A stretch of DNA of 64,000 nucleotides from an uncultured Bacteroides sp. (lineage in GTDB: Bacteria; Bacteroidota; Bacteroidia; Bacteroidales; GCA-2748055). The stretch covers positions 1,586 to 65,585 of the forward strand of contig CAYXUD010000080.1 in NCBI GenBank assembly GCA_964467775.1, in the 5' to 3' direction. The notes below the pieces were generated by a model. It made no database searches. It was not told the DNA's origin and worked only from the letters and a program-made list of their open reading frames with translations. This document shows positions 1-64,000 of this stretch, piece by piece (positions within the stretch are counted from its first letter, which is position 1; each line of letters starts with the position of its first letter). The translations under genes were made by a program, and so were the position numbers.

Positions 1-2120
1 TTTTTTTGTACCATTTTATGGTCTGCCACGGCATCCTGGCAGCTTTCATAGATGGCCGAACCCGGCAAAATATCATGAAACTGATTGAAAGCTGCTGTCT
101 CCCACAGGTTACGCAAATCTTCGGCAGGATATTCCTCCCCGGACATCCACCGCAGGCACGAAAGGTATTCTGCCCTGTAGAGCGACTGTTCGCTCCTGCG
201 TGTATTCTCCTTGATCTCGGCCACCGAGGTATAGCATCCTTCGAAGATATATTGCATTTCACCCAGGTGGGTAGGACGATCCATCATTTCAGCTTCTGAA
301 GCCGTAAAGAAATCCTCCGCGGAGGTGAACCTGATTGAAGGGAAACGGGGCGTCGAATCGAGTTTGTGGATCATTTGTATGTCATCGAGGGTTGGTCCAC
401 CTCCGTGGTCCCCTACACCGGTGGGGACAAAAATGCGGCGATGTTGCGGCGATAACCTGTCAATTTCGTTTTTCACTTCAGGTGTAATGCTGTTGTTGTA
501 ACTGTTGCCTGAAAAACAGAGGACCTTTGAATGATCGGGCCCCTGCCACCAGAAGGTTCCTGACAGGGGGTTGCATCGCATGAAGTAGTAATAATTGCAG
601 CCCGCAAGGTTCAGAATTTGCGGGAACTGCGAAATATGTCCGAAATTATCCGGCAGCCAGCCCACATGTGCAATTCTCCCGAAATGATCATAAAAAAAGC
701 GCTGTCCGAGCAAAAATGACCGGCACAATGCCTCCCCGCCTGTAAGGTTGCAATCGCCTTCAGTCCACATCCCTCCAACCGGCTCAAACCGGCCCTCTTT
801 CACATACCCGGTCACTTTTTCAAAGAGCGGAGGATCGATCAGTTTCACAAATTTATAGATGGTTGCCTGGCTTTGCAGCATTCTAAAATCATCAAACTGC
901 TCCATAAAAGCCACCACCTGCCTGAAATTGTCATGAAACATCTTTTCGCTCTCCGAAAAAGTCCACAACCAGTTCATATCCATGTGGGCATGTCCTGTGA
1001 TATGGATATGGTCTCCGGAATGGTCCGGAACATTTTTCAGCTGGCTTTCTAACAGCTGCCTGTAAGCTTCGGCAAGATCGTCATACTTCTCTTCGGCAAC
1101 ATCCTGCAGGGCCTTGAGGACAATCTTATTTGAGACAGCGGTTGTCCCGTACACATCTTTCACAAGCTGCAGCTGACCTGCAACCAGCCTGGTCTCTTCG
1201 CCAGCAACTGAGGGGTCGCCGGATAGCTGCAGGAAGAGGTCAAGACCCAGCGAATTGGGAAGTTCCAGGCTGTTTTCAACACCTTCATAAGTGAGCGTAA
1301 TTGTGGTGCCGGGATCGGATAACATCCCGGCAGCTACAGGAAGGGGAAAGGAGAATGACACGATCTCGCTGTTTCCTGCGGGAAGTGATATCTTTTTCTG
1401 ATCCGCAGGCGAGGTAAACCCCCGGTTTTTCAAACCAACCCATGATTCTCCACTCACCACAGAGCCAAAATTCTTTGCTGTAATCCTGAAATCAACAACC
1501 CTGTCGTGCAAAAGCAGGTCCGTATGGATGATCTGAATATCCAGTGCCCTGGCCATTTCATTTTCAGAAGGCCGATCCGTACCAACGGTTACCGGAACCG
1601 GGTTGTCGAGGTTGCAGATCAGACCCCATCCACCGCCTCCCTGTTCAACTTTTACCAAAACCCGGTTGTACCCCCGGTAAAGTTGCAGTGCGATCACATC
1701 CTCATTTTCGCGCAATGCACGGTCAGCACCTATTTTATCCCATACCAGGTATCCATTGATCCAGACCATTGATCCGTCATCTGAGCCAAGATAGAGTGTA
1801 GCCATCTGGTTTTCCTTTGAATAGACGTATGTCATGGCATAGGCCACGGCATTTGTATTCTCTTTGAACCCGGCAGAGGTAAAATCGAGGGAATGCCGGT
1901 TGATCACCTGCCAGGAGAGACCACCGGCTTTTTCCCCCGGTGCAGGAGAAGCCAATGGCTCATCAATAAATGCCGTTTTGTGCAAATTCGATCTTTCGTT
2001 GTCGCCAAATGAGCCGAGAACCAGCCATTTATCAATAGCCGTATATTGTTGTCCTAACATGCTTACTGGTATTATGGTGAGAATGAGGATTCTGATTAAG
2101 CCTTCAGCAATTCGTTTCAT
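1..2120 (-). CDS. GH38 alpha-mannosidase, N-terminal ~706 codons (3' end runs off the left edge)
   Basis: Absent from the ORF track because it has no stop in the window. Hand translation of the minus strand from ATG 2120-2118 stays open to position 1. It reads MKRIAEGLIRILILTIIPVSMLGQQ (signal-like) ... HITGHAHMDMNWLW ... GGMWTEGDCNL ... WLPDNFGH ... NQFHDILPGS, which are typical GH38 metal-site and catalytic-region motifs. Confidence 0.8.
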   Translation of the reverse strand, partial: MKRIAEGLIRILILTIIPVSMLGQQYTAIDKWLVLGSFGDNERSNLHKTAFIDEPLASPAPGEKAGGLSWQVINRHSLDFTSAGFKENTNAVAYAMTYVYSKENQMATLYLGSDDGSMVWINGYLVWDKIGADRALRENEDVIALQLYRGYNRVLVKVEQGGGGWGLICNLDNPVPVTVGTDRPSENEMARALDIQIIHTDLLLHDRVVDFRITAKNFGSVVSGESWVGLKNRGFTSPADQKKISLPAGNSEIVSFSFPLPVAAGMLSDPGTTITLTYEGVENSLELPNSLGLDLFLQLSGDPSVAGEETRLVAGQLQLVKDVYGTTAVSNKIVLKALQDVAEEKYDDLAEAYRQLLESQLKNVPDHSGDHIHITGHAHMDMNWLWTFSESEKMFHDNFRQVVAFMEQFDDFRMLQSQATIYKFVKLIDPPLFEKVTGYVKEGRFEPVGGMWTEGDCNLTGGEALCRSFLLGQRFFYDHFGRIAHVGWLPDNFGHISQFPQILNLAGCNYYYFMRCNPLSGTFWWQGPDHSKVLCFSGNSYNNSITPEVKNEIDRLSPQHRRIFVPTGVGDHGGGPTLDDIQMIHKLDSTPRFPSIRFTSAEDFFTASEAEMMDRPTHLGEMQYIFEGCYTSVAEIKENTRRSEQSLYRAEYLSCLRWMSGEEYPAEDLRNLWETAAFNQFHDILPGSAIYESCQDAVADHKMVQK

Positions 2121-2185
2121 ATGGGTCGGGTTTCAGGTGATTAATTCAAACATACATATCTGTCATGCCGATGATGTTACTCAAA

Positions 2186-3091
2186 TTACAACATTGAAAC
2201 AGGCAGGGATTGCAGGATCATTCCGGGACCTTCGATTTCAACCCTCAGGATTTCACCGTAATTTCCTTCAAAGAAGTCCAGCATAAAAGGGTATTTCCCC
2301 CTTTTCAGTTCAATTTTTCCCTTCGATATAAAAGGCCCGTGAATGCCATCGTTATCGACAACCATGGTATCATTTACAAACAAACGCGAGCCATCATCGC
2401 TTATGGTTGAAAACCGGTATGGTCCGTCCCCGGGTGAGATCTTGACAGCAGCCGAACTTATGTGGCTGTTTTTGGGAAATGAAACATTTTCGGATATAAA
2501 ATGATAGCTCCCGGAAGTAATTTCACAGCGAAGCACGCCATCCTTGAATCCAAGAAGTTTTACTCCCCCGGCCCTCGTAATTTTCCGGTTTCCTTCACGA
2601 ACATCTGATCTGCCATTTGCAGGGAGATTGATTTTCGCCGTTGTATTGACGGGAATTTCAATGTCCCATGTAAAATTGTTGTCTTCATCCAGTTCCCAGC
2701 TGCTGTAAATTTTACCATACGGTGAATGATGGCTTGCTGTTGCAGATCGCAACTCTTCCGTAACAATGGGCTTCATAAGGATCTCTTTAAAACCGGGTTC
2801 ACCCGGCTTGATCCCCCCGATATTTTCGTAAATCCAGATAATGAGGTCCCCCAGCAACATGGCGTGATTACCCGAGTTCATGGCAGGATCTGCCGTGTTC
2901 CCGTTCCATAATTCCCAGATCGTTGTGGCCCCGTTTTTTGCCATGTATCCCCAGCTTGGGTATTCAGTTTTGGTTGCAAAACGCAGGGCAATATCGGGAC
3001 GTCCATATGCTGTCAATACCCTCTGCAGGTACATGATCCCAATGAGTCCGACCATGATGTGCCCGTTTCCATCAGTTTCAATTTTTTCCAC
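2186..3091 (-). CDS. alpha-L-rhamnosidase (GH78), C-terminal fragment with PA14-like tail; separated from 3078..5348 by the repeat element
   Basis: 301-aa ORF. GNGHIMVGLIGIMYL, YPSWGYMAKNGATTIWELWNGN and GGIKPGEPGFKEILMKP are GH78 motifs. The tail YRFSTISDDGSRLFVNDTMVVDNDG...FFEGNYGEILRVEIEGPG resembles PA14. The GTG at 3091 is only the first start-like codon after the insertion. Confidence 0.8.
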   Translation of the reverse strand: MEKIETDGNGHIMVGLIGIMYLQRVLTAYGRPDIALRFATKTEYPSWGYMAKNGATTIWELWNGNTADPAMNSGNHAMLLGDLIIWIYENIGGIKPGEPGFKEILMKPIVTEELRSATASHHSPYGKIYSSWELDEDNNFTWDIEIPVNTTAKINLPANGRSDVREGNRKITRAGGVKLLGFKDGVLRCEITSGSYHFISENVSFPKNSHISSAAVKISPGDGPYRFSTISDDGSRLFVNDTMVVDNDGIHGPFISKGKIELKRGKYPFMLDFFEGNYGEILRVEIEGPGMILQSLPVSML

Positions 3092-5348
3092 GATATGATT
3101 GAATCCCGCTCGCGCAATCCCCGTAGCTTTGCTGCGGGGTAAGCGAGCACAAATAAAATAATTTATGGATCGAAGATTCCTCGGAGCTTGCTCCGAGGAG
3201 CTTCAATACTGCCTCCCGGTATTTCTCAGGTACCAGGTCAAAACCAAGCGACAACAGGTTGGCGGTGGGTGTATTGTTGCTGTAATAGTTCATCGATTCG
3301 ACAAAGTATTCCTTGTTGTAAGCCACCTTCATGGAATCAGCCAGTGCCTCAAACAGTGCTTCATCTTCCTGAAAACCAAGCAGATTGGCAAAGCGCTGCA
3401 TGATCCTGGCATCATGATAATAGAAAGCAGTTCCGATCAATGCACCACTCGTAATCCTGTCCGGATCGCTGCTGTGGATCATCGACATTTCTTCAGGAGG
3501 CATACACCAGTCACCATAGGTGTCGCGAGGCATCAGGAAACCGGTCATATACCTGTTTTGCATATAGTGCATCCATTTTTTCATGGCAGGATAATGTTCA
3601 TGAACGGCATCTATTCCTCCAAACTGGTCATACAGCATCTCGGCAACCATGATCCCGGTTCCATCCCAGGTCACATTGTCATTATATAATCTCCAGTATG
3701 CAGGGCTGACATCAGGAATACTTCCCTCCCCGGTCTGGTCATCGCGCATATCAGCGAGCCACTTGCGGTAGAGGTTATAATTGTTGAACATGTAACTCTC
3801 ACCCCGGCATCCCGTGGCCCTGTCACCCAACCAGCCCATGCGCTCGTCGCGCTGCGGACAGTCGGTTGGCATACTCCGGTAGTTTCCCCTGATACCCCAG
3901 ACGGCATTTTTATAGACCTGGTTGAGGAGATCACTGGCACAGTCGAAAGTGCCGTTTGTCCGTACGTCGTTATTCACGACGCAACCCAGGATTGTGTTCA
4001 GGTCTGGTTTGCCGGGATACCCTCTGACTTCAACATACCTGAAGCCATGATATGTAAATTTTGGAACCCAGGTTTCCGGTCCATCTCCTTTCAAAGTATA
4101 CATATCGGTAACCTTTGCACTCCTGATATTGTCGAGGTAGAGTGTTCCATCCTTTCTTAAAGTTTCCGCAAAGCGCATCACCACCCTGTCTCCCTGTTTA
4201 CCTTCAACCGACAACTTTACCCAGCCCACCATGTTTTGACCCAGGTCATAGATAAAAACACCCGGGCTCACCTCATTCACCGATACCGGCTTGATATAAC
4301 CCGTCACCCTGATGGGTTCGATCAGCGGTGCTGAAAGCTTTCCCGGGGGTGCCATGACCAGCTCAGCCTTCAACCAGTTTATCGGGGTGTATCCGGGTTT
4401 ATCCCATCCGTAGAGATCCTTCCGCGCATCGTATTTCTCTCCGTCGAATTCGCTGTTTTCCCTAATGGGGCCATTGGCGGTTACACTCCAATTTTCATCG
4501 GAAATAATAACTTCATTGCTGCCATCGCTGTATTCGATATTAATCTGCATGATAAGCTTTGGGAATCCGTAATGCTCCATCTTCATAGGAATGTTATTGC
4601 GCATGGCAAAATAACGTCCATTCCCGAGCACAATTCCAATGGCGTTCTGTCCAATCTCAATCATGGAGGTGACATCAAATGAATTGTAAAAAACCCTCTT
4701 ATTGTACTGGGTGGCATCGGGTGCCAGCACCATATCGCCTGTTTTTTCGCCATTCAGGTGCAGTTCGTACAATCCAAGGCCACTGATATGGGCAGTAGCA
4801 GATTTGACCTCTTTTAAAATTTCAAATTCCCTGCGGAAATAGCGGGCCGCCAGTTTGCGGAATTCCCCTTCAATATCATCTCCGGCAAATGATCTGTCCA
4901 GCCCTATCCATCTGCCCTTCCAATCCTCTTCATTCAGCAGTCCCATTGACCAATACGCCGTTTCAGACCATCCAGATTCAACATCATTTTTACTCCATAC
5001 CTTTACCTTCCAGAAACATGCCTGGCCTGATTTCAGCGGGACACCACTATATTTTATGTTGAGGGACTGGCAGGACTCTATTATTTTTGAATCCCAAAGG
5101 GTTCCATTGTCATTTTCGAGATCTTCGGAGGTGGCTGCAACCAAAACCCGGTATGCCGTTTGTTCTTCTCCCCTCTGTTCCGAAACGGATTGCCAGCTTA
5201 ACGAAGGTTGGAGTATATCAATACCAGAAGGGTTCAATCTGTTTTCACACAACAGATTTACGGGTGAAATTCCTCCGTTTGAATGAGGGTTCTTACTGCA
5301 GCTGAGTAAGATAAGCGTGAGCAGGAAAAGGATTTGAATTGGTTTCAT
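3078..5348 (-). CDS. alpha-L-rhamnosidase (GH78), N-terminal fragment; last ~41 codons are element-encoded or out of frame
   Basis: 756-aa ORF with a lipoprotein-like signal (MKPIQILFLLTLILLSCS). QPSLSWQ...AYRVLVA is the GH78 N-terminal domain pattern. It is contiguous in sequence logic with 2186..3091. The tail LKLLGASSEESSIHKLFYLCSLTPQQSYGDCASGIQ is a translation of the repeat. Confidence 0.85.
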   Translation of the reverse strand: MKPIQILFLLTLILLSCSKNPHSNGGISPVNLLCENRLNPSGIDILQPSLSWQSVSEQRGEEQTAYRVLVAATSEDLENDNGTLWDSKIIESCQSLNIKYSGVPLKSGQACFWKVKVWSKNDVESGWSETAYWSMGLLNEEDWKGRWIGLDRSFAGDDIEGEFRKLAARYFRREFEILKEVKSATAHISGLGLYELHLNGEKTGDMVLAPDATQYNKRVFYNSFDVTSMIEIGQNAIGIVLGNGRYFAMRNNIPMKMEHYGFPKLIMQINIEYSDGSNEVIISDENWSVTANGPIRENSEFDGEKYDARKDLYGWDKPGYTPINWLKAELVMAPPGKLSAPLIEPIRVTGYIKPVSVNEVSPGVFIYDLGQNMVGWVKLSVEGKQGDRVVMRFAETLRKDGTLYLDNIRSAKVTDMYTLKGDGPETWVPKFTYHGFRYVEVRGYPGKPDLNTILGCVVNNDVRTNGTFDCASDLLNQVYKNAVWGIRGNYRSMPTDCPQRDERMGWLGDRATGCRGESYMFNNYNLYRKWLADMRDDQTGEGSIPDVSPAYWRLYNDNVTWDGTGIMVAEMLYDQFGGIDAVHEHYPAMKKWMHYMQNRYMTGFLMPRDTYGDWCMPPEEMSMIHSSDPDRITSGALIGTAFYYHDARIMQRFANLLGFQEDEALFEALADSMKVAYNKEYFVESMNYYSNNTPTANLLSLGFDLVPEKYREAVLKLLGASSEESSIHKLFYLCSLTPQQSYGDCASGIQSYRGKN
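3098..3207 (+). mobile_element. 110-bp hairpin-rich repeat element (MITE/PATE-like), copy 1, inside the GH78 gene
   Basis: Sequence: attgaatcccgctcgcgcaatccccgtagctttgctgcggggtaagcgagcacaaataaaataatttatggatcgaagattcctcggagcttgctccgaggagcttcaat. It is 109/110 identical to 32944..33053. Termini are inverted (ATTGAA...TTCAAT). Hairpins lie at 3119..3139 and 3179..3198. Confidence 0.85.
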
Positions 5349-5405
5349 ATGTTTTATTTATGGCAATTGGTAAGTATTCAAATTTAACAGGAAACTACAA
5401 TCATT

Positions 5406-5531
5406 ATGAAATCTTTCAGCCAACCTTCTCGGTCTGTATCTGCATCATTACATAAATATAACGGCAGCATAGATATATCATCCATATTGAATAAAGGAAC
5501 TGAAATAACTGTTAGTATTCCATTTAATTGA
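5406..5531 (+). pseudogene. orphan C-terminal remnant of a sensor histidine kinase (HATPase_c end)
   Basis: 41-codon ORF MKSFSQPSRSVSASLHKYNGSIDISSILNKGTEITVSIPFN. The segment NGSI...S..NKGTEITVSIP matches the G2-box/C-terminal strand pattern of histidine kinases. No upstream kinase body is present. Confidence 0.3.
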
Positions 5532-5567
5532 AAGGTTATAAAGCATTAGCTGAGCGAACGTCCCAAC

Positions 5568-6686
5568 TTAAAACTGGATACCCAGACGGGCATCCATCAG
5601 GTCGGCTACATGTCCGTGTGACTTGATATTAATGCCCATGTATAACCGATCAGTAAATCTCAGATCCAGGCCGTATCGCTGGTATACCCGGTGCCTTGCC
5701 GGGCAGGGTGCATAACAATAGATCCCCCATTGGTGAACAAAGGAGAAACGGCCGAATAGAAGATCGAATCCCACCAGAATTGCCACCCTGTTGTGGTCGG
5801 GTGCAGAACCGGGATCATTGATATACTCCCGGCGTATTTTTTCCTTCACTGAAAGATCTGAAATCCACTCTGTACCCGCATTGATGGCTAATATCCTCAA
5901 TATAAGATAATTATAATATATGCCAGTACCCATTACAGGATAGTGTTTTTCTTCACCATTGTCGACATTTTTCCTCGTTCCGAGGATATAGAGGTTCCAC
6001 CAGGATTTATCGGGATACAATACCCGCATGGTATCTTTTGCCCTGCAGGGGAAATTGACTTCCGTAAAACTGTAATCAAATCCTGCATTCAGAGCAGGGA
6101 AATTCATCCCCACGTTTGGCTGCTTTAATCCCCCGTTTGAAATATGGTTGTAATTGAAGGCTGCCCGGGCAGAAATACTGTTGCTCAGGCGATAGTTCGC
6201 GGCAACATTCACCACGACAATAAAACTCAGGTGGTTGCTGAAGAAGAAATTGTCCGGGTTGGTTTCGGCATCATAGATCCTGGTGAGCCAGGCGGGACCC
6301 ATTCCAAAACGGATAGAAATACTGATTTTATTTTGTGGCCGGATATAGGGTTCGATATAAGGGTATGGCGCAACCGAATGACCCAGGACTTCAGGGAAGC
6401 CGAAATTGAAATAATTGAGGGAGATACCGGTACGTGGATAGCAATAGCAGTATTTCCAGATTCTCTCTCGAATCAGGTGCCAGGCCAGATCAACCTCAAT
6501 TCCCCATGGATTCGAATTTGATATTTCGGCAATGGCCCTCGAGTGTGGAATAATAAAACCATAATGTCCACGGATCCCGATACTGATGGGATTTATCAAC
6601 TCATCACTATTCTGGCATTCAGCATTTGCAGCTTGCAGGAGGAAAAGCGATGCGCATAGCAACTGGACTGTGTGCAATGGTTTCAT
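5568..6686 (-). CDS. outer-membrane acyloxyacyl hydrolase / lipid A deacylase (PagL)-like protein
   Basis: 372 aa with a signal peptide. GHYGFIIPHS near the N-terminus and NYNHISNGGLKQPNVGMN (H-x-S-N catalytic-type motif) are as seen in Bacteroidota proteins annotated as acyloxyacyl hydrolase. It ends in an aromatic residue like beta-barrel OMPs. Confidence 0.55.
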   Translation of the reverse strand: MKPLHTVQLLCASLFLLQAANAECQNSDELINPISIGIRGHYGFIIPHSRAIAEISNSNPWGIEVDLAWHLIRERIWKYCYCYPRTGISLNYFNFGFPEVLGHSVAPYPYIEPYIRPQNKISISIRFGMGPAWLTRIYDAETNPDNFFFSNHLSFIVVVNVAANYRLSNSISARAAFNYNHISNGGLKQPNVGMNFPALNAGFDYSFTEVNFPCRAKDTMRVLYPDKSWWNLYILGTRKNVDNGEEKHYPVMGTGIYYNYLILRILAINAGTEWISDLSVKEKIRREYINDPGSAPDHNRVAILVGFDLLFGRFSFVHQWGIYCYAPCPARHRVYQRYGLDLRFTDRLYMGINIKSHGHVADLMDARLGIQF

Positions 6687-6908
6687 CCTTTAACAAAGTT
6701 AGGCAAGGGCAGGTTCCAATTCAACCTCCGGACATGTTGCAGGGATTAGCTGAGAATATTAGTTAAGATTCGGACAGTACTTTTCAGTTAATAGTATGCT
6801 GCCAGTGGGGAAAGAACAACAGGAGGAGAGGTCACTCATTTTTGAATATATGCGCTTTCAGCAATACAGCCAAGAGAAAATAATTTATTGGTGGTTTTCT
6901 TGCAGGTA

Positions 6909-8276
6909 CTACTCAGATCGTCCGCCTGTACTCATGGGATCGCCTTTGTATCCCAGTTGTTCCCAGTTAAGTCTCTTTGATTCTTTCTTTGTATGGCAAT
7001 CTGTACATTTCAGTGATTTTTCGGCAGGAGCAACCATATGATTGATGGGCCAGTACATGGCTGTTTCCACAAAATTAAATTCACCCGAATAGGCCAAATG
7101 GCTGGCAGCCATTCCCAACGCTGAAGCGCTGTCCCAATCGTATGTTTTCCAGTAGCCATCTTCGCCGAACAATTTGGGAGTAATTAAATAGAGGTTTTGG
7201 GAATCGTAAATCTGTTTGCCACGCATCACCTTGAATGGGGTAATTTTGGCCTTCTCATCGCTGATATTTCCAGTGAGCCTGTTAAGCTCTACCACTTTTT
7301 CAGGATCAATCTTCTCTCCAAACTGGTAATAATCAGCTTGCCCATTGTGCCACCTGTACTCCGGGACCACATTTTTCTCCCAGATGAAATCACCCTTTTT
7401 CTTGTCGTAGAGCGGCATTCCGAATGCATCATTTTTAACGGTTTTGTCCTGTCCGGCAGAGGACCAGTCCCACCATGTCTTTGTGGGTTCCTGGCGGGCA
7501 AAGGAGGGGATATGACATGTTTCGCATGCCACGGATCTGATGTGATCATTCACTATCTTTTTGCCATGGGGTTTTTCATCGTGACAGTCCAGGCAGGCAA
7601 TGTGATTGGTTCCGGCAGCCAGTGAACCGTGACTTGCCCCAAGAATCCGGTGATTTTCTCCGGCGTGACAGTCGGAGCAGCTAAAACCAAGCTTACCCAT
7701 ATGAACGTCCAGGGCTGGCGAAGGATTCAGCATGCTTCCATCCATATCCCCATGTTTCACCCCGGTTCCACCACCACCATTGAAATGACAAACGCTGCAG
7801 TTACGGATGGTGGTTCTTCCCACACTCTGCGCCACTTTAATCAGATCGACCGAAGGATCGGGCATGCCTGCTCCTGTGGGCACCTTTTTATAGGTTCCGG
7901 TCTGTTCGTGACAAATCAGACAATCAATGTTGTTTCCGTCTGTAAAGTCAAATGTCTCATCTTTCCAGCCAAAACCAATATGGCAACTCGTGCAACGGGC
8001 CCAATTTGAGACTAAGGAGATGCAATAGTTATTGATGATGTTTTGCTTTCCCACCCTCAATGTGTCCCCCTCCTTATTGACAAATTCATCACCCAACCAG
8101 TTCCAGTGCCTGGTTTTCATGATATCCTTGTCAATGCCATCATGGCAAAGCAGACATGTTTCCGTAACTTCCTGAGGGGTGGTAAAAGGACCATCAATTA
8201 ATTCCGAATGGTCTTCCTGCGCAAACATGGGGATTACAAATAGCAGTACGAATAGAATTGTAGTCGGAGTTTTCAT
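6909..8276 (-). CDS. octaheme c-type cytochrome, tetrathionate-reductase (Otr) family-like
   Basis: 455 aa with a signal peptide and eight CxxCH motifs: CLLCH, CTSCH, CLICH, CSVCH, CSDCH, CLDCH, CETCH, CTDCH. Size and heme count fit the Otr octaheme family. Confidence 0.7.
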   Translation of the reverse strand: MKTPTTILFVLLFVIPMFAQEDHSELIDGPFTTPQEVTETCLLCHDGIDKDIMKTRHWNWLGDEFVNKEGDTLRVGKQNIINNYCISLVSNWARCTSCHIGFGWKDETFDFTDGNNIDCLICHEQTGTYKKVPTGAGMPDPSVDLIKVAQSVGRTTIRNCSVCHFNGGGGTGVKHGDMDGSMLNPSPALDVHMGKLGFSCSDCHAGENHRILGASHGSLAAGTNHIACLDCHDEKPHGKKIVNDHIRSVACETCHIPSFARQEPTKTWWDWSSAGQDKTVKNDAFGMPLYDKKKGDFIWEKNVVPEYRWHNGQADYYQFGEKIDPEKVVELNRLTGNISDEKAKITPFKVMRGKQIYDSQNLYLITPKLFGEDGYWKTYDWDSASALGMAASHLAYSGEFNFVETAMYWPINHMVAPAEKSLKCTDCHTKKESKRLNWEQLGYKGDPMSTGGRSE

Positions 8277-8466
8277 CTCTTTTATGTAACCTAAATGTGT
8301 ATCATTTTAGCGATATTACTTGAAACTGCCCTTCCGGAATATCTGAGCAATTATAAGGAAGTAAATCCAATTAAATATAGGCAGAATATACAATTTAAAA
8401 GAATATGAAATCCACAATCGAGAAGAATCATCCAGTCCTGAGGAGGATGCAATTACGATCGAGGAT

Positions 8467-8763
8467 TTATCGTTTGATCATGCGTGATTCAATCTCTTTG
8501 ATATGATCAACCAGAAACGGGGAATCAATTCCCGATACTGCCTTAATCCATGTCTTTAGCCTGAGGTTTTGTTCATATACCTTCTGACAGCTGCGCTTTT
8601 CCTCTTCGTCTGTTATTGTATTGTTATTGTTATATATGGATTTTAAATTCTCCAGCAAACGGTCCTTCTCCCGGCACCATTCGGAGTTGCGTTCATCGCA
8701 ATTACACTTTGCTTCATCAATCCACTGGAACAATCCCTCCGGGATATAGATTCTGTGCTTCAT
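8467..8763 (-). CDS. hypothetical protein (98 aa)
   Basis: ORF track only; no recognisable motif. Lies in an AT-rich context. Confidence 0.3.
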   Translation of the reverse strand: MKHRIYIPEGLFQWIDEAKCNCDERNSEWCREKDRLLENLKSIYNNNNTITDEEEKRSCQKVYEQNLRLKTWIKAVSGIDSPFLVDHIKEIESRMIKR

Positions 8764-9111
8764 ATAATTACTTGATTTTAAAATCTTATACTGATTTCCA
8801 ACATGTTTGGTACTGAGAAAAAGTACCTTTTTTCGTTGTGATGATCGCGGAATATAGCCTCCTCCAGTTTTTCGAATTCAATGAATTTCTTGTACACCAC
8901 ATGACTGTGGTCATCTGAACCATTTTTGTCTTTCAGAGAATCAATCCCAGCTCTTTGCAATTCAAAGATAGGCAATAAAACCAACAGTTGGGGATGCAAT
9001 CAGGGTAAAAATGGCCAGTATCCCAGACATGCAATAGATAGCAACAGGAATGAAATAGAGATGGACGAAAATATTCTCATTATTTTTGTTGCATAATACC
9101 TACAGAGCTCA

Positions 9112-9707
9112 ATGAAAAAAGAAAAAATTTATCCTGATTCAGAAGTCGAGCTAAATCCATCATCCAGGCCATCAAGGATATGCATATCCAGCCAAATGAC
9201 CATATTCTCGATCTGGGATGAGGGACCGGGCACAATACCAATTTAATGGCTTCCTATTTAAACGAAATGGGAACTATCCTTGGTTTGGATATTTCTGAGG
9301 AGATGGCTCTTCAGTTCCAAGCCCGGTTTTCTGAGGATAGTCGCATCAGATTTCAACCTCAGCGTGTTGATCTTCCATTTCAATTAGATAAGAAATTTGA
9401 TTAGGTATTTATAGGGTTTGTGATCCACGGATTTCCACATAATGTTCGTCATTCTGTGATTGAGAACGCATATAACCATCTTGAAGCAGGCGGAGCATTC
9501 TATATACTCGATTATGTTGAATTTGATTTGAATTCTATACCATTCCACCATCGCGCAATCTTCAAAGCAATCGAATGTAAATATGCTTTCGATTATATCG
9601 GGCATGAATGAGAATCCATTTTAAAGGAAAAAGGATTAAATGAATTCACCGAGCATTTTTATCTAAAAAACTACGTGAGGTTGCTGAAAGCAGTAAAACA
9701 GAACTGA
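9112..9707 (+). pseudogene. class I SAM-dependent methyltransferase, decayed (three in-frame stops plus an N-terminal frameshift)
   Basis: One frame reads ...IIQAIKDMHIQPNDHILDLG*GTGHNTNLMASYLNEMGTILGLDISEEMA...DKKFD*VFIGFVIHGFPHN...LEAGGAFYILDY...YIGHE*ESILKEKGLNEF...KQN*. In-frame stops are TGA 9219, TAG 9402 and TGA 9609. The LDLGxGTG motif I is interrupted. The only upstream ATG (9112) is in another frame. Confidence 0.75.
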
Positions 9708-9720
9708 TGGAACACTACCC

Positions 9721-10575
9721 TTATTTTACTGTTCCTCGTTTGACTACAAAATCGCCGGTCTGTGTGCCTGTTTTTTCTGCTATCAGATCACACTTGGTGA
9801 CAAACAGAAAATAGACATGATCATGGGGCACATCGATCAATCCCTCCAGGTTACCCTGACCTTTGGAAATAACTACATCTGCATTTATAAAATGATCTTT
9901 AAAATCCTTGGAAGAAGACTCCCACACGGCCCCAGGGGAGTCATCCCCTGTGGTAATCACGGTAGCTATATTATCTATGCCTGTCATCTGTGCATCATCA
10001 AGCGTAACATCATTTATCACAGGACTTTCCCGGACCACAAAATACTTCTGAGGTACATTAATTGACTCTAAGAATAGCTTGTCCAGAACAATCTCCCCGC
10101 AGTTGTCACCAATATAGAGCAGGGTGTCTGCATGTTTCAGGTCATGACGCAGTTCCGGGGAATGATCAATAGCCAGTTCATGGTTCATCACCTGGTTGAT
10201 CTTGGACTTTATATCAAACTGGTATTTCGCTCCAAAATCGATCACATTTCCTGCAATGGCAAGACGGATGGCTGTATCAAATGAATCGTCTGAACTGTCC
10301 ACCATTTCCTTAAAAGAAGGGTACAATTCCAGCATCATGTGGTTATATTTCTGCTTAAGTTGATGATAGGGATCAGGGTTTTGCAAAGAGGCACGAATCA
10401 TTCTCTGTAACGTTCGCCCCAGCATGGGCGGGGATTGATCGTAATTACTCCGGGACAAATATTTTAACAATTGACGTAAAATAATTTCCTGCCGAGGCTG
10501 GGGTATGACATCTGTTTCAATCAGTCTCAGATAGTTGTTAATAATGCAGGGTATACACTCAAATTGAGTCTTCAT
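9721..10575 (-). CDS. DUF89 / ARMT1-like damage-control phosphatase family protein
   Basis: 284 aa. N-terminal CIPC, IGDNCGEIVLDKLF and ISKGQGNLEG match the conserved DUF89 (PF01937) motifs. Confidence 0.75.
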   Translation of the reverse strand: MKTQFECIPCIINNYLRLIETDVIPQPRQEIILRQLLKYLSRSNYDQSPPMLGRTLQRMIRASLQNPDPYHQLKQKYNHMMLELYPSFKEMVDSSDDSFDTAIRLAIAGNVIDFGAKYQFDIKSKINQVMNHELAIDHSPELRHDLKHADTLLYIGDNCGEIVLDKLFLESINVPQKYFVVRESPVINDVTLDDAQMTGIDNIATVITTGDDSPGAVWESSSKDFKDHFINADVVISKGQGNLEGLIDVPHDHVYFLFVTKCDLIAEKTGTQTGDFVVKRGTVK

Positions 10576-10585
10576 GTATGCGTTA

Positions 10586-11800
10586 CTATTTTTTACAGTT
10601 CAGTTTGTAAATAAAAAAAAGCGAGAGCAGAATAATAGACACAAACAAAATAAAAAATAACAGATATCCAGACCGCTCAATGATCCATCCTCCCAGTAAT
10701 GGGAATAGGGCCGGGATAATATTCCCTGTTCCTGCAATCCCGGTATACAAGGTCCTGTTCTCTGTACCCGATATCTCCAGTAATACCCCATTCATGGAAA
10801 TACTATACATTGAAAAGATTACGCCTCCTGCTAAAAAAATAAGCGTGAATGGGGGCACACCAGGTGATAACAAGAGGATCAGGGGGACTGATACAACTAA
10901 AAATACATTACCGTAAAGCAAATAACGATATTTGAACTTTTTATTGATCAGAAAAAGGATAAAACCTATGACAACACTTCCTATTACTTTATAAAGGAGA
11001 AACAAACCGGTGTCATGACTTTGGGTATGATGCACCTCCTTGGCATACAGCATAATAAAAGGTAAAAGGGTAATGCTGATTCCCATGGTATTGATGAATC
11101 CAAGAAAATATACCAACTTGTTATTATGGGCTAATTCAGCTTTGATTAAAGAGAGGAAATGACGGGGATTTTTTACAATCATTCTTGAAGACTTGTGTTC
11201 TTTCAGTTTCCAGAATCCGATTGATGCGATCAGAAGAGCCAGAAAGCCGATCATAAACATGGTTGCATAGTTAACAGGATAGTCATTAAGTGTAATCACT
11301 TTTTTGGCAAGCAAAGCAGAAAAGAAGAGTACTACCCCCCCAACAACCTGTTTAATTGAAAAAAATGATTTTCTCAAAGATTGATCCACTGATTTACCAA
11401 TAATATCGGTATAGCTAACATTGGCAAAAGCACCACCAAGTGAAAAGAATGTGATAAGCAAAAATATCAACCAGATCGTGTGGCTGCCTGTGACTGAGAA
11501 ATAGAGCATGATACTCATGAACAGCAGTGAAATGATCCTGGCATTAATGCCCATCAGCAGGAATTTCTTCTTATAAGGTCGATTGCTAATAAATGGAGCA
11601 AATATTAATTGAGTAAAACTGGAACCACCCAGCATGATGGCAGTCATCAAACCAATGTGAAATCCATTCCCGCCAGCCTCCACAATCATGGCGGGGATAA
11701 CCGTATCAACATCCATAAAATTTTGGGCCAGTGCCAGAAAAGAAGCATGCCAGAGGAAGGAATGATAATTATGTCTGGATATACTTGGAGTGAGCTTCAA
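10586..11800 (-). CDS. MFS transporter
   Basis: 404 aa, about 12 hydrophobic segments, two-halves architecture with a central basic loop (KEHKSSRMIVKNPRH). Confidence 0.75.
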   Translation of the reverse strand: MKLTPSISRHNYHSFLWHASFLALAQNFMDVDTVIPAMIVEAGGNGFHIGLMTAIMLGGSSFTQLIFAPFISNRPYKKKFLLMGINARIISLLFMSIMLYFSVTGSHTIWLIFLLITFFSLGGAFANVSYTDIIGKSVDQSLRKSFFSIKQVVGGVVLFFSALLAKKVITLNDYPVNYATMFMIGFLALLIASIGFWKLKEHKSSRMIVKNPRHFLSLIKAELAHNNKLVYFLGFINTMGISITLLPFIMLYAKEVHHTQSHDTGLFLLYKVIGSVVIGFILFLINKKFKYRYLLYGNVFLVVSVPLILLLSPGVPPFTLIFLAGGVIFSMYSISMNGVLLEISGTENRTLYTGIAGTGNIIPALFPLLGGWIIERSGYLLFFILFVSIILLSLFFIYKLNCKK

Positions 11801-11809
11801 AGTACAGTA

Positions 11810-12116
11810 TTAATCATATAGTAATCTGGTTTTTTCGTTGGCCAGGATTGGATTAATTAAACCTGAAAGGTCCAGAGATTCCCACGTTCCAAGTTTGGTA
11901 TGTATGGCATAGTATTTTTGCGGGATTGGATGGGATCGAACGATTGCTTTCATACCATATTTTTCCCGAATCAGATCCTGAAAATGCCTGATATTCATCT
12001 GTTGTGCAGATATCAAACGTGGCCTCCCTATTATGAAGGGCTCGGAAACATTTACCTCCACCACAGTAGCGATAACGGTCACAAATAATGATTCCGATCT
12101 TAGTTATTGTCGTCAT
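11810..12116 (-). pseudogene. CGGC-domain-like small protein, probably degenerate (two overlapping frames)
   Basis: Frame 1 (11853..12116) starts MTTITKIGIIICDRYRYCGGGKCFRALHNRE, which resembles the CGGC-domain N-terminus. Frame 2 (11810..12082) ends ...DLIREKYGMKAIVRSHP, which resembles the domain C-terminus. The central CGGC motif is missing. Confidence 0.3.
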
Positions 12117-12126
12117 GTCTTGAAAC

Positions 12127-12504
12127 TTAATTACTCTGCTTTACTTCAAACATATTACCGCTATGATCCGAGATAAATATCAGATCGGAATTGTGTCTTT
12201 TTAAGCGAATACACTTATATGAATGTTGAGTTGCTCTCTTAACAATTTCTTCCCTATGGGAGGTCGAAATGCATATATGATTAAAGCCATGATGATGTTG
12301 TTCCGGCGTCAAAAATATTTCCAGTAACAGTTTATCTTTTTGCAACAGAAAGATTTTCGTTTCTTCCTCAATACCAAAAATATTCCTGGCAAGATCCTTA
12401 TCAAGAATAAAACTTCTTATCTCAATCATTCCTAAAATTTCATGATAGAACTGTTTGATCTCATTATAGTCCGTAATAGTCAACGCAATATGTTCTAATT
12501 TCAT
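12127..12504 (-). CDS. VOC (glyoxalase/bleomycin-resistance/dioxygenase) family protein
   Basis: MKLEHIALTITDYNEIKQFYHEILGM...HHGFNHICI...DHSGNMFEV shows the typical VOC beta-alpha-beta-beta-beta pattern. Start chosen at ATG 12504, directly after the upstream stop (12506-12508). Confidence 0.65.
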   Translation of the reverse strand: MKLEHIALTITDYNEIKQFYHEILGMIEIRSFILDKDLARNIFGIEEETKIFLLQKDKLLLEIFLTPEQHHHGFNHICISTSHREEIVKRATQHSYKCIRLKRHNSDLIFISDHSGNMFEVKQSN

Positions 12505-12505
12505 T

Positions 12506-14365
12506 TTATAATTCTTTTGCAAGTTCGTATGCCCCATGAATTGCATCCTGGGCGTTACCGGGATGCCTGGCATCACCGATCACATAAACTGGCAATTTGC
12601 CCGTGAGCTCTTTTTCAAGGGGATTATAACTTTTCATGCCAGCTGAAACAACAACAACATCTATGTTTTCAAATTGGATTTTTTCTCCATCTTTTTCCGC
12701 GAAAACCGTTTTGTCTTCAATTCTCTTTATAGAAGTATGATCACTAAAAATTGTCCCCTTTTCCTCCATTATTTTTAAGGATAAATTCTTTGCAATCATT
12801 TCCATATCCTCTCCAAAATCCGTGGTTCTTTTGACTATAATAACCTGGTTATCCAATGGAATTAATGCTGTGGCTATATCAACCCCAATAAGGCCGCCCC
12901 CAATGATCAATACTCTTTTGTTTCTTGGAAGATTCTTTTCCAAAAGTATTTCTGCACCATAGAATTTATCCATTCCCGGAATTTTAAGTACTGCCGGTTT
13001 AGAACCTGTTGCTAATATCAGACCATCATATTTAGATATAATATCTGATATTGTAGCCTCTTTGAAAATTACGCTTATATCATTATTTATTAGCTCCTCA
13101 ATAAAATATGGCACCAACAGTGCCATTGATTTTTTATGTGGAGTTAAAGGTGCTAAATTGAATTGCCCGCCTAATTTATCTTTTTCATAAAGGTCAACTG
13201 TATGTCCGCGTTTCCTCAGGATAATGGCAGCCTCCATACCTGCCAATCCACCACCAACAACTGCAAATTTTTTAGGATGCCTTGTTTTTCTTATAATATC
13301 TGACTCCTTACCAACTTCAGGATTTACAAGGCATTGAAGTCCATGACCCGATTTAACTCCGCCCAGACAACCTTCTGCACAGGCCAGACAGGGTGCTATA
13401 TTGCGTCCTACCGTTCCAAGATATTTCCCTGTGAAATCCGGGTCGGCAATTAAAGATCGTCCAATAGCAAGATATTCTGCTTTGTGTTCATTAAACAGCG
13501 CATCTATGTCATCTTTTGTATTGATCCTTCCAACGTAAATCACCGGTATATCAATTTCTCTGCGGATGGTATCTGCAAAATCCCATGTTTTTCCTTTCGA
13601 AACAAACATGTGCTGAAAGAACCATGGGGGTGTTGTACAAACAGATCCGGCGGAGACGTGAATGGCTGCTGCTCCATTCTTCTCCATAATTCGTGCAAAA
13701 TGAATCATTTCATCGATATGAAAACCTTTAGGGGTCATTTCATCTCCGCTGATTCGTATAATTACCGGGATATCAACAGCACTTATTACGGCCTGGACCA
13801 CCTCCAGTGGAAATCGGTATCTGTTTTCAAAGTCTCCTCCATATTCATCCGTACGATTGTTGACCTGAGGTGATAAAAATTGAGCTAACAAATAACCATG
13901 TCCAAGTTGAAGTTCGATCAAATCAAAACCTGAAATAACAACCCTCCTGGCTGCATCTTTGAAAAGTTGAATGACCCTGTTCATCATTCTCCTGTCCATT
14001 TTTTCAGGCACAGCTCCTCCATTTTCGCAAGCCCGGGTAGTTGATGACCAGAAGTAATTTTCGGGTATCATCGGATTGGCCATTCTCCCCGGATGGTTTA
14101 AATGGGCAATGGCTTTGGCTCCATGCCGATGAATGATGTCTGTAAGCTTACGAATACCTTCAATTTTATCATCATTATCAATACCCAGTTGGGTTGGTAA
14201 CTCCCTCAAACCCTCATCTATATAAAAAGGTTCGGGGATCATGGCTCCGATATTCTGGTTTCTCCGGTTGTAAAATTGCAGATGCCTGTCAGTTACCACT
14301 CCCGTCCCATCACTGTAGCCAAGCTTGACTGGAGCTAAAATGAATCTATTTTTTAATTCTATCAT
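12506..14365 (-). CDS. NADH:flavin oxidoreductase (Old Yellow Enzyme domain) fused to an FAD/NAD(P)-binding domain (2,4-dienoyl-CoA reductase-like)
   Basis: 619 aa. The OYE TIM-barrel part carries HLNHPGR, ELQLGHGYLLAQFLSP and a Cys cluster (CLACAEGC). This is followed by a Rossmann GxGxxG (VVGGGLAGMEAA) and a second IIGGGLIGVD. Confidence 0.8.
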   Translation of the reverse strand: MIELKNRFILAPVKLGYSDGTGVVTDRHLQFYNRRNQNIGAMIPEPFYIDEGLRELPTQLGIDNDDKIEGIRKLTDIIHRHGAKAIAHLNHPGRMANPMIPENYFWSSTTRACENGGAVPEKMDRRMMNRVIQLFKDAARRVVISGFDLIELQLGHGYLLAQFLSPQVNNRTDEYGGDFENRYRFPLEVVQAVISAVDIPVIIRISGDEMTPKGFHIDEMIHFARIMEKNGAAAIHVSAGSVCTTPPWFFQHMFVSKGKTWDFADTIRREIDIPVIYVGRINTKDDIDALFNEHKAEYLAIGRSLIADPDFTGKYLGTVGRNIAPCLACAEGCLGGVKSGHGLQCLVNPEVGKESDIIRKTRHPKKFAVVGGGLAGMEAAIILRKRGHTVDLYEKDKLGGQFNLAPLTPHKKSMALLVPYFIEELINNDISVIFKEATISDIISKYDGLILATGSKPAVLKIPGMDKFYGAEILLEKNLPRNKRVLIIGGGLIGVDIATALIPLDNQVIIVKRTTDFGEDMEMIAKNLSLKIMEEKGTIFSDHTSIKRIEDKTVFAEKDGEKIQFENIDVVVVSAGMKSYNPLEKELTGKLPVYVIGDARHPGNAQDAIHGAYELAKEL

Positions 14366-14484
14366 CCTGCAATTGTTTTTTATAATCTCATTACATATCC
14401 TGCTAATCCGACTATAAAAGCAACAATGCTTTCTAAGGAAGCCAATGTACTCGCAGTATTTAAATGAAAATCAAGCAATAAGAA

Positions 14485-14712
14485 CTATGTCTTATCCTTG
14501 ACCATCTCTTCCCTGATCATGGTATGTCCACATTCGGGACATTTTAGGGTAGTGCATTTTACCCCTCTCCTGTGTGGAATTTTTTCGCCACACTTTGTGC
14601 AAATACAAAACCCACCTGTTCCATAAGAACCACCTTTATTCCGGCCTTGCCCTGTACCAGGGCCGGATCCTTTATCCTGGCCCATATGCATACCTTTTCC
14701 AGATTTGTTCAT
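14485..14712 (-). CDS. small Gly-rich zinc-ribbon protein
   Basis: 75 aa with a Gly-rich N-terminus and two CxxC pairs (CTKCG...CPECG). Confidence 0.5.
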   Translation of the reverse strand: MNKSGKGMHMGQDKGSGPGTGQGRNKGGSYGTGGFCICTKCGEKIPHRRGVKCTTLKCPECGHTMIREEMVKDKT

Positions 14713-14783
14713 AATATCTGAATTTTATTACTTACCCAAAAGAAACAGGCTATTGTTAGCGCAACCTATATCTTTTGTTTCAA

Positions 14784-15089
14784 TTACTTCTTTTCGGTGT
14801 TTGAGAGCCGATCTTCAAGTGCGGACAACTTGTCTTTGAGAATCCTGATCTCGTTTTCAATTAAAGTCTTTTCAGATACATCAGTGACATTTCCATGGTA
14901 ATAATTTCCATAGCCATACCTGACCCCCCCACCATAACCAGGGCCACCATGAAATCGCCTTCTATATCCTCTTCCCCAATTCGATTGCGAGGTCATATAA
15001 CCAGGTTGATCATTGCCCGTACAATATCCCATCCCTCTTCCTGTTTTAGGTCCTTCACCCGATGGACCTGTTCTGTCACCTCTTGGCAT
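14784..15089 (-). CDS. DUF5320 domain protein
   Basis: 101 aa. MPRGDRTGPSGEGPKTGRGMGYCTG with a Gly/Tyr-rich middle and a C-terminal coiled coil (ENEIRILKDKLSALEDRL) is the characteristic DUF5320 layout. Confidence 0.7.
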   Translation of the reverse strand: MPRGDRTGPSGEGPKTGRGMGYCTGNDQPGYMTSQSNWGRGYRRRFHGGPGYGGGVRYGYGNYYHGNVTDVSEKTLIENEIRILKDKLSALEDRLSNTEKK

Positions 15090-15113
15090 AATTACCTCCT
15101 TTTTTATGATGTG

Positions 15114-15545
15114 TTAAATGCAGCATTTTCCATGGCCAAAATTTCCAGCCAAATTCATGATATTTTTTGAATGACATTCGGGACATTCTCTGATATTTTC
15201 TTTAAAATTTATTTTAAACATATGCCCACAATTTTTGCATTGGATGATATTAACTCTGAAATGCACAGTACCCCCTTCAATTGTAAGCAGCCTTCCCTGG
15301 ATAATGAAATCAGCAATTTTTTTCCTTGCCTTTTCAATCAACCGGGAAAAGGTAGATCGGGAAATTTCCATTTCATCAGCCGCTAAAGCATGTGAAAAGC
15401 CCAATTGATCAGCCAGTCGAAAGGCTTCAAATTCATCAAGTGTCAAAATAATCGGTTTCAGATTATGTCCTCTTACCCCGATTGGTTTAAAATCGGAAAA
15501 CAGAGGTGGCTCATATACGATTCTATTATACTGTGGTCTTGGCAT
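15114..15545 (-). CDS. DUF134 (UPF0251) putative DNA-binding protein with C-terminal zinc ribbon
   Basis: MPRPQYNRIV...KPIG...LTLDEFEAFRLADQLGFSHALAADEMEISRSTFSRLIEKARKKIA is the DUF134 HTH core. The C-terminus has CKNCG...CPECH. Start set at ATG 15545. Confidence 0.75.
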   Translation of the reverse strand: MPRPQYNRIVYEPPLFSDFKPIGVRGHNLKPIILTLDEFEAFRLADQLGFSHALAADEMEISRSTFSRLIEKARKKIADFIIQGRLLTIEGGTVHFRVNIIQCKNCGHMFKINFKENIRECPECHSKNIMNLAGNFGHGKCCI

Positions 15546-15664
15546 AATGTATATATTATTACAAATATAATGCACATATGTGCATTATACAAATTATTTT
15601 CCTTAGTTTTGAACAACAGTTTTCATATGATAACAATATATGTAACCCTATAAAATATGACAGT

Positions 15665-16003
15665 ATGTGGATAGAAGTTCTAAAATCAAAAATACACCGG
15701 GCAAAGGTAACCGGCGCTGATTTGAATTATTCAGGAAGTATAACTATAGATGAAGCCTGGATGCAAAAAGCTGATTTAGTCGAATTTGAAAAAGTGCAAG
15801 TATTGAATATTAATAATGGTGAACGGTTTGAAACATATGTTATAAAAGGTCGAATGAACAGCAAGGAAATCATATTAAACGGTGCTGCCGCCAGGAAAGT
15901 TCAGGTAGGAGACCTTGTCATTATTTTATCGTATACATGGATTGATAAAAAAGAGTATGATCGGTATAATCCTGTGATTTTTATTGCAGACGTGTCATCA
16001 TGA
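15665..16003 (+). CDS. panD: aspartate 1-decarboxylase
   Basis: [33 protein letters not shown]...[11 protein letters not shown]...[19 protein letters not shown] is a near-consensus PanD, including the G-S self-cleavage site. Start at ATG 15665. Confidence 0.9.
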
Positions 16004-16261
16004 AATTATTTCAGCCTGTCCGCCTAATAATACCGCTTCATAGGACAAAATGTCTTTAATTCTTTGTGTTTCTCAATGGTTATAAATTCATAATGTGTGC
16101 TTCAATTGATATGAGCCAGCTTTTAAAATTAATCTGTCAGAAATACAATAAAAATATCTGACAAAAGTAACGGGATTTTCAAGCTATTCAATCCAATCCT
16201 TTATCTTAGTCATAGTTTGAAGTTTAAAATCGATAAAAACTTCATTATTAAATATTTTTTT

Positions 16262-16723
16262 ATGGATCGCAGAGAGATGTTACAGAAATCAGCAGTGCTG
16301 GTGGGATCAATGTGCCTCTGCAGGAGTGTTTCTGCAGATGATCCGCCTGAATCAACCTGCTGTATCACCCCTGAAATTGAACAAGAATGCCTGACCTTCA
16401 AAGAGAATGGGATCATTATAGATCTCAGGAAGACTGAAACGCTTGAAAGGAACGGTCAGGCTGTATATGTTGACTACCCGGATAAAGATCTTAAGATGAT
16501 CGTGGTCCGGGTGAAAAGAAACAGGTATCATGCCCTGTCCAGGTTATGCACACACGGAGGGCAGGCACTCAGCTATGTAACGGAAAGGAAATTGTTACAG
16601 TGTAACAGTTTTAACCATTCTCTTTTCAATCTGGATGGAACTGTCTTTAAAGGGCCGGCACCTGAGCCAATACGTTCATTTAAAACCATCCTCGAAGATG
16701 AAAGGCTTGAAATCCTGATTTAA
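16262..16723 (+). CDS. Rieske-like (2Fe-2S) domain protein with Tat-like signal
   Basis: MDRREMLQKSAVLVGS resembles a twin-arginine leader. CTHGG-x15-CNSFNH followed by FNLDGTVFKGPAPEPIRSF resembles a Rieske fold, but the second motif is Cx4H rather than CxxH. Confidence 0.55.
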   Translation: MDRREMLQKSAVLVGSMCLCRSVSADDPPESTCCITPEIEQECLTFKENGIIIDLRKTETLERNGQAVYVDYPDKDLKMIVVRVKRNRYHALSRLCTHGGQALSYVTERKLLQCNSFNHSLFNLDGTVFKGPAPEPIRSFKTILEDERLEILI

Positions 16724-16736
16724 ATCCTGGACGGAT

Positions 16737-17534
16737 ATGAAAAAGGCAATATTCATTTTGTTTTTTCTTATTCTTTCGGGATTCTTCCTCTCGATGAAAA
16801 ATTCCGGATTTAATCTATGGGTCAACCCTGTTGATCACATGAAATTTGTATGGGTGCCTCCGGGAAAGATAACAGTGGAGGAACCTGTTGAACTGGGAGA
16901 CAGCACCATCTATAAGCCTAAGGATATTCATTTTTCACAAGGATTCTGGATGGGGCAGACTGAAGTGACTGTCAGGCAGTTCGGCAAATTCGTGAAAGTA
17001 ACCGGATACAGGACCGATGCTGAAAGAACGGGTGATCATTTTACCTGGAAAAATCCGGGCTTCAGACAATCGGGGAATCACCCGGTAGTATTTATCAGCT
17101 ATTCAGATGCTGAAGCTTATGCAGAATGGGCAGGAGTTGAAATCCCATTCGAGTCGGAATGGCTTTATGCCTGCCTGGGGGGGACCCATACAAAGTTCTA
17201 TTGGGGTGATGAGTTCGATTATGACCGTGTGTGGTGCCGGGAAAACTCAGTTACCGGAACAAAACCTGTGGCTCATAAACCCCCCAATCCTTATAGACTG
17301 TACGATATGGTTGGGAACGTCTGGGAATATATCAGGGTTTGCGACAGTATTGTTGCACTGCGCGGGGGCTCCTGGACCCGTTGTAATAAAGCAAAAGCAT
17401 GGTGGGGGCCGGTTTACAGCGATGTTTTTTCAGGAGCTGTAAAACCAACCCTCAGCAAATGTGAAGAATCTATTTTTCAGCCCTTTAACAGGGATGATGA
17501 CAGGGGTTTCAGGTGTATCAAACGAACGGATTGA
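16737..17534 (+). CDS. formylglycine-generating enzyme (FGE/SUMF1) family protein
   Basis: GFWMGQTEVTVRQF, NHPVVFISYSDAEAYAEWAG, ESEWLYAC, YDMVGNVWEY and LRGGSW are canonical FGE-sulfatase domain motifs. Confidence 0.85.
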   Translation: MKKAIFILFFLILSGFFLSMKNSGFNLWVNPVDHMKFVWVPPGKITVEEPVELGDSTIYKPKDIHFSQGFWMGQTEVTVRQFGKFVKVTGYRTDAERTGDHFTWKNPGFRQSGNHPVVFISYSDAEAYAEWAGVEIPFESEWLYACLGGTHTKFYWGDEFDYDRVWCRENSVTGTKPVAHKPPNPYRLYDMVGNVWEYIRVCDSIVALRGGSWTRCNKAKAWWGPVYSDVFSGAVKPTLSKCEESIFQPFNRDDDRGFRCIKRTD

Positions 17535-17539
17535 TACAC

Positions 17540-17750
17540 CAGGGAAAATACGGCGAGGTTCATTCCATGCTCAATAAAAGTATTTCATCCCTGTACGTGG
17601 GAATTGCCATGGAAAAAGGTATCATCAAGGGTACAGAACAGTTCCCAGGGGGAAAGAGGTGAACTGGTACTCGGCCAGCGGATGGGGAGGACAGAAAATG
17701 ATTGTGTTACCCGGACTCAATACGGTTCTGGTTTTCACCTGCCGACCCAT
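17540..17750 (+). pseudogene. serine-hydrolase/beta-lactamase-family-like remnant (two frames)
   Basis: Frame A reads QGKYGEVHSMLNKSISSLYVGIAMEKGIIKG*, which resembles the active-site helix region. Frame B reads VNWYSASGWGGQKMIVLPGLNTVLVFT, which resembles the C-terminal strand. The middle ~250 codons are missing. Confidence 0.3.
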
Positions 17751-18368
17751 CGTCCGAACAGTACGTCATGTATTCCATAATACGGATTACCGTCGCTATC
17801 GATCTCACGATTGTTCAATTCCATTTTCAGCAGGGAATGGAGGGAACGGAGGACCGTGGCAGAATTTCCAAGCTGATGCCTGGCGATAAAATCGGACGAG
17901 GTGGGGTGGTATACATGGCCCGCGACTGCAACCGCCTTTAAAGTTCCCATTGGCGTTTTGTCAGCATCTCCCGGCAGCCGAAAAAAACAAACTCCTGTTT
18001 TCATGAATTGCATGCTCCTGTACCACGGGCTTACCCTGTTCTTCCAGAATGAGGAATAATTCGGCAATTGTTTTTCTGCTTTCATCCGGGGTCGTTTTAA
18101 TACTTATCAGGAGCGCTCCGCTCAGCGCATCGTAACTTATGACAGGACGAAGTGACCTGATCAATTGCCAACCCTTTTTACCCAATGTGCTTTTTTCGGA
18201 GTATTCGGAAGTAATTGCGGTAGAAAGCTGGTTCAGCATATCGCTGATGGATTCGGTCGGCAGTATATCCAGGTATATGATGATGTACTTCGACCTAAGG
18301 TGGTGAAAGAGATGCCTGATCAGCGCAGTTTTGCCCAACCTTTTTTCATAACCATGAAGGTTATCCAC
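17735..18368 (-). pseudogene. AAA ATPase (Arch_ATPase/DUF234-type) remnant, frameshifted and truncated
   Basis: ORF 17961..18368 carries a Walker-A-like RLGKTALIRHLF. ORF 17735..18085, in another frame, carries a DUF234-like C-terminus (...HVYHPTSSDFIARHQLGNSATVLRSLHSLLKMEL...YGIHDVLFGRWV). The total is about half the normal length. Confidence 0.5.
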
Positions 18369-18619
18369 AATTCCTTGTTAATACAACTTATAGATTACCA
18401 GCATTTTACCACGTACCTGCATGCGAAGAACATCTGGCGCCATCAGAAGATGATTCTGACCGGCAAATCTGTTAAGCCCGCAAGAATTTGATACTATCGA
18501 AAAGCTTGAGAGAAATAATTTCAAATTTAGAAAGGACAATCTAAACTTAAGATCAACTGACATGGATAAAAAAACACTGTTCTCCACCTTCTGATCTGTA
18601 ACAGTCATGACGGAACAGC

Positions 18620-19807
18620 CTACTCAATCATGATCTTCCAGCATGTGATTTCCAGATCTGTTTTCACCTGTATGAGATACATCCCTTTGCTGACATCTGA
18701 AATGTCGATGATTTCAGAAGTAGATTCACCCTGCTTCACAGGCTCACCCAGGAGGTTTATAATGGAATATCGGAATGCTTTTATGCCTGATCCATTCAGG
18801 TGAACATGAAGGGTGCTTGTTGCGGGATTGGGATATACGTGGAGTGTTTCAAAATTGCTTTGAGAGTTGCTGACCGGGGGCACGCTATCTCCTTCGATGA
18901 CAGATTTTACATAGTCAACCAATTCCATATTCCCAATTGTCGCTTCTATGTGACCCGGGAGTTCACGAAGGTACCAGCGCACCTCATATTCCAACCGGGA
19001 ATCAATATCAATGTATTTGCACACACTTTGATTCTCCAGTTCAATATATTCATCTGCAACCCATAGTTCGATCTCACCTTCGCCGTCTGCAAAACCACTC
19101 CTGTCAACATCTTCGAAAGTTTTAATATACAACCTGTTCTGATCATCCACATGGGCATACCAGCCCTCCTTTCCATCGGCAAAGAATTTCAAGTTTGTAC
19201 CGTCTTCACTTTCCCTTTCGTACCAGGTGTACCCATTCATCACTTCGGTGGCCGAAGCAAGTTCCCCCCAGGTGCCACCGGGACCTGTAGGCCAGAAGGT
19301 CAGTCCGCCCACAGGCACCCGTGTCAATTCCCAGAGGGCCTTCTTGATTTTTTTTGCAGAAGTATTTACCATTTCGTAGCGCAGAGACAGGGCGGTATCT
19401 GTCGCATTGGCCCAGAAGTTTTTTATAAAATAAAAGCTGTCCCCATTATCAACGGATACATTTTTCCCGGTAAAACGCATCGTATCCCCATCGATCGCAA
19501 CGGTATACTCCTCGTGATCCCAGACCAGTTTATTCGGATTTTCCCAGTTCCATTCCTTTTGAGGGGAAGGCCACAAGGTCGCTCCCCATAAATAATCGGT
19601 TGAAACCTGATCGGAGGTTACCAAAAACTCGGATCCGTCTAACGTGAATGAAGAAACCTTTGCCCCGTAGGCGGAATCAACCTGGAAAACAAGGTTTCCC
19701 ACTTCCAGGGAAAAAACGGAGCCATCTTGCAGGGGAACAAGGTTTTGGGCGGAAAGATTGATCGATGCCATAAAGAGCAGGCACCATAAAGGAGATAGAT
19801 ATTTCAT
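18620..19807 (-). CDS. secreted protein with T9SS C-terminal sorting domain
   Basis: 395 aa with a signal peptide. The C-terminus LHVYPNPATSTLHVHL...GMYLIQVKTD...KIMIE is a Por/T9SS CTD. The N-terminal domain is unassigned. Confidence 0.7.
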   Translation of the reverse strand: MKYLSPLWCLLFMASINLSAQNLVPLQDGSVFSLEVGNLVFQVDSAYGAKVSSFTLDGSEFLVTSDQVSTDYLWGATLWPSPQKEWNWENPNKLVWDHEEYTVAIDGDTMRFTGKNVSVDNGDSFYFIKNFWANATDTALSLRYEMVNTSAKKIKKALWELTRVPVGGLTFWPTGPGGTWGELASATEVMNGYTWYERESEDGTNLKFFADGKEGWYAHVDDQNRLYIKTFEDVDRSGFADGEGEIELWVADEYIELENQSVCKYIDIDSRLEYEVRWYLRELPGHIEATIGNMELVDYVKSVIEGDSVPPVSNSQSNFETLHVYPNPATSTLHVHLNGSGIKAFRYSIINLLGEPVKQGESTSEIIDISDVSKGMYLIQVKTDLEITCWKIMIE

Positions 19808-19818
19808 AGGACTTTTTT

Positions 19819-20769
19819 TTATTCCAGCAGCTCATAATCGTGCATCTCTTTCATGAAGGCCACAAAATCGTGGCTTCTCTCTGATTCCATCCATTTCATG
19901 GCGGACCTTGGATGCTCGTTAAGTGCTCCTGTGATCAGGTAGGGAATGTGGTAACCCCATTTTATTTCCTGTTGCAATGGATGGATATGATGCTGGATCA
20001 CATCAAGCAGGGGTAGCAACCTGTATTTTGGATTTTTTAAAAAAGCGATCAGGATCTCGATGGGGCAGTTGCCGGCTCCCCTTCCCATGCCAAGCAGGGT
20101 GGCATCCAGCATGTTACAACCTTCTATCATGGCTGAAATGGTATTGGACATAGCCAGCTGCATATTATTGTGCGCATGGATGCCCAGGGTCTTGCCCGGA
20201 AGCGCTTTTTTGTATTTCTGTACAAGGCACTGTATGTTAAGACTATACATGCTTCCGAAACTATCCACAATATAGACGATGGGTACCCTGCATTTGCCGA
20301 TATCCTGAAGGGCTTCATCCAGGTCCATTTCATTCACCTTTGAAACGGCCATCAGGTTAATGCTTGTTTCATATTCCATATCGATGCAGTGTTCGGCAAG
20401 CGCAATGGCCTTGTCAATCTGGTGAACATAGCAGGCCACCCTGATCATATCAATTACAGAGTCTTTTGCGGGCGGGATGTCTTCTGGAGCGATCCTGCCG
20501 ATATCTGCCATGGCTGACAATTTCAGGTGAGTATCATTTTTACCCACGATCCGGCGGAGGTCTTTGTCATCGCAAAATTTCCATGGCCCCACCTCGTCCC
20601 TGGAAAAGGCCGATTCACTGCTTTTATACCCTATCTCCATATAATCAATTCCGGCTTCCACACAAGCATTGTAGACGGCTCTTACAAATTCATCAGTGAA
20701 ATGCCAGTTGTTCATTAAACCACCGTCACGAATAGTACAGTCCAGTACTTTAACCTCCTCGCGGAACAT
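19819..20769 (-). CDS. DRE-TIM (HMGL-like) aldolase / pyruvate carboxyltransferase domain protein
   Basis: VLDCTIRDGGLMNNWHF...DYMEIGY...GIHAHNN are hallmark motifs of the HMGL-like metallo-aldolase family. Confidence 0.7.
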   Translation of the reverse strand: MFREEVKVLDCTIRDGGLMNNWHFTDEFVRAVYNACVEAGIDYMEIGYKSSESAFSRDEVGPWKFCDDKDLRRIVGKNDTHLKLSAMADIGRIAPEDIPPAKDSVIDMIRVACYVHQIDKAIALAEHCIDMEYETSINLMAVSKVNEMDLDEALQDIGKCRVPIVYIVDSFGSMYSLNIQCLVQKYKKALPGKTLGIHAHNNMQLAMSNTISAMIEGCNMLDATLLGMGRGAGNCPIEILIAFLKNPKYRLLPLLDVIQHHIHPLQQEIKWGYHIPYLITGALNEHPRSAMKWMESERSHDFVAFMKEMHDYELLE

Positions 20770-20895
20770 AATATTTGATGTAATTAATACCCTGCAAGAT
20801 ATTGTATATTTAAAGGATTTTATGTTGACAGTGAACTATTTAGAAATATTCTGAGTAATATGGCTAAGTGCCGATTCTTGCACACTCAAACCAGA

Positions 20896-23280
20896 TCAAT
20901 CATATTTTAAAGTCCTGGCGGGATCTGTCTGAGCCGCTCTGAGTGTCTGGGAAGTGATGGTCAGAAGCCCGACAAAGACAACCAGAAATACCCCGGCCAG
21001 GATAGTGCCGATCCCGAAGTCCACGCTTTTAGACATATACTGTAGCCACAGGTTATTGACCAGGTATGCGATGATTCCCCCGATTACTGCAGCTATCAGC
21101 ATCAGCCACAGGTAGGATCTTGATACCAGGAGGACAATATGATTCACATCGGCACCGAATGCTTTCCTGATCCCGATCTCCTTGGTCCGGGTCCGCGTAC
21201 TGTAGGTGGCCATTCCCAGCAGACCGAAACTGGCAATAATGATGGCCAGCAGTGTGGCAAAACCTACGGTGTACATGATATCCTCAAAGAAGGAGTAGTA
21301 ATACCTGATCCGGCCGTCAAGGAAATCCCCGTCCATATCATGGTCAGGATCAATCCTGTTCCATGTGCTCTCCAGTTTATGGACAGTTGCTGTCATATCC
21401 GGGGAGTTCAGCCGGAGGAAGGCATGATAATGGGAGCCGGGAACATACCTTAGCAGCAGGGGTTTCTGGTTAAGGAACAGTGCTGCGTACTGGTAATCCT
21501 TGATGATACCGATGATCTCGACCAGAATCGAATCCTCCAGGATCAGGGTGGTCCCGAGGGCCTCCTGTGCACTTCCCAGATGGAACTGTTCCACGGTCAT
21601 TTCGCTGGCGATCACAAATTTCTCATTCTCCGTGCTCATGTTCTCAGGGAAGTTCCTCCCGGCGATCAGATCAAGCCCCATGGTTTCGATGTAGTTCTTA
21701 TCCACTGAAAAATAATGTGCTTCATACTTTTCATCTTCCGGATTCAACCGGGCATCAACCCCCCAGATATTTCCCTCACCCGGGATATGGGATGACGGCG
21801 ATATGCTGACCACCTCCGGGAACTGGCTGTATTCCGATTTCACCCTGGTGAAATCTTTTCCCTGCAGATCGATATCATATACCACTTCGGCATCAAAACC
21901 CATTTCTGCATTGATCATGAAGTTCATCTGTTTGAAGATCAGCAGGATTGAAATAACGAAAACCATGGAGAACACGAACTGGGATACAAGAAGTATTTTC
22001 CTGAGGGTGATGCGGCTGAAGAACCTGATGTTGGTGATGCCTTTCAGTACAGATACCGGCCTGAATGCAGAGATGACAAAGGCAGGCAAAAGACCTGAAA
22101 GGATCCCGGTGACCAGGGCGAAGAGCAGGAACCAGAGATAGAGCGTGGTATTTTGGTCCGGCCTGATTTCGAGCATTGACATCATCTGCATCCCGGAGAA
22201 GGCCGGCAACAGGAATTGCAGAAGGACGATTGCCAGGAGAAGTGAAATAACTGCAATCACCACTGCTTCAACCAGGAACTGAATGATCACCTGGGATCTG
22301 AAGGCCCCGAATGTCTTTCTGACACCCACCTCTTTTGCCCTTAACATGGATCGGGCCACCGAAAGGCTGGTATAATTGAAGGCAGCCGAGATGATGATCA
22401 CCAGGGCGAGCCCGGCCAGGAACAGGATGAATACCTTGGGCAGGAAAAAGCCGATCTCATTGCCCAGCAACGGGCCCGGAACGATTTTATCAAAGGGCTG
22501 GAGATAGAAGGAAAAATTGGTCTCATCGTTGTCCTTATATTTTTCAATACTGATCCGGTCAAGTATATTCTGTATGCTTCCCAGGTCAGCATTCTCGTCA
22601 AGCAGGAGATAGATCCAGCTTCCCCAGCCCGTTTCCCAGTTGTCCACAAACATGGGTTCATCCCTTTTATGATCGAGGATCTCGAGGGTCGGGAGGGAGA
22701 TCAGTGCCTCAAACTGGATATGGGATTTCTTCTTCGTTCTGGCGACGACACCCTTCACCTCATAGGCGAGGGTATCGATCCCGATAAACTTTCCAACGGG
22801 ATCCTCATCCCCAAAAAACTTGTCTGCAGTCTCCCGGCTCAGCACCATGGTGTAGGGTTCGTCCAGGATCCCTGCGGCAGAACCATCCTGCAACTGAAAA
22901 TCGAAGACATCGAAGAATGCGGTGTTGGCATATAAGCCTTTAATTTCCAGGCGTGTATCATGATACACGCCCTCCACGCCGAAATTATTAAGGATCACCA
23001 CCTTTTCCGCCATGGCATAATTATCCCTGATCTCAGTACCCAGTGCGTAAGGATTGGAAGCAATCTTCAGGGAAAAGGATAACAGGCTATCCACCTGCTG
23101 GACCCGGTAGATCCGGTTCCTTTTCGTATGCATGTCATCATAGGAGAACTGGTCAAGGATGACCACGATGATCAGCATGCATACTGCCATGCTCAAGGAG
23201 AGTCCGAAAATATTTATAAGTGAAAATCCTTTGTACCTGAGAATATTCCGGAAGGCAGTAACAAGGTAATTTCTTATCAT
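20896..23280 (-). CDS. ABC transporter permease, FtsX/MacB-like (two FtsX domains)
   Basis: 794 aa. N-terminal MIRNYLVTAFRNILRYKGFSLINIFGLSLSMA, with duplicated FtsX 4-TM modules each preceded by a large periplasmic domain. Confidence 0.8.
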   Translation of the reverse strand: MIRNYLVTAFRNILRYKGFSLINIFGLSLSMAVCMLIIVVILDQFSYDDMHTKRNRIYRVQQVDSLLSFSLKIASNPYALGTEIRDNYAMAEKVVILNNFGVEGVYHDTRLEIKGLYANTAFFDVFDFQLQDGSAAGILDEPYTMVLSRETADKFFGDEDPVGKFIGIDTLAYEVKGVVARTKKKSHIQFEALISLPTLEILDHKRDEPMFVDNWETGWGSWIYLLLDENADLGSIQNILDRISIEKYKDNDETNFSFYLQPFDKIVPGPLLGNEIGFFLPKVFILFLAGLALVIIISAAFNYTSLSVARSMLRAKEVGVRKTFGAFRSQVIIQFLVEAVVIAVISLLLAIVLLQFLLPAFSGMQMMSMLEIRPDQNTTLYLWFLLFALVTGILSGLLPAFVISAFRPVSVLKGITNIRFFSRITLRKILLVSQFVFSMVFVISILLIFKQMNFMINAEMGFDAEVVYDIDLQGKDFTRVKSEYSQFPEVVSISPSSHIPGEGNIWGVDARLNPEDEKYEAHYFSVDKNYIETMGLDLIAGRNFPENMSTENEKFVIASEMTVEQFHLGSAQEALGTTLILEDSILVEIIGIIKDYQYAALFLNQKPLLLRYVPGSHYHAFLRLNSPDMTATVHKLESTWNRIDPDHDMDGDFLDGRIRYYYSFFEDIMYTVGFATLLAIIIASFGLLGMATYSTRTRTKEIGIRKAFGADVNHIVLLVSRSYLWLMLIAAVIGGIIAYLVNNLWLQYMSKSVDFGIGTILAGVFLVVFVGLLTITSQTLRAAQTDPARTLKYD

Positions 23281-23620
23281 GTGAGCCCTGGCGCTTTCTG
23301 ATTTATATCAACCTTTATGAGTTAGACGTCCAGCTCTTTTCAATGTTACAAATGTCACATATGAGTGGATATTAATTCCGTATCTCCTGATGGTTGTTTC
23401 AGCAAATTCATTTTCCCTCATCCGTCGTTGATTACATTTGTAGGGGAGGCTGAGAATGCTGATATTAAAAAAGAACTGGATGAGTAAGAATTATCATTGA
23501 TCAGGCTTTCAAATTAAATATAGAACTTATAAGTTTGATCAGGGACTGAAATCCATATTTTCAACTTTAAAACGGCCATTGGTTTTGATCAGGAATTTGT
23601 CATCGGCAGGATTCATTACC

Positions 23621-24919
23621 ATGGCCATGGTGTTATCGTTCCTCCCGGGTTGTGCCCCGCGCACAATATATAATGAGAAATATGTATCCGATGAAATTGG
23701 GGAGAGGTCAGGATTCCATATGCCTGATGCATCATCCGATTCCATTTCGTTCCCTTCCGGGATCCGCCTTGATGATGGCCTGTCAGAGGAAGAAGCGGTG
23801 GCGATTGCCCTCTGGAATAATCACCAGTTCCAGGCCGACCTTTCCGATCTTGGTTTTGCCCGTGCAGATCTGATCGAGGCCGGAATGCTTCCCAACCCGG
23901 CTTTCTCCCTTTTGTTTCCCCTGGGGCCCAAACAGCTGGAGTTCACCCTGTCGTACGCCATCGATATCCTCTGGCAGCGGCCCAGCAGGGTGGCAGCTGC
24001 AAAACTCAATGCTGAGAAGGTTGCTGAAAACCTGGTCAGTCACGGTCTCGCCCTGGTGCGCAATGTGTATGTTTCTTTTGCGGATCTGCACATGGCCCGG
24101 GAAAAGCTCAGGATCATGGACGACGAAGCAGCACTGGATGGTGAAATTGCACAGATTGCTTCTGTAAGGATGCAGGCCGGAGATATCAGTGAACTTGAAG
24201 AGACAGCTTTTCACCTGGCCGCTTCCCGGACAAGGGAGGCCTGTATCTCCGCCCGCAGGGATATGGAGATCCGGAAGATCAGGTTCCTGACACTGCTTGG
24301 ATTGATATCTGAACATGCTGACGTACAGATTAACCCCGGACCGGTCAGTCTATCCGGCATGCCGGATCCTGAACTGCTGATTAAAACCGGACTTGCCTGC
24401 CGCCCGGACCTGCGGGCAGCCGAACTTGAAATTGAGATTGCCGGTGAACGGCTGGGCTGGGAAAGATCAAAGATCTTTAACCTGACGGCCATGCTGGATG
24501 CGAATGCCCAGGGTACGAGCGGTTTTGAAATGGGACCCGGAGCCAGTCTTGAAATTCCCATATTCTATTTCAACCAGGGAGGGACCGCCAGGGCACGGAC
24601 TGAGATACAACGGGCCTCGGATCATTACCTTGCCGTGCAGCAATCGATCCGGGCTGAGATCCTCGAAACATTCCAGGGTTACAAGGCCGCAAGGCAATCC
24701 TATGAATTTCTGTTGGATGAGGTAATGCCGCAGGCGGAGCAGGCAGTTCAAAACGGAGAAGAGGCCTACGCTGCAGGAGAGATTTCTTACCTGGAGTTCC
24801 TGGAATTCAGGCGGCAGCTGCTCCAGACCCGTCTGCGCACGGTTGAAGCTGAAGCTGAAGTCAGGAAAAACGCAGCATCCATCTATTACACGATCGGGGG
24901 GAACGTAATCCCTTTTTAA
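23621..24919 (+). CDS. TolC-family outer-membrane efflux protein (CzcC-like)
   Basis: Lipobox LSFLPGC and two coiled-coil repeats. Lies upstream of, and in the same direction as, the adaptor and RND pump. The ORF track starts at TTG 23579; ATG 23621 is preferred. Confidence 0.75.
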   Translation: MAMVLSFLPGCAPRTIYNEKYVSDEIGERSGFHMPDASSDSISFPSGIRLDDGLSEEEAVAIALWNNHQFQADLSDLGFARADLIEAGMLPNPAFSLLFPLGPKQLEFTLSYAIDILWQRPSRVAAAKLNAEKVAENLVSHGLALVRNVYVSFADLHMAREKLRIMDDEAALDGEIAQIASVRMQAGDISELEETAFHLAASRTREACISARRDMEIRKIRFLTLLGLISEHADVQINPGPVSLSGMPDPELLIKTGLACRPDLRAAELEIEIAGERLGWERSKIFNLTAMLDANAQGTSGFEMGPGASLEIPIFYFNQGGTARARTEIQRASDHYLAVQQSIRAEILETFQGYKAARQSYEFLLDEVMPQAEQAVQNGEEAYAAGEISYLEFLEFRRQLLQTRLRTVEAEAEVRKNAASIYYTIGGNVIPF

Positions 24920-24937
24920 CTGATAAAACGACCCAAT

Positions 24938-26149
24938 ATGCATCGAAATCTAAAACACCCGTTGGTTATCAGTTTTTCCTTCCTTGTACTGGTCATTTAT
25001 CTCAATGCCTGCGGCAATAAGAGGGGCGAAAAGGAGACCCCGCAAAAGCCGGCAGAGGTGACAAATCAGGTAAAGGAAAATAGCCTTACAACCATCCGGC
25101 TTACCGTGGAGGCTGAACAGCGGCTCGGGCTCGGGACAAGACCGGCAGAGATCAGGAATCTGCACAAAACCCTTACGCTGGGAGGAGAGGTCATGGTCCC
25201 CCCAGGCCAGGAAGCGAAGGTGACTGCTCCTGTTTCCGGTAAGGTATGCCATACGCCGGCAGGTTACTTCCCGGTGGCAGGTTCCCCGGTTCAAATGAAC
25301 CAGGAGATCATGCGGCTGATCGTGATCCCCCCCGAAACAGACATAATAAGCGCTTCGGATGATGTAAGTGTGAAGCAGGTGGAATATGAAGCAGCCCTGG
25401 CTGAATTGAAAAGGGCAGAAACACTGCTTGAGAACAGAGCCATCAGTGATAAAGTGTTTGAATCCACAAAGGCAAAATATGCCAAAGCCGAAGCCTCCCT
25501 GAAAGCCTCCATGAGCCGTTTGGATCTGTATATGGGAAAGAATATCAATGCCGCTTCTGAAAATTTGTCTGCCTTCATTTTGGAATCCCCGGTTACCGGT
25601 GTGATTCAGAATATCAATGTGGCACCCGGACAGATCATCGCTTCCTCTGCCACGCTGTTTGAGGTATCGCAAATGAACCGTTTCTGGATCAGGGTTCCCG
25701 TTTATTCCGGCGACCTTGCGAGCATTGACACGGGACAAAAAGCAACCATCTCCACCATGGGCAACAGGGGAAAGCCCGGTTTGATTGCGGCGGATCCCAT
25801 ACAGGGGCCCTTGCTCAGCAATGCCAGCAGCGCATCATCCTATCTTTATTATCAGGTTGACAACCGTACCGGGATGCTGAGAAGCGGACAGAAGGTCAGT
25901 GTAACCCTCAGCCTGAGATCAGCCGGTGAACACCTGGCGGTTCCTTATTCATCGATCATCTATGATATCCGGGGCGGGACATGGGTTTATGTCAGATCAG
26001 CTCCTCAGGTTTATATCCGCACAAGGGTTGACCTGGATCATGTTTCGGATGGCCTGGCCGTTATAATTCGCGGCCTCTCCCCCGGAGATGAAGTGGTTTA
26101 TGCGGGGGCAGCGGAACTTTTTGGTACCGAATTCGGAGTGGGAAAATGA
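24938..26149 (+). CDS. efflux RND periplasmic adaptor subunit (CzcB/HlyD family)
   Basis: 403 aa with lipoprotein signal (LNAC), a coiled-coil hairpin ([17 protein letters not shown]...[10 protein letters not shown]) and a beta-barrel domain. Its stop overlaps the pump start (ATGA at 26146). Confidence 0.8.
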
Positions 26150-29100
26150 TGAGATGGCTCATATCCAATGCTTTGCGCCTCAGGGTGGCCGTAGTCATCC
26201 TGACGCTGCTGCTCCTTATAACGGGTACCCGTGTCATCAGGCGTGCGCACTTCGACGTCTTTCCTGAATTTGCTCCCCCGCTGGTGGAGATCCAGACAGA
26301 AGCCCCGGGGCTATCCACTGCCGAAGTGGAAATCCTCGTCACAATACCGATCGAAAATGCCATGAACGGGGTTTCCTGGCTGAAGCATATCCGGTCCAAA
26401 TCCGTTCTCGGCCTTTCTTCCGTTACCCTCTATTTTGAGGACGGAACGGATATCATGAAAGCCCGCCAGATGGTTCAGGAAAGAGTGACGGCCATTGCCG
26501 GTGAGCTTCCCGGGGTGGCCAGGCCCCCGGTCATGCTATCCCCCCTGTCATCCACCAGCCGGGTGTTGAAAATAGGGATTACCTCCGACACGCTCTCCCA
26601 GATGGAGATGACCACCCTGGCAAAATGGACCATAAGGCCCCGGTTGATGGCCATCCCCGGAGTGGCCAATGTGGCCATTTGGGGTCAGAGGGACCGCCAG
26701 ATACAGGCCCTGATCAATCCCGGTCATCTTCAAACCCATGGCGTTTCCACCGGTGAGGTGGTAGCAGCTGTTCGCCAGGCAGCGGAGATGGGTGGCGGGG
26801 GTTTTATGGATACCCCGAACCAGCGACTGGCTGTTTCCTTTGTTTCAACAATTAAATCCCCGGCTGACCTCGTTGATATTCCGGTGGCCTACAGGGAAGG
26901 GATCCCTGTCAGGCTCGGGGATATGGCAGAGCTGGTCGAAGGGTCACCTCCTGCCATCGGGGATGCCATTGTGAACGATCAGCCCGGCCTGCTGCTCATC
27001 GTGGAAAAGCAACCCTGGGGCAATACTCTTGAGGTGACGCATCAGATTGAGGAAACCCTGGAGGCCCTGAAGCCCGGCCTGAAGGGTCTAGATATCGATT
27101 CCACGATTTTCCGGCCAGCCACCTTCATAGAGATGTCACTGCATAACCTGAACCGGGCGCTGTTGATCGGCTGCATCCTGGTGATCGTTGTGCTGGCATT
27201 CTTCCTGAATGACTGGAGGACAGCCCTGATCAGTGTGCTGGCCATTCCGACATCACTGATCACGGCCGCATTGATATTGAATTACCAGGGCGGGACCATC
27301 AACACCATGGTGCTGGCGGGACTCATTATCGCCCTTGGCGAACTGGTGGATGATGCGATCATCGACGTTGAAAATATCATCCGGAGGCTGAGGCAGAACA
27401 GGGAAAAGGAGCATCCTGACCCCGCTTTCAGGGTGGTTCTCGAGGCATCCCTTGAGGTCAGGAGCGCCGTTGTATACGGGAGCATCATTGTGGTGCTGGT
27501 GCTGGTGCCCGTTTTTTTCATGGGAGGATTGTCCGGCTCCTTTTTCCGTCCCCTGGCCCTCTCCTATGTGCTTGCCATCCTCTCCTCCCTGCTGGTGGCG
27601 TTAATACTGACCCCGGCCCTTTCACTGATCCTTTTGCCAAAAGCATCGGAAAGGAAGGAGTCCGTTCTGATGATCCGGCTCAAATCGGGCTATGAGAAAT
27701 TGATGTCCAGGATCCTCCGTTTCCCGAGGCGGTTGTTCGTCATTGTGGGCGTTGTGCTGGTGGCAACCCTCGGATCACTGCCATTTCTGGGGGAGGAGTT
27801 CCTGCCGGATTTTAAGGAGTACGATTTCCTGATGCACTGGGTGGAAAAGCCCGGCACCTCCATTGAAGCGATGGACCGGATCACCATCCGGGTAAGCAAG
27901 GAATTGAGGGCCATTCCAGGTGTAAGGAATTTCGGGTCGCACATTGGCCGGGCAGAAGTGGCGGATGAGGTGGTCGGTCCCAATTTCACCGAGCTGTGGA
28001 TCAGCCTTGACCCGGATGTGGAATACGAGAAGACGGTCGGAAAGATCCAGGAGGTGGTCAATGGATACCCGGGACTCTACCGTGATCTGCTTACCTATCT
28101 GAGAGAGCGCATCAAGGAGGTGCTGACCGGATCAAGCGCATCGCTGGTGATCCGCATCTATGGTGAAGACCTGGAGGTGATCCGGAATAAATCAGAAGAG
28201 GTCAGGAACGCCATCATGGACATACCGGGGGTGGTCGACCTGAAGGTGCAGCAGCAGGACATGGTGCCGCAGATCGAAATCAGGGTCAAACCTGAGAAAG
28301 CGGCGCAATTCGGACTTACCGCCGGCATGATCAGGGAGGCGGTCAACATTTACCAGAAGGGAGTGAAGGTGGGTGAGTTTTTTGAAAACCAGAACATTTT
28401 TGACGTGGTGGTCTGGGGAACTCCTGAAGTCAGGTCTGACCTGGACGCCATTCAGACCCTGATGCTGGACATTCCCACCGGAGGGTTTGTGCCTTTAAAT
28501 GAAGTGGCGGATGTGATCGTTTCACCGGTCCCCAACCAGATCACCCGGGAGTTTGCCTCCAGGTATACCGAGGTGACCTGTAATGTAAAAGGGCGGGATC
28601 TCGGAAGGGTGGCAAACGATATTGAGTCAGGATTGAAAACAGTCTCCTTTGGCCGGGGCTATCATCCTGAACTTCTGGGCGAATACGCAGCCCAGCAGGA
28701 GGCCAGGAACCGGATCCTCGGGTTGTCCATCCTGTCGCTGATAGGGATCTTTATCATCCTTTATTCAGATTTCGGTTCAGCGCGGCTTGCGCTGCTCGTT
28801 TTCGCAGGCCTGCCTTTTGCCCTGACCGGCGGGGTTATTGCAGCATTGCTCAGCGGGGGTGTGGTATCCCTGGGATCGTTGATCGGGTTCATTACCGTAC
28901 TGGGGATAGCTGCACGGAACAGTATCATGCTGATCAGCCATTACCGGCACCTTGAGCATGCAGAGGGAGAAGGATTCGGGTTATCCCTTGTGATCCGGGG
29001 AGCAAAAGAGAGACTGATGCCCATCCTGTTGACCGCACTGACCACCGCACTTGCACTGCTGGCAATCATTGTAGGCGGGAACAGGCCGGGCCAGGAGATC

Positions 29101-29217
29101 GAATACCCCATGGCACAGGTCATCCTGGGGGGACTGATCAGTTCGGCCCTGCTGAATCTGTTTGTGATGCCTTTGCTCTACTGGAAGTTCTCCCCTGCGG
29201 CCGTAAAAAATAAATAA
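26146..29217 (+). CDS. efflux RND transporter permease, CusA/CzcA heavy-metal-efflux family
   Basis: 1023 aa with 12-TM RND architecture. The N-terminus ...[40 protein letters not shown] follows the CzcA-family consensus. Confidence 0.85.
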
Positions 29218-29524
29218 ATATTATACCAATTTATATATCACTGTATATCAAATAGTTATAAACATATCACAATCTATATCGTTGTGTGTAGTTACAGCAA
29301 CACCCGGATTCCGGATTGATTACATTTAAGAGACAGTTTCATTCATTCAAAACGGTTTTTTGTATCTATAATTTTCCGGTTCTTTATCTGTAATTACTGA
29401 TAAACTTAAATTAACCAAATTAGGATCGACTTGACTTTTCCATCATCAATTCAAATTCACCGGGCTCAACCTAAGGTTTCGTGTTTCTGCTTTTTACTGT
29501 CAAGTCACAAGTACTTTTCGGATC

Positions 29525-29794
29525 CTATTCTATAATCTTCAAGATTTCACCGGGAATAACTTTTCCATTCGGGATGGTTAAATGACCCTCGCAGCTGTTA
29601 TTTTGAAGGTTCAGATCATTGCTGTCCGTTATTTCTATTTCAGCAGTTATCCTGAAGCTTCCATGGGACGCCTTCCAGTTTTTCCCGTGTATGCCCTGGG
29701 CACAGGCCAGTTCCATGCCCCCGACCGGGATTGCTAAAGATCTTGAATTACGCGAGCGCAGTCCCCGAAGTTCTACTTCGGGGTAAGCGAGCAC
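29525..29794 (-). CDS. C-terminal remainder of the GH3 protein (second half of a CARDB-like beta-sandwich); first ~17 codons are element-encoded
   Basis: MLAYPEVELRGLRSRN is a translation of the repeat. SRSLAIPVGGMELACAQGIHGKNWKASHGSFRITAEIEITDSNDLNLQNNS continues the domain begun by ...IIRFYVDGKEVAWYH at the end of 29950..32250. Confidence 0.65.
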   Translation of the reverse strand: MLAYPEVELRGLRSRNSRSLAIPVGGMELACAQGIHGKNWKASHGSFRITAEIEITDSNDLNLQNNSCEGHLTIPNGKVIPGEILKIIE

Positions 29795-29851
29795 AAATAA
29801 AATAAGAAATTAATCGATGATTCCTCGCAGCTTGCTGCGAGGAGAGTCAAT
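29742..29851 (+). mobile_element. repeat element, diverged unit V (first unit of a tandem dimer)
   Basis: Sequence: cttgaattacgcgagcgcagtccccgaagttctacttcggggtaagcgagcacaaataaaataagaaattaatcgatgattcctcgcagcttgctgcgaggagagtcaat. It has the same length as the canonical unit and aligns to it without gaps. Both hairpins are retained through paired substitutions. Confidence 0.8.
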
Positions 29852-29954
29852 CCCGCTCGCGCATTCCCCGTAGCTTTGCTGCGGGGTAAGCGAGCACAAA
29901 TAAAATAATTTATGGATCGAAGATTCCTCGGAGCTTGCTCCGAGGAGCTTCAAT
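29852..29954 (+). mobile_element. repeat element, canonical unit C (second unit of the dimer; shares the junction 7-mer with unit V)
   Basis: 103 nt identical to 32951..33053. It follows GTCAAT of unit V directly, without its own left ATTGAAT. Confidence 0.85.
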
Positions 29955-32250
29955 GATACCATGCCACTTCTTTCCCATCCACATAAAAACGGATAATATG
30001 CGAATCGCCCATATTCGAAGTTGCTGTTCCGTTGTTGATAAGTGAAGCCATCAATATGACTTCTTCTCCATCCTTGGGAAAAGCAGGAATGGAACGAATA
30101 TTTTTCACTGAAAGGTCCGCTTTGCCTTCTGCCCCAGTCATGTTAAATCCAGCTTTCAGGGTCAGGTTGTCCGAAGACCCACCCACCCGCACAATGAATT
30201 CACCGGCCGGAACTTGGTAAGATCTCTTTACTTCATTGTATATGTACAACTCTTCGGGAGAAAGGGTGAATACAATCTTTTTAGTTTCACCCGGATGTAG
30301 AAAGACTTTCTCAAAACCACGTAATTGTTTTTCGGGCATCTGAAGATCAGGGGTAATTTTCCCGGTTGACAGATATAACTGCGCCACCTCTTCGCCGGCA
30401 ACTTTTCCTGTATTTTCGAGGTCGAATGAAACTTCAATGATTTCTCCCACCCTGGCGTCTGCCCTGTTCACCTCAATATTCGAATATTGAAAAGTGGTGT
30501 AACTCAATCCAAATCCAAAAGCAAATTCAGGTTCCAGATCTTGCGAATCGAACCAGCGATATCCTACGCCTCTGCTTACCATGTGACGAAAATCAGAACT
30601 AATGGGGATTATCTGCCCGTCATTTTTAGGAATCGTAGCCGGCAGTTTTCCCGAAGGGTTGTAATTGCCGAACAGAACATCGGCAATGGCACGCCCGCTT
30701 TCCTGTCCCGGATAGAACGCATAGAATAGTGCCTTCACATTGGTTATGACCTGGGTTACACTGCAGGGTCCTCCCGAAATCACTACCAGAATTATATTTG
30801 GATTTACCTTTGCTATTTCATTGATCAACTCATTCTGAATCCCGGGAAGAAGAACTGTCCCTGATTGCCTGTCAGGGCGGGTAACCAATCCACCTCCTTT
30901 CTGATCAGCCTCTTTGTCAAAGAAGTATCCCTCTCCTTCCACAGTACTGTCAAGCCCGGCCACAAAGATTACATATTCTGAATTTGCCGCAGCTTCCAGT
31001 GCTGCCCTGAATTGTGATTTATCCTGGTCATTGATGTTGCAACCTTTTGCATAGGATACATGCGTTTTGCCAAGTATGGATGTAACAGCCGTTTCAACGG
31101 ATATGCGATATGAGGGTAGTACCTGTGAACTGCTGCTCCCATCCAGTGGCAAATGTGCGGCATTGGGACCAATCACCGCTATCTGCGTCAGCTTTTCCTT
31201 ATCAAGAGGTAAAATGTTTCCATTGTTCTTCAGTAGCACAAGACTTATCAAACCACTCTCGTACACCAGTTTACGGTGTGCCTCGCAGTCGATCACACTT
31301 GTGGGAACCTCCGGTACACCATCTATCATCCCGGATATGATCTTTGTCCGAAGCACATTCCTTGTTGCTCTTTCAACCAGTGCGCTGTCGAACCTGCCCT
31401 CCCTCACTCCGACTGGCAGTTCATTGATATACAAATCGTTGCCTTCGCAGAAATCCAGTTCAGCACTCAGGGCTTTTCCTGTTTCACTGAAACCGCCCCA
31501 GTCGCACATGGTGTAATAGTCAAAACCCCATAGGTCGCGCAGCAGCTCTTTTATCAGGTACTTGTTTTCGGCACATTTATCGCCATTCACCCGGTTGTAG
31601 GCACACATGATTGAAAATGCTCCTCCAATCTGTATGGTTCTTTTCCAATGATATCCCCAGAATTCAACCAGGCTACGCTCATCGCTCAGGTAATTGTTGG
31701 TCCTTCTGTTCATTTCATAGGTGTTCAGATTATAGTGTTTCACAGAACCAAACACAGAAGTAGTATTTTGCCCGAGCACAAAGGCTTCAGAGATCCTGCC
31801 ACCCAAAAAAGGATCTTCCCCGATGGTCTCGGGAGCGCGGCCAGTACGCGGATCAATAAGTAGATCGAGTGTGGGTCCGGCAATACGGTCTCTGCCCCGT
31901 GAAGCCTGCTCCATGGAAATGGCCCTGCCCACCCGTGTGATCAGGGCAGGATCCCAGGTGGCCGCCATGGCGATGGTTACAGGAAAGCATGAGAATCCGT
32001 AGGCTCCGTTTCCTATACCGTGCGGGCCATCGCTCCCGGTAAATTGAGGAATTCCCAAACGTGGGGTTCCATCGGTGAGGTAATACAACTGTTCAATCTT
32101 CTCCTGCATGGTCATCCCGGACAGAAGGGTATCGAGCCTTTTTTCCAGTGCACTTTCAGTTTCAGTAGGCATCGAAGAACATTGAATTACCAGAAAACCC
32201 GACAATCCAATCAACGGGAAGAACAAAATGTGGGACACTATTTTTTTCAT
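29950..32250 (-). CDS. GH3 beta-glucosidase-type glycoside hydrolase, truncated in its C-terminal CARDB-like domain by the repeat dimer
   Basis: Signal MKKIVSHILFFPLIGLSGF (ATG 32250, overlapping the upstream stop as TAATG). GSDGPHGI, KHYNLN, MCDWGG and a Fn3-like domain are GH3 features. The ORF stops at a TGA formed inside the element terminus (..tat cat TGA agc). Confidence 0.85.
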   Translation of the reverse strand: MKKIVSHILFFPLIGLSGFLVIQCSSMPTETESALEKRLDTLLSGMTMQEKIEQLYYLTDGTPRLGIPQFTGSDGPHGIGNGAYGFSCFPVTIAMAATWDPALITRVGRAISMEQASRGRDRIAGPTLDLLIDPRTGRAPETIGEDPFLGGRISEAFVLGQNTTSVFGSVKHYNLNTYEMNRRTNNYLSDERSLVEFWGYHWKRTIQIGGAFSIMCAYNRVNGDKCAENKYLIKELLRDLWGFDYYTMCDWGGFSETGKALSAELDFCEGNDLYINELPVGVREGRFDSALVERATRNVLRTKIISGMIDGVPEVPTSVIDCEAHRKLVYESGLISLVLLKNNGNILPLDKEKLTQIAVIGPNAAHLPLDGSSSSQVLPSYRISVETAVTSILGKTHVSYAKGCNINDQDKSQFRAALEAAANSEYVIFVAGLDSTVEGEGYFFDKEADQKGGGLVTRPDRQSGTVLLPGIQNELINEIAKVNPNIILVVISGGPCSVTQVITNVKALFYAFYPGQESGRAIADVLFGNYNPSGKLPATIPKNDGQIIPISSDFRHMVSRGVGYRWFDSQDLEPEFAFGFGLSYTTFQYSNIEVNRADARVGEIIEVSFDLENTGKVAGEEVAQLYLSTGKITPDLQMPEKQLRGFEKVFLHPGETKKIVFTLSPEELYIYNEVKRSYQVPAGEFIVRVGGSSDNLTLKAGFNMTGAEGKADLSVKNIRSIPAFPKDGEEVILMASLINNGTATSNMGDSHIIRFYVDGKEVAWYH

Positions 32251-32996
32251 TACAGGCAGGTTACTCCGTATAGCATATAGCCGGTATCGTTCATGGCCGA
32301 TATCAAATCGATGGATCTGATTTCTACATCGGGCCTGGGATTTTCCCATGTATAACGGTATAATTTCAACACAAAACCCAGGTCTTTTACCCTGGGATTT
32401 GAACCCTCCCATGCCAGTTCAGCTCTGGGTGGAAATACTGAATTCTTCGGATGGAACCACCAATCTTCAACCTCGATCCGGCTTCTGATGGTGATGGTTT
32501 TTTTCCGGTTATCTGCATAATTGACCACAATGCGGACAACTTCTGTCCCTGTTTCACTCTCCCAGGCTGATGAATGCAAGAAGCATAATTCATCAGCCAT
32601 GTGATGAACAGGTATGCCGGAAATTTCCTTCGGATAATTGATGTGGGACATTTCGAGGGAAACCTTGCTGGCCAGCTGGATAATGCCACGGGCATCGAAA
32701 TTCACACCGTTAAAATCATTGATTCCAGAAGGAATGGGTATGGTATTGCCTGGTTTGCCATGAATCTCTTCACTCAAAGAAAAATTATAATAAGGCTCCA
32801 GATCAACATATCTGCCATCGTCAGGGAATTGCCGCGGGACAATGGCGCGCAATGGTTTTGTTCTTATTTGCATCATTTCTTTTTTTGATTGGACCGGAGG
32901 CAACTCCTTATCGAAATCGTCGCTGGTATAGGTTATTTTAGTAATTGAATCCCGCTCGCGCATTCCCCGTAGCTTTGCTGCGGGGTAAGCGAGCAC
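32250..32996 (-). CDS. C-terminal accessory domain of the interrupted GH-A hydrolase (unassigned beta-rich domain); first 17 codons are element-encoded
   Basis: MLAYPAAKLRGMRERD is element-derived. The host part is SITKITYTSDDFDKELPP...VNFDARGIIQLAS...LCFLHSSAW...VNYADNRKKTITIRSRIEVEDWWF...WENPRPDVEIRSIDLIS. The frame joins 33049..33957 if 103 nt are removed. Confidence 0.6.
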   Translation of the reverse strand: MLAYPAAKLRGMRERDSITKITYTSDDFDKELPPVQSKKEMMQIRTKPLRAIVPRQFPDDGRYVDLEPYYNFSLSEEIHGKPGNTIPIPSGINDFNGVNFDARGIIQLASKVSLEMSHINYPKEISGIPVHHMADELCFLHSSAWESETGTEVVRIVVNYADNRKKTITIRSRIEVEDWWFHPKNSVFPPRAELAWEGSNPRVKDLGFVLKLYRYTWENPRPDVEIRSIDLISAMNDTGYMLYGVTCL

Positions 32997-33053
32997 AAAT
33001 AAAATAATTTATGGATCGAAGATTCCTCGGAGCTTGCTCCGAGGAGCTTCAAT
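32944..33053 (+). mobile_element. 110-bp repeat element, copy in the GH-A gene
   Basis: 109/110 identical to 3098..3207. Hairpins at 32965..32985 and 33025..33044. Termini ATTGAA...TTCAAT. Confidence 0.85.
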
Positions 33054-33957
33054 CTCCCGTGAAAATAAGTACCTGTGTGGTACGTGGCCCAATGATGTCG
33101 TGGTATACCTCATCGCGCTGCCCCTGAACCACAAAAATTAATCCAGGTCCGCTTTCGCCCGCATCATCCAGATATAAAGTATATTCCCCGGGATCGCCAA
33201 AGCCCCTGTTCATCATCATGACGCTGAGTCGGTCGCCATCCTGTGCGCCATAAACCAGGAAATCATCATTGGAAACTGTCCCCTTCAGGAAGGTGCCTGT
33301 AAAATATTTTGCCACAAACTCCATGTGCCGGTATGATGCCCTGGGGGTCATGTGGGCTCCGTCGATCAGGCTGAAATCGGATTCTTTGCGGTCGCCTCCA
33401 TGTTCAAACATGCTCCAGCAGGCGGCATAGGCAGCTTCGTACTCCATGCACCAGCCCAGTACCGCCCCGAACATTTGTCCGTTCCCCCACGTGTGCACCT
33501 TGGGGCCTCCCTTGGAGTTGTACTCTCCAATTCCCCAGATCAGCGCATCAGCGCCGGTACGATTGTGCAATGCATTCACCTGGTCTGTTTTAGCTTTTGA
33601 TTTCACGATGCGTTCCAGGAAATCGTTGGCTCCTTCAATGGCCGGGTCGCCGTCACCCTGGGGATAACGGTGCCAAGACAGACCGTCGCAATAATAATAA
33701 TCTTTGTCCGGGACTTTGATCGCGATATCGTTTTTCCCTCCAAACAGGTCATCGAAAGGCACATCGAAATAATCGCAGAAATCGGGACCATAAATCTTTA
33801 TGGTGGGATCCACCGCCTTCATGGCGGCAGCAATGGGTTTGAAATAGCCTTCGACAAACTCCCCCATGGTTGAAAGGGGCGGACGGTTGGCCTGCAACCA
33901 GGGTTCGTTACCAATGTTCCAGTATTTAACCGGCGATACACCCTCATGTTTCTCCAC
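33049..33957 (-). CDS. clan GH-A (TIM-barrel) glycoside hydrolase, central fragment (family not assigned)
   Basis: VKYWNIGNEPW (NEP acid/base motif). Paralogous along its length to 34298..35620. It stops at the TGA in the element terminus (gga gat TGA). The apparent GTG start follows a frameshift. Confidence 0.75.
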   Translation of the reverse strand: MEKHEGVSPVKYWNIGNEPWLQANRPPLSTMGEFVEGYFKPIAAAMKAVDPTIKIYGPDFCDYFDVPFDDLFGGKNDIAIKVPDKDYYYCDGLSWHRYPQGDGDPAIEGANDFLERIVKSKAKTDQVNALHNRTGADALIWGIGEYNSKGGPKVHTWGNGQMFGAVLGWCMEYEAAYAACWSMFEHGGDRKESDFSLIDGAHMTPRASYRHMEFVAKYFTGTFLKGTVSNDDFLVYGAQDGDRLSVMMMNRGFGDPGEYTLYLDDAGESGPGLIFVVQGQRDEVYHDIIGPRTTQVLIFTGD

Positions 33958-34301
33958 GTTAAAAACCGGACCAGTTCGGCGACAGCTTCAGCAGGTTGGT
34001 ATTGGGAAACCTGCAGAATGGGTACAGCTCCTACAGCCTGGATTTTTTGAACCCAATCCAACAGTGTTTCCTTCGATGGCAGGTTCTTGTCATACGCATG
34101 GCCTCCAATCCGGATGGTTTTCATTCCGCACTCCATGGTAAGGTTCCATGCCTGCTCGCCCGGATCATTGTACCATACATTGGTGCCAACCAGCAGTGGG
34201 CTGATCTGTTGCGCAATGGAATCAGTGGCAAGGAAAATAAATATCCCGGCTATGAGTTTAGAAGCACAGGTTTTCATGATGGATTGTATTGAAGATTTCA
34301 T
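33819..34301 (-). CDS. N-terminal fragment of the same GH-A hydrolase (signal peptide plus first ~113 codons real, remainder out of frame)
   Basis: MKSSIQSIMKTCASKLIAGIFIFLATDSIAQQISPLLVGTNVW...IRIGGHAYD...ILQVSQYQPAEAVAELV parallels QEISPWLFGQNHW...VRIGGNGYE...ILQVPRKFSAEEVTGLV of the paralog. Frame is lost at the A5/T5 run 33961..33965. The start overlaps the upstream stop (ATGA). Confidence 0.7.
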   Translation of the reverse strand: MKSSIQSIMKTCASKLIAGIFIFLATDSIAQQISPLLVGTNVWYNDPGEQAWNLTMECGMKTIRIGGHAYDKNLPSKETLLDWVQKIQAVGAVPILQVSQYQPAEAVAELVRFLTWRNMRVYRRLNTGTLVTNPGCRPTVRPFQPWGSLSKAISNPLLPP

Positions 34302-35620
34302 TGTATATCAGGTGGCAGGTTCTTCAGATTGTGGATTAATCCATACGTGTATTGCTTCAGAATTTCTCCTGTTTCCGATAATACAAACATCAGGGTGGTC
34401 TGCCCGGGAATGGTACCACTGATCATCTTATCAAGGCCGGCATCGGCATGGATGATCAAGGGTTTGGGGGACATGCCATCTTTGTTCAGTATAAGATCGA
34501 ATTCAAAATCTTTTTCCCTGTCCCGGTTTAATATCATCACGACAATTTCATCATCGCTTGCCGTGGCGATGGACCTGACATAGGAGTTGCTGGTTGCAGA
34601 AGGCAGGAAGTTGCCTTTCATATGTGAAGCCATCATCTGCGTGTGGTAAAAGCTGGATCGCGGATAGAATTCGGAGGGCAGGCCAAGAAATCCAAAATCG
34701 GTACGAACTCTGTCTGTTTCACTGAGGCACCATGGATTCACTGTAAAGGCTCCGTATTCAAGACCAATGCCATACATCTCAGCGATGAATTGTCCGCCGA
34801 GAAACGAAGGATTTCCAATACCCGAGATCTCCCTGTCGGGATTGATGTAGGTCACATTCACTTCGGTAAGTCCCCAGAGCAATTCTGCATCTCCCGTACG
34901 ACCATGTTTCCTGTTTGCCTCCTCCATCATTTCTGTCAGTTGTATGACCTGTCTACGGATGCTGAAAGGGCCCGAGAAAACCACATCATCGCGATCGAAA
35001 TCCCTGCCATTGGGATAGTTATGAAAGGTGAATCCATCAATGATCCAGTTCCCCTTTTCATCCTTGCCCGTGATATCTAGTCTTCCTCCGCACAGCGCCT
35101 CATATGCCTCTTTATATAACGTACAGGCGTCAAACACAAATATTTTGATCGTCGGATCAGCTGCTTTCATGGCAGGGGCAAGTCTGATCAGGTAGGTGTA
35201 CACTTCATCTATTTTTCCCTTGTTGTTGCAGATGGGTTCATTGCCGATGGACCAGAACTGAACAGGTTCCCTTTCAGGGTTATGGTTTAATAAATTCACC
35301 AAGCCGGTCACCTCTTCTGCTGAAAACTTGCGGGGTACCTGCAAAATCGGCTCTGCACCAATTCCGCGGATGGAGTCAATCATTCCAATCAGTGTGTGAT
35401 TGTCAGGAAAGCGATGTTCATACCCGTTTCCCCCGATGCGCACCATCCTGATGCCGCTCTGCCCTACTTTTGGCCAGAGCATGGATAGATATCCAGGGCG
35501 TTCACCCTCATCCCGGGTGTCCATCCAGTGGTTCTGCCCGAAAAGCCACGGACTGATTTCCTGCCCATTCACTCCTGAAGCGAATGCCGCAAGCACTAAA
35601 ATTAATCTTAGGAATTTCAT
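34298..35620 (-). CDS. clan GH-A (TIM-barrel) glycoside hydrolase, intact paralog
   Basis: 440 aa with a signal peptide. FWSIGNEP acid/base motif and GLTEVN candidate nucleophile strand. Confidence 0.7.
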   Translation of the reverse strand: MKFLRLILVLAAFASGVNGQEISPWLFGQNHWMDTRDEGERPGYLSMLWPKVGQSGIRMVRIGGNGYEHRFPDNHTLIGMIDSIRGIGAEPILQVPRKFSAEEVTGLVNLLNHNPEREPVQFWSIGNEPICNNKGKIDEVYTYLIRLAPAMKAADPTIKIFVFDACTLYKEAYEALCGGRLDITGKDEKGNWIIDGFTFHNYPNGRDFDRDDVVFSGPFSIRRQVIQLTEMMEEANRKHGRTGDAELLWGLTEVNVTYINPDREISGIGNPSFLGGQFIAEMYGIGLEYGAFTVNPWCLSETDRVRTDFGFLGLPSEFYPRSSFYHTQMMASHMKGNFLPSATSNSYVRSIATASDDEIVVMILNRDREKDFEFDLILNKDGMSPKPLIIHADAGLDKMISGTIPGQTTLMFVLSETGEILKQYTYGLIHNLKNLPPDIQ

Positions 35621-35622
35621 AG

Positions 35623-37515
35623 TTAGTTTCGTATAATTTTCATGGACTCAACCAGGGAAAACTCCGGAGCAGTGAGCTGCACAAAGTAGATACCGGATCT
35701 CATCACGGGCTTTGAACGGTCAACCATACTGAAATAGAGGGTGTACCTCCCTAAGGTCAGTTCACCTGAAAAAAGTGTATCAATGTACCTGCCGGCCATA
35801 TCGTATATCTTAATATACACCTCCATGGGGGATGGTACATTTACCATTAAAGAAAAATCCTCGGTAAATGGAACTGGGGCTACCTCCCAGCTGATCATTC
35901 CTTTGCCTGGAAGTGGCTGGATTCCCGTAATGGTGGGATCTGACAGCTGATGGACACCCACATCCAGGGATTCAGGGTTTACCGGATTGCCCCAGAAATC
36001 GGTCATTTCACCGTCAAACCAGTAGTTGCCTTTCATCTGGGAGAGGGGCAATCCTGCATGAAGGCAAGTACTGCCAGGGCTGAGAAGGTACCCATCCAGG
36101 GAAGAGATCTCCTCCTCCCCGCTGCCTGGATCAACCAGGCCGGGATCTCCTTCCACGGGATTCTGGTTCACAGATGCAGCTGAGGATGGGTAACCCACCG
36201 GGCAATTGTGACTGAATCCAGCGGTCTGTCCATCAGAGCGGATCACCAGTGCCCCTCCTCCTTTATTGATGACAATATTATTATAGAGCTTTGCCGTTCC
36301 CAGTGCTTCATTCACCAGGACCGCCTCGATACCCTCGCCGATGTAAAAAATATTGTTATGGATGATCCCTGAACCTCGCGGTGAGACCCACCTGGAAAAA
36401 TCAAGTATATGTTTTTCCTTTGCTCCGTCGTTCTGGCTGATATTGTAGCGCACGATCGCGTCCTGACTGGAACCGTAGACCAGCATAAAGCCCCCTTCAT
36501 TGCTGCGGGAATAAATATACTGCACCAGGGTATGGTAAGCCTCCAGGTCGGCATCGAAGGCCTGGCCATCCATGCTTCCGCGGGTATCAAAAACCCGGTT
36601 ATGCCGGATAACCGCTTCATCGGTGCTTTTTACCCATATAATCACGCCATACTCAACCAGTTCTTCGGCGGCATTGTGGTCTTCAACGGCTACATTATAT
36701 TCGATAAGTGGTTTGTGGGCATAACGGATGATCATCCCGTCACCGGCACACCTGCTCACCGTATTGTTCCTGATCACCAGGTTGGTAATGGGCCGTTCTC
36801 CCCTTGTTCCCTTATTGCCGTTGGTGAAAATCCCCACCCTCACAATATCCGTGGTCTCGCAGTTCTCTGTCAGGATATTATCAAACCGTGTATTATTATC
36901 CCCGATGATCCCTATCCCCCCTGTATTCTTGCCGATCATCTCGAAACTGTAACGGCCGAAAATATCGTGCATAAGGAGACTCTCCAGGTGAAAATGGCCG
37001 TGGCTGCCTCCATTTGCTGTGATCAACACACCCAGCCGGCTTGCCTGTCCGGATGCAGGACTGGTGATCTCCAGGTTGGAGAGGCACCAGTGACTGATAT
37101 CTTCCAAAGTGATCACAGCTCCCACGGCGCCATTCCCATCGATCTTTGGCCTCGGTCCCTCACCGTAACTGCTCAGGGTAATGGGGTATTTTTCTGTGCC
37201 CGAACCATTAAGGACCAGCTGTCCTTCCCAGCTTTCACCCGCTCTCAGCAGTACCGAATCCCCCGGGTTAAAGATGATCTCATTCAGCCGATCAAGCGAT
37301 TGCCAGGGGGTCTCTCTGGAATTCACAGGATGACTGTCCCTCCCTCCCATGGCATCGAAGAAGTAAGCAAAGCCTGCAGGTGCACTGATAGAAGTACAGC
37401 AAACCGCCGAATATAAACTTCCAACGAATGATCCCTTCGGGAAACCGGAATGGGCCAGAAGGATGAAAAGAAAGATGGGAGGAAAAACCCACTTTTTGGA
37501 TTTCGGCAATTTCAA
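35623..37515 (-). CDS. right-handed parallel beta-helix protein (pectate-lyase-fold) with T9SS C-terminal sorting domain
   Basis: 630 aa with repeated hydrophobic-N-N-x turns (IRNNTV, YNISQND, IHNNIFY, LYNNIVIN). C-terminal CTD ...VYIKIYDMAGRYIDTLFSGELTLGRYTLYF...GIYFVQL. Confidence 0.7.
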   Translation of the reverse strand: MKLPKSKKWVFPPIFLFILLAHSGFPKGSFVGSLYSAVCCTSISAPAGFAYFFDAMGGRDSHPVNSRETPWQSLDRLNEIIFNPGDSVLLRAGESWEGQLVLNGSGTEKYPITLSSYGEGPRPKIDGNGAVGAVITLEDISHWCLSNLEITSPASGQASRLGVLITANGGSHGHFHLESLLMHDIFGRYSFEMIGKNTGGIGIIGDNNTRFDNILTENCETTDIVRVGIFTNGNKGTRGERPITNLVIRNNTVSRCAGDGMIIRYAHKPLIEYNVAVEDHNAAEELVEYGVIIWVKSTDEAVIRHNRVFDTRGSMDGQAFDADLEAYHTLVQYIYSRSNEGGFMLVYGSSQDAIVRYNISQNDGAKEKHILDFSRWVSPRGSGIIHNNIFYIGEGIEAVLVNEALGTAKLYNNIVINKGGGALVIRSDGQTAGFSHNCPVGYPSSAASVNQNPVEGDPGLVDPGSGEEEISSLDGYLLSPGSTCLHAGLPLSQMKGNYWFDGEMTDFWGNPVNPESLDVGVHQLSDPTITGIQPLPGKGMISWEVAPVPFTEDFSLMVNVPSPMEVYIKIYDMAGRYIDTLFSGELTLGRYTLYFSMVDRSKPVMRSGIYFVQLTAPEFSLVESMKIIRN

Positions 37516-37622
37516 CTCTGAATATGCTTGATTATTGATTAAAACTAGCTAAAAGAATCGAAGAAATCAATGCTTGATAACCAGCCAGAGATTGCCTGAA
37601 TACATGGTAATTTATGAATCAG

Positions 37623-39161
37623 CTACTCTCCCAGAAACAGGCTTTTTGTTGAGAATTCAGGGTCGCAGGTGAGATTGACATGCAGTTTCCTGAGGCCTGC
37701 TTCATCTCCCGGTGTGGGAATATGCGTCAGGTGGACCTCACAGTTCTGCAATTCGGAGAGCTTTTCAATGGCAAGCTGCGCGGCAGGATTGGAGAGGGCT
37801 GATATCCCCATCATGATGAGTGTTTCCTCGAGGTCAAGGCTGATCATCTTCCCTGTCAGGATCTCCTTTTTCAGGAAGGTTACCTGTTCTATCATATTGG
37901 CCGGCAGAAGATGCATGGTATCGGGCAGTCCGGCCAGGTGCTTGGCGGCGTTCAGGATCAGGCTTGAAGCTGCATGCATCAGGGGGGAGTTCTTACCGCT
38001 GATGATGGTGCCGTCTCTCAACTCCATGGCCGCCCCGCAGCAGATCCCTTCATTTCCCTTGCCGGTTCTTCTGGCATCCTGTGCCGCCTGCCTGGATGGC
38101 ATAACGACCCTTCTGTCCTCGACCGTTGCATGGACCTTTTCCATGATCATCCTGGCCCGGTCCAGCGCATCCCTTTCGACAAGCCCCATGGCATATTCCA
38201 CCGCACAACGGAAATACCTTCGTATGATCTCCTGGTGAGAGGCCTCTGTTATCACAGCATCATCAACAATGCCGGTGCTTGCCCTGTTGACACCCATATC
38301 GGTGGGGGACTTGTACATGGAATCTTCCCCGGTGATCTTCTCAAGGATTCTTTTCAGCAGGGGGAATGCCTCAATGTCCCTGTTATAATTCACTGTCTTT
38401 TCATTGTAGGCTTCCAGGTGGTGATGGTCGATCTGGACAATGTCCTTCAGATCAACGGTGGCCGCCTCATAGGCGATATTCACCTTGTGTGAGAGAGGCA
38501 GGTCCCAGATGGGGAAGGTTTCAAATTTGGCGTACCCGGCCTTCACGCCCTTCTTGTATTCGTGGTAGAGATTGTTCAGGCAGGTGGCCAGCTTCCCGCT
38601 TCCCGGCCCGGGACCGGTCACTATGACAATCGGTTTTGTGGTTTCGATATAGGGATTTGCACCGTATCCCAGGTCACTGACGATCAGGTCCACGTCGGTG
38701 GGGTAACCCTTCGTGTATCCATGGGTGCAAACCCTGATGCCGTTCCGCTCAAGCCTGTTCTTAAAAGAGGTTGCCTGGGGCTGATTCTGGTACCGGGTGA
38801 TCACCACGGCTGTAATGCCTATCCCCCATTCCTTGAAATCATCAATCGTTTTCAGAGCATCGGAATCATAACTGATGCCAAAATCGGCCCGCATCTTCTT
38901 TCTTTCAATATCACCCGCATGAACACATATGATGATGTCTGTCTTCTCCCCGAGTTCCTGCAAAAGGCGCATTTTCACATTTGGGTCGAAACCGGGCAGG
39001 ACCCTGGATGCGTGGTAATCGAACATGATCTTTCCCCCGAATTCGAGATAAAGCTTCTCATTGAAACGTTCCACGCGTTCCAGGATGGAAGCGGTTTGCG
39101 CTTTGATATAGGCTTCGTTATCGAAACCGGTCTTCGGGGCAGGTGGCGGATGGGAGCCCAT
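37623..39161 (-). CDS. DUF1846 (UPF0371) family protein
   Basis: 512 aa. GFDNEAYIKAQTASILERV...KLYLEFGGKIMFDYHASRVLPGFDPNVKMRLL matches the conserved N-terminus of the UPF0371 family. Confidence 0.75.
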   Translation of the reverse strand: MGSHPPPAPKTGFDNEAYIKAQTASILERVERFNEKLYLEFGGKIMFDYHASRVLPGFDPNVKMRLLQELGEKTDIIICVHAGDIERKKMRADFGISYDSDALKTIDDFKEWGIGITAVVITRYQNQPQATSFKNRLERNGIRVCTHGYTKGYPTDVDLIVSDLGYGANPYIETTKPIVIVTGPGPGSGKLATCLNNLYHEYKKGVKAGYAKFETFPIWDLPLSHKVNIAYEAATVDLKDIVQIDHHHLEAYNEKTVNYNRDIEAFPLLKRILEKITGEDSMYKSPTDMGVNRASTGIVDDAVITEASHQEIIRRYFRCAVEYAMGLVERDALDRARMIMEKVHATVEDRRVVMPSRQAAQDARRTGKGNEGICCGAAMELRDGTIISGKNSPLMHAASSLILNAAKHLAGLPDTMHLLPANMIEQVTFLKKEILTGKMISLDLEETLIMMGISALSNPAAQLAIEKLSELQNCEVHLTHIPTPGDEAGLRKLHVNLTCDPEFSTKSLFLGE

Positions 39162-39278
39162 GGTTCAGGTATGCTTGTTTAATTCGGGTGAATAGGATGG
39201 ATAAGATAGGAAAATATCTCATTCGATAGTGCCTTTGCCACTTCAAGGCAATGACCAACCTGAACGATGATATCTGTT

Positions 39279-41543
39279 TCAATCCAGTACCTCCACCTCG
39301 ACCCGCTCCTTACCGGATGTAATGGAATCAAAGAGTTTGATATCTGATTTCACCAGTTGAACAACATCCAGCAACAGGTTCTTTGTCTCTGAGAGCATCT
39401 CAATGTAGGTCACACTTACCTTCACGCCTTTATGGATCCTCTTGAGGATCTTGATCCGGTGGAGCAGTATGTCATTGGCCAGGCTGATCATTTCATCCCG
39501 CCGGAGAACCAGCTCATCCAGGGTGTCATAATTCTTGTTTTTCAACAGGTTGATGATAAAATTGAAGAACTCGCTGACCCTCTCATTGAAATTCTTCAGC
39601 TTATCCACCTGTTCCTTATCAAACGCGTGGTTGTTATCCAAATGGTTGAATGCCGGTTGTACAATGTGTAACAGGGAGTTGCTCGTCTCTTTCATATAGG
39701 CCACCACCTGTACATAATGGTGCCCGCTCTCCAGGTCGATTTCCCTGAATTTCTTAAGTGTGTCAGGGATCTCTTCCCGGATCTGCTTGATCTCCTTGCT
39801 GAGATGCTTGGACTCCTTCTGGAGGGCCTTCAGTTCTTTATGCTTCTCTTTGAAAAAATTGGTATAGGTAAGGTAGAGAATCCTGGATACCCGGAGGATA
39901 ATGCTTCTCACCTGATCATCACATGATTTGAGAACCTCATAGGAGGCCGTTACAATCCCGCCATCAACCCTCCTCTTTTTCTCATTCCTTTTCCTGTGGA
40001 AGGTATGGGTCCTTAACAGAATATAGATGGAAAGTCCTATGAGCAAAATGATGACGGGCAATTTTCCGAAAAAGATAAGTGCCGCGATGAGGAAAGATGC
40101 CAGAAAGGCGCTGAAGGCAGTGAAGAACCAGCCGCCGATCACCGTTAATACGCCTGTAATCCTGTACACTGCACTGTCTCTTCCCCAGGCACCATCGGCA
40201 AGAGAAGTTCCCATGGCCACCATAAAGGTTACATAGGTTGTGGAGAGGGGAAGTTTAAGAGAAGTGCCAAATGCAATCAGAATACTGGCAACAACAAGGT
40301 TCACGGAAGCACGGACATGGTCGAAAGCAATCTTCTCCTTTTTTGAATCCACCGCCTGTTCTGCATGAAACCTGCTGTTGACAAACCTTGTTATAACAGG
40401 TGGTGTAATCTTAGCAGCGGCATGGATCAGTTCAACTGACCTTCTGACAATAAACCTGGCCAGTAAGGTTGAGGCGAAACGTTCGTCTCCTTCATCCTGC
40501 CGGCTGAGATCTATGGTAGTTGCTGTAACGGTTTGTGCTTTCTTTGAAAATCTGAGTGTAAGCAACATGATCAGCCCGGCGGCTATTAAATAATAGATAG
40601 GAGTATTGACCGGTTTAAGCAGCGCTTCCATCAGGAATCCACCGGCATCATTGCTGCCGGAGGCCGCAAAAGCCTTGAAGGATTCCAGGCCAGCAAGCGG
40701 TACACCGATGAAGTTCACAAGGTCGTTTCCTGCAAATGCCATGGCCAGTGCAAAGGTGCCCACCAGCACGGTTATTTTCAGGATGTTGACCCTGGTAAAA
40801 AGTATCAGCAACTGGAACAGAAGGGTCCAGCCCAAGAAACTGATCAACAGAATCTGTGCCGTATGGGCATTAATAAGGGTCAGCATTTCAGGGGAAACCA
40901 GGGTGGATCCTTTGGCTCCCTTGATCAGGAGGAAATAGAGGATGGCCGTGATGGCAAACCCGCCCCAGACCCCGGACCAGTATTTATATGAAATTCTGAG
41001 ATTGAAAGAGAACGCCAGCCTCACCATCCACTGTATGATCATTCCCGCGTTAAATGCAATGACCACCGACAGGAATATCCCGACAATGATCATCACGGAA
41101 CTCTCTATATTGATATAGGCTTCTACGTTATGAATGGCATGACTGTCCCGGGTGATTTTAAAAACAGACACTGCCACCGCTGCCCCGAGGATCCCAAATA
41201 CCACAGAGATCGTGGTGGAGGTAGGGAGTCCCACGGTGTTGAAGAAATCAAGAAGCAGGATATCTGCCAGCATTACTGCCAGGAAAATCACCATGATCTC
41301 GCTGAAGGCAAATTGCCCCGGATTGAAAATCCCTTTCCTGGCCACCTCCATCATGCCGTTTGAAAAAACGGCACCTATCAGCACACCGAGGGCTGCGATA
41401 GCGAGTATCAGTTTAAACGGTGCAGCTTTGGACCCTATGGCGGAATTGAGGAAGTTTACTGCATCATTGCTGACACCTACAATGAGGAGTGCGACAGCCA
41501 GCAGTAAAAGGAAGCCCACAATCAGCATGTAATATGCTTCCAT
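39279..41543 (-). CDS. inorganic phosphate transporter (PiT/PHO4 family) with C-terminal PhoU-like helical domain
   Basis: 754 aa. Duplicated PiT signature-like segments (GVSNDAVNFLNSAIGS; AGNDLVNFIGVPLAG), about 10-12 TM segments and a long cytoplasmic helical tail. Confidence 0.75.
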   Translation of the reverse strand: MEAYYMLIVGFLLLLAVALLIVGVSNDAVNFLNSAIGSKAAPFKLILAIAALGVLIGAVFSNGMMEVARKGIFNPGQFAFSEIMVIFLAVMLADILLLDFFNTVGLPTSTTISVVFGILGAAVAVSVFKITRDSHAIHNVEAYINIESSVMIIVGIFLSVVIAFNAGMIIQWMVRLAFSFNLRISYKYWSGVWGGFAITAILYFLLIKGAKGSTLVSPEMLTLINAHTAQILLISFLGWTLLFQLLILFTRVNILKITVLVGTFALAMAFAGNDLVNFIGVPLAGLESFKAFAASGSNDAGGFLMEALLKPVNTPIYYLIAAGLIMLLTLRFSKKAQTVTATTIDLSRQDEGDERFASTLLARFIVRRSVELIHAAAKITPPVITRFVNSRFHAEQAVDSKKEKIAFDHVRASVNLVVASILIAFGTSLKLPLSTTYVTFMVAMGTSLADGAWGRDSAVYRITGVLTVIGGWFFTAFSAFLASFLIAALIFFGKLPVIILLIGLSIYILLRTHTFHRKRNEKKRRVDGGIVTASYEVLKSCDDQVRSIILRVSRILYLTYTNFFKEKHKELKALQKESKHLSKEIKQIREEIPDTLKKFREIDLESGHHYVQVVAYMKETSNSLLHIVQPAFNHLDNNHAFDKEQVDKLKNFNERVSEFFNFIINLLKNKNYDTLDELVLRRDEMISLANDILLHRIKILKRIHKGVKVSVTYIEMLSETKNLLLDVVQLVKSDIKLFDSITSGKERVEVEVLD

Positions 41544-41722
41544 GAAGAGTAATTATTATGCCAGAAGTAAAAATAGATATTTAAAATACAATCCTAAATT
41601 ATGAATTTGGCTGCAGAAAATTGTGCACAGAGTCTTTTAAAAATCTTACGCATGCTTTTGCATTATAGAACTTATCCATAACTTGAAATCACTTTGAATG
41701 GAACTACTTTAAAAGAATCATC

Positions 41723-43138
41723 ATGAAAAATGTTCTCGCATGTTCATTGTTTGTATTGATGGCACTGCTGGTACCGGTAAGACAATCCCATGGCCAGGAG
41801 AAGGATCTCAAGGAGGCGAATGTTTTTATTACCGCCGAGTCTGACAACCAGTTGCTCCGGGATGCCGGCTTCAGGGCTTTTGAACCCCTGGAGCAGCCTG
41901 ACGAAAATTATCCGACCATCATCGTGGATGACGATGTGAGCTTCCAGACCATTGAAGGTTTCGGGGGTGCCTTTACCGATGCGGCTGCCATTACGTTCGG
42001 GAAACTTCCCGAAAAGGAGCGGGCAAGATTCCTGAAGGCCTGTTTCGATCCCGTGGAGGGGAACGGGTACACCCTTTGCCGAACCACCATTCACAGCTGC
42101 GACTATTCCGATGAGATGTACACCTATGCAGAAGTTGAGGGAGATAAAACATTGAAGCATTTCACCATTGAACACGATATGCAGTACCGCATCCCGATGA
42201 TCAGGGCAGCCATGGAGGCCTCAGGGGGCACCCTGCGCCTCTTCTCCTCGCCCTGGAGCCCGCCCGGATGGATGAAAACGAACGGGGAGATGAAACACGG
42301 GGGAAAGCTTCTGCCCGAATACCGGCAGACCTGGGCCGATTATTTTGTAAAGTATGTTCAGGAGTATGAAAAGGTGGGGATTCCCATGTGGGGGCTCACC
42401 GTCCAGAATGAGGCATTGGCCGTACAGGTATGGGAATCGTGCATTTTTACCGCGAACGAGGAGAAGGATTTCGTAAGGGACTACCTGGGGCCTGCCCTGC
42501 ATAAGAACGGGATGGCGGATATTAAACTGATGATCTGGGACCATAACCGGGGGATCATGTACCAGCGGGTGGAGGCGGCATACGAAGATCCCGAAGCTTC
42601 AAAATACATCTGGGGCACCGCGTTCCACTGGTATGTAGGGGACCATTTTGATAATGTGCGGATGGTCCACGATGCCTACCCGGATAAAATGTTGTTGTAT
42701 TCTGAGGCAGGGATGCGGGGGAGCTGGGGATCGGCAGCCAACCTGGCAAAGAATATCATCCTGGACCTTAACAACTGGGCCAACGGCTGGGTATTCTGGA
42801 ACCTGATCCTCGACCAGGGGAATGGCCCGAGGCATGCGGGGGGCCTGCATGGATCGAATATTGTCAATGCGGACCTGGCCACCGGCAAGGTGACCTACAA
42901 CCCTCCGCACTACGTGTTCGGGCATTTTTCAAAATTCATTAGACCGGGTGCCAGGAGGATTGCCTGCACATCGAGCAGCGATCAGCTGATCGCCACCGCA
43001 TTCATCAATCCGGATGGAACGATCGCCGCAGTAACCCATAACCTGAGCGAAAATGATGTGTTGTTCCAGCTGTGGATCGAGGGAAAAGTGCTTAAATCCA
43101 CCATCCCGGGGCGTGGCACCATTACAATGGTCTTTTAG
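41723..43138 (+). CDS. GH30 glucosylceramidase-type glycoside hydrolase
   Basis: Signal peptide, IEGFGGAFTDAAA, SPWSPPGWMKTNG, WGLTVQNE (acid/base) and MLLYSEAG are GH30 features. Confidence 0.85.
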   Translation: MKNVLACSLFVLMALLVPVRQSHGQEKDLKEANVFITAESDNQLLRDAGFRAFEPLEQPDENYPTIIVDDDVSFQTIEGFGGAFTDAAAITFGKLPEKERARFLKACFDPVEGNGYTLCRTTIHSCDYSDEMYTYAEVEGDKTLKHFTIEHDMQYRIPMIRAAMEASGGTLRLFSSPWSPPGWMKTNGEMKHGGKLLPEYRQTWADYFVKYVQEYEKVGIPMWGLTVQNEALAVQVWESCIFTANEEKDFVRDYLGPALHKNGMADIKLMIWDHNRGIMYQRVEAAYEDPEASKYIWGTAFHWYVGDHFDNVRMVHDAYPDKMLLYSEAGMRGSWGSAANLAKNIILDLNNWANGWVFWNLILDQGNGPRHAGGLHGSNIVNADLATGKVTYNPPHYVFGHFSKFIRPGARRIACTSSSDQLIATAFINPDGTIAAVTHNLSENDVLFQLWIEGKVLKSTIPGRGTITMVF

Positions 43139-43145
43139 ATAATGG

Positions 43146-44663
43146 TCACTGCCTGGCAGGCTGAAATAGTACGTAATCCCAAAATAACATGCCAAAAACA
43201 ATGTTCCTGAGTGTTATTGTATGTTCGGCCGTGGTTGTAAATTCGGCATCGGCAATTTTCTGCAAACCTCCGCTACCCGTACCATAAGGCCCTGTATAGG
43301 TGTAGTTTGTACTTTCTCCATCGAGGTAGGCTATACAATCGGTGACATCCTGCCACCCCGGCTGGTAAATAAAGACTTCATATTTCCCTTTCATGACTTT
43401 TGGAAAAGTAACGGAAATCGACCACCAGCCCAGCATACTCAGACAATCATAGTTTATATTTTCGGGCTGTATGTCTTTATAATAGTAGAGCAGGTAATCG
43501 CCCTCCCATTTGATATTGGCAAAGGTATTTTCACCATCAAAGAATCTCTTGTAATAATGAAGATAATAATCTCCATGCTTAAGGTCGAAGAAATCGGTTG
43601 TTTCAAAAATAATAGAAGCAGGTTCAGGCAAGATCACCGGCAGGATATCGTTGACTGAATGCAGTGCGCCGTTCTTTGCGGGGGTATTGGATGCCGGAAT
43701 ATTAAAGCCGGTATAAAGGTCGGTATTGCTGTTGAGGTTAATCTTGTAGTCGGTATCGATCGTCAGGGATATGTTGTTGTCCCTGGAGAGGATGGGATAG
43801 ATCCCGGTTTCCAGGTCCGAGAGGTAATAGGTGCCGTTCAGGCAGTGGTATTCCATGTAACGGTAGAAGGGGTTTTCCAGGAAGGTGATGCTGTCCGGGT
43901 CGGCGCCGGTCCATTCGATCAGTTCCTGGACGTTATGGATGCCATAGCGCTCATAGATGGTATCTGCCACTGCAAACACGGTAAACCGGGTACGGGCAAT
44001 GCTCTTCCCGTAGGGGAAGCTGATGAGCTGCAGGGTGTCCTTCAGGCCGGTGAGGCTGAGCCCCTGTGAGAAGATCTGGTAGAAGGGATCGGACGAAACG
44101 ACATTGTAAATGTCCTGTGTAACGGGGTCTATCACCCTGTCTATGACATGGATATAGCCGTTGGCGGCACGGATGTCCCTGTCGATGATTTTGGAGTGTT
44201 TATGGACGATGATATCCGATCCCTCGAATTCGGTGACCAGGAAATCACCGATCGCGTTTGTCTCCCTGAGCGTGCCCAGGCCGATGTCGTTGGCGCCAAT
44301 TTCAGCTCCGACAATATGATAAAGGATCAATTCCTCCAGAAGTGAATCGGTGAAATCCGCCAGTGAGGTTACATTCTTGAAGGTGTAGTATTCGAGCATG
44401 GCCTCGTCGGTGGGGAGAAACAGTGTGTAGGGGCCCCTGGTGTTCAGCAATGCCTCCATTCCCGTGAACTCCATCAGTTTTCCGAACTCGGAGAACTGAT
44501 CCGGATGGCCGGCAATAAAATCCCCGATCACCTGTTGCTGCGAGGCCACCTCCCATATCTGGGGTTCTTCCACGCAGGTATTGAAAACCACGGCAGTCAG
44601 TACCATAAGAACAATCCTGAATCCACTCCTGTGACCCATTGATTTAAAAAAATGATGGTTCAT
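43146..44663 (-). CDS. fasciclin (FAS1) domain-containing lipoprotein
   Basis: YTLFLPTDEAM and NGYIHVIDRVI (FAS1 H1/H2-like boxes), then a second FTVFAVADT...NGALHSVNDIL. Start set at ATG 44663 (MNHHFF...). Confidence 0.7.
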   Translation of the reverse strand: MNHHFFKSMGHRSGFRIVLMVLTAVVFNTCVEEPQIWEVASQQQVIGDFIAGHPDQFSEFGKLMEFTGMEALLNTRGPYTLFLPTDEAMLEYYTFKNVTSLADFTDSLLEELILYHIVGAEIGANDIGLGTLRETNAIGDFLVTEFEGSDIIVHKHSKIIDRDIRAANGYIHVIDRVIDPVTQDIYNVVSSDPFYQIFSQGLSLTGLKDTLQLISFPYGKSIARTRFTVFAVADTIYERYGIHNVQELIEWTGADPDSITFLENPFYRYMEYHCLNGTYYLSDLETGIYPILSRDNNISLTIDTDYKINLNSNTDLYTGFNIPASNTPAKNGALHSVNDILPVILPEPASIIFETTDFFDLKHGDYYLHYYKRFFDGENTFANIKWEGDYLLYYYKDIQPENINYDCLSMLGWWSISVTFPKVMKGKYEVFIYQPGWQDVTDCIAYLDGESTNYTYTGPYGTGSGGLQKIADAEFTTTAEHTITLRNIVFGMLFWDYVLFQPARQ

Positions 44664-44830
44664 TTTGGTGTTTTTCTTCAAGTTATGCAAGATTCCCTCA
44701 ATCACCACTTCAAAGAACAGGAACAAAATACGAAGAATTACTGATCAATGAAATTTTCCCGGATTCATTGCCGGCATTTAACCGGATATTTTAGGTAATT
44801 TTAATCGATACATCCATTCAATCTATACAT

Positions 44831-45568
44831 ATGAAAAGAGACATCATTTTATTGTTTACATGTGCTTTTGCAGCGCTGATGATGCAGCCCATCTCTGGTC
44901 AGGGTGTCAATAAGCTTACCGAAAAAGAGCGGAAAGAGGGCTGGGTCCTTTTATTCAATGGCCGGGATTTCAAGGGATGGAGGCAGTGCAACGGAACCGG
45001 CATGCCGAAAAACTGGATCATTGAGGATGATGCCATGAAGGTTTTTACCGGTGAGGGCAAGGATCCAGGCTCCGGAGCAGGGGGTGACATCCTTTTCGGC
45101 GACAGGAAGTTCAGGGACTTTGAGCTGACCGTTGACTGGAAAGCCAGCAAGATGGCCAATTCGGGTATCTTCTTCAATGTGAGAGAGGTGCCCGGTCAGC
45201 CGATCTATTACGCGGCACCCGAGATCCAGGTGCTTGACAATATTGATGCTGACGACAATAAAGTGGCGAGTCACCTGGCCGGTTCACTTTACGATATGAT
45301 TCCGGCAGACCCGGAAACTGTCCATCCGGCCGGTCAATGGAATACCATTGTGGTTCGTGTGGAGGATGGGAAGGTCTGCCATACCCAGAACGGGGTGAAG
45401 GTGGTGGAGTACGAATTGTGGACTCCCTCCTGGGATGAACTGGTGGCCAACAGCAAATTCAGGAATTTCCCCGGATTTACGGAAGGAATTGCCAAAGAGG
45501 GATATATCGGCCTGCAGGATCACGGATACCCGGTCTGGTTCAGGAATATTAAGATCCGTGAACTGTAG
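44831..45568 (+). CDS. DUF1080 (3-keto-disaccharide hydrolase-like) domain protein
   Basis: Signal peptide, GWVLLFNGRDFKGWR, NSGIFF, EIQVLDN and GYIGLQDHGYPVWFRNIKIREL show the canonical DUF1080 pattern. Confidence 0.85.
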   Translation: MKRDIILLFTCAFAALMMQPISGQGVNKLTEKERKEGWVLLFNGRDFKGWRQCNGTGMPKNWIIEDDAMKVFTGEGKDPGSGAGGDILFGDRKFRDFELTVDWKASKMANSGIFFNVREVPGQPIYYAAPEIQVLDNIDADDNKVASHLAGSLYDMIPADPETVHPAGQWNTIVVRVEDGKVCHTQNGVKVVEYELWTPSWDELVANSKFRNFPGFTEGIAKEGYIGLQDHGYPVWFRNIKIREL

Positions 45569-45609
45569 CTGTTGATTTTTCCTCCATGTTGAAGAAGTCA
45601 ATTGTATAA

Positions 45610-45648
45610 AAAACCCTCCTGTCTGTCAAGCAGTTACAAGAGGGTTTT
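45610..45648. terminator. candidate bidirectional intrinsic terminator between convergent genes
   Basis: AAAACCCTC ... GAGGGTTTT forms a 9-bp stem with an inner CTG...CAG pairing. A-run on one side and T-run on the other. Lies between the stops at 45568 (+) and 45679 (-). Confidence 0.45.
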
Positions 45649-45678
45649 CATGGCATTGGCACCATTGGCCCGGAGGGA

Positions 45679-46050
45679 TTATTTTTCTTCCTTCTCTTTG
45701 TCCTTCATGGCGGCCATTTTCTCCACCAGGTCGGGCACTTTTTCAAAGAGTGCCGAAAGGGCCGATTTCCTGTCCACCTGAATAAAGGATATCTCATGTC
45801 CCTTTGCTGTAAGGAATCCAAGGGGGACAACACTGAGACCGGCTCCTGCCCCTCCGCCTGATCCCTTGCATTTGCTCTTAGGTTCGTCACCTGTCCCTGC
45901 GGCACTGCCGAATCCGGTTCCAACCTTGACCACGGGCCTGCAGGTGAACTCCCCGATCCTGAATTCTTCACCAAGAATGGTTTCGGTAGTCGAAAGCGTT
46001 TTCAGGTGCTCCGATAATTTGTCGAGTAATTCATCAATTTTAATTTCCAT
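45679..46050 (-). CDS. GerW/YtfJ-family protein
   Basis: 123 aa. ...ILGEEFRIGEFTCRPVVKVGTGFGSAAGTG...GSGGGAGAGLSVVPLGFLTAKGHEISFIQV parallels the YtfJ pattern (PV-KV-fGFGaGGg ... GGGgG..i.PvaFLvv). Confidence 0.65.
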   Translation of the reverse strand: MEIKIDELLDKLSEHLKTLSTTETILGEEFRIGEFTCRPVVKVGTGFGSAAGTGDEPKSKCKGSGGGAGAGLSVVPLGFLTAKGHEISFIQVDRKSALSALFEKVPDLVEKMAAMKDKEKEEK

Positions 46051-46080
46051 TTCGCTTCGGTTTAAAAGGTTAATAATTGG

Positions 46081-46590
46081 TTATAATCTGTTTTTTATGA
46101 ATATCCAGAGCAGTGTGGCCATGCGGTTTCTCATTTCAAGATGCATGGAGGCGGTTCCCTCAAAATTCACCCTCATCTCAATATTTTTGTTGTTCACAAA
46201 TGAAAAGACCGGTACAAGCCAGGCGTTCAGCATGAAGTCATCCGTGTCAATATCCAGGACCAGTTTCCTGATCCGGAATGAGCGGACCGCATCCGCTGCC
46301 ATTCTCATGCCCCCGGAAATTTTTTTCGGTCTCATGATGGCAGGAACCACTTCAGCCCTTTTTTGCCGTTTCCGTTTCTTTCTCAGAAAAGGATTGTATC
46401 TGAAGGGTATGAAGAGGATCCATCCCCTTATGTGAAAAAGCTCTTCTGCAGGTTCCACCGCAGCTTTGAATATTCCCGGAAGAGCCAGGAAGTAACGGTC
46501 CCGGTCCGTATCCAGAAAAATTATGACGGGCCCCAGCAGTATCCAGAGCAGTATGGCAACGATGATCGCAATGAAAATATACCAGATCAT
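46081..46590 (-). CDS. membrane-anchored hypothetical protein (possible YtfI/DUF2953-like partner of the YtfJ-like gene)
   Basis: 169 aa with an N-terminal TM (MIWYIFIAIIVAILLWILL) and a basic patch KKRKRQKR. The call rests only on adjacency to the YtfJ-like gene. Confidence 0.3.
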   Translation of the reverse strand: MIWYIFIAIIVAILLWILLGPVIIFLDTDRDRYFLALPGIFKAAVEPAEELFHIRGWILFIPFRYNPFLRKKRKRQKRAEVVPAIMRPKKISGGMRMAADAVRSFRIRKLVLDIDTDDFMLNAWLVPVFSFVNNKNIEMRVNFEGTASMHLEMRNRMATLLWIFIKNRL

Positions 46591-46804
46591 GAAATAAAGC
46601 TACCATGGAAATGGGAGCTGCCCCACACTTAATCGGTCTTCATTCATGTTTTTTCGGTAAGCGGTGGTTTTTTCGAGTTAAACAGGAACAGGGCATGAAA
46701 GCCAAGCATTAAATTTTATATATATTGTCCACCCGGATGAACACCCTGGCATCTGCGTGGGGGAATCGCATTATAAATATCCGGCACATTAAACCATGCA
46801 TATC

Positions 46805-47257
46805 ATGAAAAAGAGAATCTTTATCCCGTTCCTGCTTCTGTTGTTTGGTGCTTTAAACGCTCAGACAACCCATGAAGAGATCGATTATATCCAGGCTATG
46901 TTTGGCATGGAGAAACGTGCTGCGGTAAAAGAATTCATTGTGCTTAAGGAGAATGAAGCCAAAGCATTCTGGAAGTATTATGATGAATATGAGATCCAGC
47001 GAAAAATCTATGGAAAAGAGAGGATTATACTGCTGGACAAATTCGCCGAGCAATATGATTCCATGACCGATGAGGAAAGCATCTCATGGATGGAATCAGT
47101 GATGACCCTGAGAAACAAAAATGAAAAACTTATTGAAAAGTATTATAAAAAGATACTGAAAGAGTGCTCGCCCATCATTGCCATGCAGTTTTACCAGATT
47201 GAGAGTTATATCCTCGCCGGGATCCGTTTCCAGATCCTTGAAAATGTCCCGTTTTAG
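46805..47257 (+). CDS. secreted hypothetical protein
   Basis: MKKRIFIPFLLLLFGALNAQ signal peptide. Helical, Lys/Glu-rich, with no recognisable motif. Confidence 0.5.
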   Translation: MKKRIFIPFLLLLFGALNAQTTHEEIDYIQAMFGMEKRAAVKEFIVLKENEAKAFWKYYDEYEIQRKIYGKERIILLDKFAEQYDSMTDEESISWMESVMTLRNKNEKLIEKYYKKILKECSPIIAMQFYQIESYILAGIRFQILENVPF

Positions 47258-47360
47258 AACGGTTTTAATGGATCATACATGGTTGTGGCAAATCCGGATG
47301 CGGGGGAGTGGAAATTTCGGGTCACTTTACCATAATCTTTGTTGAGCTGGATGTTCCGTC

Positions 47361-47381
47361 AGTGAATCCCGCTCGCGCATT
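47361..47381 (+). repeat. solo left-end fragment of the repeat element (20/21 match)
   Basis: agtgaatcccgctcgcgcatt versus canonical attgaatcccgctcgcgcatt. Same orientation as the other copies, and intergenic. Confidence 0.6.
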
Positions 47382-47471
47382 GGCTTCCGCTGATAATACT
47401 TACTCCCGGAACAGGTGCTCTGCACATCCCGCTGTCACAGGAGACCTGCGGCCATCGGAGGCTGCTTCATT

Positions 47472-48431
47472 TCAGATCCCCAACCCTTTGATATAGGCCG
47501 TGTTCCTGTTGACACTGGCGATCTTATCCTCCATCTGGGTGATGTCCTGGTCGATGATGGCGTATCTGACACCGGCCTCTTTGGCGGCGGCCAGGATGGA
47601 TCTTATGTCCACCATCCCATCCCCAAGCTCGACAAAGCTGTCGGGAGGGATATCGGTGTTATAGCGGGGTACCAGTGATCCTTTTTTCAGGTCCTTCAGG
47701 TGGAGGAAGAGCATCCAGTCGGCGATCCTGTGAATCCATTCCGCCGGGTCCTGGCCTGCCACGGCGGCCCAGAAAACATCCAGTTCCAGCTTGACAAGCT
47801 CCCTGTCAAAGATCTTCAGCATTTCATCGTAAGGCGTGGAACCCTCAATGGGTGCGAACTCGAAATTGTGGTTGTGGTAGAAGAGCTGGACCCCGGCATC
47901 CTTGCTCCTCTCGCCGCACAGGTTGGCTTTCTCTGCAAACCGCCTGCAGGCATCCAGGGATTTCCGCTCTTCCCCGGTCAGTATGGCAATCCCCATGTAC
48001 TTGAGCCCTTTGGAAGCACACTCTTCGACCATGTTTTCAAAACCGTAACCCTCCGGCGGGGCCTGGTTGCCCTCCCAGATCCCGGTCACATAACCGGAAG
48101 AGAAGTGCGTGCCCAGAGGGTTCATGCCGTACTCCCTTACGATGGGCACATAGTGATCCAGCGTGAGGGGATCATAAAACTCGATGTTCTTAATCCCGGC
48201 CTCTGAAAGGGCTCTGAACAGTGAATCGGCATTGTCAACAAGCAGGTCCCTCAGTGTATATACCTGGAAACCAAGTTCATCGTAAAATGTCCCGCTACCG
48301 GCATTCTCACCCTGACCGGTTGAGGAGGCTGTATTGCCCCCGCCTCTGACACAGCCATAGCCCAGCAGGGGGACGGCCACAGATGATGCAAGGGCGAGCT
48401 GAAGGAATTCCTGTCGTGTCATCTTGCGCAT
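47472..48431 (-). CDS. sugar phosphate isomerase/epimerase (xylose-isomerase-like TIM barrel), exported
   Basis: 319 aa with leader MTRQEFLQLALASSVAVPLLG. YHNHNFEF and LHLKD are metal-site motifs of the AP-endonuclease-2/xylose-isomerase-like fold. Confidence 0.75.
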   Translation of the reverse strand: MRKMTRQEFLQLALASSVAVPLLGYGCVRGGGNTASSTGQGENAGSGTFYDELGFQVYTLRDLLVDNADSLFRALSEAGIKNIEFYDPLTLDHYVPIVREYGMNPLGTHFSSGYVTGIWEGNQAPPEGYGFENMVEECASKGLKYMGIAILTGEERKSLDACRRFAEKANLCGERSKDAGVQLFYHNHNFEFAPIEGSTPYDEMLKIFDRELVKLELDVFWAAVAGQDPAEWIHRIADWMLFLHLKDLKKGSLVPRYNTDIPPDSFVELGDGMVDIRSILAAAKEAGVRYAIIDQDITQMEDKIASVNRNTAYIKGLGI

Positions 48432-48529
48432 GTTGTTGTGGTTTGATGATGGCTAATATAGTGATAATAGATGCTGGATATCTGCCAATGCATTAATTTT
48501 GTGTCCTTGGACATTCAATCATTTGAAGC

Positions 48530-49462
48530 ATGATGAGCGAAGAAAGATGGACAGCAGAACGGATTCCGGACCTGACGGGTAAAGTCATCATTGTCACGGG
48601 GGGCAACACCGGCCTGGGGCTTGAATCGGTCAAGGTATTTGCGGGCAAGGGGGCAGAGGTTGTCCTGGCCAGCCGTTCCGTGGAGAAAGGCGACAGGGCA
48701 AAGTCTGCCGTTGAATCGGGAGATCCGCAGGGGAAGGTCGTGGTCATGCAGCTCGACCTGACGGACCTGGAGGGGATCAAGGGTTTTGTGGCGGAGCTCA
48801 GATCAAGATACAACCGGCTGGATATCCTGCTGAACAATGCCGGCATCATGGCTGCACCCTATTTTGTCACCAAGGATGGATTTGAGGGCCAGATGGGGAC
48901 CAACCACCTGGGCCATTTTGCACTGACAGGACAGCTCCTGGATCTGCTGATCAGGACCGTAGGGTCCAGGGTGGTCAGCGTAAGCAGCGGGGCACACAAG
49001 TTCGGCAGGATGGATTTTGACAACCTGCTGTTCGAGAACGGGAAAGGCTATTCTCCCATCAGGGCCTACGGGAGGTCAAAGCTGGCCAACCTGCTGTTCA
49101 CCTATGAACTCCAAAGGCAGTTTGAGAAGCAAAAAATTAACAGCATGGCAGTGGCCGCTCATCCGGGGGGGGCGAAAACAGAACTGGGCAGGTACTTTGA
49201 GAGGAGACCCGGGTATCGTCTGATCAGCCCCCTCTGGGATCTGTTCAGTCAGAGTGCAGCCATGGGGGTCCTGGCCCAGCTCCGTGCATCTGCCGATCCC
49301 GATGTGAAAGGGGGCGACTATTACGGACCTTATAACGGGATCAACGGAATGACCGGATATCCCCGTCTGGTGAGATCAAGTGCCGCCTCCTGCAGCAGGG
49401 AGGATGCAAAAAAACTGTGGGAGATATCGGAACGGCTCACCGGGGTCAGGTTTCAATTCTGA
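48530..49462 (+). CDS. SDR family oxidoreductase
   Basis: VTGGNTGLGLE (TGxxxGxG), NNAG, and S...YxxSK (YGRSKLAN). Confidence 0.85.
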   Translation: MMSEERWTAERIPDLTGKVIIVTGGNTGLGLESVKVFAGKGAEVVLASRSVEKGDRAKSAVESGDPQGKVVVMQLDLTDLEGIKGFVAELRSRYNRLDILLNNAGIMAAPYFVTKDGFEGQMGTNHLGHFALTGQLLDLLIRTVGSRVVSVSSGAHKFGRMDFDNLLFENGKGYSPIRAYGRSKLANLLFTYELQRQFEKQKINSMAVAAHPGGAKTELGRYFERRPGYRLISPLWDLFSQSAAMGVLAQLRASADPDVKGGDYYGPYNGINGMTGYPRLVRSSAASCSREDAKKLWEISERLTGVRFQF

Positions 49463-49491
49463 CCGTATTGTATCATATTCCGGGATCAATT

Positions 49492-50310
49492 ATGTATGTT
49501 TATATAAATAAACCTGCTGAAATGGGCATCAGGACCGGGATCGCTTTATTCATCGTGATTCTATTAAGTTTGGAATTAAAAGGGCAGCCGGCCGGTTCAG
49601 AACCGGGTGGCCCCCAACAGGTGCTCTACCCCGCGGGGATTTCACTCCGTTACAGCATGGGTGCATTTGCACTGACTGACCGGTACATCTCCCCGGAACG
49701 CTATGACGGGGTGCTTCCCAACTATTACATAGCATGGGCCCGTGTACATAACAGGTACCTGTACCATCTCAGTTTTGCCATCGGTCAGTCCGAAAAGATC
49801 AGCAACTACAATGTCACAACAAGGGTGCTGAATTTCAGGCTGAGCCAGGGTTTTCTCTATCCCCTCAGAGCGGCCGGCCTGTTCAGGAAGGATCTGGGCC
49901 TCTGGATCGGTCCCACGACAGATATCTTTTACTATGTGAATCATCCAAAGATTGCCGTTTCGGGATTTGACTATACCAATTCCTACGCGACGCTTATTTC
50001 GCTTGGATTCAGGGGCGATGGCATCTACCCGCTTTCCGGCAGGTTCTCGGTCCGGACCTCCCTCCAGTTCACGCTGCTTTCCCTGGGGATGAGAACCGTT
50101 GACAGTGAAGAAGATCCCGGTCCGGGAGTTAAATTCCTGACCCCTGTGTCAGGATTGAACACCTCCTTCGAACTGGGGATCCATTATGATCCGCTCCGGT
50201 GGGTTTCGCTGGGGCTCTCCTACCGGTTCGAACTGACCCGCATCACGGCCTGGGATGACATGCTTTATGCCAGCAACGGGGGATTCCTTGAGCTGAAATT
50301 CAGGTTCTGA
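49492..50310 (+). CDS. putative outer-membrane beta-barrel protein
   Basis: Signal-like N-terminus, alternating amphipathic strands, C-terminal ...GGFLELKFRF (terminal Phe). Start uncertain (49492 or 49522). Confidence 0.45.
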   Translation: MYVYINKPAEMGIRTGIALFIVILLSLELKGQPAGSEPGGPQQVLYPAGISLRYSMGAFALTDRYISPERYDGVLPNYYIAWARVHNRYLYHLSFAIGQSEKISNYNVTTRVLNFRLSQGFLYPLRAAGLFRKDLGLWIGPTTDIFYYVNHPKIAVSGFDYTNSYATLISLGFRGDGIYPLSGRFSVRTSLQFTLLSLGMRTVDSEEDPGPGVKFLTPVSGLNTSFELGIHYDPLRWVSLGLSYRFELTRITAWDDMLYASNGGFLELKFRF

Positions 50311-50314
50311 TGCC

Positions 50315-51361
50315 ATGGGACCCCGGATAAGATATACGACAGGAATTATGCTGCTGATGGCAGCGATCACCTCCTGTGAATCCCTTATCGTAAAGCCGGC
50401 CGATGCTGACCAGCACATGGAGGATTTTGAGGCGGCATGGAAGAGGATCGACAAAGTGTATCCCTTCCTGGAATTCAAGGGCATTGACTGGGATTCCGTG
50501 TATGCAGTCTACAGGCCAAGGTTTGAAGCTGCCCGCGGGGATGAGTTCTATGTGGTCTTGCATGACTTCCTGGCCGAACTGAAGGATGGGCACACCTATT
50601 ACCGCACCGATGGCGGGGGACAGGTATACCCCTTTTACCCGGAAAGGCATTTCAAGGACCGTCATGGTTATAACCCGTTTGTCGTCAGGTCCTATTTTGA
50701 TTCGGAACTGATCGTGACCGCCAGCAGGGTGGCTGAATACGGCATCCTGCCGGGGAATATAGGGTACCTGTTCATTTCGGGATTCCATGAAAACTACCTG
50801 ATCGAAGAGTTCCCCGGGATCCTTGAATACCTGAAGGAGACCACGGGGCTGATCATCGATATACGCCAGAAGCGGGGCGGGAGTTACCAGAACGTGGAGG
50901 CAGTCGTAACCAGGTTCATGGCTGAACCGCTGGAGAGGCCAAAGCTCTACCTGCTGGACGAGTTTGTCGACCTGCCGCCATTCCAGCCATCAGGACCCTT
51001 CACCTATACCAGGCCGGTGGTGATCGTGGTGAATGGCTCCACCTTCAGTGCCGGGGAGCTTGTCACGGAGATCATGAAACAGCTGCCGCAGGTGATCGTG
51101 GTGGGGGATACCACGGGAGGAGGCGGGGCGGTTTCTTCGGGCGGAAGGCCTGAATACGAGGGTGATTATCAGCTGCCCAGCGGGAAAATCATCTATATAG
51201 GGACCGGCTATTTTGAACGTTATGACGGGGAGTATTTCGAATGGAACGGAGTGCCTCCCGATGTCCGTATCGGGCAGACCGGGGAAGATGCCGCTGCAGG
51301 GATTGATAAGCAGCTGGAGTGCGCCATGGAATGGATCCTGCAGGAAACGGGCGAACCGTAG
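50315..51361 (+). CDS. S41 family peptidase (lipoprotein)
   Basis: Lipobox LLMAAITSC, GLIIDIRQKRGGS, VVIVVNGSTFSAGE (nucleophile Ser) and VVGDTTGGG. Confidence 0.8.
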   Translation: MGPRIRYTTGIMLLMAAITSCESLIVKPADADQHMEDFEAAWKRIDKVYPFLEFKGIDWDSVYAVYRPRFEAARGDEFYVVLHDFLAELKDGHTYYRTDGGGQVYPFYPERHFKDRHGYNPFVVRSYFDSELIVTASRVAEYGILPGNIGYLFISGFHENYLIEEFPGILEYLKETTGLIIDIRQKRGGSYQNVEAVVTRFMAEPLERPKLYLLDEFVDLPPFQPSGPFTYTRPVVIVVNGSTFSAGELVTEIMKQLPQVIVVGDTTGGGGAVSSGGRPEYEGDYQLPSGKIIYIGTGYFERYDGEYFEWNGVPPDVRIGQTGEDAAAGIDKQLECAMEWILQETGEP

Positions 51362-51401
51362 ATGGTTCATTCAATCATCAATCATACAAAAAACCGGTTT
51401 C

Positions 51402-52211
51402 ATGAACAGTCAATTATCCAGGTGTACGGTCATTGCATCAGTCTCACTCCTTTTATGGGGCTGTGCCGGGAGGACCCCCGGCACACCTGAAGCTGTCACC
51501 TCCCTTTCCGCTCAGGTCAGGGAGGTGCGCCCGGGTGTGCTGGAGGGATACCTTTCGCGTGAAGATCTGCCCAGCAGCCTGGCGCTGCTGCCTCCGCCGC
51601 CCGAGGAGGGATCCGCCGCATGGGAGCTCGATATGGAGATGGCAGCAAAGTTCGTGGCCATGGAGGATGAGGCCAGAAGGGAACAGGCGGCCAGGGATGC
51701 CGTTCTCTCGTTTCCTGAAGCCGCGGAGGCATTCAATATAGTGCTGGAGGTGAAGATCTCGGAAGAGGCCACCCCGCATCTCTATATGATCATGCGCCGG
51801 ACGCTGACCGATGCGGGATTATCTGTCAATGAGGCAAAAGAGCATTACGGGCGGATCCGGCCCTTCATGGTCAACGGAAAGCCCATCTGCACCCCCGAAG
51901 AGGAGGAATTCCTGAGGGGGAACGGGTCCTACCCCTCGGGGCATACGGCCATTGGCTGGGCATGGGCGCTTATCCTGACAGAGCTCTTTCCCGGCCAGGC
52001 CGATGTGATCCTGGAAAGGGGAAAGCAGTACGGGATCAGCCGGATGATATGCAATGTGCACTGGCACAGCGATGTGGTGGCAGGATGGATGATGGGGGCG
52101 GCAACAGTGGCCAGGCTGCATGCCAATGCAGACTTTCTCACCGATATGGCGGCGGCCAGAAAAGAGGTGGAGGCGCTCAAAAAATCCCGGGTTCTCTCCC
52201 CGGCGGCATGA
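51402..52211 (+). CDS. class A nonspecific acid phosphatase (PAP2 family)
   Basis: KEHYGRIRPF, YPSGHTA and SRMICNVHWHSDV are the three PAP2 signature motifs. Lipoprotein-like signal (LLLWGCAG). Start ATG 51402. Confidence 0.85.
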   Translation: MNSQLSRCTVIASVSLLLWGCAGRTPGTPEAVTSLSAQVREVRPGVLEGYLSREDLPSSLALLPPPPEEGSAAWELDMEMAAKFVAMEDEARREQAARDAVLSFPEAAEAFNIVLEVKISEEATPHLYMIMRRTLTDAGLSVNEAKEHYGRIRPFMVNGKPICTPEEEEFLRGNGSYPSGHTAIGWAWALILTELFPGQADVILERGKQYGISRMICNVHWHSDVVAGWMMGAATVARLHANADFLTDMAAARKEVEALKKSRVLSPAA

Positions 52212-52310
52212 TCGTTGTGGGCCGTTTCCGGCAGGACTTCACCCTCCCGGTCAGCCGGTCAAGGGAATGCGCAGCAGGCCACTGTGGTCAATGACAGCTG
52301 TTTTCCGCAC

Positions 52311-53312
52311 TCAGACCGGCAGGGGTTCGAATTCCGGATCAATCCTCTTCAGCAGCTCCACGGAACGCTCCCACAGTTTCCGGCCTTCGTTCTTATCGTA
52401 GACCTTGGGATCCATCTTCTTGGGATTGAACATATGCAGGTACTCGTTGGTGGTCCCTTCATAATCCTCTGAGAGAGCCATATAGACAACCGGTCTTGAA
52501 GCCTTTTCAGGGGAGCGGAAAATGACCCAGAAGATCCCTTTCAGGATATTGCGCAGGAGCCAGGGGGCCTCCCTGACAATGTTGGAGTGTACGGGGCCCG
52601 GACATATCAGATTGACCCCCAGCCGGAAGGAATGTAGATTGATCCTGCGGGAGAGTTCCGTGGCATAGGTGTTCAGCACCAGTTTGAAATAACTGTAATT
52701 GGAGATCCCCTTGGATACTCCGTATTCGAAATAGCGGCCGAATTCATCATAGTCTATTGGGGTGGATCCCTGGTGGGAGTCACTCGAGATCATTATGATA
52801 CTGGACCTGGGGCCTGTATCTTTCAGCCTGAGGACCGGGCTGTTCAAAAGCAGGTGGGTGAGAATCACATTGGAGAGGTAATTCACCAGGAACATCTCAT
52901 CCTGTCCTGATGCGGTCTTCCTGGAACCGGGCAACGCAATGGCCGCGTTCAGGATACAGATATCGATCTCCACACGGTCGGCTACGAGAGACTCGGCAAA
53001 TCTGTGGATGGTCTCTATTCTGCTGAGATCCAGGAAACGCATCTCTACCCGCTCCGATCCGGAAGCCTTCTTTACCCGCTCCCCTGCTTCGGGGATCTGG
53101 CTGCGGCCGGCCATGATCACCCTCCCTCCCCTCCGGGCAAATTCAACAGCCAGGGCAAACCCGAGCCCCGAATTGGCCCCCGTGACCAGGATGGTCCTGC
53201 CATCGGCCCTTTCATTCCCGGAAAACCGGGAGGCCAGCTGCTGCCTGGAAAAGAAATCCCTGAAACCTGCCAGGGAGGCTACAACCGGATTGGTGAACCT
53301 GCCTTCTGCCAT
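52311..53312 (-). CDS. SDR family oxidoreductase
   Basis: VTGANSGLGFA, NAAIA and YGVSK-type catalytic region. Confidence 0.8.
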   Translation of the reverse strand: MAEGRFTNPVVASLAGFRDFFSRQQLASRFSGNERADGRTILVTGANSGLGFALAVEFARRGGRVIMAGRSQIPEAGERVKKASGSERVEMRFLDLSRIETIHRFAESLVADRVEIDICILNAAIALPGSRKTASGQDEMFLVNYLSNVILTHLLLNSPVLRLKDTGPRSSIIMISSDSHQGSTPIDYDEFGRYFEYGVSKGISNYSYFKLVLNTYATELSRRINLHSFRLGVNLICPGPVHSNIVREAPWLLRNILKGIFWVIFRSPEKASRPVVYMALSEDYEGTTNEYLHMFNPKKMDPKVYDKNEGRKLWERSVELLKRIDPEFEPLPV

Positions 53313-53321
53313 GATTCCCTG

Positions 53322-54020
53322 CTACTCTATCGCCAGCAGTTCGATCTTGAAGATGAGCACCGAGTTGGCAGGTATGGGTCCCGAACCCTGTTCACCGTAA
53401 CCCAGATCTGCGGGTATATAGAACCTGTATGTGGATCCCACGGGCATCAGCTGGACGCCCTCGGACCATCCCCTGATCACCCTGTTCAACGGAAATGTCG
53501 CGGGCTCCCCACGTTTGTAGCTGCTGTCGAATACGCTCCCGTCGATCAGGGTCCCTTCATAATGGACCGTTACGGTGGATGTATCGGCAGGCATGGGACC
53601 GCCGCCTTCTGCAAGGACCTCATACCTGAGGCCCGATCCGGTGGTGATCACCCCTTCACGGGTGGAGATATCTTCCAGGAACCTGTTGCCCTTTTCAAGG
53701 TTCTCCATCGCTGCAAGCTTCCCTTTGTCTGCTTCCCTTTGCTGAAACGCAAGTTGCAGCTCCCTGAACTGATCCCCGGCTGTCTCCCTGTCGTACCGGG
53801 TTGTGCCATTGAAGGCCCCCTTGATCCCGGAAATGATCAGGTCCGTATTGGCCTGGAAGGGGAATCCTGAAATGTCGTAACCGAACATAAGGCCCAGAAA
53901 ATAGCTGATGGAATCGGCCTCATTCTCAAGCTTTACAGGATCGGATAAGGTCGTATCGGTCTGTGCTGCTGCAAAAGCCGTTGATATAAGCAGCATCAAA
54001 AAGATGAATAGATATTTCAT
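53322..54020 (-). CDS. FKBP-type peptidyl-prolyl cis-trans isomerase (FkpA/FklB-like)
   Basis: Signal peptide and N-terminal dimerisation-helix region, then VTVHYEGTLIDGSVFDSSYKRGEPATFPLNRVIRGWSEGVQLMPVGSTYRFYIPADLGYG. Confidence 0.9.
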   Translation of the reverse strand: MKYLFIFLMLLISTAFAAAQTDTTLSDPVKLENEADSISYFLGLMFGYDISGFPFQANTDLIISGIKGAFNGTTRYDRETAGDQFRELQLAFQQREADKGKLAAMENLEKGNRFLEDISTREGVITTGSGLRYEVLAEGGGPMPADTSTVTVHYEGTLIDGSVFDSSYKRGEPATFPLNRVIRGWSEGVQLMPVGSTYRFYIPADLGYGEQGSGPIPANSVLIFKIELLAIE

Positions 54021-54092
54021 AGAATGGTTGTTAATGAGCGGTGAAAATAGCAAAACCGGCGGTCAGTTCAAAATTACGGGCATTTCCCGGGA

Positions 54093-54914
54093 TCAGGCCC
54101 ATGCCAGGCGGCCTCTCTGAATGATGGCATATTTCACAACCTTGCCTGCATGGAACCCGGCTTTTTTGATATAGCACCTCATATCGTCTTCCGGAACGGT
54201 TAAAGATGACTCGTAACCCAGCAATAGTGCAACCTCTTTTATAAAAACGTTCCCCGACGCATGGAGGACGGAGGGTACCGAACCGGTGGCCCCGTTACGG
54301 ATCCTTCCATGATCGAACCGGAGGTCGGAAAGGTCAGGCTTCCGGGTTATAAAATTCCTGAAAAGAAGGTTGTAGAAGATCTCGCATTTCCAGTCGATGT
54401 CAACCATGTTTCTCTCCTCGACGTAGATCGCAGTGAGGATCTCCTGGTCAATGTCATCCGGTGCCAGCTGTCCAGCATCCAACAATCCTTTGAGTAACCT
54501 GGTTGCATATCCTGCCGTGGAGATCCATGTGCCGGCGTTGAGATAATTATACCCGGTAGGATTCTGAGGGGTTGCCCAGGGTGTCCTGTTGAATTCATGG
54601 TCATATACCCTTGCATTGAAGGAGGTCAGTTTCAGTGCCCCGCAAAGGAAGGGTATCCGCATCCGGCGGAATTTTGCCTCGATCTCCCGGGTCCCGGAAA
54701 GGAATATGACATCAAAAGGATCCACCGATATGATGATCTCATCTGCCGGCAGCTCCTTCACATAGTTGCAAATGGCCATCAGCTTTTCACCTGAACCGGC
54801 CCATTTTTCTCCCCAGCCTAAAATGACAGGTTCTATACCGAACCGGTGGCACGATTCCATGAAAAGGTCGAAGTACGCCTGTTTCTCCGTACCGTAAGCT
54901 ACGACAGTTGGCAT
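54093..54914 (-). CDS. hypothetical protein, possible GT-A-fold glycosyltransferase
   Basis: 273 aa with no signal peptide. IIISVDPFDVIF is a DxD-like segment after a Rossmann-like start. Weak call. Confidence 0.3.
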   Translation of the reverse strand: MPTVVAYGTEKQAYFDLFMESCHRFGIEPVILGWGEKWAGSGEKLMAICNYVKELPADEIIISVDPFDVIFLSGTREIEAKFRRMRIPFLCGALKLTSFNARVYDHEFNRTPWATPQNPTGYNYLNAGTWISTAGYATRLLKGLLDAGQLAPDDIDQEILTAIYVEERNMVDIDWKCEIFYNLLFRNFITRKPDLSDLRFDHGRIRNGATGSVPSVLHASGNVFIKEVALLLGYESSLTVPEDDMRCYIKKAGFHAGKVVKYAIIQRGRLAWA

Positions 54915-54991
54915 GTCCCGGATGAATCATCCACCGGGCAAGTTATGAAATTTTAAGGATCTAAAGATGAAATCCAAACAGATTTCGCAGG

Positions 54992-56311
54992 TCAGGAGAT
55001 CTTGGCGTAGACTGCCCTTTGGGAGAGCACCTGCATGGTAATTCCGCGGGCAGCCATAAAGAGGATAAAGGCCAGCCACAGGCCATGGTTGCCCATGAGC
55101 TTCCCTGCAATGACATAGGCGGGGAAAAATACCGCCAGTGTGGAGACCAGCATGGCATTGCGCATCTCTTTTCCCGCTGTTGCCCCTATATAGATCCCGT
55201 CCCACAGGAATGCGGAGAAGGAGACCACGGGTACCATGATCACCCAGAAAAAATAGGGCCTTGCATTGGTGATGATTTCCATATTGCTGGTCAGAGCCCT
55301 GAAGATAACCTCCCCTCCAAGCAGGTACAACAGCGTAAAGAACAGGCTGATACCGGCACCCCAGGTAAACAGGAGCCTGATGGCCTTCGAGAGGGAATCG
55401 CGCTTCCCGGCCCCGATGAACATGCCGGTGAGTGCTTCGGAGGCATGCGCAAAACCATCGATCAGGAAGGAGAAGAACATGAAGAACTGCATCAGCAGCG
55501 AATTGACTGCAAGGATGGTCTCTTCCCCCTGAGAAAGCAGATCAGAACTTGCCGAACGTGCCGTAAAAATGGAAAATACGATCACCAGGCACATGGTCCG
55601 GATAAAAATGTCCCTGTTCACCAGAAGGAAATCCCTGAGCTTCCTCCAACGGATGGTTGCCCGGAATGACCAGTGGGGGAAAAGGTGCCTGAAATTCCTC
55701 CGGAAAAAACAGATGGCCAGGAGCAGCCCGCTGTACTGGGCGATCACCGTCCCCAGTGCCACTCCGTCTGAACCCATATCCAGCTCCATCACGAAAAAGA
55801 AGCTGCAGATGATATTGATGATGTTGGTGGTGATCAGAACAACCATCGGCAAACGGGCGTTCTGCATTCCAAGGAAGAACCCAAGCAGGGCAAATTGTCC
55901 CAGCGCTGCCGGTGCAGCCCACACCCTGATCCTGAAATAGGCCATGGCTAGCTCCTCCACCCTGGTCTCTCCCTTCAGAACGGCAAAACTCAGCATCTCG
56001 ACCGGCTTTTGAAATGCCACCAGCAGGAGGCCCAGCAGCATGGCGATCAAAAAGGCCCTTGAAAAGACCAGGATGGTTTCAGGCAGGTCCCGCCTTCCCC
56101 ATGCCTGGGCCGTGAATCCGCTGGTGCCCATCCTGAGGAAGCCCAGTCCCCAGTATATAAAATTGAAGATCAGGGACCCGAGTGCGATGGCGCCGATGTA
56201 GGCATCCGACTCAAGGCGGCCCATCAGCGCCATATCCACGATCCCCAGCAATGGAATGGAGATGTTGCTGATGATGTTGGGAATGGCCAGGTCAAGGATC
56301 TTCTTGTTCAT
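54992..56311 (-). CDS. MATE family efflux transporter
   Basis: ILDLAIPNIISNISIPLLGIVDMALMGRL is a typical MATE N-terminus, with 12 TM segments. Start set at ATG 56311. Confidence 0.85.
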   Translation of the reverse strand: MNKKILDLAIPNIISNISIPLLGIVDMALMGRLESDAYIGAIALGSLIFNFIYWGLGFLRMGTSGFTAQAWGRRDLPETILVFSRAFLIAMLLGLLLVAFQKPVEMLSFAVLKGETRVEELAMAYFRIRVWAAPAALGQFALLGFFLGMQNARLPMVVLITTNIINIICSFFFVMELDMGSDGVALGTVIAQYSGLLLAICFFRRNFRHLFPHWSFRATIRWRKLRDFLLVNRDIFIRTMCLVIVFSIFTARSASSDLLSQGEETILAVNSLLMQFFMFFSFLIDGFAHASEALTGMFIGAGKRDSLSKAIRLLFTWGAGISLFFTLLYLLGGEVIFRALTSNMEIITNARPYFFWVIMVPVVSFSAFLWDGIYIGATAGKEMRNAMLVSTLAVFFPAYVIAGKLMGNHGLWLAFILFMAARGITMQVLSQRAVYAKIS

Positions 56312-56419
56312 TTTCCGGATGACGGGCTGAAGATAATGCTTATTGGGTTCTGACCGGTCTTTGATTTCATTAGCCTTTGCCTTATTTTTAACACTATCAA
56401 TCCAAAAGATCAACAACAG

Positions 56420-56746
56420 ATGTCAATCAAAAGAATCTGGCACGGGTGGACCACCCATGAGAATGCCGATGCATATCAGGATCTGCTCCATCGTGAGGTG
56501 TTCCCGGGAATTGAGTCGAAGGAGATCGATGGCTATCAGAGCGTTGAACTGTACAGGCGCGACCTGGATGAGGAGGTGGAATTCATCACCATCATGACCT
56601 TCGATTCACTGAAGAGCGTCAAAGCCTTCCGGGGGAAGGATTATGAGCAGTGTTATGTGCCTGAGCCGGCAAAAAAGCTGCTGAAACGCTGGGAAAAAGT
56701 GGCTGCGCATTATGATGCGGTTGAGAAAAGGAATTACCGGATATGA
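56420..56746 (+). CDS. antibiotic-biosynthesis-monooxygenase-like (dimeric alpha/beta barrel) protein
   Basis: 108 aa. The pattern IWHGWTTHENADAYQ...VEFITIMTFDSLKSVKAF fits the ferredoxin-like ABM fold. Confidence 0.5.
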   Translation: MSIKRIWHGWTTHENADAYQDLLHREVFPGIESKEIDGYQSVELYRRDLDEEVEFITIMTFDSLKSVKAFRGKDYEQCYVPEPAKKLLKRWEKVAAHYDAVEKRNYRI

Positions 56747-56951
56747 AGTTTTGGCCCCGGTGCCCCCTTCTGCTGGCCGGAGCTTTGCTGCCGGCCGGTT
56801 CCTGTGACCGGTCCGCGGACCCCAGGCAGGTGATGAAAGCCTGAACCGTGCCACCACCATCGCGCAGCTCCTCGATTCTGCCGGGTATTTCACCTCCATG
56901 ACCGGCAAATGGCACCTGCACCGGGACGCCAGCCACCAGCTATTGCCGTAA
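56743..56951 (+). pseudogene. sulfatase remnant (signal peptide fused out of frame to a short internal piece)
   Basis: MKFWPRCPLLLAGALLPAGSCDRS (lipoprotein signal), then in another frame NRATTIAQLLDSAGYFTSMTGKWHLHRDASHQLLP*. The GY.T...GKWHL box is a sulfatase motif, but the CxPSR catalytic region and the whole C-terminal body are absent. Confidence 0.6.
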
Positions 56952-57094
56952 CCGAATAATTGATATTTTTAAGGTCTCAACAGGGTCCAATGAGATTATT
57001 TACGGCACTTTTCGTCCGCTCCATAGCCACCATGGTGGCACCGGACCATGAATCCGAATCGGCATTGTATTTTGAAGAATAAAATATAACAAAG

Positions 57095-58123
57095 ATGAAA
57101 CCTAAGAATCTGATGGCAGTCATTGCGGCAGGAGTGCTGGCCGTGAACATCGCCCCTGTCATGGCACAGGGAAGCCCGGCGGACCCCTTCCTCGGGATGT
57201 GGGCCCTCGATCTCGGTTATGAGAACAGCAAGGCCGGCTGGCTGGAGGTCCGGCAGGAGGATGGTTACCTGGATGCGGAGATCCTCTGGAGGTGGGGGAG
57301 CGTCTATCCGCTCGATTTCGTTTTCGTCGAGCAGGGGGAGCTGTTCCTTACCCAGGGAAGGCAGGTTGTCAGGAGAGAGGAGGGGAAGCCGGTCAGGACC
57401 CAGCACGTGATATCCTGGTTCGATGTGAAAAAGGAGGGTGATGACAGGATCACGGGAATAGCTGTTTTTCCGCGTGAAAGCGGCATAGGCGTGGAATCGG
57501 TGGCGTTTACCGGGAAGCGGATACCCCCCTGCGGGGAGGCTCCCGATCTCGGCAAGGTCAGATACGGGGAACCGGTGAAGCTCTTTAACGGGAAGGACCT
57601 GGAGGGGTGGGAACTGCTCGATAAGAACGCCCCGAACGGCTGGCGCGTCGAGGACGGGATCCTGGTCAACGATCCGGTCCAGAAAGAGGGAGGGCCCCAT
57701 ATCAGCTACGGGAACCTGCGGACCAGGGAGACCTTCGGGGATTTCAGGCTGAAGATCGAAGCAAATGTTCCGCGGGGAAGCAACAGCGGGATATACCTGC
57801 GGGGGATCTATGAAGTCCAGGTGGTGGACAGTTATGGACAGGGACTGGATCCCCATAACATGGGGGCCCTCTACAGCCGGATCACCCCTTCATCATCCGC
57901 TGAGAAGCCTGCCGGGGAGTGGCAGTCTTTTGACATTACCCTCTGCAGTAGGCACCTCACCGTGGTTTTGAACGGGGTGACCATCATTGACAACCAGCCC
58001 GTGAAGGGGGTGACCGGCGGAGCGATCACCTCGGATGAGTTCAGCCCGGGGCCCCTCTATCTGCAGGGCGACCATGGAAAGGTGAGCTTCAGGAACATGG
58101 TACTGACCCCCATCCTGGATTAG
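57095..58123 (+). CDS. DUF1080 (3-keto-disaccharide hydrolase-like) domain protein with N-terminal extra domain
   Basis: Signal peptide, LFNGKDLEGWE, NSGIYLRGIYEVQVVD, MGALYS and PLYLQGDHGKVSFRNMVLTPI. Confidence 0.8.
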   Translation: MKPKNLMAVIAAGVLAVNIAPVMAQGSPADPFLGMWALDLGYENSKAGWLEVRQEDGYLDAEILWRWGSVYPLDFVFVEQGELFLTQGRQVVRREEGKPVRTQHVISWFDVKKEGDDRITGIAVFPRESGIGVESVAFTGKRIPPCGEAPDLGKVRYGEPVKLFNGKDLEGWELLDKNAPNGWRVEDGILVNDPVQKEGGPHISYGNLRTRETFGDFRLKIEANVPRGSNSGIYLRGIYEVQVVDSYGQGLDPHNMGALYSRITPSSSAEKPAGEWQSFDITLCSRHLTVVLNGVTIIDNQPVKGVTGGAITSDEFSPGPLYLQGDHGKVSFRNMVLTPILD

Positions 58124-58179
58124 TTGCCTGTTTGATCCCCCTCTATTCAAACTACTATTTTTGATGAAAACACCACCTC

Positions 58180-61038
58180 ATGCAAATCCAGAGACTGATC
58201 AGCCTTCCTCCCGTGATGGCTTCCCGTTTCCACCGGCTTGAACAGAAAGATCCCGGTGAATGGTTCTGCGGCTCGGACCCGGTTGAGAAGAAGCTGGGTT
58301 CCGGGGGAGGTACCGCCTTCCTCCTGGCCTCGGCATACATGGCTGAAGGGTACCGGGGATCTTTCTCTGACTGGCTGACCGGCAGGAGGAGGATGGTGAT
58401 CCATTCCGGCGGTGAGAGCAGGCGCCTGCCAGCCTATGCCCCCTGCGGAAAATCACTGCTGCCCGTGCCGGTATTCCGCTGGTCAAAAGGCCAGCATCTT
58501 GACCAGAAGCTGCTCGATTTCCAGGCAGCCTTCTATGAGAGGATCCTGAAAAGGGCTCCCGGATACTATTGCACCCTGATCGGGAGCGGGGACGTGATGT
58601 TCATCTCACCTGACAGGTTCAGTGACCTGCCTGAGGCTGATGTGCTGCTGATCGGGATATGGGTGGATGATCGGGTGGCTTCGGGGCACGGCGTGTTTTT
58701 CAGCCCGCGGAAGGAGCCGGATCAGCTGGCCTTTGTCAAACAGAAGCCCTCGCGGGATGAGCTGAGGGAGTACGCGCATGATTATTTCTACCTGATGGAC
58801 TCGGGGATCGTCCTGCTCAATCAGCGAGCCACCCTGAAACTGATGGGTAAGGCCGGGTGGCTTGAGGATCAGGGATCATTTGCCGGGGGAGTGCCCGGGT
58901 TCTATGATCTCTACGGGGAGATGCTGACCTCTTTCGGTGCGGAAGCGGAGAGCCATGATCCTGAACTGGAAGGATTCGAGGTGAAGCTGGTCCCGCTCCA
59001 GAAAGGGGAATTTTACCACTTCGGAGGGAACGGCGACCTGGTCGGCTCCACCCTGAAACTGCAGAACCGCATCACCGACCAGCGCCTGACATATGTCACC
59101 GGAACGGATCAACACCCATCCATCTTCAAGCAGAATGCGGAGGTGGGTGCGCATTTTGGGGAGGAGAACCAGCAGATCTGGATTGAGAACAGCCATGTTC
59201 CGGCCACATGGAAACTGAACCACCACCATGTCGTAACGGGTATTCCTGACAATGAATGGGAACTTGAGATCCCCGCACATACCTGCCTTGACATGGTGCC
59301 CCTGGAAGGCGGGGCCTATGGCCTGCGTCCCTACGGTTTTTCAGACACATTCAGGGAGAGCCTTTCCGGAGGAGCCTCCTGGATGGGGCAGCCTTTAAGC
59401 AGATGGCTGAAGGAGCGCTCCATCGATCCGGCAGAAGCCGGCATCAATGAGGGAGCATCCCTCTATGAACTGCCCCTTTTTCCCGTGGTGAAACCGGATG
59501 ATATCCCCGGGATGCTGGCATTCATGCTGACGGGAAAAGGGAAAGCTATCGCCTGGATCAATGCCAGGAGGCTTTCGGCAAAGGCACTCTCCGAAAAGGC
59601 CGATTTGGAACGGCTCTACAGGCAGAGGGAAGCCTTTAAGGCCCGTGTGATGCCAAAGCTGGCCGCGAACTACCGTAAAAGTGTCTTCTATTACCTGGAC
59701 CTGGAAAGGAGCGCTGCCGATTTCAGGGAGCTCGGATTGCAGCTGCCCGCGGAGCTTCCATCCGGGGAACCTGTGATCAGGAGGATCAACGACTGCATGT
59801 TCAGGGCAAGGGTCACCGGGAACCGGGCGCTGGCAGAAAAGTATGAGAAGGAGGCCTTCGGGATCCTGAGGGAGGAGATGATCGGTACCCTCCGGTCTGA
59901 CCCGGTCAGTCCCGAAATGAACCTGCTGGATGACCAGATCCTCTGGGGCAGAAGTCCCGTGAGGCTCGACCTGGCAGGGGGATGGACCGACACCCCGCCC
60001 TATTGCATCATGGAAGGAGGGAAGGTGGTCAACGTGGCGGTGGAACTGAACGGGCAGCTGCCGCTGCAGGTCTTTGCCAGGCCGCTGGAAGAGCATAAGA
60101 TCGTACTGCGCTCCATCGACCTGGGAGAGAAACTGGAGATCACCTCGTTCGGGGAACTGGCCGGGTATGACCGGCCGGGCGGCGGATTCTCGATTCCCAT
60201 GGCTGCCCTTGTGCTGGCCGGATTCGGGCCTGCATTTTCCCTGAAGCGCTATGGAGACCTGGCCGCACAACTGAAAGATTTTGGCTGCGGGATAGAGATG
60301 TCGCTGCTGGCGGCCATTCCCAAGGGATCAGGGCTGGGGACCAGTTCCAACCTTGCGGCCACCGTCCTGGGGACACTGAATGAACTCTGCGGGCTGCACT
60401 GGGACAAACATGATATCGCTTACCGCACCCTGATCCTTGAACAGATGCTCATCACCGGGGGGGGGTGGCAGGACCAGTACGGAGGGATCTTCGAAGGGGT
60501 GAAGCTTCTGGAAACCGCTCCCGGCATACTGCAAAAACCCTCTGTCAAGTGGCTCCCCGGCCGGCTGTTCTCGAACCGGGAGACCAGGGAGATGATCCTG
60601 TTGTACTATACGGGGGTCACAAGGGTGGCCCGGGATATCCTGGGCGAGATCGTCAAGGGGATGTTCCTCAACTCTGCCCGCCACCTGGGTATCTTCTCCG
60701 AGATGCAGGAGCATGCACGCGATACATTCGAGACCATCCTGCGGAACGATTACGAAGAGCTGGCCGGGAAGGTGGCGCTCAGCTGGGAGCTGAACCAGCG
60801 CCTGGATGAAGGGACCAATCCCCCCCCGATCCGGGAGATCATCAGGGGGATCGACGACTACCTGCTGGGCTACAAGTTGCTGGGGGCAGGAGGAGGGGGA
60901 TACCTGCTGATGTTTGCGAAATCAGCTGAAGCAGCGGTGAAGGTGAGAAAAACCCTTACATCGAAGCCCCCCAACGCCAGGGCCCGCTTCGTAGATTTCA
61001 CCGTTTCAGGCACAGGTTTCCAGGTCTCCAGGTCATAG
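58180..61038 (+). CDS. fkp: bifunctional L-fucokinase / fucose-1-phosphate guanylyltransferase
   Basis: 952 aa, the size and layout of Bacteroides FKP. N-terminal nucleotidyltransferase (GGGTAFLL...HSGGESRRLP) plus a C-terminal GHMP kinase (LDLAGGWTDTPPY, PKGSGLGTSS, LLGAGGGGYLL). Confidence 0.85.
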   Translation: MQIQRLISLPPVMASRFHRLEQKDPGEWFCGSDPVEKKLGSGGGTAFLLASAYMAEGYRGSFSDWLTGRRRMVIHSGGESRRLPAYAPCGKSLLPVPVFRWSKGQHLDQKLLDFQAAFYERILKRAPGYYCTLIGSGDVMFISPDRFSDLPEADVLLIGIWVDDRVASGHGVFFSPRKEPDQLAFVKQKPSRDELREYAHDYFYLMDSGIVLLNQRATLKLMGKAGWLEDQGSFAGGVPGFYDLYGEMLTSFGAEAESHDPELEGFEVKLVPLQKGEFYHFGGNGDLVGSTLKLQNRITDQRLTYVTGTDQHPSIFKQNAEVGAHFGEENQQIWIENSHVPATWKLNHHHVVTGIPDNEWELEIPAHTCLDMVPLEGGAYGLRPYGFSDTFRESLSGGASWMGQPLSRWLKERSIDPAEAGINEGASLYELPLFPVVKPDDIPGMLAFMLTGKGKAIAWINARRLSAKALSEKADLERLYRQREAFKARVMPKLAANYRKSVFYYLDLERSAADFRELGLQLPAELPSGEPVIRRINDCMFRARVTGNRALAEKYEKEAFGILREEMIGTLRSDPVSPEMNLLDDQILWGRSPVRLDLAGGWTDTPPYCIMEGGKVVNVAVELNGQLPLQVFARPLEEHKIVLRSIDLGEKLEITSFGELAGYDRPGGGFSIPMAALVLAGFGPAFSLKRYGDLAAQLKDFGCGIEMSLLAAIPKGSGLGTSSNLAATVLGTLNELCGLHWDKHDIAYRTLILEQMLITGGGWQDQYGGIFEGVKLLETAPGILQKPSVKWLPGRLFSNRETREMILLYYTGVTRVARDILGEIVKGMFLNSARHLGIFSEMQEHARDTFETILRNDYEELAGKVALSWELNQRLDEGTNPPPIREIIRGIDDYLLGYKLLGAGGGGYLLMFAKSAEAAVKVRKTLTSKPPNARARFVDFTVSGTGFQVSRS

Positions 61039-61079
61039 GGATGACCTCCCCCTGCAGGATAACCGTTCACCCGCCCGCT

Positions 61080-61871
61080 TTAACGGATCACGATCTTCCC
61101 GGGGGCTGACCGTCCCTGGCCGGATCCGACATGGTAGATATAGGTGCCGGGAGCCAGCTGCCTTCCCGGGATCACCACCTCCCCGGTGGATGGTGTAACA
61201 GGGAAACGCATGATGATCCGGCCATTCACATCCGCGATCTCCAGCGATCCGGACGGCACCCCTTCAGGCAGTGATACCGGGATATGCACCAGGCCTGCAG
61301 CCGGATTCGGATAAGCATTCCCTGCCCCTGTAACCTGCCGGTCCGCTGATTTCGTGGTCTTCCCGGGAAGCGAATAGACATGGGTATAGGTGCGGTACGG
61401 GATCACTGAGTAATCATATTCATAGGCCAGGAATTTTGTGCCGTGATCCCCGGTTTCGATGACCTCGGTAAACCCGACCCCCGGGAAGGAGAGCAGGATG
61501 GCCCCGTGCTCATTGATCAGCCTGGCCTCGAAAGTAAAATAATAAGAGGTTTCGGTGGGTACATATTTTGAATAGATATAGACCAGCTCCAGCAGTTCAT
61601 CAGTGTTGAAGAGTTTTTCGGAGACAAGCCGGACATCCTCAAGGTAATACCCTTCGGGTGTGGGAAGTGGTACCGATTTCAGCAGGCTGTGATCCATGGA
61701 ATAGACAAGGAACTGCTTGTTCACCACATCCATGGAGTAATAGATCTCTCCCAGGCTCTCTAGCCGGCAAATGGTGGCTGACTCGGAATAGGTGTTCTCA
61801 AAAACCGGCTGGGCCAGTACGGACAGGCCTGTGATCAGCCCCAGTGCGATGGTCAGTGCAAGCTTCTTCAT
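61080..61871 (-). CDS. secreted hypothetical protein with T9SS C-terminal sorting domain
   Basis: Signal peptide. C-terminus AYPNPAAGLVHIPVSL...LEIADVNGRIIMRF...PGTYIYHV...GKIVIR. Confidence 0.65.
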   Translation of the reverse strand: MKKLALTIALGLITGLSVLAQPVFENTYSESATICRLESLGEIYYSMDVVNKQFLVYSMDHSLLKSVPLPTPEGYYLEDVRLVSEKLFNTDELLELVYIYSKYVPTETSYYFTFEARLINEHGAILLSFPGVGFTEVIETGDHGTKFLAYEYDYSVIPYRTYTHVYSLPGKTTKSADRQVTGAGNAYPNPAAGLVHIPVSLPEGVPSGSLEIADVNGRIIMRFPVTPSTGEVVIPGRQLAPGTYIYHVGSGQGRSAPGKIVIR

Positions 61872-61885
61872 GCTATATTCAGGTT

Positions 61886-62518
61886 TTAAGGCAGGTTTAG
61901 CAAGTCGAGCCCCTCCATGGCCGAAGTTCCTCCCGGGGTGTGCAGCAGGGCTTTCTGGAACAGGACCTTCGCCTCACGGAAATTATTCAGTTTGAAATAG
62001 GACCATCCCAGCATGGTCAGGGCATCGTAATCAAAAGGGTAGAGGTTGGCCACCTTCTCGAAATACTTCCTGGCGGTTTCATAATCCTCCTTGCCGTAAT
62101 AGATCAGTCCGAGACGGTGCATGGCAATGGAGTTGTTGGGACTGATCTCCAGGATCTTTTCATATTGCTTCATCACCATGGCCCAGTTGCCCATGGCTGC
62201 ACCCGGGTAGACGATCCCGAACCTGGGCTCGATGGCATAGGGCATCAGGTCAATGGCCTTGTTGTAGTAGGCCATCGATTCGGTAAAGCTGCCGGCCTGG
62301 TAGCTCAGCCAGCCCAGGCGAAGGTTGATCTCGTAGGATTTCTCATTGTATACGCCTTTAAGGGAGTTGATGGCAGCGGCCACCTCCCCCGTGGCTTCCT
62401 GGATATAGCTTTGCTGGAAAGCGTCCTTGGTCTCTTTGAAACTCTGGCCTGAAACAGTGATGACCGGAACAAGCAGGCCGGTGATTAACAGGTTCCGCAC
62501 AGATCTTAAAATTTCCAT
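61886..62518 (-). CDS. TPR repeat protein
   Basis: 210 aa with a signal/anchor and about 4 TPR-like units (AYYNKAIDL, MKQYEKILEISPNN, ARKYFEKVANLYP, AKVLFQKAL). Confidence 0.65.
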   Translation of the reverse strand: MEILRSVRNLLITGLLVPVITVSGQSFKETKDAFQQSYIQEATGEVAAAINSLKGVYNEKSYEINLRLGWLSYQAGSFTESMAYYNKAIDLMPYAIEPRFGIVYPGAAMGNWAMVMKQYEKILEISPNNSIAMHRLGLIYYGKEDYETARKYFEKVANLYPFDYDALTMLGWSYFKLNNFREAKVLFQKALLHTPGGTSAMEGLDLLNLP

Positions 62519-63858
62519 GATAGTCCTCCGTAAATTGAAAATGCGTTATAGGTGATTGGATTTTTAATGTCAGACTGCCCGGGATCAAAAGGGTGGAACT
62601 CGCTCCGGCTGGAGGTCCACCTTCCCCCCAGGTAGAGCAGTGACCCCTTTCCCGTGACCGGCACGGAAACGGTACAGGTCGCCTTCCTGCGGATCACATC
62701 TGCATAACTGTTATAGATGACCGATCCGTTGTATTCCAGGTAGTGTTCCATCTCCCCCATGGCTGCGTTCAGATCGACCCACACCTTATCGGCTATGGCA
62801 AACCCGGCATGCATCTCCGGGATGTGCCTGAGGGTGTTCCCGCCGGCGGTTATCCCAACCTGGCTGTTGAGGTACCACCCGGCATAAAGGTTCAGGTTGC
62901 CAAGCGGATACCAGGTAAGACCCAGCCTGCTCTGGACCTGCTCTGCATCGTTCAGCGTGGCATAATAGACCCCCAGGTTTACCTCCACCGGCCCGAACCC
63001 CTTGCTGAACCCCATCCCGGCCACCATATCGATGCTGTCACGGTATTCCATCCGGGGCTGGCTGTTCCCGCCCTGGGATCCCTGGTCCGGGAAGACTGGG
63101 GCCTGAAAGTGAACGCTTACCAGGTGAAAGGCGGGCAGGAATGCATACCCTGATCTGGTTGTAATGGCAGGGGAGATATAGTACTGGTGCTGGTAGACGT
63201 GCTGGCCGGCTGACTGCAGCTGGTTCACGCCATCGGAATAGTAAAGGTAATTGTACTTGGAAAGGTAATTGTATGCATGGGTAAGCCTGAACCCCGGGAC
63301 AATACGGTGCGAGAGAGAGAGTGAAACATTGGAGAAATGCCGGTTAATGTACTGAACCCCGGGCGGCAGGCCTGAGAACAAGGCATCCGGATCCGACAGC
63401 TTTTCATCGTTCAGCGCCCGGCAGTAGAGATAATCCCCGCCGATCCCCTCCAGGAATTTGCCTTTTTGCGGGGGAAGCCTGAGGGCCAGGTCTCCCCTGA
63501 ACTGCTTCCGCACCAGTCGTGCCTCTTCATACTGTCCCGCGAACAGCCTGGAAAAATAGAGGTATTCAAGGGCCAGGGGGTCACCGGGATTGAAAATGAG
63601 CGCACGGGAGAAATGGGTTGCCGCTTTCCGGTAGTTCTTCCTGTGGTAACAGGCGATCCCGATCCTGAGTCTTAGATAGTAGTAGTCAAAATCCAGTTTC
63701 AGCGCCCTGTACCCCATCTTTACCACGCTGTCCCATTTCTGTTCGAGAAGCAGCCTGTAGGTTTCGGAATCGAGGGTCTTAAAATCGGTTGGATCCTGGG
63801 AACGGACCAGGGAAACCGGGATCAGGACCAGCCATATGGATATGATCACCCTGTACAT
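62506..63858 (-). CDS. TPR-plus-beta-barrel outer-membrane-like hypothetical protein
   Basis: 450 aa with a signal peptide and N-terminal TPR-like helices (AATHFSRALIFNPGDP). The C-terminal two-thirds is strand-rich and ends ...IYGGLSWKF. Confidence 0.55.
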   Translation of the reverse strand: MYRVIISIWLVLIPVSLVRSQDPTDFKTLDSETYRLLLEQKWDSVVKMGYRALKLDFDYYYLRLRIGIACYHRKNYRKAATHFSRALIFNPGDPLALEYLYFSRLFAGQYEEARLVRKQFRGDLALRLPPQKGKFLEGIGGDYLYCRALNDEKLSDPDALFSGLPPGVQYINRHFSNVSLSLSHRIVPGFRLTHAYNYLSKYNYLYYSDGVNQLQSAGQHVYQHQYYISPAITTRSGYAFLPAFHLVSVHFQAPVFPDQGSQGGNSQPRMEYRDSIDMVAGMGFSKGFGPVEVNLGVYYATLNDAEQVQSRLGLTWYPLGNLNLYAGWYLNSQVGITAGGNTLRHIPEMHAGFAIADKVWVDLNAAMGEMEHYLEYNGSVIYNSYADVIRRKATCTVSVPVTGKGSLLYLGGRWTSSRSEFHPFDPGQSDIKNPITYNAFSIYGGLSWKF

Positions 63859-64000
63859 GTGGCTTCCATCTGTAGGTCTTTTGACGCTGCGGTGAGTTTG
63901 AAGATCCCCTTTTCGTTCACCGCTATGCTGAAATCGAATCTTTTTATATCTCTCCCGGCCAGGGAATTCCTTGCCGAGGAGGCCAGTGTGATCTCCGTCG
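63846..64000 (-). CDS. 3' end of an upstream gene in the same operon (partial, unknown function)
   Basis: Hand translation of the minus strand reads ...TEITLASSARNSLAGRDIKRFDFSIAVNEKGIFKLTAASKDLQMEATCTG*, open to the window edge. Its stop overlaps the next start by 13 nt. Confidence 0.35.
   Translation of the reverse strand, partial: TEITLASSARNSLAGRDIKRFDFSIAVNEKGIFKLTAASKDLQMEATCTG

Follow-up and report, generated by a model that had tools for sequence, protein, structure and literature searches.

A 103-nt hairpin element, probably of the IS200/IS605 type, interrupts a GH78 alpha-L-rhamnosidase gene in an uncultured Bacteroides sp.

A GH78 alpha-L-rhamnosidase gene on the minus strand of a 64-kb stretch of Bacteroidota DNA (the window, meaning the whole stretch that was analyzed) is interrupted within its coding sequence by a 103-nt insert at positions 3105-3207, and the filled gene cannot encode an intact enzyme. 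The gene was probably inactivated by a non-autonomous mobile element of the IS200/IS605 type (PATE-like) that depends on a Y1 HUH transposase acting in trans. Nothing points to an intron, and the event is an ordinary case of a gene broken by a small transposon.

The interrupted gene and its empty site

An earlier note on this DNA had described two ORFs, 3078..5348(-) and 2186..3091(-), both of which were present as claimed. The upstream ORF ends ...LVPEKYREAV, followed by LKLLGASSEESSIHKLFYLCSLTPQQSYGDCASGIQSYRGKN and a stop codon, and the downstream part of GH78 lies in a different frame. The peptide at the end of the upstream ORF, described as element-encoded, is mostly so, except that the retained target ATTCAA encodes its last two residues (IQ); the stop lies 6 codons past GIQ, rather than the 5 given before. 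Conceptual deletion of 3105..3207 restored the frame, as had been predicted, yielding a single 1019-aa ORF that reads ...YREAVFNHIVEKIETDGNGH... and has one unbroken Pfam match to Bac_rhamnosid6H (residues 465-809, profile 3-339/339). Because this match spans residues 465-809, the break at residue 714/715 lies inside the catalytic domain, where the note had placed it.

The insertion is exact, adding 103 nt between codons V714 and F715 and shifting the frame. The predicted product of the filled allele consists of 714 GH78 residues plus 42 junk residues, with the final third of the (alpha/alpha)6 catalytic barrel missing. Residues 1-714, encoded by 3208..5348(-), comprise the signal peptide, the Ig, N and concanavalin-like domains and the six-hairpin catalytic domain up to about its 250th residue. 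Residues 715-1019, encoded by 2186..3104(-) out of frame with the upstream part, hold the remaining catalytic domain including the TIWELW segment, the C-terminal domain and a truncated PA14. Pfam assigned Ig_Rha78A_N, Bac_rhamnosid_N, Bac_rhamnosid, 6H and C domains to the repaired protein, which also matched PDB entries 6I60, 3W5M and 6GSZ; this full domain set holds for the conceptually repaired protein only, the gene as encoded being split.

Alignment to orthologues, proposed in the earlier note as a means of locating the empty site, revealed it. The intact orthologue P0001 (1153 aa, 92% amino-acid identity) reads ...REAVFNHIIEKIETDGNGH... without a gap across the junction, and the repaired junction, REAV|FNH, is identical in it. 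The DNA of P0001 (L001, 94% identical) aligned to both flanks of the insert as two pieces whose sole shared overlap is ATTCAA, with exactly the 103-nt segment absent. Since both flanks align with only ATTCAA in common, L001 represents the empty site. This retained target, TTGAAT on the plus strand and ATTCAA on the minus strand, lies at 3099..3104 in the window and occurs once in L001. The orthologues carry GH78 as one gene, so the two ORFs are not naturally separate genes, a possibility that the note had raised against its own reading.

Relative to the orthologue, the GH78 gene also bears a 393-nt in-frame deletion with its junction at 2419..2435(-), which takes out part of PA14 together with the Fn3_assoc/CHB_HEX_C_1 region; contigs assembled from the short reads of X3 and X7 cross this junction. 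The dN/dS of GH78 against L001 was 0.23, compared with 0.33 for the neighbouring gene, and an old, decaying pseudogene was rejected on the ground that the ratio is not above its neighbour's. As the ratio is no higher, the insertion is recent, with any excess relaxation undetectable.

In eight salt-marsh metagenomes, independent short-read contigs cross one boundary or the other of the filled GH78 site. The filled allele was the one assembled in all eight metagenomes examined, and no empty allele was seen in their contigs. Among RNA runs, none contained the sequence. An excised junction in reads would join ...GCAGT to ATTCAATCAT, with nothing added or lost.

Copies and structure of the element

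The insert proved to be a repeat, as the earlier note had stated: its two halves occur four and three times in the window, against about 0 expected, and a covariance model found exactly four full copies there, all on the minus strand. Copy 1 (3105..3207), which is absent from L001, reads ATTGAAGCTCC...GCGAGCGGG on the minus strand and CCCGCTCGCG...GGAGCTTCAAT on the plus strand. Its boundaries are ambiguous by 3 nt, with ATT on both sides; the net gain at the filled site is exactly 103 nt, target duplications of 0-3 bp are indistinguishable, and a 1-3-bp duplication is thus possible. Copies 2a (29852..29954, minus strand) and 2b (29749..29851, minus strand) adjoin each other head to tail in the CARDB-like C-terminal domain of a GH3 beta-glucosidase gene; 2a belongs to the copy-1 subfamily, and 2b to a diverged subfamily with compensated stems. 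Removal of both (206 nt) gave a gapless alignment of GH3 to its orthologues. Copy 3 (32951..33053, minus strand) lies in a GH44-like gene that is split into ORFs 33049-33957 and 32250-32996, and its filled junctions were found in contigs of X1-X3. The GH44-like gene carries an additional real lesion, a 1-nt frameshift. Solitary motif matches, such as that at window position 60482, were judged to be due to chance.

The element folds into two hairpins. Hairpin 1 (fold z = -4.3), at the proposed right end (plus strand), spans 3169..3207(-), with an outer stem ATTGA/TCGAT and an inner stem CTCGGAGC/GCTCCGAG; in plus-strand reading, ATTC stands directly before it and the 10 nt after it end in TCAAT. 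Hairpin 2, at the proposed left end, spans 3107..3149(-), with an outer stem GCTCGC/GCGAGC and an inner stem CCCCGCAGC/GCTACGGGG. Among 18 family members, hairpin 1 showed compensatory changes at two stem pairs, and in hairpin 2 pairs 80/90 and 83/87 covary; one stem pair, for example, was GC in eight, CG in eight and AU in one. The element ends, ATTGAAGCTCC... and ...GCGAGCGGG(ATTCA), are not reverse complements in any register, and there are no terminal inverted repeats.

About 36 independent copies were compared, drawn from the window as well as from metagenomes and MAGs. Nearly all have ATTGA at one end and ATTCA just past the other, and the base before ATTGA varies. Read on the plus strand, TGAAT abuts nearly every copy (GGAAT in two and TGAAC in one are the exceptions), as it does at 3100-3104, directly 5' of the proposed left end of copy 1. 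The ATTC before the right-end hairpin is invariant; that before the left-end hairpin is found in 12 of 18 family members, the remaining six having a different tetranucleotide at hairpin 2 and the same target.

In the salt-marsh metagenomes, words of the element had a depth of 400-550 as against 3-7 for the flanks, about 100-fold deeper, and near-identical copies number about 100 in this salt-marsh Bacteroidota population. The family is present in many Bacteroidales/Bacteroidota MAGs. An exact 27-mer scan of GTDB genomes gave no match, so the source species is not represented among them; among the matches listed for a 16-mer genome scan were only further mini-elements, a truncated half-copy (L080) and chance matches. 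Seven of nine copies of the young, near-identical subfamily lie in long ORFs, close to the 66% for random positions, compared with 7 of 27 in older subfamilies, which are depleted from them. This distribution fits a recent burst that has not yet been purged by selection.

Mode of movement and alternative explanations

These features resemble those of IS200/IS605 PATEs (palindrome-associated transposable elements), for which IS608 and ISDra2 are the paradigm: inverted terminal repeats are lacking, the element sits just 3' of a retained, fixed 4-5-nt motif, a subterminal hairpin lies at either end with a tetranucleotide 5' of its foot, copies are numerous and no protein gene is carried. As in IS608, the terminal motif is distinct from but similar to the target (TGAAT/TCAAT here, TTAC/TCAA in IS608). 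The distance from the hairpin foot to the right cut is 10 nt in both, and the foot of the inner hairpin lies 15 nt from the left cut here and 19 nt from it in IS608 (PMC3201880, PMC5934647). The present element differs in that its 103 nt place it among the very smallest of the range and are too short for an omega-RNA, its left cut is only 2-3 nt from the outer stem, and a cognate TnpA/TnpB was not found in the window or the fetched loci. Specifically, no Y1 transposase or autonomous copy with the element's ends was present in the 64-kb window (Pfam, about 45 window ORFs), and motif scans of about 150 fetched loci for IS200-type and RAYT-type Y1 signatures were empty. Since no transposase was found, the peel-and-paste mechanism is one that we only infer.

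In the proposed mechanism, TnpA_IS200 or a Bacteroidota RAYT-like enzyme would move the element by a single-stranded peel-and-paste route. TGAAT would serve as the transposon-adjacent motif on the plus strand, with the element inserting directly 3' of it and the motif being retained, and TCAAT would form the right end. The two similar subterminal hairpins are each preceded by ATTC, complementary to GAAT in the target. Bacteroidetes-specific Y1 enzymes flanked by atypical hairpins, extra copies of which lie elsewhere in the genome, have been described (PMC6006769). A second element could land at the same spot, the target being kept at the left flank, and this retention would explain the abutting tandem pair in the GH3 gene. 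A guide role for ATTC, as in IS608, is no more than suggestive. A simple Watson-Crick guide reading for the hairpin 2 tetranucleotide was weakened by the variant tetranucleotides that use the same target; moreover, guide-target pairing in IS608 is not simple Watson-Crick, which suggests caution against a firm guide reading here. Most window genes are on the minus strand, and GC skew as an indicator of replication direction is confounded by gene orientation; if minus is the leading strand, the proposed active strand opposes the lagging-template preference of IS608.

Elements of the IS200/IS605 class excise scarlessly (PMC3201880, PMC10055086), and restoration of an interrupted gene by such excision has been shown for the class (PMC10055086). 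Because the class excises in this way, reversion of GH78 at the DNA level is possible in principle, and by analogy scarless removal of the insert is plausible. The earlier note had held that the enzyme should be dead unless the element is removed at the DNA or RNA level. The first part stands, as the gene as it is encodes no intact enzyme. Removal from DNA is plausible, with the empty allele not seen in contigs of the eight metagenomes, and removal from RNA is unsupported, as discussed below.

On a rival reading the element is a DDE-type MITE of the classical kind, with a strong preference for ATTCA and duplication of 3 bp of target (ATT); the gene would simply have been disrupted, and any excision would be imprecise. 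ATT flanks the copies, so the filled and empty sites are explained equally well by an element of 100 nt with a 3-bp duplication, and the tandem pair could arise likewise. Without ATT, however, the ends (GAAGCTCC... and ...GCGAGCGGG) have no terminal inverted repeats, each bears a subterminal hairpin of its own in place of an inverted repeat for transposase binding, and in copy L044 the ATT on the left is matched by GTT on the right. We therefore regard this reading as unlikely.

Slightly less likely still is a domesticated REP/REPIN-like repeat, spread and maintained by a RAYT (TnpA_REP) instead of being an IS-derived mini-element. The high copy number, the short hairpins with a conserved tetranucleotide at the foot, and probable handling by a Y1 HUH enzyme are shared with REPs, and an IS110-family element targets the hairpin of the 103-nt element, much as IS110/IS1111 elements use REPs as landing sites. 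In Bacteroidetes, RAYT subclass 2.6 is linked to atypical hairpins (PMC6006769). Nevertheless, the GTAG/CGTC tag is absent, the foot motif being ATTC/GAAT; the element has a defined left end and a defined right end, an asymmetric layout unlike an inverted doublet, and a fixed 5-nt target; its young copies lie within genes and not between them; and a motif scan of the fetched loci found no RAYT gene adjoining any copy.

We also considered a reversible gene switch, in which a Bacteroidota-wide hairpin transposon, its structure kept by selection and its young copies favouring the sense strand of glycan-degradation genes, would toggle genes within the population through scarless Y1 excision in trans or RNA-level tolerance of sense copies. 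We hold this to be quite improbable.

More improbable again is an intron-like or bypassed insert, spliced from the mRNA or skipped by the ribosome, with the rhamnosidase still being made. All three window insertions are sense-oriented, as are six of the seven in-ORF copies of the young subfamily; the RNA would fold stably; and the insert is exact, so its removal would yield a perfect protein, as with self-splicing introns and IStrons. The 6:1 ratio, however, is not significant (two-sided p about 0.13), and such a skew is expected from a strand-specific ssDNA transposon combined with gene-strand bias. At 103 nt, the element is far smaller than any self-splicing intron and lacks a ribozyme core; the whole window had no match to an Rfam ribozyme or intron family at gathering thresholds, and the element at E<=10 gave only noise. 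The window insertions enter the three host genes at differing codon phases. Across loci, copies occur in both orientations relative to the interrupted ORF (antisense in-ORF copies include L020, L013, L014, L034 and others) as well as in intergenic positions, and two of the three interrupted window genes bear a second real lesion, namely the 393-nt deletion in GH78 and the 1-nt frameshift in the GH44-like gene. These orientations and second lesions, together with the lack of an Rfam match, leave RNA-level removal unsupported.

Repeats often cause misassembly and contigs of the Logan assemblies break at the element, but an assembly or sequencing artefact, which the earlier note had also raised, can be set aside with near certainty, as independent short-read contigs in all eight runs extend from one of the two unique flanks into the element for 17-27 nt, and site 3 behaves likewise.

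Rickettsia palindromic elements (RPEs) are likewise palindromic repeats of ~100-150 nt within protein-coding genes. An RPE insertion keeps the reading frame, and the repeat is translated within a protein that still functions. The 103-nt element (1 mod 3), in contrast, shifts the frame and truncates the protein.

Significance of the element family

The principle that a small non-autonomous transposon can inactivate a gene is already well known. For annotation, the three 'split' glycoside-hydrolase genes in the window are single genes broken by the same element, and should be labelled as pseudogenes or insertion alleles, not as gene pairs. The 103-nt family appears to be undescribed, as literature searches gave no description of it. 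It is very compact, with a clean TGAAT/TCAAT signature, and one subfamily has undergone a recent burst to about 100 copies, mostly landing inside genes. Should its transposase come to light, the family would lend itself, as a convenient natural system, to the study of scarless excision and of how genes are reactivated in environmental Bacteroidota.

The split GH78 gene and its empty site

The 5′ part of the GH78 alpha-L-rhamnosidase gene (ORF 5348..3078, minus strand) encodes 714 GH78 residues, after which 42 residues unrelated to the enzyme lead to a stop codon, and GH78 sequence resumes in another frame in the 3′ part (ORF 3091..2186, minus strand). As the earlier note had proposed, deletion of 3105..3207 (103 nt) in silico joined the two ORFs into a continuous 1019-aa protein, with a complete GH78 domain series in Pfam. 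The six-hairpin catalytic domain of this repaired protein was a single Pfam match (residues 465-809, profile 3-339 of 339), placing the break at residues 714/715 about 70% of the way through it and bearing out the claim that a repeat splits the enzyme inside its catalytic domain. The catalytic region matched the solved GH78 enzymes 6I60, 3W5M, and 6GSZ. By the general layout of GH78 enzymes, the acid-side DERMGW region would fall on the upstream side of the break, and the TIWELW region with the general-base glutamate on the downstream side. Judged from the gene as encoded, the enzyme should be cut off inside the catalytic barrel and is predicted to be inactive. No independent support was found for the 301-aa downstream ORF.

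End-to-end matches were found to thousands of GH78 proteins. The closest orthologue, P0001 (1153 aa, 92% identity), aligned without gaps across the junction (...PEKHREAVFNHIIEKIETDGNGH...). DNA of its contig, L001, was 94% identical to the window and aligned to window 5420-3202 and 3104-2419 in two pieces sharing six bases of L001. The empty site in L001 is GCAGT-ATTCAA-TCAT and the filled site in the window is GCAGT-ATTGAAGC...GCGGG-ATTCAA-TCAT, a net gain of exactly 103 nt whose edges can be placed only to within the trinucleotide ATT. The orthologue thus has one gene rather than two separate ones. The reading of a gene split by a repeat stands, and an insertional knock-out of GH78 is near certain.

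The objection that the junction is an assembly artefact fails: in eight metagenome runs, contigs from either unique flank reached 17-27 nt into the element and none joined the flanks without it, indicating that the insertion is genuine and is the assembled allele of the population. Since contigs drop rare variants, a minority empty allele may be present. Word depth in contigs of the eight runs was 3-7 in the unique flanks versus 400-550 in the element, corresponding to roughly a hundred element copies. The sequence was present in salt-marsh and marsh metagenomes from 2019 and 2025, the eight runs among them.

Further insertions and lesions in the window

A covariance model run with filters off found no copies in the window beyond four, all on the minus strand: the GH78 copy (3105-3207), one in a GH3 beta-glucosidase gene (29852-29954) that is directly abutted by a diverged copy (29749-29851) to form a tandem pair, and one in a GH44-like gene (32951-33053). 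When the last was removed in silico, ORFs 33957..33049 and 32996..32250 became a single protein with full-length orthologues (P0121, 81% identity, 100% coverage) and a gapless junction (LIFTGD/SITKI). Removal of both tandem copies (206 nt) regained the CARDB-like C-terminus of the GH3 enzyme, again with gapless alignment to orthologues (EVAWYH/SRSLAIPVGG). Codon phase of entry differs among the three insertions.

Two of the interrupted genes carry a further real lesion. Relative to L001, an in-frame deletion of 393 nt (131 codons; junction at window 2419-2435) has cost GH78 Fn3_assoc, CHB_HEX_C_1, and part of PA14; the deletion is flanked by short imperfect direct repeats (ACCCGGGGAC / ACCCCGTGAC), and its junction was confirmed by short-read contigs of metagenome runs X3 and X7. 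The GH44-like gene is split into ORFs 34301..33819 and 33957..33049 by a 1-nt frameshift in a minus-strand T-run (33961-33965; T5 instead of the T6 required by orthologues). The same T5 appears in short-read contigs of three metagenomes, indicating that the frameshift is not an assembly error.

Elsewhere, a 310-aa short-chain dehydrogenase ORF matches only profile 1-142 of 195 in Pfam and runs into the following ORF on its strand (49417-50310), which matched no family; another frameshifted gene may lie in this region (48530-50310). G+C ranges from 0.39 at 8-16 kb (8001-16000), where the genes are ordinary (MFS transporter, ARMT1-like phosphatase, old-yellow-enzyme-type oxidoreductase), to 0.54-0.56 at 48-64 kb (48001-64000).

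Anatomy and gene context of the 103-nt family

Among the matches listed, a scan of metagenomes and two scans of genomes yielded about 36 independent full copies; a third genome scan, with an exact 27-mer, found nothing. Copies came from the source population, many Bacteroidales/Bacteroidota MAGs, and one MAG labelled 'delta proteobacterium', whose copy (L121 3780-3900; ATTGAAGCTCTCCGCGGCAAGCTGCGGAGAATCTTCGAT...GTGCTCGCTTACCCCG...GGATTCAAG) is a clear family member; either the element has spread horizontally outside Bacteroidota or the contig was misbinned. In window-minus orientation, nearly every copy opens with ATTGA, preceded by a variable base, and beyond its far end come ATTCA and a variable base, mostly A. 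Strictly conserved blocks (CGAGGAATC[A/T]TCGAT and GTGCTCGCTTACCCCG) alternate with two hairpins bearing compensatory substitutions (hairpin 1, e.g. GC:8 / CG:8 / AU:1 and AU:12 / GC:5 / CG:1; hairpin 2, CG:11 / UA:6), and the fold of a single copy gave z = -4.3.

The family is modular. In many members, additional short hairpin units are nested at set points (loci L007 740-759; L008, L027, L029, L049, L050, L052, L055, L073, L079, L104, and others): a ~20-nt CCTTTAGC(T/C)CG(A/G)CG(A/G)AG(T/C)CA unit after GAGGAA, and a ~26-nt CCGAGCCTGCGAGCTCGGCGGAGCCA unit after CGGGGAA.

An IS110-family insertion sequence occupies one fixed point inside hairpin 2, after GCAAAGCTAC and before GGGGAATGCG (L007 817-2128; L019 about 3830-2515, minus strand, where the remainder of the 103-nt element directly follows; also L009 and L016). 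It codes a 339-aa DEDD-type transposase (start MDQFTKKKYFIGIDISKD), has a ~270-nt non-coding leader, and was found in at least three different variants of the 103-nt element. Its fixed position in several variants indicates that the mini-element is a landing pad, as are REPs for IS621/IS1111-type elements.

That the element is an intron or is bypassed is ruled against by the family searches, by insertion in both orientations, by depletion of older copies from genes, and by the extra lesions. It matched no ribozyme or intron family. No empty allele appeared in contigs of the eight metagenomes, and rescue at the RNA or DNA level, for which the earlier note had allowed, is unsupported. With copies removed in silico, the long ORFs spanning the sites ran with the element in some cases and against it in others. 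Among the matches listed, older subfamilies were mostly intergenic, with 7/27 in long ORFs (2 sense, 5 antisense) versus 66% for random positions, indicating purifying selection against insertions rather than tolerated introns. The young subfamily of near-identical copies lay in long ORFs in 7/9 cases among the matches listed, about the random rate, which fits a recent burst. Six of these seven were sense and one antisense. A skew of this kind, which did not reach significance here, would arise from an ssDNA transposon with strand specificity in a genome with gene-strand bias. Relative to L001, dN/dS was no higher in GH78 (0.23) than in a neighbouring gene (0.33), so the insertion is young compared with the synonymous divergence of 14%.

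Proposed route of transposition

The architecture of the ends moderately favours an IS200/IS605-type element that would move by Y1 (HUH transposase) peel-and-paste. On the plus strand, the left end reads TGAAT / CCCGCTCGCGC-ATTC-(CCCGTAGC TTT GCTGCGGG)-GTAAGCGAGCAC... and the right end ...GAAG-ATTC-(CTCGGAGC TT GCTCCGAG)-GAGCTTCAAT / (slashes, proposed cuts; parentheses, hairpins), matching in layout the ends of IS608 of the IS200/IS605 family (PMC3201880, PMC5934647). The left-flank motif retained directly 5′ of the insertion is TTAC in IS608 and TGAAT here, and each element terminates in a motif related to its own left-flank motif (TCAA and TCAAT, respectively). Both elements have two similar subterminal hairpins with a tetranucleotide 5′ of each foot, and both lack inverted repeats; a target duplication is absent in IS608 and, with ATT on both sides of the insert, would be 3 bp at most here. 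The distance from hairpin foot to right cut is 10 nt in each, whereas that from left cut to inner hairpin foot is 15 nt here and 19 nt in IS608.

ATTC is complementary to GAAT of the target, a pairing suggestive of a guide. Guide-target pairing in IS608 is not simple Watson-Crick, and in six family members the tetranucleotide beside hairpin 2 differs with the target unchanged. The target kept at the left flank would let a second element insert there again, and its survival would explain why the two units of the GH3 tandem pair abut with nothing between them.

Palindrome-associated transposable elements are protein-free derivatives of the IS200/IS605 family (PMC3119063, PMC10055086), and in Bacteroidetes a Y1 subclass specific to the phylum has genes bordered by atypical hairpins, of which more copies occur at other genomic sites (PMC6006769). 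Neither a transposase nor an autonomous copy was found in the window or the fetched loci, which is the weak point of the Y1 reading. The 103-nt family appears to be new; the type of element and its gene-disrupting effect are already known. In this class of element, excision is exact and can make a disrupted gene whole again (PMC10055086), and reversion of GH78 is conceivable if a transposase is present.

Follow-up and report, generated by a model that had tools for sequence, protein, structure and literature searches.

Short repeats in a Bacteroidota genome are probably non-autonomous transposons of the IS200/IS605 type

The stretch of DNA analysed here (64 kb, referred to as the window) contains four full copies of a 103-nt repeat, all on the + strand, and these are in all likelihood non-autonomous copies of IS200/IS605-type single-strand transposons of the PATE kind. 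Such a derivation had been put forward in an initial annotation of the window, and it is supported by each of its predictions that could be tested at the sequence level, namely a fixed target, the absence of target duplications and terminal inverted repeats, subterminal hairpins, a right end reading TCAAT and guide bases next to the hairpins. All four features by which PATEs were described (Dyall-Smith et al., 2011) were found in the repeats: they lack terminal inverted repeats, carry near-terminal palindromes at both ends, leave no target duplication and are too short, at 103 nt, to encode a transposase.

Copies, boundaries and interrupted genes

Copy 1 was located at positions 3105–3207 (+) and copy 3 at 32951–33053 (+); the other two units form a tandem dimer, in which a variant unit (29749–29851, +; 83/103 identity, ending in AGTCAAT and with compensatory changes in its hairpins) is followed by a unit of the main type (29852–29954, +). 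The latter is identical to copy 3 at 103 of 103 positions and copy 1 differs by 1 nt. The 26-mer core of the repeat occurs four times in the window, compared with an expectation of zero derived from 100 shuffles. Each unit lies directly 3′ of a host TGAAT on the + strand (3100–3104 within the interrupted GH78 gene for copy 1, 29744–29748 for both units of the dimer and 32946–32950 for copy 3) and ends in its own TCAAT, which resembles the target. The left end, CCCGCTCGCG, starts directly after TGAAT and is followed by the left hairpin; the right hairpin is followed by the right end, GCTTCAAT. In addition, TGAAT plus a 20-nt left-end remnant of a short variant (CCCGCTCGCGCATTGGCTTC) was found in an intergenic position at 47363–47387 (+; the remnant itself at 47368–47387), the hairpins and right end having been lost. 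The fragment previously reported at 47361 is genuine; these 25 nt (TGAATCCCGCTCGCGCATTGGCTTC) are shared with the short variant in two related loci (L018 and L029). Length variants of 66 and 119 nt were also identified, and the copy 3 insertion was found at the same site in a metagenome contig (L019).

All three full insertion sites in the window are intragenic and each disrupts its gene. The inserted length of 103 nt per unit, as originally proposed, was confirmed by the deletion of 103 or 206 nt, which rejoins three ORFs on the − strand. Copy 1 breaks a GH78 α-L-rhamnosidase gene (2186–5348, −), for which a read-through of 1019 aa is obtained after deletion of 3105–3207. The dimer lies near the 3′ end of a putative GH3 β-glucosidase-type gene (29525–32412, −; the family is assigned from sequence motifs only, stop codon at 29525–29527), the frame of which is restored to about 880 aa by deletion of 29749–29954 (206 nt). 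Copy 3 breaks a third gene without a Pfam match (32250–33957, −), which gives a 534-aa frame once 32951–33053 is deleted. Alignment of the rebuilt GH78 sequence with 14 homologues was gapless and the V-F pair at the junction was kept; in the sense of this gene the target reads ATTCA and runs across the V-F-N codons. The predicted empty-site sequence of the GH78 gene after precise removal is GCAGTATTCAATCAT. A Pfam scan of the rebuilt junctions in the C-terminus of the putative GH3 protein and in the third protein gave no domain match, and continuity of the ORF is the sole support for the rejoining of these two genes.

The five bases TGAAT at the insertion sites are host DNA, because the GH78 junction is gapless relative to its homologues and because the alternative, in which ATTGAAG is kept as host sequence, was rejected: it introduces an in-frame TGA into both the putative GH3 gene and the third gene and replaces the conserved Phe of the GH78 protein. 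Of the division into 7 + 96 + 7 nt given in the initial annotation, the right 7-mer (CTTCAAT or AGTCAAT) is retained as part of the element; the left 7-mer is host DNA, a possibility that had been raised for one of the two. The flanking sequence had also been described as a conserved 7-mer, but only its last five bases (TGAAT) are constant. Removal of the 103 nt at the RNA level, as an intron, was considered, since a length of 103 nt is not divisible by three; it was dropped given the logic of targets and ends at the DNA level and the many intergenic copies.

Target site, hairpins and guide bases

Regular-expression matching in the window, in two MAGs of Bacteroidota and in a large number of metagenome contigs (contigs of element-bearing samples include Ga0307420, Ga0315537 and Ga0315550) gave 32 distinct left junctions, one of them a spurious match (L004 +5707). 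In other Bacteroidota MAGs and in metagenomes, the same target pattern was seen at about 30 independent insertions. TGAAT flanks nearly all of the 32 matched junctions (one spurious); position −4 is G in 27, C in three and A in two of this set, and T occupies position −6 in 24 of the 32. The exceptions to TGAAT are two tandem TCAAT and two TAAAT, the latter called point-mutated. The 30 right flanks are random in composition, the left flank recurs in none of them, and target duplication is therefore absent. The proposal that insertion takes place 3′ of a short target without duplication was thus upheld by some 30 insertions with fixed left and random right flanks, and the suggested catalogue of copies and flanks defined a TGAAT motif on the 5′ side only. 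Terminal inverted repeats are absent as well: when the first 15 nt are compared with the last 15 nt in reverse complement, 2/15 positions agree in the main type and 3/15 in the variant. Identical 103-nt copies occupy at least 12 different sites, which points to recent activity of the element.

The two subterminal hairpins that had been noted were confirmed, and their pairing is preserved through compensatory change. Five base pairs are changed on both sides and 94% of cells are paired; none of 500 shuffles reached the observed values and slid controls paired at 33–48%. The fold of the element as single-stranded DNA gave z = −5.1. The hairpins are in direct and not inverted orientation, and the left and right ends are distinct. 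An outer stem, GCTCGC/GCGAGC, around the left hairpin was rejected for lack of covariation and because three of ten variants do not preserve it. In copy 1 the left hairpin spans 3119–3139 and the right hairpin 3179–3198, with the right-end motif TCAAT at 3203–3207.

The four bases immediately 5′ of the hairpins are CA(T/A/G)T on the left (CAAT at 3115–3118 in copy 1) and GATT on the right (3175–3178). In IS608 the four bases that precede the hairpin foot on its 5′ side form the guide, with pairs A+16:T−3 and A+17:T−4, and the left guide AAAG serves the left cleavage site TTAC while the right guide GAAT serves the right cleavage site TCAA (PMC3201880, PMC5934647). Applied by analogy, this rule, which derives from one crystallized transposase, would pair the left guide of the present element with TGAA and the right guide with TCAA, so that guide and cleavage site appear to fit at both ends. 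The first guide base would form C:G at the left end and G:C at the right end, a swap between the two, and the second and fourth would form A:T and T:A, respectively. A perfect fit requires that cleavage follows TGAA and that +1 is always T; the registers TGAA|T and TGAAT| are both compatible with the sequence. The distance from cleavage site to hairpin foot is 14 nt on the left and 8 nt on the right.

An IS110-family element was repeatedly found to have landed in the PATE hairpins. Its guide-like loops, one of which carries AGAGCTGC ... CCCCG, co-vary with the hairpin variant entered. These IS110 copies entered the hairpins secondarily, and the co-variation of loop and hairpin provides a tidy natural illustration of guide reprogramming.

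The uniform orientation of the copies in the window, together with their positions, agreed with the initial annotation; it is statistically weak because just three or four independent events are involved and the units of the dimer are forced to be co-oriented. In related loci the orientation relative to neighbouring genes is mixed and, if anything, more often antisense (roughly 14 antisense and seven sense in a rough hand tally), which is not what would naively be expected for insertion into the lagging-strand template with co-directional genes. A GC-skew minimum at about 40 kb in the window coincides with a switch in gene orientation. A replication origin at this point was rejected, the flanking genes encoding a PHO4 transporter and a GH30 enzyme and not dnaA; no origin marker, dnaA included, was found in the window.

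Transposase searches and alternative explanations

The reported absence of a transposase gene from the window was confirmed by Pfam scans of 42 of 46 ORFs (a non-overlapping set) and by a local six-frame Y1 search of all ORFs of at least 60 aa. Neither a Y1 transposase nor TnpB was detected in the window or in 48 fetched related loci (L001–L048; a few hundred kb) by motif searches and phmmer, for which an IS200 TnpA that scores 131 bits against Pfam Y1_Tnp served as the query. Scans of genome and metagenome contigs with a core 23-mer retrieved short units only and no autonomous element with these ends; viral contigs and plasmid BLAST gave no match to a parent element. Loci reached via the hairpin-targeting IS110 copies contained further PATE copies and no tnpA, and extension of the window by exact-protein match yielded only a 4-kb contig. 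An Rfam scan of the window at the gathering threshold gave no known RNA family; a Chloroflexus-1 RNA match in a permissive scan was discarded (25 bits against a cutoff of 181).

The failure to find an IS-borne tnpA in the window and fetched loci would also be expected if the units were REP-like palindromes that owe their spread not to an insertion sequence but to a host HUH nuclease, be it a domesticated Y1 enzyme present as a single copy (TnpA-REP/RAYT) or another one. This explanation shares its enzyme superfamily and the logic of a hairpin with a 5′ tetranucleotide with the PATE reading, and it gains from a solo 39-nt perfect palindrome in one locus (L028) and from the targeting of the hairpins by IS110-family elements; IS621 targets REPs in a comparable way. 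We nevertheless regard it as unlikely, since REPs are typically extragenic whereas each full insertion site in the window lies within a gene and breaks it, and since the two ends of a unit differ, the target is fixed, the length is defined at 103 nt and the two hairpins are in direct rather than inverted orientation. There is a similarly small chance that the family is kept by a single-copy domesticated Y1/RAYT-like enzyme, with scar-free excision serving as a gene switch and the hairpins as an IS110 landing pad. If so, the three interrupted genes would be reversible on/off switches in the population, and bridge-RNA-type IS110 elements on the hairpins would add up to three nested layers of mobile DNA. 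Derivation from a rolling-circle element (IS91/ISCR/Helitron-like, with a Y2 HUH enzyme) is very unlikely. It would account for insertions that are target-specific, duplication-free and orientation-specific and for a subterminal 3′ hairpin, but the targets of IS91-type elements (GTTC/CTTG) differ from TGAAT, one-ended copies of variable length were not seen, and symmetric, similar hairpins, each with a guide matching its own cleavage site, are the architecture of IS608.

A classical MITE mobilized by a DDE transposase had been named as the alternative in the initial annotation, but its two defining features, terminal inverted repeats and a small target duplication, both fail. AAT is present at both junctions of every copy and could be read as a constant 3-bp duplication of a fixed target, and ATTGAA/TTCAAT in copies 1 and 3 could be read as a 6-bp inverted repeat. 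The supposed repeat is, however, partly host DNA with variable outer bases (ACTGAAT, GATGAAT, AGTGAAT); with AAT taken as the duplication the termini (CCCGCTCG...GAGCTTC) match at just 2–3 of 15 positions, conservation of the TG that precedes AAT is confined to the left side, and both the covariation of the hairpins and the guide complementarity are left unexplained, which makes this reading highly improbable. In several contigs (L012, L005 and L006) the unit is split into a left part of ∼19 nt and a right part of ∼84 nt, with an IS110-family transposase gene in between, from which the 103-nt unit might be taken for a deletion derivative of an IS110-family element. This origin is effectively refuted: the IS interrupts a hairpin stem that would be perfect without it, in either the left or the right hairpin and in both orientations; the guide-like loops of the IS fit the hairpin as their target; and conserved sequence would be needed on both flanks of the unit, while only the 5′ side is conserved.

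Proposed transposition and relation to known elements

On the preferred reading as a PATE, a Y1 (HUH) transposase encoded elsewhere would bind both subterminal hairpins on the + (top) strand, and pairing of the left guide CA(T/A/G)T (read as CATT) with TGAA(T) and of the right guide GATT with TCAA(T) would set the cleavage points. The top strand would then leave as a circle, with GAGCTTCAAT joined to CCCGCTCGCG at the circle junction and the donor site resealed exactly. The circle would re-insert 3′ of another TGAAT in single-stranded DNA without duplication, and the process may be coupled to replication. As TGAAT is retained on the left of the inserted unit, it could be entered by a second element, and a co-oriented tandem dimer such as that at 29749–29954 would result. 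The dimer is better explained by such re-use than by insertion of one unit after the right end of another, as had been suggested, and the variant unit (29749–29851) is probably the later arrival at the retained TGAAT.

PATEs were described in Haloquadratum walsbyi (Dyall-Smith et al., 2011; PMC3119063) and PATE-like elements in Geobacillus stearothermophilus (Meers et al., 2023; PMC10055086). Further similarities to PATEs are a targeting sequence of 4–5 nt on the 5′ side, homogeneous copies of high identity, a greater distance from end to palindrome on the 5′ than on the 3′ side, and palindromes that are attacked by other mobile elements (here an IS110-family IS, in PATEs the SMR-A repeat). 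Unlike the described PATEs, the present family is hosted by Bacteroidota, is unrelated in sequence, has a 103-nt unit (with the 66- and 119-nt variants) and TGAAT as its target, and no cognate IS605-type parent was retrieved. With IS608 it shares insertion 3′ of a short retained target, a right-end TCAA resembling the target, at each hairpin foot a 5′ guide of 4 nt that apparently pairs in the same way (g1:c−3, g2:c−4, g4:c−1), a longer spacing on the left than on the right (19 and 10 nt in IS608) and perhaps a base preference at +1. It differs from IS608 in its target (TGAA(T) versus TTAC), in the third guide base (T, A or G and not A), in its shorter spacings (14 and 8 nt versus 19 and 10 nt) and in having no tnpA or tnpB. 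ISDra2 of Deinococcus radiodurans also has a pentanucleotide target ending in AT, although of different sequence (TTGAT), and is strongly selective around the cleavage site; unlike the present units, it is autonomous, with tnpA and tnpB. REP/BIME sequences with RAYT are likewise short palindromes with a conserved 5′ tetranucleotide that serve as landing sites of IS110-family elements. They are processed by Y1 HUH enzymes, as the present units presumably are, but they are extragenic, often form inverted pairs and lack defined ends or a fixed target, whereas the present units are discrete and gene-breaking.

Nothing here changes the current understanding of these transposition systems. The repeats make up a clean, well-bounded PATE family in Bacteroidota, the target, ends, hairpins and guide bases of which were set from about 30 insertions, and the defined ends provide a concrete search key for the Y1 transposase partner. 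By analogy, the fit of guide and target would carry the recognition rule of IS608 over to a natural element unrelated to it. For annotation, it is useful that the interrupted genes are neither sequencing frameshifts nor old pseudogenes: the three large genes in the window were knocked out by recent insertions, and precise excision could in principle restore them.

Copies in the window and the length of the insert

The window contains four + strand copies of a 26-nt core, GGGGTAAGCGAGCACAAATAAAATAA, which was not recovered in any of 100 shuffles. Repeat finding returned four 110-nt copies (3098, 29742, 29845 and 32944, all on the + strand) and a 24-nt left-end family that adds 47358–47381; the initial annotation had located and described the repeat copies correctly. 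Within the 103-nt element, copies 2b (29852–29954) and 3 (32951–33053) are identical and copy 1 (3105–3207) differs from them by one base, while the unit at 29749–29851 is a diverged variant (83/103 identical). The window is bacterial and dense in genes, and its T9SS sorting domains and many glycoside hydrolases indicate Bacteroidota; only two genome matches to the element were obtained, both in Bacteroidota MAGs. No tRNA or Rfam family was found in the window. A permissive Rfam scan gave a sub-threshold match of the dimer region (29774–29949, − strand) to the Chloroflexus-1 RNA motif (25 bits, gathering score 181), which most likely reflects merely the repeated-hairpin layout.

The three full insertions each lie inside a minus-strand gene, and deletion of 3105–3207, 29749–29954 or 32951–33053 rejoins the flanking ORFs as open frames. 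The restored products are a GH78 rhamnosidase (1019 aa), a putative GH3-type enzyme (∼880 aa, natural stop at 29525–29527), assigned to its family from sequence motifs only, and a 534-aa protein with no Pfam match, respectively. The rebuilt GH78 junction aligned without gaps to 14 homologues (51–68% identical to the junction segment of 143 aa), and Val-Phe is conserved in them exactly at the rebuilt GTA TTC. Since this Phe codon derives from the left-flank TTGAAT, the left 7-mer is host DNA and the right CTTCAAT belongs to the element. The reverse assignment, with the right 7-mer as host, was rejected because an in-frame TGA would remain in both non-GH78 genes. The earlier frame arithmetic of 103 nt per unit, and the accompanying idea that one 7-mer may be host sequence, were thus both correct.

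Carbohydrate-active enzymes are abundant in the window (1–5348, 29525–37515, 41723–45568 and 57095–58123) and comprise GH38, GH78, the putative GH3, a beta-helix protein, a weak GH44-like match, GH30 and two 3-keto-disaccharide hydrolases. Each of the three full insertions falls in a gene of this type, which may simply be chance given the ∼88% coding density.

Target site, hairpins and putative guide sequences

Scanning for the element core gave two genome loci and 25 metagenome loci, and later look-ups gave further copies. Left junctions were compared in 32 regex matches, one of which was spurious. Positions −5 and −1 are T in 32/32, and −3 and −2 are A in all except the spurious match (31/32); position −4 is G in 27, C in three and A in two, the exceptions including two tandem TCAAT and two TAAAT junctions; one TAAAT arose by point mutation at a site whose orthologue reads TGAAT. 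T occupies position −6 in 24/32 and farther positions are random, as are the right flanks (n = 30) at every position. The nearly constant left 5-mer together with the random right flanks shows a one-sided 5-nt target and no duplication, although the constant AAT at both junctions could formally be read as a 3-bp duplication. An identical 103-nt sequence is present at at least 12 sites, which indicates recent activity of the element.

Length variants of 66 and 119 nt and degenerate copies lacking the right hairpin were also seen (L029, ∼4354–4432 in reverse-strand coordinates; L001, 5726–5844 and 6112–6235; L018, 1564–1682; all loci from other MAGs or metagenome contigs). The left end of the 66-nt form continues GGCTTC..., and the remnant at 47368–47387 of the window descends from this form; in the 119-nt form an insert of 16 nt, GACTTCGTCTAAAGGT, precedes the right hairpin.

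In an alignment of ten distinct element variants, pairing is kept in 93% of cells for the left hairpin (CCCCGTAGC-TTT-GCTGCGGGG) and in 99% for the right hairpin (CCTCGGAGC-TT-GCTCCGAGG), with five base pairs altered on both sides; these values were reached by 0/500 shuffles, and slid controls were only 33–48% paired. Folded as single-stranded DNA, the 103-nt unit gave z = −5.1. An outer stem predicted by folding was unsupported.

In IS608 the cleavage sites are read by the tetranucleotide 5′ of the foot of each hairpin (left guide AAAG for TTAC, right guide GAAT for TCAA), with A+16 paired to T−3 and A+17 to T−4 and with spacings of 19 nt (left) and 10 nt (right) (PMC3201880, PMC5934647). The rule g1:c−3, g2:c−4, g4:c−1 (guide base:cleavage-site base) accounts for both IS608 ends. 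In the element the corresponding bases read CA(T/A/G)T at the left hairpin and GATT at the right hairpin, with sites TGAA(T) and TCAA(T), giving the pairs C:G, A:T, T:A and G:C, A:T, T:A, respectively; one base separates the target from the right end, and one compensating guide difference matches it. The fit is exact if cleavage occurs after TGAA with T required at +1, a register indistinguishable by sequence from cleavage after TGAAT; IS608 and ISDra2 also favour a particular +1 base. The spacings (left 14 nt, right 8 nt) are asymmetric as in IS608. The element would work like IS608 and ISDra2, whereas its sequence is unrelated, its target differs and it carries no genes.

The dimer (29749–29954) consists of two different variants and is thus not a duplication. 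As the left guide would need TG, and an inserted copy keeps the TGAAT target at its left side, the most economical history is insertion of the main-type unit followed later by the variant unit into the same TGAAT. A similar tandem is present in L029.

Mobilizing enzyme, orientation and classification

All six-frame ORFs of the window and the 48 related loci were searched with an IS200 TnpA query (identified by Pfam as Y1_Tnp, 131 bits), and no Y1 transposase was found. Pfam scans covering 42 of the window's 46 non-overlapping ORFs detected no transposase of any kind, in agreement with the initial annotation. Cumulative GC skew reaches its minimum near 40 kb (38000–42000), where gene orientation switches from minus-strand to mixed. 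The genes on either side encode a transporter of the PHO4 family and a GH30 enzyme, and dnaA is absent there; the minimum therefore cannot be taken as an origin. A rough hand tally of the related loci gave ∼14 sites antisense and ∼7 sense to neighbouring genes, so the orientation is not fixed relative to transcription. The uniform + orientation noted earlier for the window copies is real, but with 3–4 events it is weak evidence.

All four defining features of PATEs (Dyall-Smith et al. 2011, PMC3119063) are found in the element, as are the 5′ targeting oligonucleotide and the end asymmetry, and PATE-like elements mobilized in trans have been described in Geobacillus (PMC10055086). The initial reading as an IS200/IS605-type element is supported in its sequence anatomy, namely the one-sided target, lack of duplication, hairpins and guide fit; a Y1 enzyme and a strand bias are predictions of that reading. 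The TIR-MITE offered as its alternative fails on the features tested: the termini are not inverted repeats (2/15 and 3/15 positions match) and the right flanks are random. Derivation from an IS110 element likewise failed on the tested features, and mobilization by a REP/RAYT-type or other HUH enzyme is considered improbable.

IS110-family insertions in the hairpins

An ISCaa7-like IS110-family element with a 339-aa DEDD transposase sits in the left or right hairpin stem at GCTRC^CGRGG in at least seven distinct contexts (L012, 2522–3834; also L005, L006, L028–L031 and L039–L041). This parallels the targeting of Haloquadratum PATE palindromes by other repeats (Dyall-Smith et al. 2011, PMC3119063). 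Removal of the IS110 copy from L028 leaves a solo 39-nt perfect palindrome, ATTGACTCTCCTCGCAGC-TCT-GCTGCGAGGAGAGTCAAT (about 330–370 and 1455–1470, upstream and downstream of the copy), a REP-like singleton of the variant right-end hairpin outside any 103-nt unit. L005 (2130–2142) and L012 (2503–2521) have the IS110 copy and one of its flanks in common but differ on the other side, where L005 carries a right-end hairpin arm, CGAGGAGTTTCAAT, and L012 a left-end arm, which suggests recombination between IS copies or chimeric metagenome assembly.

In the upstream non-coding end of the IS110-family element two short segments match each target and co-vary with the occupied hairpin variant: AGAGCTGC and CCCCG for AGAGCTGC^CGGGG (L029/L030), CTCTGCTGC and CCTCG for CTCTGCTGC^CGAGG (L028), CTTGCTGC and CCTCG for CTTGCTGC^CGAGG (L031), and AGAGCTGC and CCTCG for AGAGCTGC^CGAGG (L039). 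More distant relatives (81–83% identity; L033–L037) occupy unrelated target sequences. Segments matching the target are what would be expected of IS110 recombinases guided by a bridge RNA, and REPs are targeted in a comparable way by IS621. The co-variation of segments and hairpins resembles the retargeting, in nature, of a guide of the bridge-RNA type.

Follow-up and report, generated by a model that had tools for sequence, protein, structure and literature searches.

A gene-less 103-nt hairpin element, probably of the IS200/IS605 type, inserted in three glycoside-hydrolase genes of an uncultured Bacteroides sp.

The window analysed here, a 64-kb stretch of DNA from an uncultured Bacteroides sp., contains four copies of a 103-nt element, all on the + strand. 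Judging from its anatomy and its insertion sites, this element is probably a non-autonomous, gene-less transposon of the IS200/IS605 type ('PATE'-like), which a Y1 (HUH) transposase would mobilise in trans from its folded single-stranded DNA. The family is apparently an undescribed member of the IS200/IS605-type elements and not a new kind of element, and it reveals no new mechanism. The copies lie at 3105..3207 (c1), 29749..29851 (unit V), 29852..29954 (unit C) and 32951..33053 (c4). Copy c1 is one base apart from unit C, c4 has the sequence of unit C, and unit V belongs to a 'TACGCGAGCGC / GAGAGTCAAT' subfamily. Immediately 5' of each insertion is the motif TTGAAT, which is host gene sequence before V (29743..29748), host sequence with a single occurrence in the empty site before c1 (3099..3104), and is present likewise before c4 (32945..32950). 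Unit C begins directly 3' of the GTCAAT with which unit V ends, so that in the dimer this 3' end fills the place of TTGAAT. A sequence-only reading of the same DNA had described V and C as a tandem dimer and noted the identity of C with 32951-33053, which we confirm. The repeat is real, but the fourth copy at 3105-3207 had been missed, and the unit is 103 nt and not the 110 bp proposed, the extra 7 nt, (A)TTGAAT, being host target sequence. The context of the element had also been overlooked, namely that each window copy splits a coding gene, that the junctions have the form TTGAAT|...TTCAAT|, and that there is an exact empty site.

All three interrupted genes are on the - strand. Copy c1 lies within a GH78 alpha-L-rhamnosidase gene (2186..5348), which it splits into 5348..3208 and 3104..2186. 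The 206-nt dimer splits a GH3 beta-glucosidase gene (29525..32250) into 32250..29955 and 29748..29525, and c4 splits a glycoside-hydrolase-like gene (32250..33957), a paralogue of 34298-35620, into 33957..33054 and 32950..32250. Removal of 103 nt (c1, c4) or 206 nt (V and C together) with TTGAAT retained restores one long reading frame at 3/3 sites, and the rebuilt proteins are a GH78 rhamnosidase of 1019 aa, a GH3 beta-glucosidase of 839 aa and a hydrolase-like protein of 534 aa. With TTGAAT kept, the GH3 protein (P0121) reads ...AWYHSRSLAIPVGG... and aligns gap-free to its homologues, more than 100 of which, with lengths of 829-855 aa, match it; its junction, ...AWYH|SRSLAIPVGG..., is gap-free against homologues of the same length, and it carries the Pfam domains Glyco_hydro_3, Glyco_hydro_3_C and Fn3-like. 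Solved GH78 structures align gap-free over the c1 junction only when the 103 nt are removed and TTGAAT is kept in the gene. The third host gene had no Pfam match, and its paralogue at 34298-35620 aligns straight through the c4 junction once the 103 nt are removed. For c1 the empty site itself was found, in an intact GH78 orthologue (P0001, 92% protein and 94% DNA identity) on a JGI contig (L028), where the sequence ...ATATGATTGAAT|ACTGCCTCC... equals the window flanks minus 3105-3207, with no bases duplicated or lost. In an annotation, these three glycoside-hydrolase genes would appear split or truncated; in fact, one element has recently inserted in all of them.

The 103-nt copies shift the frame, and the upstream frames stop inside or just past the element, so that truncated proteins result. 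A model in which the insert is translated in frame was rejected on this account, as 103 nt is not a multiple of 3, and an intron or bypass model was rejected on the evidence of junction, length and frame. The Rickettsia palindromic elements (RPE) are similar in being hairpin-rich repeats of about 100 nt inside protein-coding genes, but they insert in frame and are translated. The window insertions are not peculiar to one assembly: a 3178-nt metagenome contig (L152) of a 99%-identical strain from a second, independent sample starts in the c4 copy (1-80) and ends in the C copy (3100-3178), and the insertions are therefore real. The element breaks short-read assemblies, and the genome of this second strain probably holds many copies. 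The near-identity of c1, C and c4 indicates recent activity, and the window, with near-identical copies and 3/3 sites in genes, looks like the outcome of a recent burst.

Two of the host genes have other lesions. The interrupted GH78 gene is without about 393 nt (131 codons) that are present in the 94%-identical orthologue (window 2419-2435 versus 3535-3910 of L028); the loss is in frame, with a 17-nt overlap at the join, and has cost the protein a portion of its C-terminal accessory domains (1019 versus 1153 aa). In the third host gene, alignment to the paralogue places a frameshift near 33957-33971, between the ORF 34301..33819 and the ORF 33957..33054, which is either the mark of a pseudogene or a sequencing error. 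Elsewhere in the window, positions 8001-16000 have a G+C content of 0.39, compared with 0.49 for the whole window, and may be acquired DNA.

Each unit contains two hairpins on the + strand, at 29763-29783 (A) and 29823-29842 (B) in unit V and at 29866-29886 (A) and 29926-29945 (B) in unit C. The left-end hairpin has the form CCCCG-NNNN-loop-NNNN-CGGGG, with its foot 14-17 nt from the left junction; the right-end hairpin, CCYCG...CGRGG, is similar, and 9 nt separate its foot from the right end. The two hairpins lie in direct orientation on one strand and mark distinct left and right ends of the element. The trinucleotide ATT precedes both hairpins in the window copies, and the left-hairpin ATT is nearly invariant in our alignment of the family (A1, below), where several of these bases were fixed by the search patterns. 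There are no terminal inverted repeats: the 5' neighbour TTGAAT belongs to the host, and TTCAAT is the element's own 3' end. A MITE model with terminal inverted repeats was rejected, as the ATTGAA/TTCAAT symmetry depends on host bases and is lost at many sites, and there is no target duplication. Classical MITEs (Correia/CREE, Tc1/IS630-derived) resemble the element in being about 100 nt long, gene-less, multi-copy and gene-disrupting, but the element has neither true terminal inverted repeats nor a duplication of TA or any other sequence.

V and C differ at 20/103 positions. In the stems there are six changes, which form exactly three compensated pairs and break none of the stems. We checked these hairpins and pairs again in the sequence and found them as the sequence-only reading had described them; by our own estimate, the chance that six such changes would land as three pairs is about 4e-4, a figure that does not yet require the paired bases to be complementary. 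That reading had concluded that the secondary structure is under selection and that this is not a decaying duplication, and had proposed folding both strands and testing covariation across all copies. The covariation bears the conclusion out. Folded as DNA, each strand does far better than shuffled sequence (z about -5). Double changes are well above controls in alignment A1, which comprises 101 distinct copies among the matches listed and in which pairs were counted against shuffled and slid-partner controls. Hairpin A is paired at 97.2% and hairpin B at 95.0% in this alignment, and in hairpin B both sides change in 7/10 pairs. The number of doubly changed cells is 208, against 50.6 +/- 13.5 in shuffled controls (0/500 reach 208) and 11-38 with slid partners. 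A GAAG/CTTC outer pairing beside the right cleavage site is kept in 91-94% of A1 and shows some covariation. An outer helix GCTCGC/GCGAGC around hairpin A, seen in unit C, was considered and rejected, as its two central pairs fail in about 90% of members.

Covariation alone cannot separate RNA from single-stranded DNA. At position 6 of hairpin A the commonest pair is T.G (44/101 in A1), and in hairpin A G.T pairs outnumber A.C pairs by 37 to 9. Since T.G outnumbers A.C, the fold of the + strand is favoured, and most likely there is one active strand and the folded molecule is + strand single-stranded DNA. As proxies for the direction of replication in the window, two measures disagree: the corrected GC skew gives weak preference to the + strand as lagging-strand template, and the gene-strand bias points the opposite way.

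The family is large. Species-representative genomes and metagenomes were each scanned once for it with sequence patterns; the patterns fixed part of the sequence, so that GGGTAAGCGAGC, ATTCCCCG and GATTCCTCG owe some of their conservation to the search itself. The scan of genome bins gave 26 true loci, in bins of Bacteroidales, Prolixibacteraceae and Draconibacterium, and the metagenome scan gave at least 120 loci; more than 130 copies are known outside the window. The contigs that carry them range from 34% to 68% G+C among the matches listed. One of these (L044, 64% G+C) carries a typical element together with a hemL gene that is 82-87% identical to Nitrospirota proteins, and the family therefore spans at least two phyla, with many Bacteroidota bins and at least one Nitrospirota contig. 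In the copies of the Nitrospirota type the right hairpin is almost the same in sequence as the left.

Among the matches listed there are 131 distinct insertion sites, at which the left flank is (T)TGAAT, the element ends in GAGCTTCAAT, and the outer flanks beyond these junction motifs are random. As the G versus C difference between left flank and right end is consistent, the target motif is not duplicated. The boundaries were placed with the help of G-A-A and TCAA, a choice that has no bearing on the T at -5, the G/C contrast or the empty site. Copy lengths are 98-144 nt among the matches listed. The longer variants of 129-144 nt (L004, L011, L013, L014, L016, L022; L044, L111, L133) have a third hairpin, which is placed in the central spacer in some and separates hairpin A from the left junction in others. 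Most copies are intergenic: among the matches listed, 123/131 sites are outside long reading frames and about 8/131 inside, as expected if a selfish insertion is purged from genes by selection. Adjacent copies on the same contig have the same orientation in 8/9 pairs.

The V and C dimer is better understood against this background. The closest relative of V among the matches listed is a copy in another genome bin (L009), with which it shares 92% identity, while V is 81% identical to C; the closest relative of C outside the window among the matches listed is 86% identical. Judging from these identities, the dimer is the product of two independent insertions of different subfamilies, head to tail, and because V and C come from different subfamilies it is not a duplication. 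The local tandem duplication implied by the description of a tandem dimer therefore does not hold. A second head-to-tail tandem (L011) starts right after ...TCAAT, so that in two unrelated genomes tandems begin exactly 3' of (T/G)TCAAT. The head-to-tail contact of the two units and their 103-nt period might be read as a decaying local tandem duplication or an assembly artefact, but this is refuted by the covariation, by the presence of the same insertions in the independent sample (L152) and by the greater similarity of V to the copy of another genome than to C, and more than 130 copies exist elsewhere.

These features are those of IS200/IS605 elements such as IS608 and ISDra2 and of the PATEs ('palindrome-associated transposable elements'). 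As expected of this type, insertion occurs without target-site duplication and the empty site is an exact join of the flanks; similar subterminal hairpins are found at both ends of one strand, without terminal inverted repeats; and a fixed motif of 5-6 nt lies just outside the left end (TTGAAT|), a related one forming the last bases of the right end (TTCAAT|). Head-to-tail insertion after the element's own 3' motif and co-orientation of copies on the same contig are likewise shared. The target of IS608, TTAC, is outside the element, 19 nt 5' of the left hairpin, and TCAA is inside it, 10 nt 3' of the right hairpin; insertion is 3' of the target, DNA is neither gained nor lost, and a single strand is active (PMC3201880). 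The distances between hairpin and junction are of the same order in the two systems, 14-17 and 9 nt here and 19 and 10 nt in IS608. Gene-less PATE-like relatives are moved in trans, and the two motifs have been named 'transposon-adjacent' and 'transposon-encoded' (PMC10055086). Unlike IS608 and ISDra2, the present element has the target TTGAAT, not TTAC or TTGAT. Its 103 nt place it towards the lower limit of size for the type and probably leave too little room for a guide (omega) RNA.

We propose that a dimer of a Y1 (HUH) TnpA encoded elsewhere in the genome would bind both hairpins on single-stranded DNA of the + strand, cut after TTGAAT and after TTCAAT, and release a single-strand circle with the junction TTCAAT|CCCGCTCG. 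The donor would be resealed without a scar and the circle pasted 3' of another TTGAAT or TTCAAT; insertion after the TTCAAT-like end of a resident element would give head-to-tail dimers such as V and C. If the transposase reads the shape of the hairpins, stems would co-vary while spacers drift. The Y1 model would thus account for the compensatory stem changes, the lack of duplication, the dimers and the tendency of copies on one contig to point the same way. The AAT found at both junctions is complementary to the ATT that precedes each hairpin. The putative guide, 5' of the hairpin foot, and the target were not seen to change together in A1, where single copies have altered bases 5' of hairpin A and an unchanged target.

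Unlike IS200/IS605 elements that carry their own genes, no copy at the loci examined had a tnpA, tnpB or iscB partner with these ends, and about 0.9 Mb of sequence surrounding roughly 150 loci contained no Y1 gene bounded by them. A scan of all loci for Y1 motifs detected only an unrelated IS200 (L064). This is a complete IS200-like element at 8550-9200 on the minus strand, with a Y1 tnpA containing YHLIWCPKYR, DHVHLVV and YVRWQ; two copies of the hairpin element are about 550 nt away from it, and its own end hairpins, CCATCAGC.. and CCACCGCC.., are unrelated. As candidates for a parent element, 42 apparent 'solo' left ends were also considered and rejected, being complete elements with diverged right hairpins or truncated copies beside host genes.

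With no IS-type partner beside any copy at the loci examined, the element could instead be REP-like and served by a domesticated, single-copy Y1 enzyme (RAYT / TnpA-REP, for example of the Bacteroidetes-rich subclass 2.6 or of 1.2) and not by an IS-borne TnpA, the chemistry being the same and the partner and biology different. We consider this unlikely. Like the REP/BIME/REPIN sequences associated with RAYTs, the family consists of short GC-rich hairpins in many copies that are mostly intergenic and presumably handled by a Y1 HUH enzyme. Genes of the Bacteroidetes subclass 2.6 are flanked by 'atypical' hairpins without GTAG, more copies of which occur elsewhere in the genome, and the listed examples include hairpins with ATTC or GTTC feet and CGCGAGCG/CGCTCG stems (PMC6006769). 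The resemblance to these examples is short, however, and may be due to chance. The GT[AG]G foot is absent here, the feet being (GC)ATT-CCCCG and GATT-CCYCG, and the hairpins are direct and form no inverted doublets. The element has defined, distinct left and right ends and inserts exactly, with an empty site, in a filled/empty geometry that matches IS608 and is not known to have been demonstrated for REPs. No Y1 gene of any class flanked by these hairpins was found in the neighbourhoods of the roughly 150 loci. The broader proposal, that the family is mobilised by a single-strand (HUH/Y1) enzyme, unrecognised or domesticated, that is common to Bacteroidota and Nitrospirota, for example of the 'atypical REP' RAYT class of Bacteroidetes, we regard as quite unlikely. 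If it were true, this would be the first REP-like hairpin element with direct filled/empty site proof of transposition, and the insertions in polysaccharide-degrading genes could be reversible on/off switches and not dead ends, which is conceivable because excision by this chemistry is scarless.

The absence of inverted repeats and of duplication, the insertion beside a short fixed motif and the lack of a partner enzyme at the loci examined would also suit another single-strand HUH system, such as IS91/ISCR or a Helitron-like rolling-circle element, or a novel enzyme. In IS91/ISCR and Helitron-like systems the hairpin is mainly a feature of one end, and the end motifs are different. In the present element, similar hairpins are found at both ends and the cleavage motifs are placed as in IS608, and this alternative is highly improbable.

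Likewise highly improbable is the view that the structure is kept for a role at the RNA level and not for transposition, whether as a small RNA, as a terminator or stabiliser of mRNA, or as an insert that is bypassed or behaves like an intron and so spares the host genes. The strong folding of both strands is compatible with it, as is the orientation of the copies in genes, the element being antisense to the gene in four of the clearest cases. On the other hand, the whole window gave no match to Rfam at gathering thresholds and no ribozyme match, a permissive Rfam search of the dimer gave nothing meaningful, and neither hairpin is followed by a run of T. Copy length (98-144 nt) does not run in multiples of 3, the best-conserved positions are exactly those of the junction motifs, the empty site shows that an insertion took place, and two of the interrupted genes have the further lesions described above. 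The best sub-threshold Rfam match, Chloroflexus-1 RNA at 29774-29949 on the minus strand (25 bits, gathering threshold 181.5), most likely reflects repeated-hairpin content only. A blastn search of the unit against plasmid and phage collections gave no match; in viral contigs the right-end pattern had three chance hits and the left-end pattern none; and literature searches for the core sequence (full-text sequence search) and for the TTGAAT target returned nothing relevant. The sequence-only reading had seen no resemblance to any named repeat family. In the Rfam, plasmid, phage and full-text searches this holds, but the element is not unclassifiable, its anatomy being that of a non-autonomous transposon of the IS200/IS605 type.

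A covariance model of the family would let annotation pipelines spot such interruptions in Bacteroidota and Nitrospirota bins, and would also explain contig breaks such as those of L152. With more than 130 natural variants of a transposon-end hairpin, a clean TTGAAT target and a verified empty site, the family should be useful for studying how Y1 transposases read DNA shape and in the search for the partner enzyme.

Variation among subfamilies was also seen at the ends. One subfamily (L038, L065, L070, L073, L147) has TGAAA as its left flank and finishes on the right in TTTTAAT or TTTTAAC, with no change in the bases that immediately precede hairpin A on its 5' side; this could represent a shifted target preference. 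The hairpin A variant CCCCGAAGTTCTACTTCGGGG is paired in A1 with two left-end leaders, CCCGCTCGCGC and TACGCGAGCGC, and with differing right ends (L007, L020 and L040 versus L009 and window V), which suggests that modules may have been exchanged between subfamilies.

Follow-up and report, generated by a model that had tools for sequence, protein, structure and literature searches.

Two minus-strand open reading frames (ORFs) in the window (the whole 64,000-nt stretch of DNA analysed here, from an uncultured Bacteroides sp.) are the halves of a single GH3 beta-glucosidase gene, which is split by a dimer of two head-to-tail 103-nt units, c2 at 29749-29851 and c3 at 29852-29954. It is close to certain that this represents a genuine mobile-element insertion into one GH3 gene. 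Each 103-nt unit is one copy of a non-autonomous mobile element, and the account favoured here, in which tandem copies would have entered the gene at a host TTGAAT motif by movement of the IS200/IS605 type, is given a probability of roughly 0.6.

A GH3 gene split by a repeat dimer

The GH3 gene starts at 32250 on the minus strand and stops with a TGA at 29950-29952. The upstream ORF (29950..32412, minus strand) has the C-terminus ...FYVDGKEVAWYH (...DGKEVAWYH), followed directly by the TGA; its true start is probably the ATG at 32250, giving a product of 766 aa, and the reach to 32412 is an extension made in the ORF list. At the stop the minus strand reads tat c/at tga agc (here and below a slash within a sequence marks a junction), such that the TGA is made wholly of bases from the element terminus, which is at this point the reverse complement of TTCAAT (plus strand 29950-29954, TCAAT). 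The preliminary description of an ORF ending in ...AWYH at an element-made TGA is confirmed in the sequence. The downstream ORF (29525..29794, minus strand) begins at a GTG inside c2 and encodes MLAYPEVELRGLRSRN and then SRSLAIPVGGMELACAQG... (SRSLAIPVGG...). Its element-encoded lead followed by SRSL is as that description had it, but the lead, counted there as 17 codons, comprises 16 residues, and the 16th codon (AAT) takes 1 nt from the element and 2 nt from the host.

The dimer is reported by Tandem Repeats Finder as 1.9 copies of period 103 at 29756-29954. As an insert of 206 nt it is 2 mod 3, and deletion of 29749..29954 (206 nt = 2 x 103), the repair that had been proposed, yields a single GH3 ORF of 839 aa counted from MKKIV. 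As it stands, the truncated gene (29950..32250, minus strand; 766 codons and a stop) encodes, according to Pfam, the N and C domains of GH3, an Fn3-like domain and the first four strands of a CARDB-like domain, whereas the detached 3' remainder (29525..29748, minus strand; SRSLAIPVGG...KIIE and a stop) holds the second half of that domain in 73 stranded codons, translatable only from the GTG within c2.

The repaired protein has Pfam matches to Glyco_hydro_3, Glyco_hydro_3_C and Fn3-like, and when used as a query against a large protein collection it retrieved more than 100 proteins of ~839 aa with 70-80% identity and 96-100% coverage, many of which are annotated with CARDB (PF07705). In alignment with the 39 orthologs (~839 aa, 70-80% identity) found among the best 40 matches the junction is gapless, ...EVAWYH/SRSLAIPVGGMELACAQG... 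in the repaired protein standing opposite ...EVANYH/SKSIAIPVGGMELACAQG... in the orthologs, and all 39 continue for ~73 residues beyond ...YH. The repaired gene therefore matches its orthologs in length and domain order, and no natural end at AWYH was encountered. The sole protein to end there, P0001, is 99% identical and is the same 766-aa product, encoded on a 3178-bp JGI contig (L002) that corresponds to the stretch between c3 and the single copy c4 described below and breaks inside the element at both of its ends; P0001 thus represents the same allele, independently assembled. No intact allele from the same species, of either the GH3 gene or the gene at the c4 site (site 3), was found in the protein collection, in which the next best proteins are 80-81% identical.

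The domain cut by the dimer is supported as a C-terminal CARDB-type beta-sandwich by Pfam matches in orthologs, an AlphaFold model and Foldseek, in agreement with the earlier reading of the two halves as one such domain. Residues 710-818 of the orthologs P0005 and P0007 match Pfam CARDB (PF07705) with 26.8 and 25.4 bits (gathering score 22.7), and the half remaining in the window scores only 16-17 bits, below that threshold, over profile positions 2-50. With the junction after residue 766 at about position 50 of the 101 in the profile, the interruption is in the middle of the domain. An AlphaFold2 model of the last 144 residues of the repaired protein, built with 20 ortholog segments, is a single 8-stranded beta domain (pLDDT 81, pTM 0.76), as expected of a single domain at the repaired C-terminus, in which the junction lies at the end of strand 4 with four strands on each side. 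The best matches of the model in a Foldseek comparison with the PDB are to the CARDB domain of Pyrococcus PF1109 (3idu, 2kl6), with TM scores of 0.72-0.73 normalised to the target. Judging by the predicted domain content, the truncated 766-aa product may retain activity, since its catalytic and Fn3-like domains are intact; the half beta-sandwich left on it may fail to fold.

The existence of a second contig also bears on whether the repeat could have been misplaced or duplicated in the window during assembly. Short-read assemblies break at repeats, as L002 does by ending in the element on both sides, and there is at least one other probable frameshift in the window, in a T run. However, the independently assembled contig has the same junctions of GH3 gene with element and of site 3 with element, more than 20 other sites show the element with clean flanks, and c2 and c3 differ at 19% of their positions, which means that simple collapse or expansion did not produce the dimer; an assembly artefact is scarcely credible. 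Support for the dimer junctions is uneven, the c3 side being present in both the window and L002 and the junction of c2 with the host in the window only.

Copies of the element and the genes they occupy

In addition to the dimer the window contains two single copies, giving four unit copies that are all on the plus strand (3105-3207, c2, c3 and 32951-33053); a profile search of the window using nhmmer found no copy beyond these four. The first single copy, c1 (3105..3207; site 1), has one mismatch to the master copy and follows a TTGAAT at 3099-3104. The gene that it interrupts, with the insertion in the catalytic six-hairpin domain, encodes a GH78 alpha-L-rhamnosidase and is divided into the minus-strand ORFs 3078..5348 and 2186..3091. 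The second, c4 (32951..33053; site 3), shows no difference from the master copy, has TTGAAT directly before it at 32945-32950 and splits a GH44-like gene into the minus-strand ORFs 33049..33957 and 32250..32996 at ...IFTGD/SITKI.... At both sites long ORFs are restored only by deletions of 1 mod 3. Removal of 103 nt from site 1 gives a GH78 protein of 1019 aa, in which the Pfam domain Bac_rhamnosid6H is unbroken at 465-809 across the junction at residue 713, and the same removal at site 3 gives ...TTQVLIFTGD/SITKITYTSDDF..., which aligns without gaps to nine orthologs of ~640 aa. The claim that one arithmetic of 103 nt per unit applies to both single-copy sites is accordingly upheld by the frame test, by the continuity of Bac_rhamnosid6H and by the site-3 ortholog alignment. 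Three glycan-degrading genes are interrupted within 30 kb.

The element has the termini CCCGCTCGCG... and ...GCTTCAAT, and all complete copies terminate in TCAAT. Two subfamilies can be recognised. c3 (103 nt), whose TCA at 29950-29952 supplies the GH3 stop, is identical to the master of subfamily A, while c2 (103 nt; 81% identity to the master) belongs to subfamily B, which begins TACGCGAGCGCA and ends GTCAAT and also includes the copies at L008 and L009/L010; c2 differs from the L009/L010 copy by 1 nt. The copies at L022 and L023 are mosaics of both subfamilies, and longer variants of 119-150 nt occur at L001, L018 and as the second copy at L009.

Beyond the window, an exact 26-mer search of species-representative genomes identified one locus, in a metagenome-assembled genome (MAG) labelled uncultured Bacteroides, and a 22-mer search identified 26 metagenome contigs, the majority of which come from four JGI sample series. 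A copy with an identical 103-nt sequence is present at nine independent sites of metagenome contigs, c3 and c4 included, suggesting a very recent burst of the element. A distant-mode BLAST of the dimer against plasmid and phage collections gave no match, and a search of public protein sets with the element-encoded peptide, by which interrupted genes might be counted, gave no candidate.

When sites were classed by in-silico excision and inspection of the reading frame, at least 9 of ~20 independent sites proved to be inside genes. Besides the GH78, GH3 and GH44-like genes of the window, the interrupted genes encode an Ig-like domain protein (L009), a Saccharopine-dehydrogenase-like protein (L013), a MacB/FtsX permease (L020), an outer-membrane-receptor-like C-terminus (L025) and a leucine-rich-repeat protein, 12 codons from its end (L027); the interrupted gene at L021 is without assignment. 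After excision a Pfam domain is continuous across the junction at L009 and likewise at L020, where MacB_PCD extends over 25-236 with the junction at 118. Junction-spanning ORFs that appeared after excision at L003, L022, L023 and in one frame of L009 had the appearance of antisense artefacts and were not counted as intragenic. The remaining sites are intergenic, and several are just upstream of start codons.

Copies are found in either orientation with respect to the gene, and the reading frame varies from site to site. The top strand of the element is antisense to the gene in 7 of the 9 intragenic sites, a small sample, which is naively the opposite of what would be expected for a lagging-strand template if genes follow replication. 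The GC skew of the window tracks gene orientation and is therefore uninformative on the direction of replication.

The frequency of intragenic copies raises the alternative that the insert is dealt with after transcription, either by removal from the RNA in the manner of an intron or by translational hopping as in T4 gene 60, with the GH3 protein expressed whole. A stop codon with a strong hairpin immediately behind it is found at the take-off point of the GH3 site (site 2) and of site 3, as such a bypass would have it. Yet copies in both orientations and in differing reading frames argue against splicing or ribosomal bypass; the ORF at site 1 runs through the whole element, other copies are intergenic, and the codon before the gap in GH3 (CAT) does not match that before resumption (AAT). 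The unit, at 103 nt, is also far below the size of a group I or II intron, and an Rfam search of 29400-30100 with E-values up to 10 returned only sub-threshold hits, the best being Chloroflexus-1 with 25 bits against a gathering score of 181. Removal or bypass at the RNA level is very improbable.

Element ends, target motif and a proposed mode of movement

The sequence conservation around the element is strictly one-sided. Among 23 independent left flanks, TGAAT adjoins the element in 23/23 and TTGAAT in 21/23, with no conservation further upstream, and the 24 independent right flanks contain no more than 0.19 bits per position. In the GH3 gene the TTGAAT is at 29743..29748 on the plus strand, directly 5' of the dimer; the minus strand reads ATTCAA, which in the form (c)AT TCA A(ga) provides the codons His-Ser-Arg. 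At site 3 the motif supplies Asp-Ser-Ile. Orthologs carry the TTGAAT-encoded residues at both of these sites, and L029 and L030 contain uninterrupted orthologous genes that read TAT CAT TCC A.. at the GH3 spot. On the strength of these ortholog alignments and empty orthologous sites TTGAAT is assigned to the host. The motif at the right end of the element is related, being TTCAAT or GTCAAT, but differs from the left motif by C versus G in 23/23 sites, and this constant difference indicates that the pair did not arise by duplication of the target.

The ends themselves lack terminal inverted repeats, the left end CCCGCTCGCGCA being unrelated to the reverse complement of the right end GAAGCTCCTCGG, and local hairpins are the only inverted repeats that the 103 nt contain. 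Two of these, similar to one another, are subterminal and in direct orientation, with 9-bp stems and loops of 2-3 nt (CCCCGTAGC-TTT-GCTGCGGGG and CCTCGGAGC-TT-GCTCCGAGG). Compensatory two-sided changes are seen at six base pairs; the covariation score was reached by 0/500 shuffles, paired cells amount to 96.8% compared with 35-50% when the partner columns are slid, and the fold of the unit as single-stranded DNA has z = -4.5. Hairpin 2 is closed by a GAAG/CTTC helix that covaries between the subfamilies. Inspection shows an ATT in front of each hairpin and an AAT at the end of each cleavage motif. The pairing rule between guide and cleavage motif described for IS608 (PMC3201880) gave no clean fit to this element by inspection.

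A cut-and-paste miniature inverted-repeat transposable element (MITE) moved by a DDE transposase could also be considered. Such an element would insert at TTG^AAT with a 3-bp duplication of AAT, the unit then consisting of a 100-nt element plus 3 bp; AAT flanks every copy on both sides, as this requires, and the arithmetic of 103 nt per unit would be unchanged. Against it are the lack of terminal inverted repeats, with CCCGCTCGCGCA unrelated to the reverse complement of the right end, and the strictly one-sided conservation of the target. Moreover, the bases before AAT are fixed and yet different, TTG on the host side and TTC or GTC in the element (23/23 sites), for which a target motif with a related internal motif provides a better fit than a duplication. 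Movement by a DDE transposase is therefore unlikely.

A miniature element of the IS110/IS1111 type, integrated by site-specific recombination through a DEDD recombinase and bridge RNA with AAT as the shared core, is less likely again. Insertion is indeed site- and orientation-specific without a real duplication, the junction of c2 with c3 (GTCAAT/CCCGC) resembles a circle junction, and an IS110-family element is present in the same populations. However, bridge-RNA recombinases read both halves of their target, and the right-hand target flank is without conservation. The IS110-family element, which was found beside partial 103-nt copies at L005, L006 and L012, has unrelated ends and sits inside hairpin 1 of the 103-nt element, suggesting that it targets the latter rather than sharing its termini; its position and ends rule it out as the mobiliser. 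An Rfam search of this nested element returned nothing.

The one-sided target and related terminal motif have counterparts in the IS200/IS605 family and in palindrome-associated transposable elements (PATEs), where the target motif directly precedes the left end, outside the element, and the right end closes with a related motif (PMC3201880; PMC10055086; PMC8612924). The Y1 HUH transposase of these systems recognises subterminal palindromes and the element travels as a single-strand circle; in IS200/IS605 there is no target duplication, and excision leaves a scarless donor joint in which the target motif is kept (PMC3201880; PMC10055086; PMC8612924). Adjacent and terminal motifs, the absence of a target duplication and a scarless donor joint have likewise been described for PATEs (PMC10055086). 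By analogy, a mechanism of IS200/IS605 type is rated for the 103-nt element as a little better than an even bet.

It is proposed that the dimer consists of two non-autonomous 103-nt elements inserted on the plus strand directly 3' of the host TTGAAT in the His-Ser-Arg codons, with excision and insertion occurring as a single strand through a Y1 HUH transposase (TnpA) acting in trans. TnpA would recognise the two subterminal hairpins and cut 3' of TTGAAT on the left, in the host, and 3' of TTCAAT or GTCAAT on the right, in the element. The distance from cut to hairpin is then ~13-14 nt on the left, where the cut is on the 5' side, and 9 nt on the right, where it is on the 3' side; the spacing resembles that of IS608 in its asymmetry (19 on the left, 10 on the right; PMC3201880). 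Insertion would leave the target motif intact and without duplication, which would account for the restoration of each gene upon removal of exactly 103 nt per unit.

Because the motif survives insertion, a second copy would be able to enter at the same place, and the head-to-tail dimer would arise when the surviving TTGAAT received it; two insertions at the same retained TTGAAT best explain the dimer. The order of arrival is proposed to have been c3 first and c2, which adjoins TTGAAT, later. Since 23/23 targets have a G where the end of the element has a C, this order is preferred to an insertion of c3 at the GTCAAT of c2. In principle the GH3 gene could be restored if both units were excised without a scar.

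A search for a Y1 transposase by tblastn, with approximate IS608 and IS200 TnpA sequences as queries, found none in the window or in 175 kb of loci (best E-value 0.55), and Pfam identified no transposase domain in ten small or unassigned ORFs of the window and neighbouring genes. No full-length element with these ends was present among 27 loci, and a literature search for TTGAAT as a target of IS200/IS605 elements returned nothing relevant. Given that no transposase was found, we infer rather than observe membership of the IS200/IS605 family.

Relationship to known elements and implications

PATEs, which are gene-less IS200/IS605 derivatives, reportedly occur in Haloquadratum. Those of Geobacillus stearothermophilus resemble the 103-nt element in being short and gene-less, in having neither inverted terminal repeats nor a target duplication, in the one-strand subterminal hairpins at both ends, in the fixed outer left motif with a related motif at the right end, and in scarless removal (PMC10055086). 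The motif of PATEs has four or five bases in place of the six of TTGAAT. The 103-nt element further differs in that it is too short for a TnpB guide RNA scaffold, in that nearly half of the sites examined are intragenic, and in that a cognate TnpA was not found in the window or the loci.

The autonomous members of the family, ISDra2 and IS608, have a size of 1.3-1.7 kb. They encode tnpA and tnpB, in contrast to the 103-nt element, which is gene-less and is without demonstrable guide pairing of the IS608 type. The target of ISDra2 of Deinococcus radiodurans is TTGAT (PMC8612924), which is close to the TTGAAT of the 103-nt element, and both ISDra2 and IS608 of Helicobacter pylori (TTAC) insert, as this element does, 3' of a specific motif that remains intact (PMC8612924; PMC3201880). 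Common to these elements and the 103-nt unit is also an asymmetric spacing, in which the left hairpin is more distant from its cut than the right hairpin.

Two other classes of short repeat invite comparison. REP and REPIN sequences, with their Y1-type RAYT, are also short hairpin repeats, presumed to be substrates of an HUH Y1 enzyme, and hairpin 1 of the 103-nt element contains GTAG. A REPIN is an inverted pair of REPs located outside genes. An identity with REP/REPIN was rejected, the hairpins of the 103-nt element being direct and at least 9 of its ~20 sites intragenic. The bacterial MITEs, such as Correia of Neisseria, RUP of Streptococcus and ERIC, share with it a length of ~100-150 nt, the lack of genes, a high number of copies and the habit of interrupting or flanking genes. 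These MITEs have terminal inverted repeats and generate target duplications such as TA, and the 103-nt element is unlike the classical forms in having neither.

Taken together, the disruption of the GH3 gene is of an ordinary sort, the family is probably a new member of the PATE type and not a new kind of system, and knowledge of how such elements work is unchanged by these data. What they provide is a clean description, from multiple sites, of a small element with hairpin ends, a one-sided target of six bases and a very recent burst. A broader proposal, that this is an active and undescribed IS200/IS605-type mini-transposon of sediment Bacteroidota with TTGAAT as its target, whose scarless movement would allow glycan-degrading genes to be switched reversibly on and off and whose first hairpin would also be a specific landing site for an IS110-family element of the bridge-RNA type, is speculative and on balance doubtful.

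For annotation, the six separate ORFs should be entered as three glycoside hydrolase genes of the window, each one interrupted by a mobile repeat, and the GH3 enzyme, as predicted from its sequence, probably keeps its catalytic core and loses half of its last domain. Were a Y1 transposase to be found, the element would represent a well-defined new PATE family in Bacteroidota, and a case in which scarless excision could restore carbohydrate-active genes.

Subfamilies and longer variants of the 103-nt element

What separates the two subfamilies of the 103-nt element is an inversion of 8 nt close to the left end (CGCTCGCG versus CGCGAGCG; compare window 29749-29760 with 29852-29863), through which the outer GCTCGC/GCGAGC helix is lost. 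Mosaic copies, in which a left part from one subfamily is joined to a right part from the other, are found in two public loci, L022 and L023. Longer variants of 119-150 nt, detected in loci L001 (6113-6235), L009 (92-203) and L018 (1564-1682), contain additional small hairpin modules, one of which is CGAAG-ATTGA-CTTCG, with a loop complementary to the terminal TCAAT of the element. The form of 103 nt appears to be a deletion derivative.

Candidate start codons reading outward are present on both strands of the 103-nt element. On the minus strand, a GTG giving MLAYP... (window 29749-29794 and 32951-32996) shares the frame of the downstream half of the gene at both the GH3 site and the GH44-like site. 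A plus-strand ATG begins the reading MDRRFLGACSEELQ... (window 3165-3207), which exits at the right end of the element.

Split genes and base composition

The GH44-like gene at site 3 carries a second lesion, a T run at window 33960-33970 (minus strand ccggtttttaacgtggag) that is one T short. The missing T shifts the frame between a 160-aa ORF (33819..34301) and a 302-aa ORF (33049..33957), at a point where orthologs read VRFFNVEKHEG. Either a sequencing error in the homopolymer or a genuine mutation in a gene that is already dead could account for it. The ortholog of this gene is itself split by frameshifts in two related genomes from a single ENA assembly (ERZ25039527; L029, 1166-2964; L030, 1041-2964), in both of which it adjoins GH3 and the order GH44-like then GH3 is kept. 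The frameshifts lie at different positions, and assembly error looks a more likely source of these splits than biology.

Other genes in the window are fragmented too, and further pseudogenes or assembly frameshifts may be present. Overlapping ORF pieces resemble by eye an ATPase-like protein (17735-18368, minus strand) and two pieces resemble, likewise by eye, a SAM-methyltransferase-like protein (9246-9611, plus strand). A Pfam scan of 17961-18368, the sole piece of the ATPase-like set scanned, gave no match. The G+C content rises from 0.39 (8001-16000) to 0.56 (52001-64000) across the window, a gradient suggestive of mosaic origin for this region.

An IS110-family element nested in hairpin 1

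Within hairpin 1 of the 103-nt element is an IS110-family element of 1315 bp (locus L012, 2520-3834; also in L005 and L006), inserted with CCCCG on one side and TAGC on the other. Its 339-aa transposase matches the Pfam domains DEDD_Tnp_IS110 and Transposase_20. In the 5′ untranslated region lies TTTAGAATT, a match to the IS ends when joined, and this would fit a bridge-RNA donor loop. Because the same IS is present in at least two distinct copies of the 103-nt element, the latter appears to be its target.
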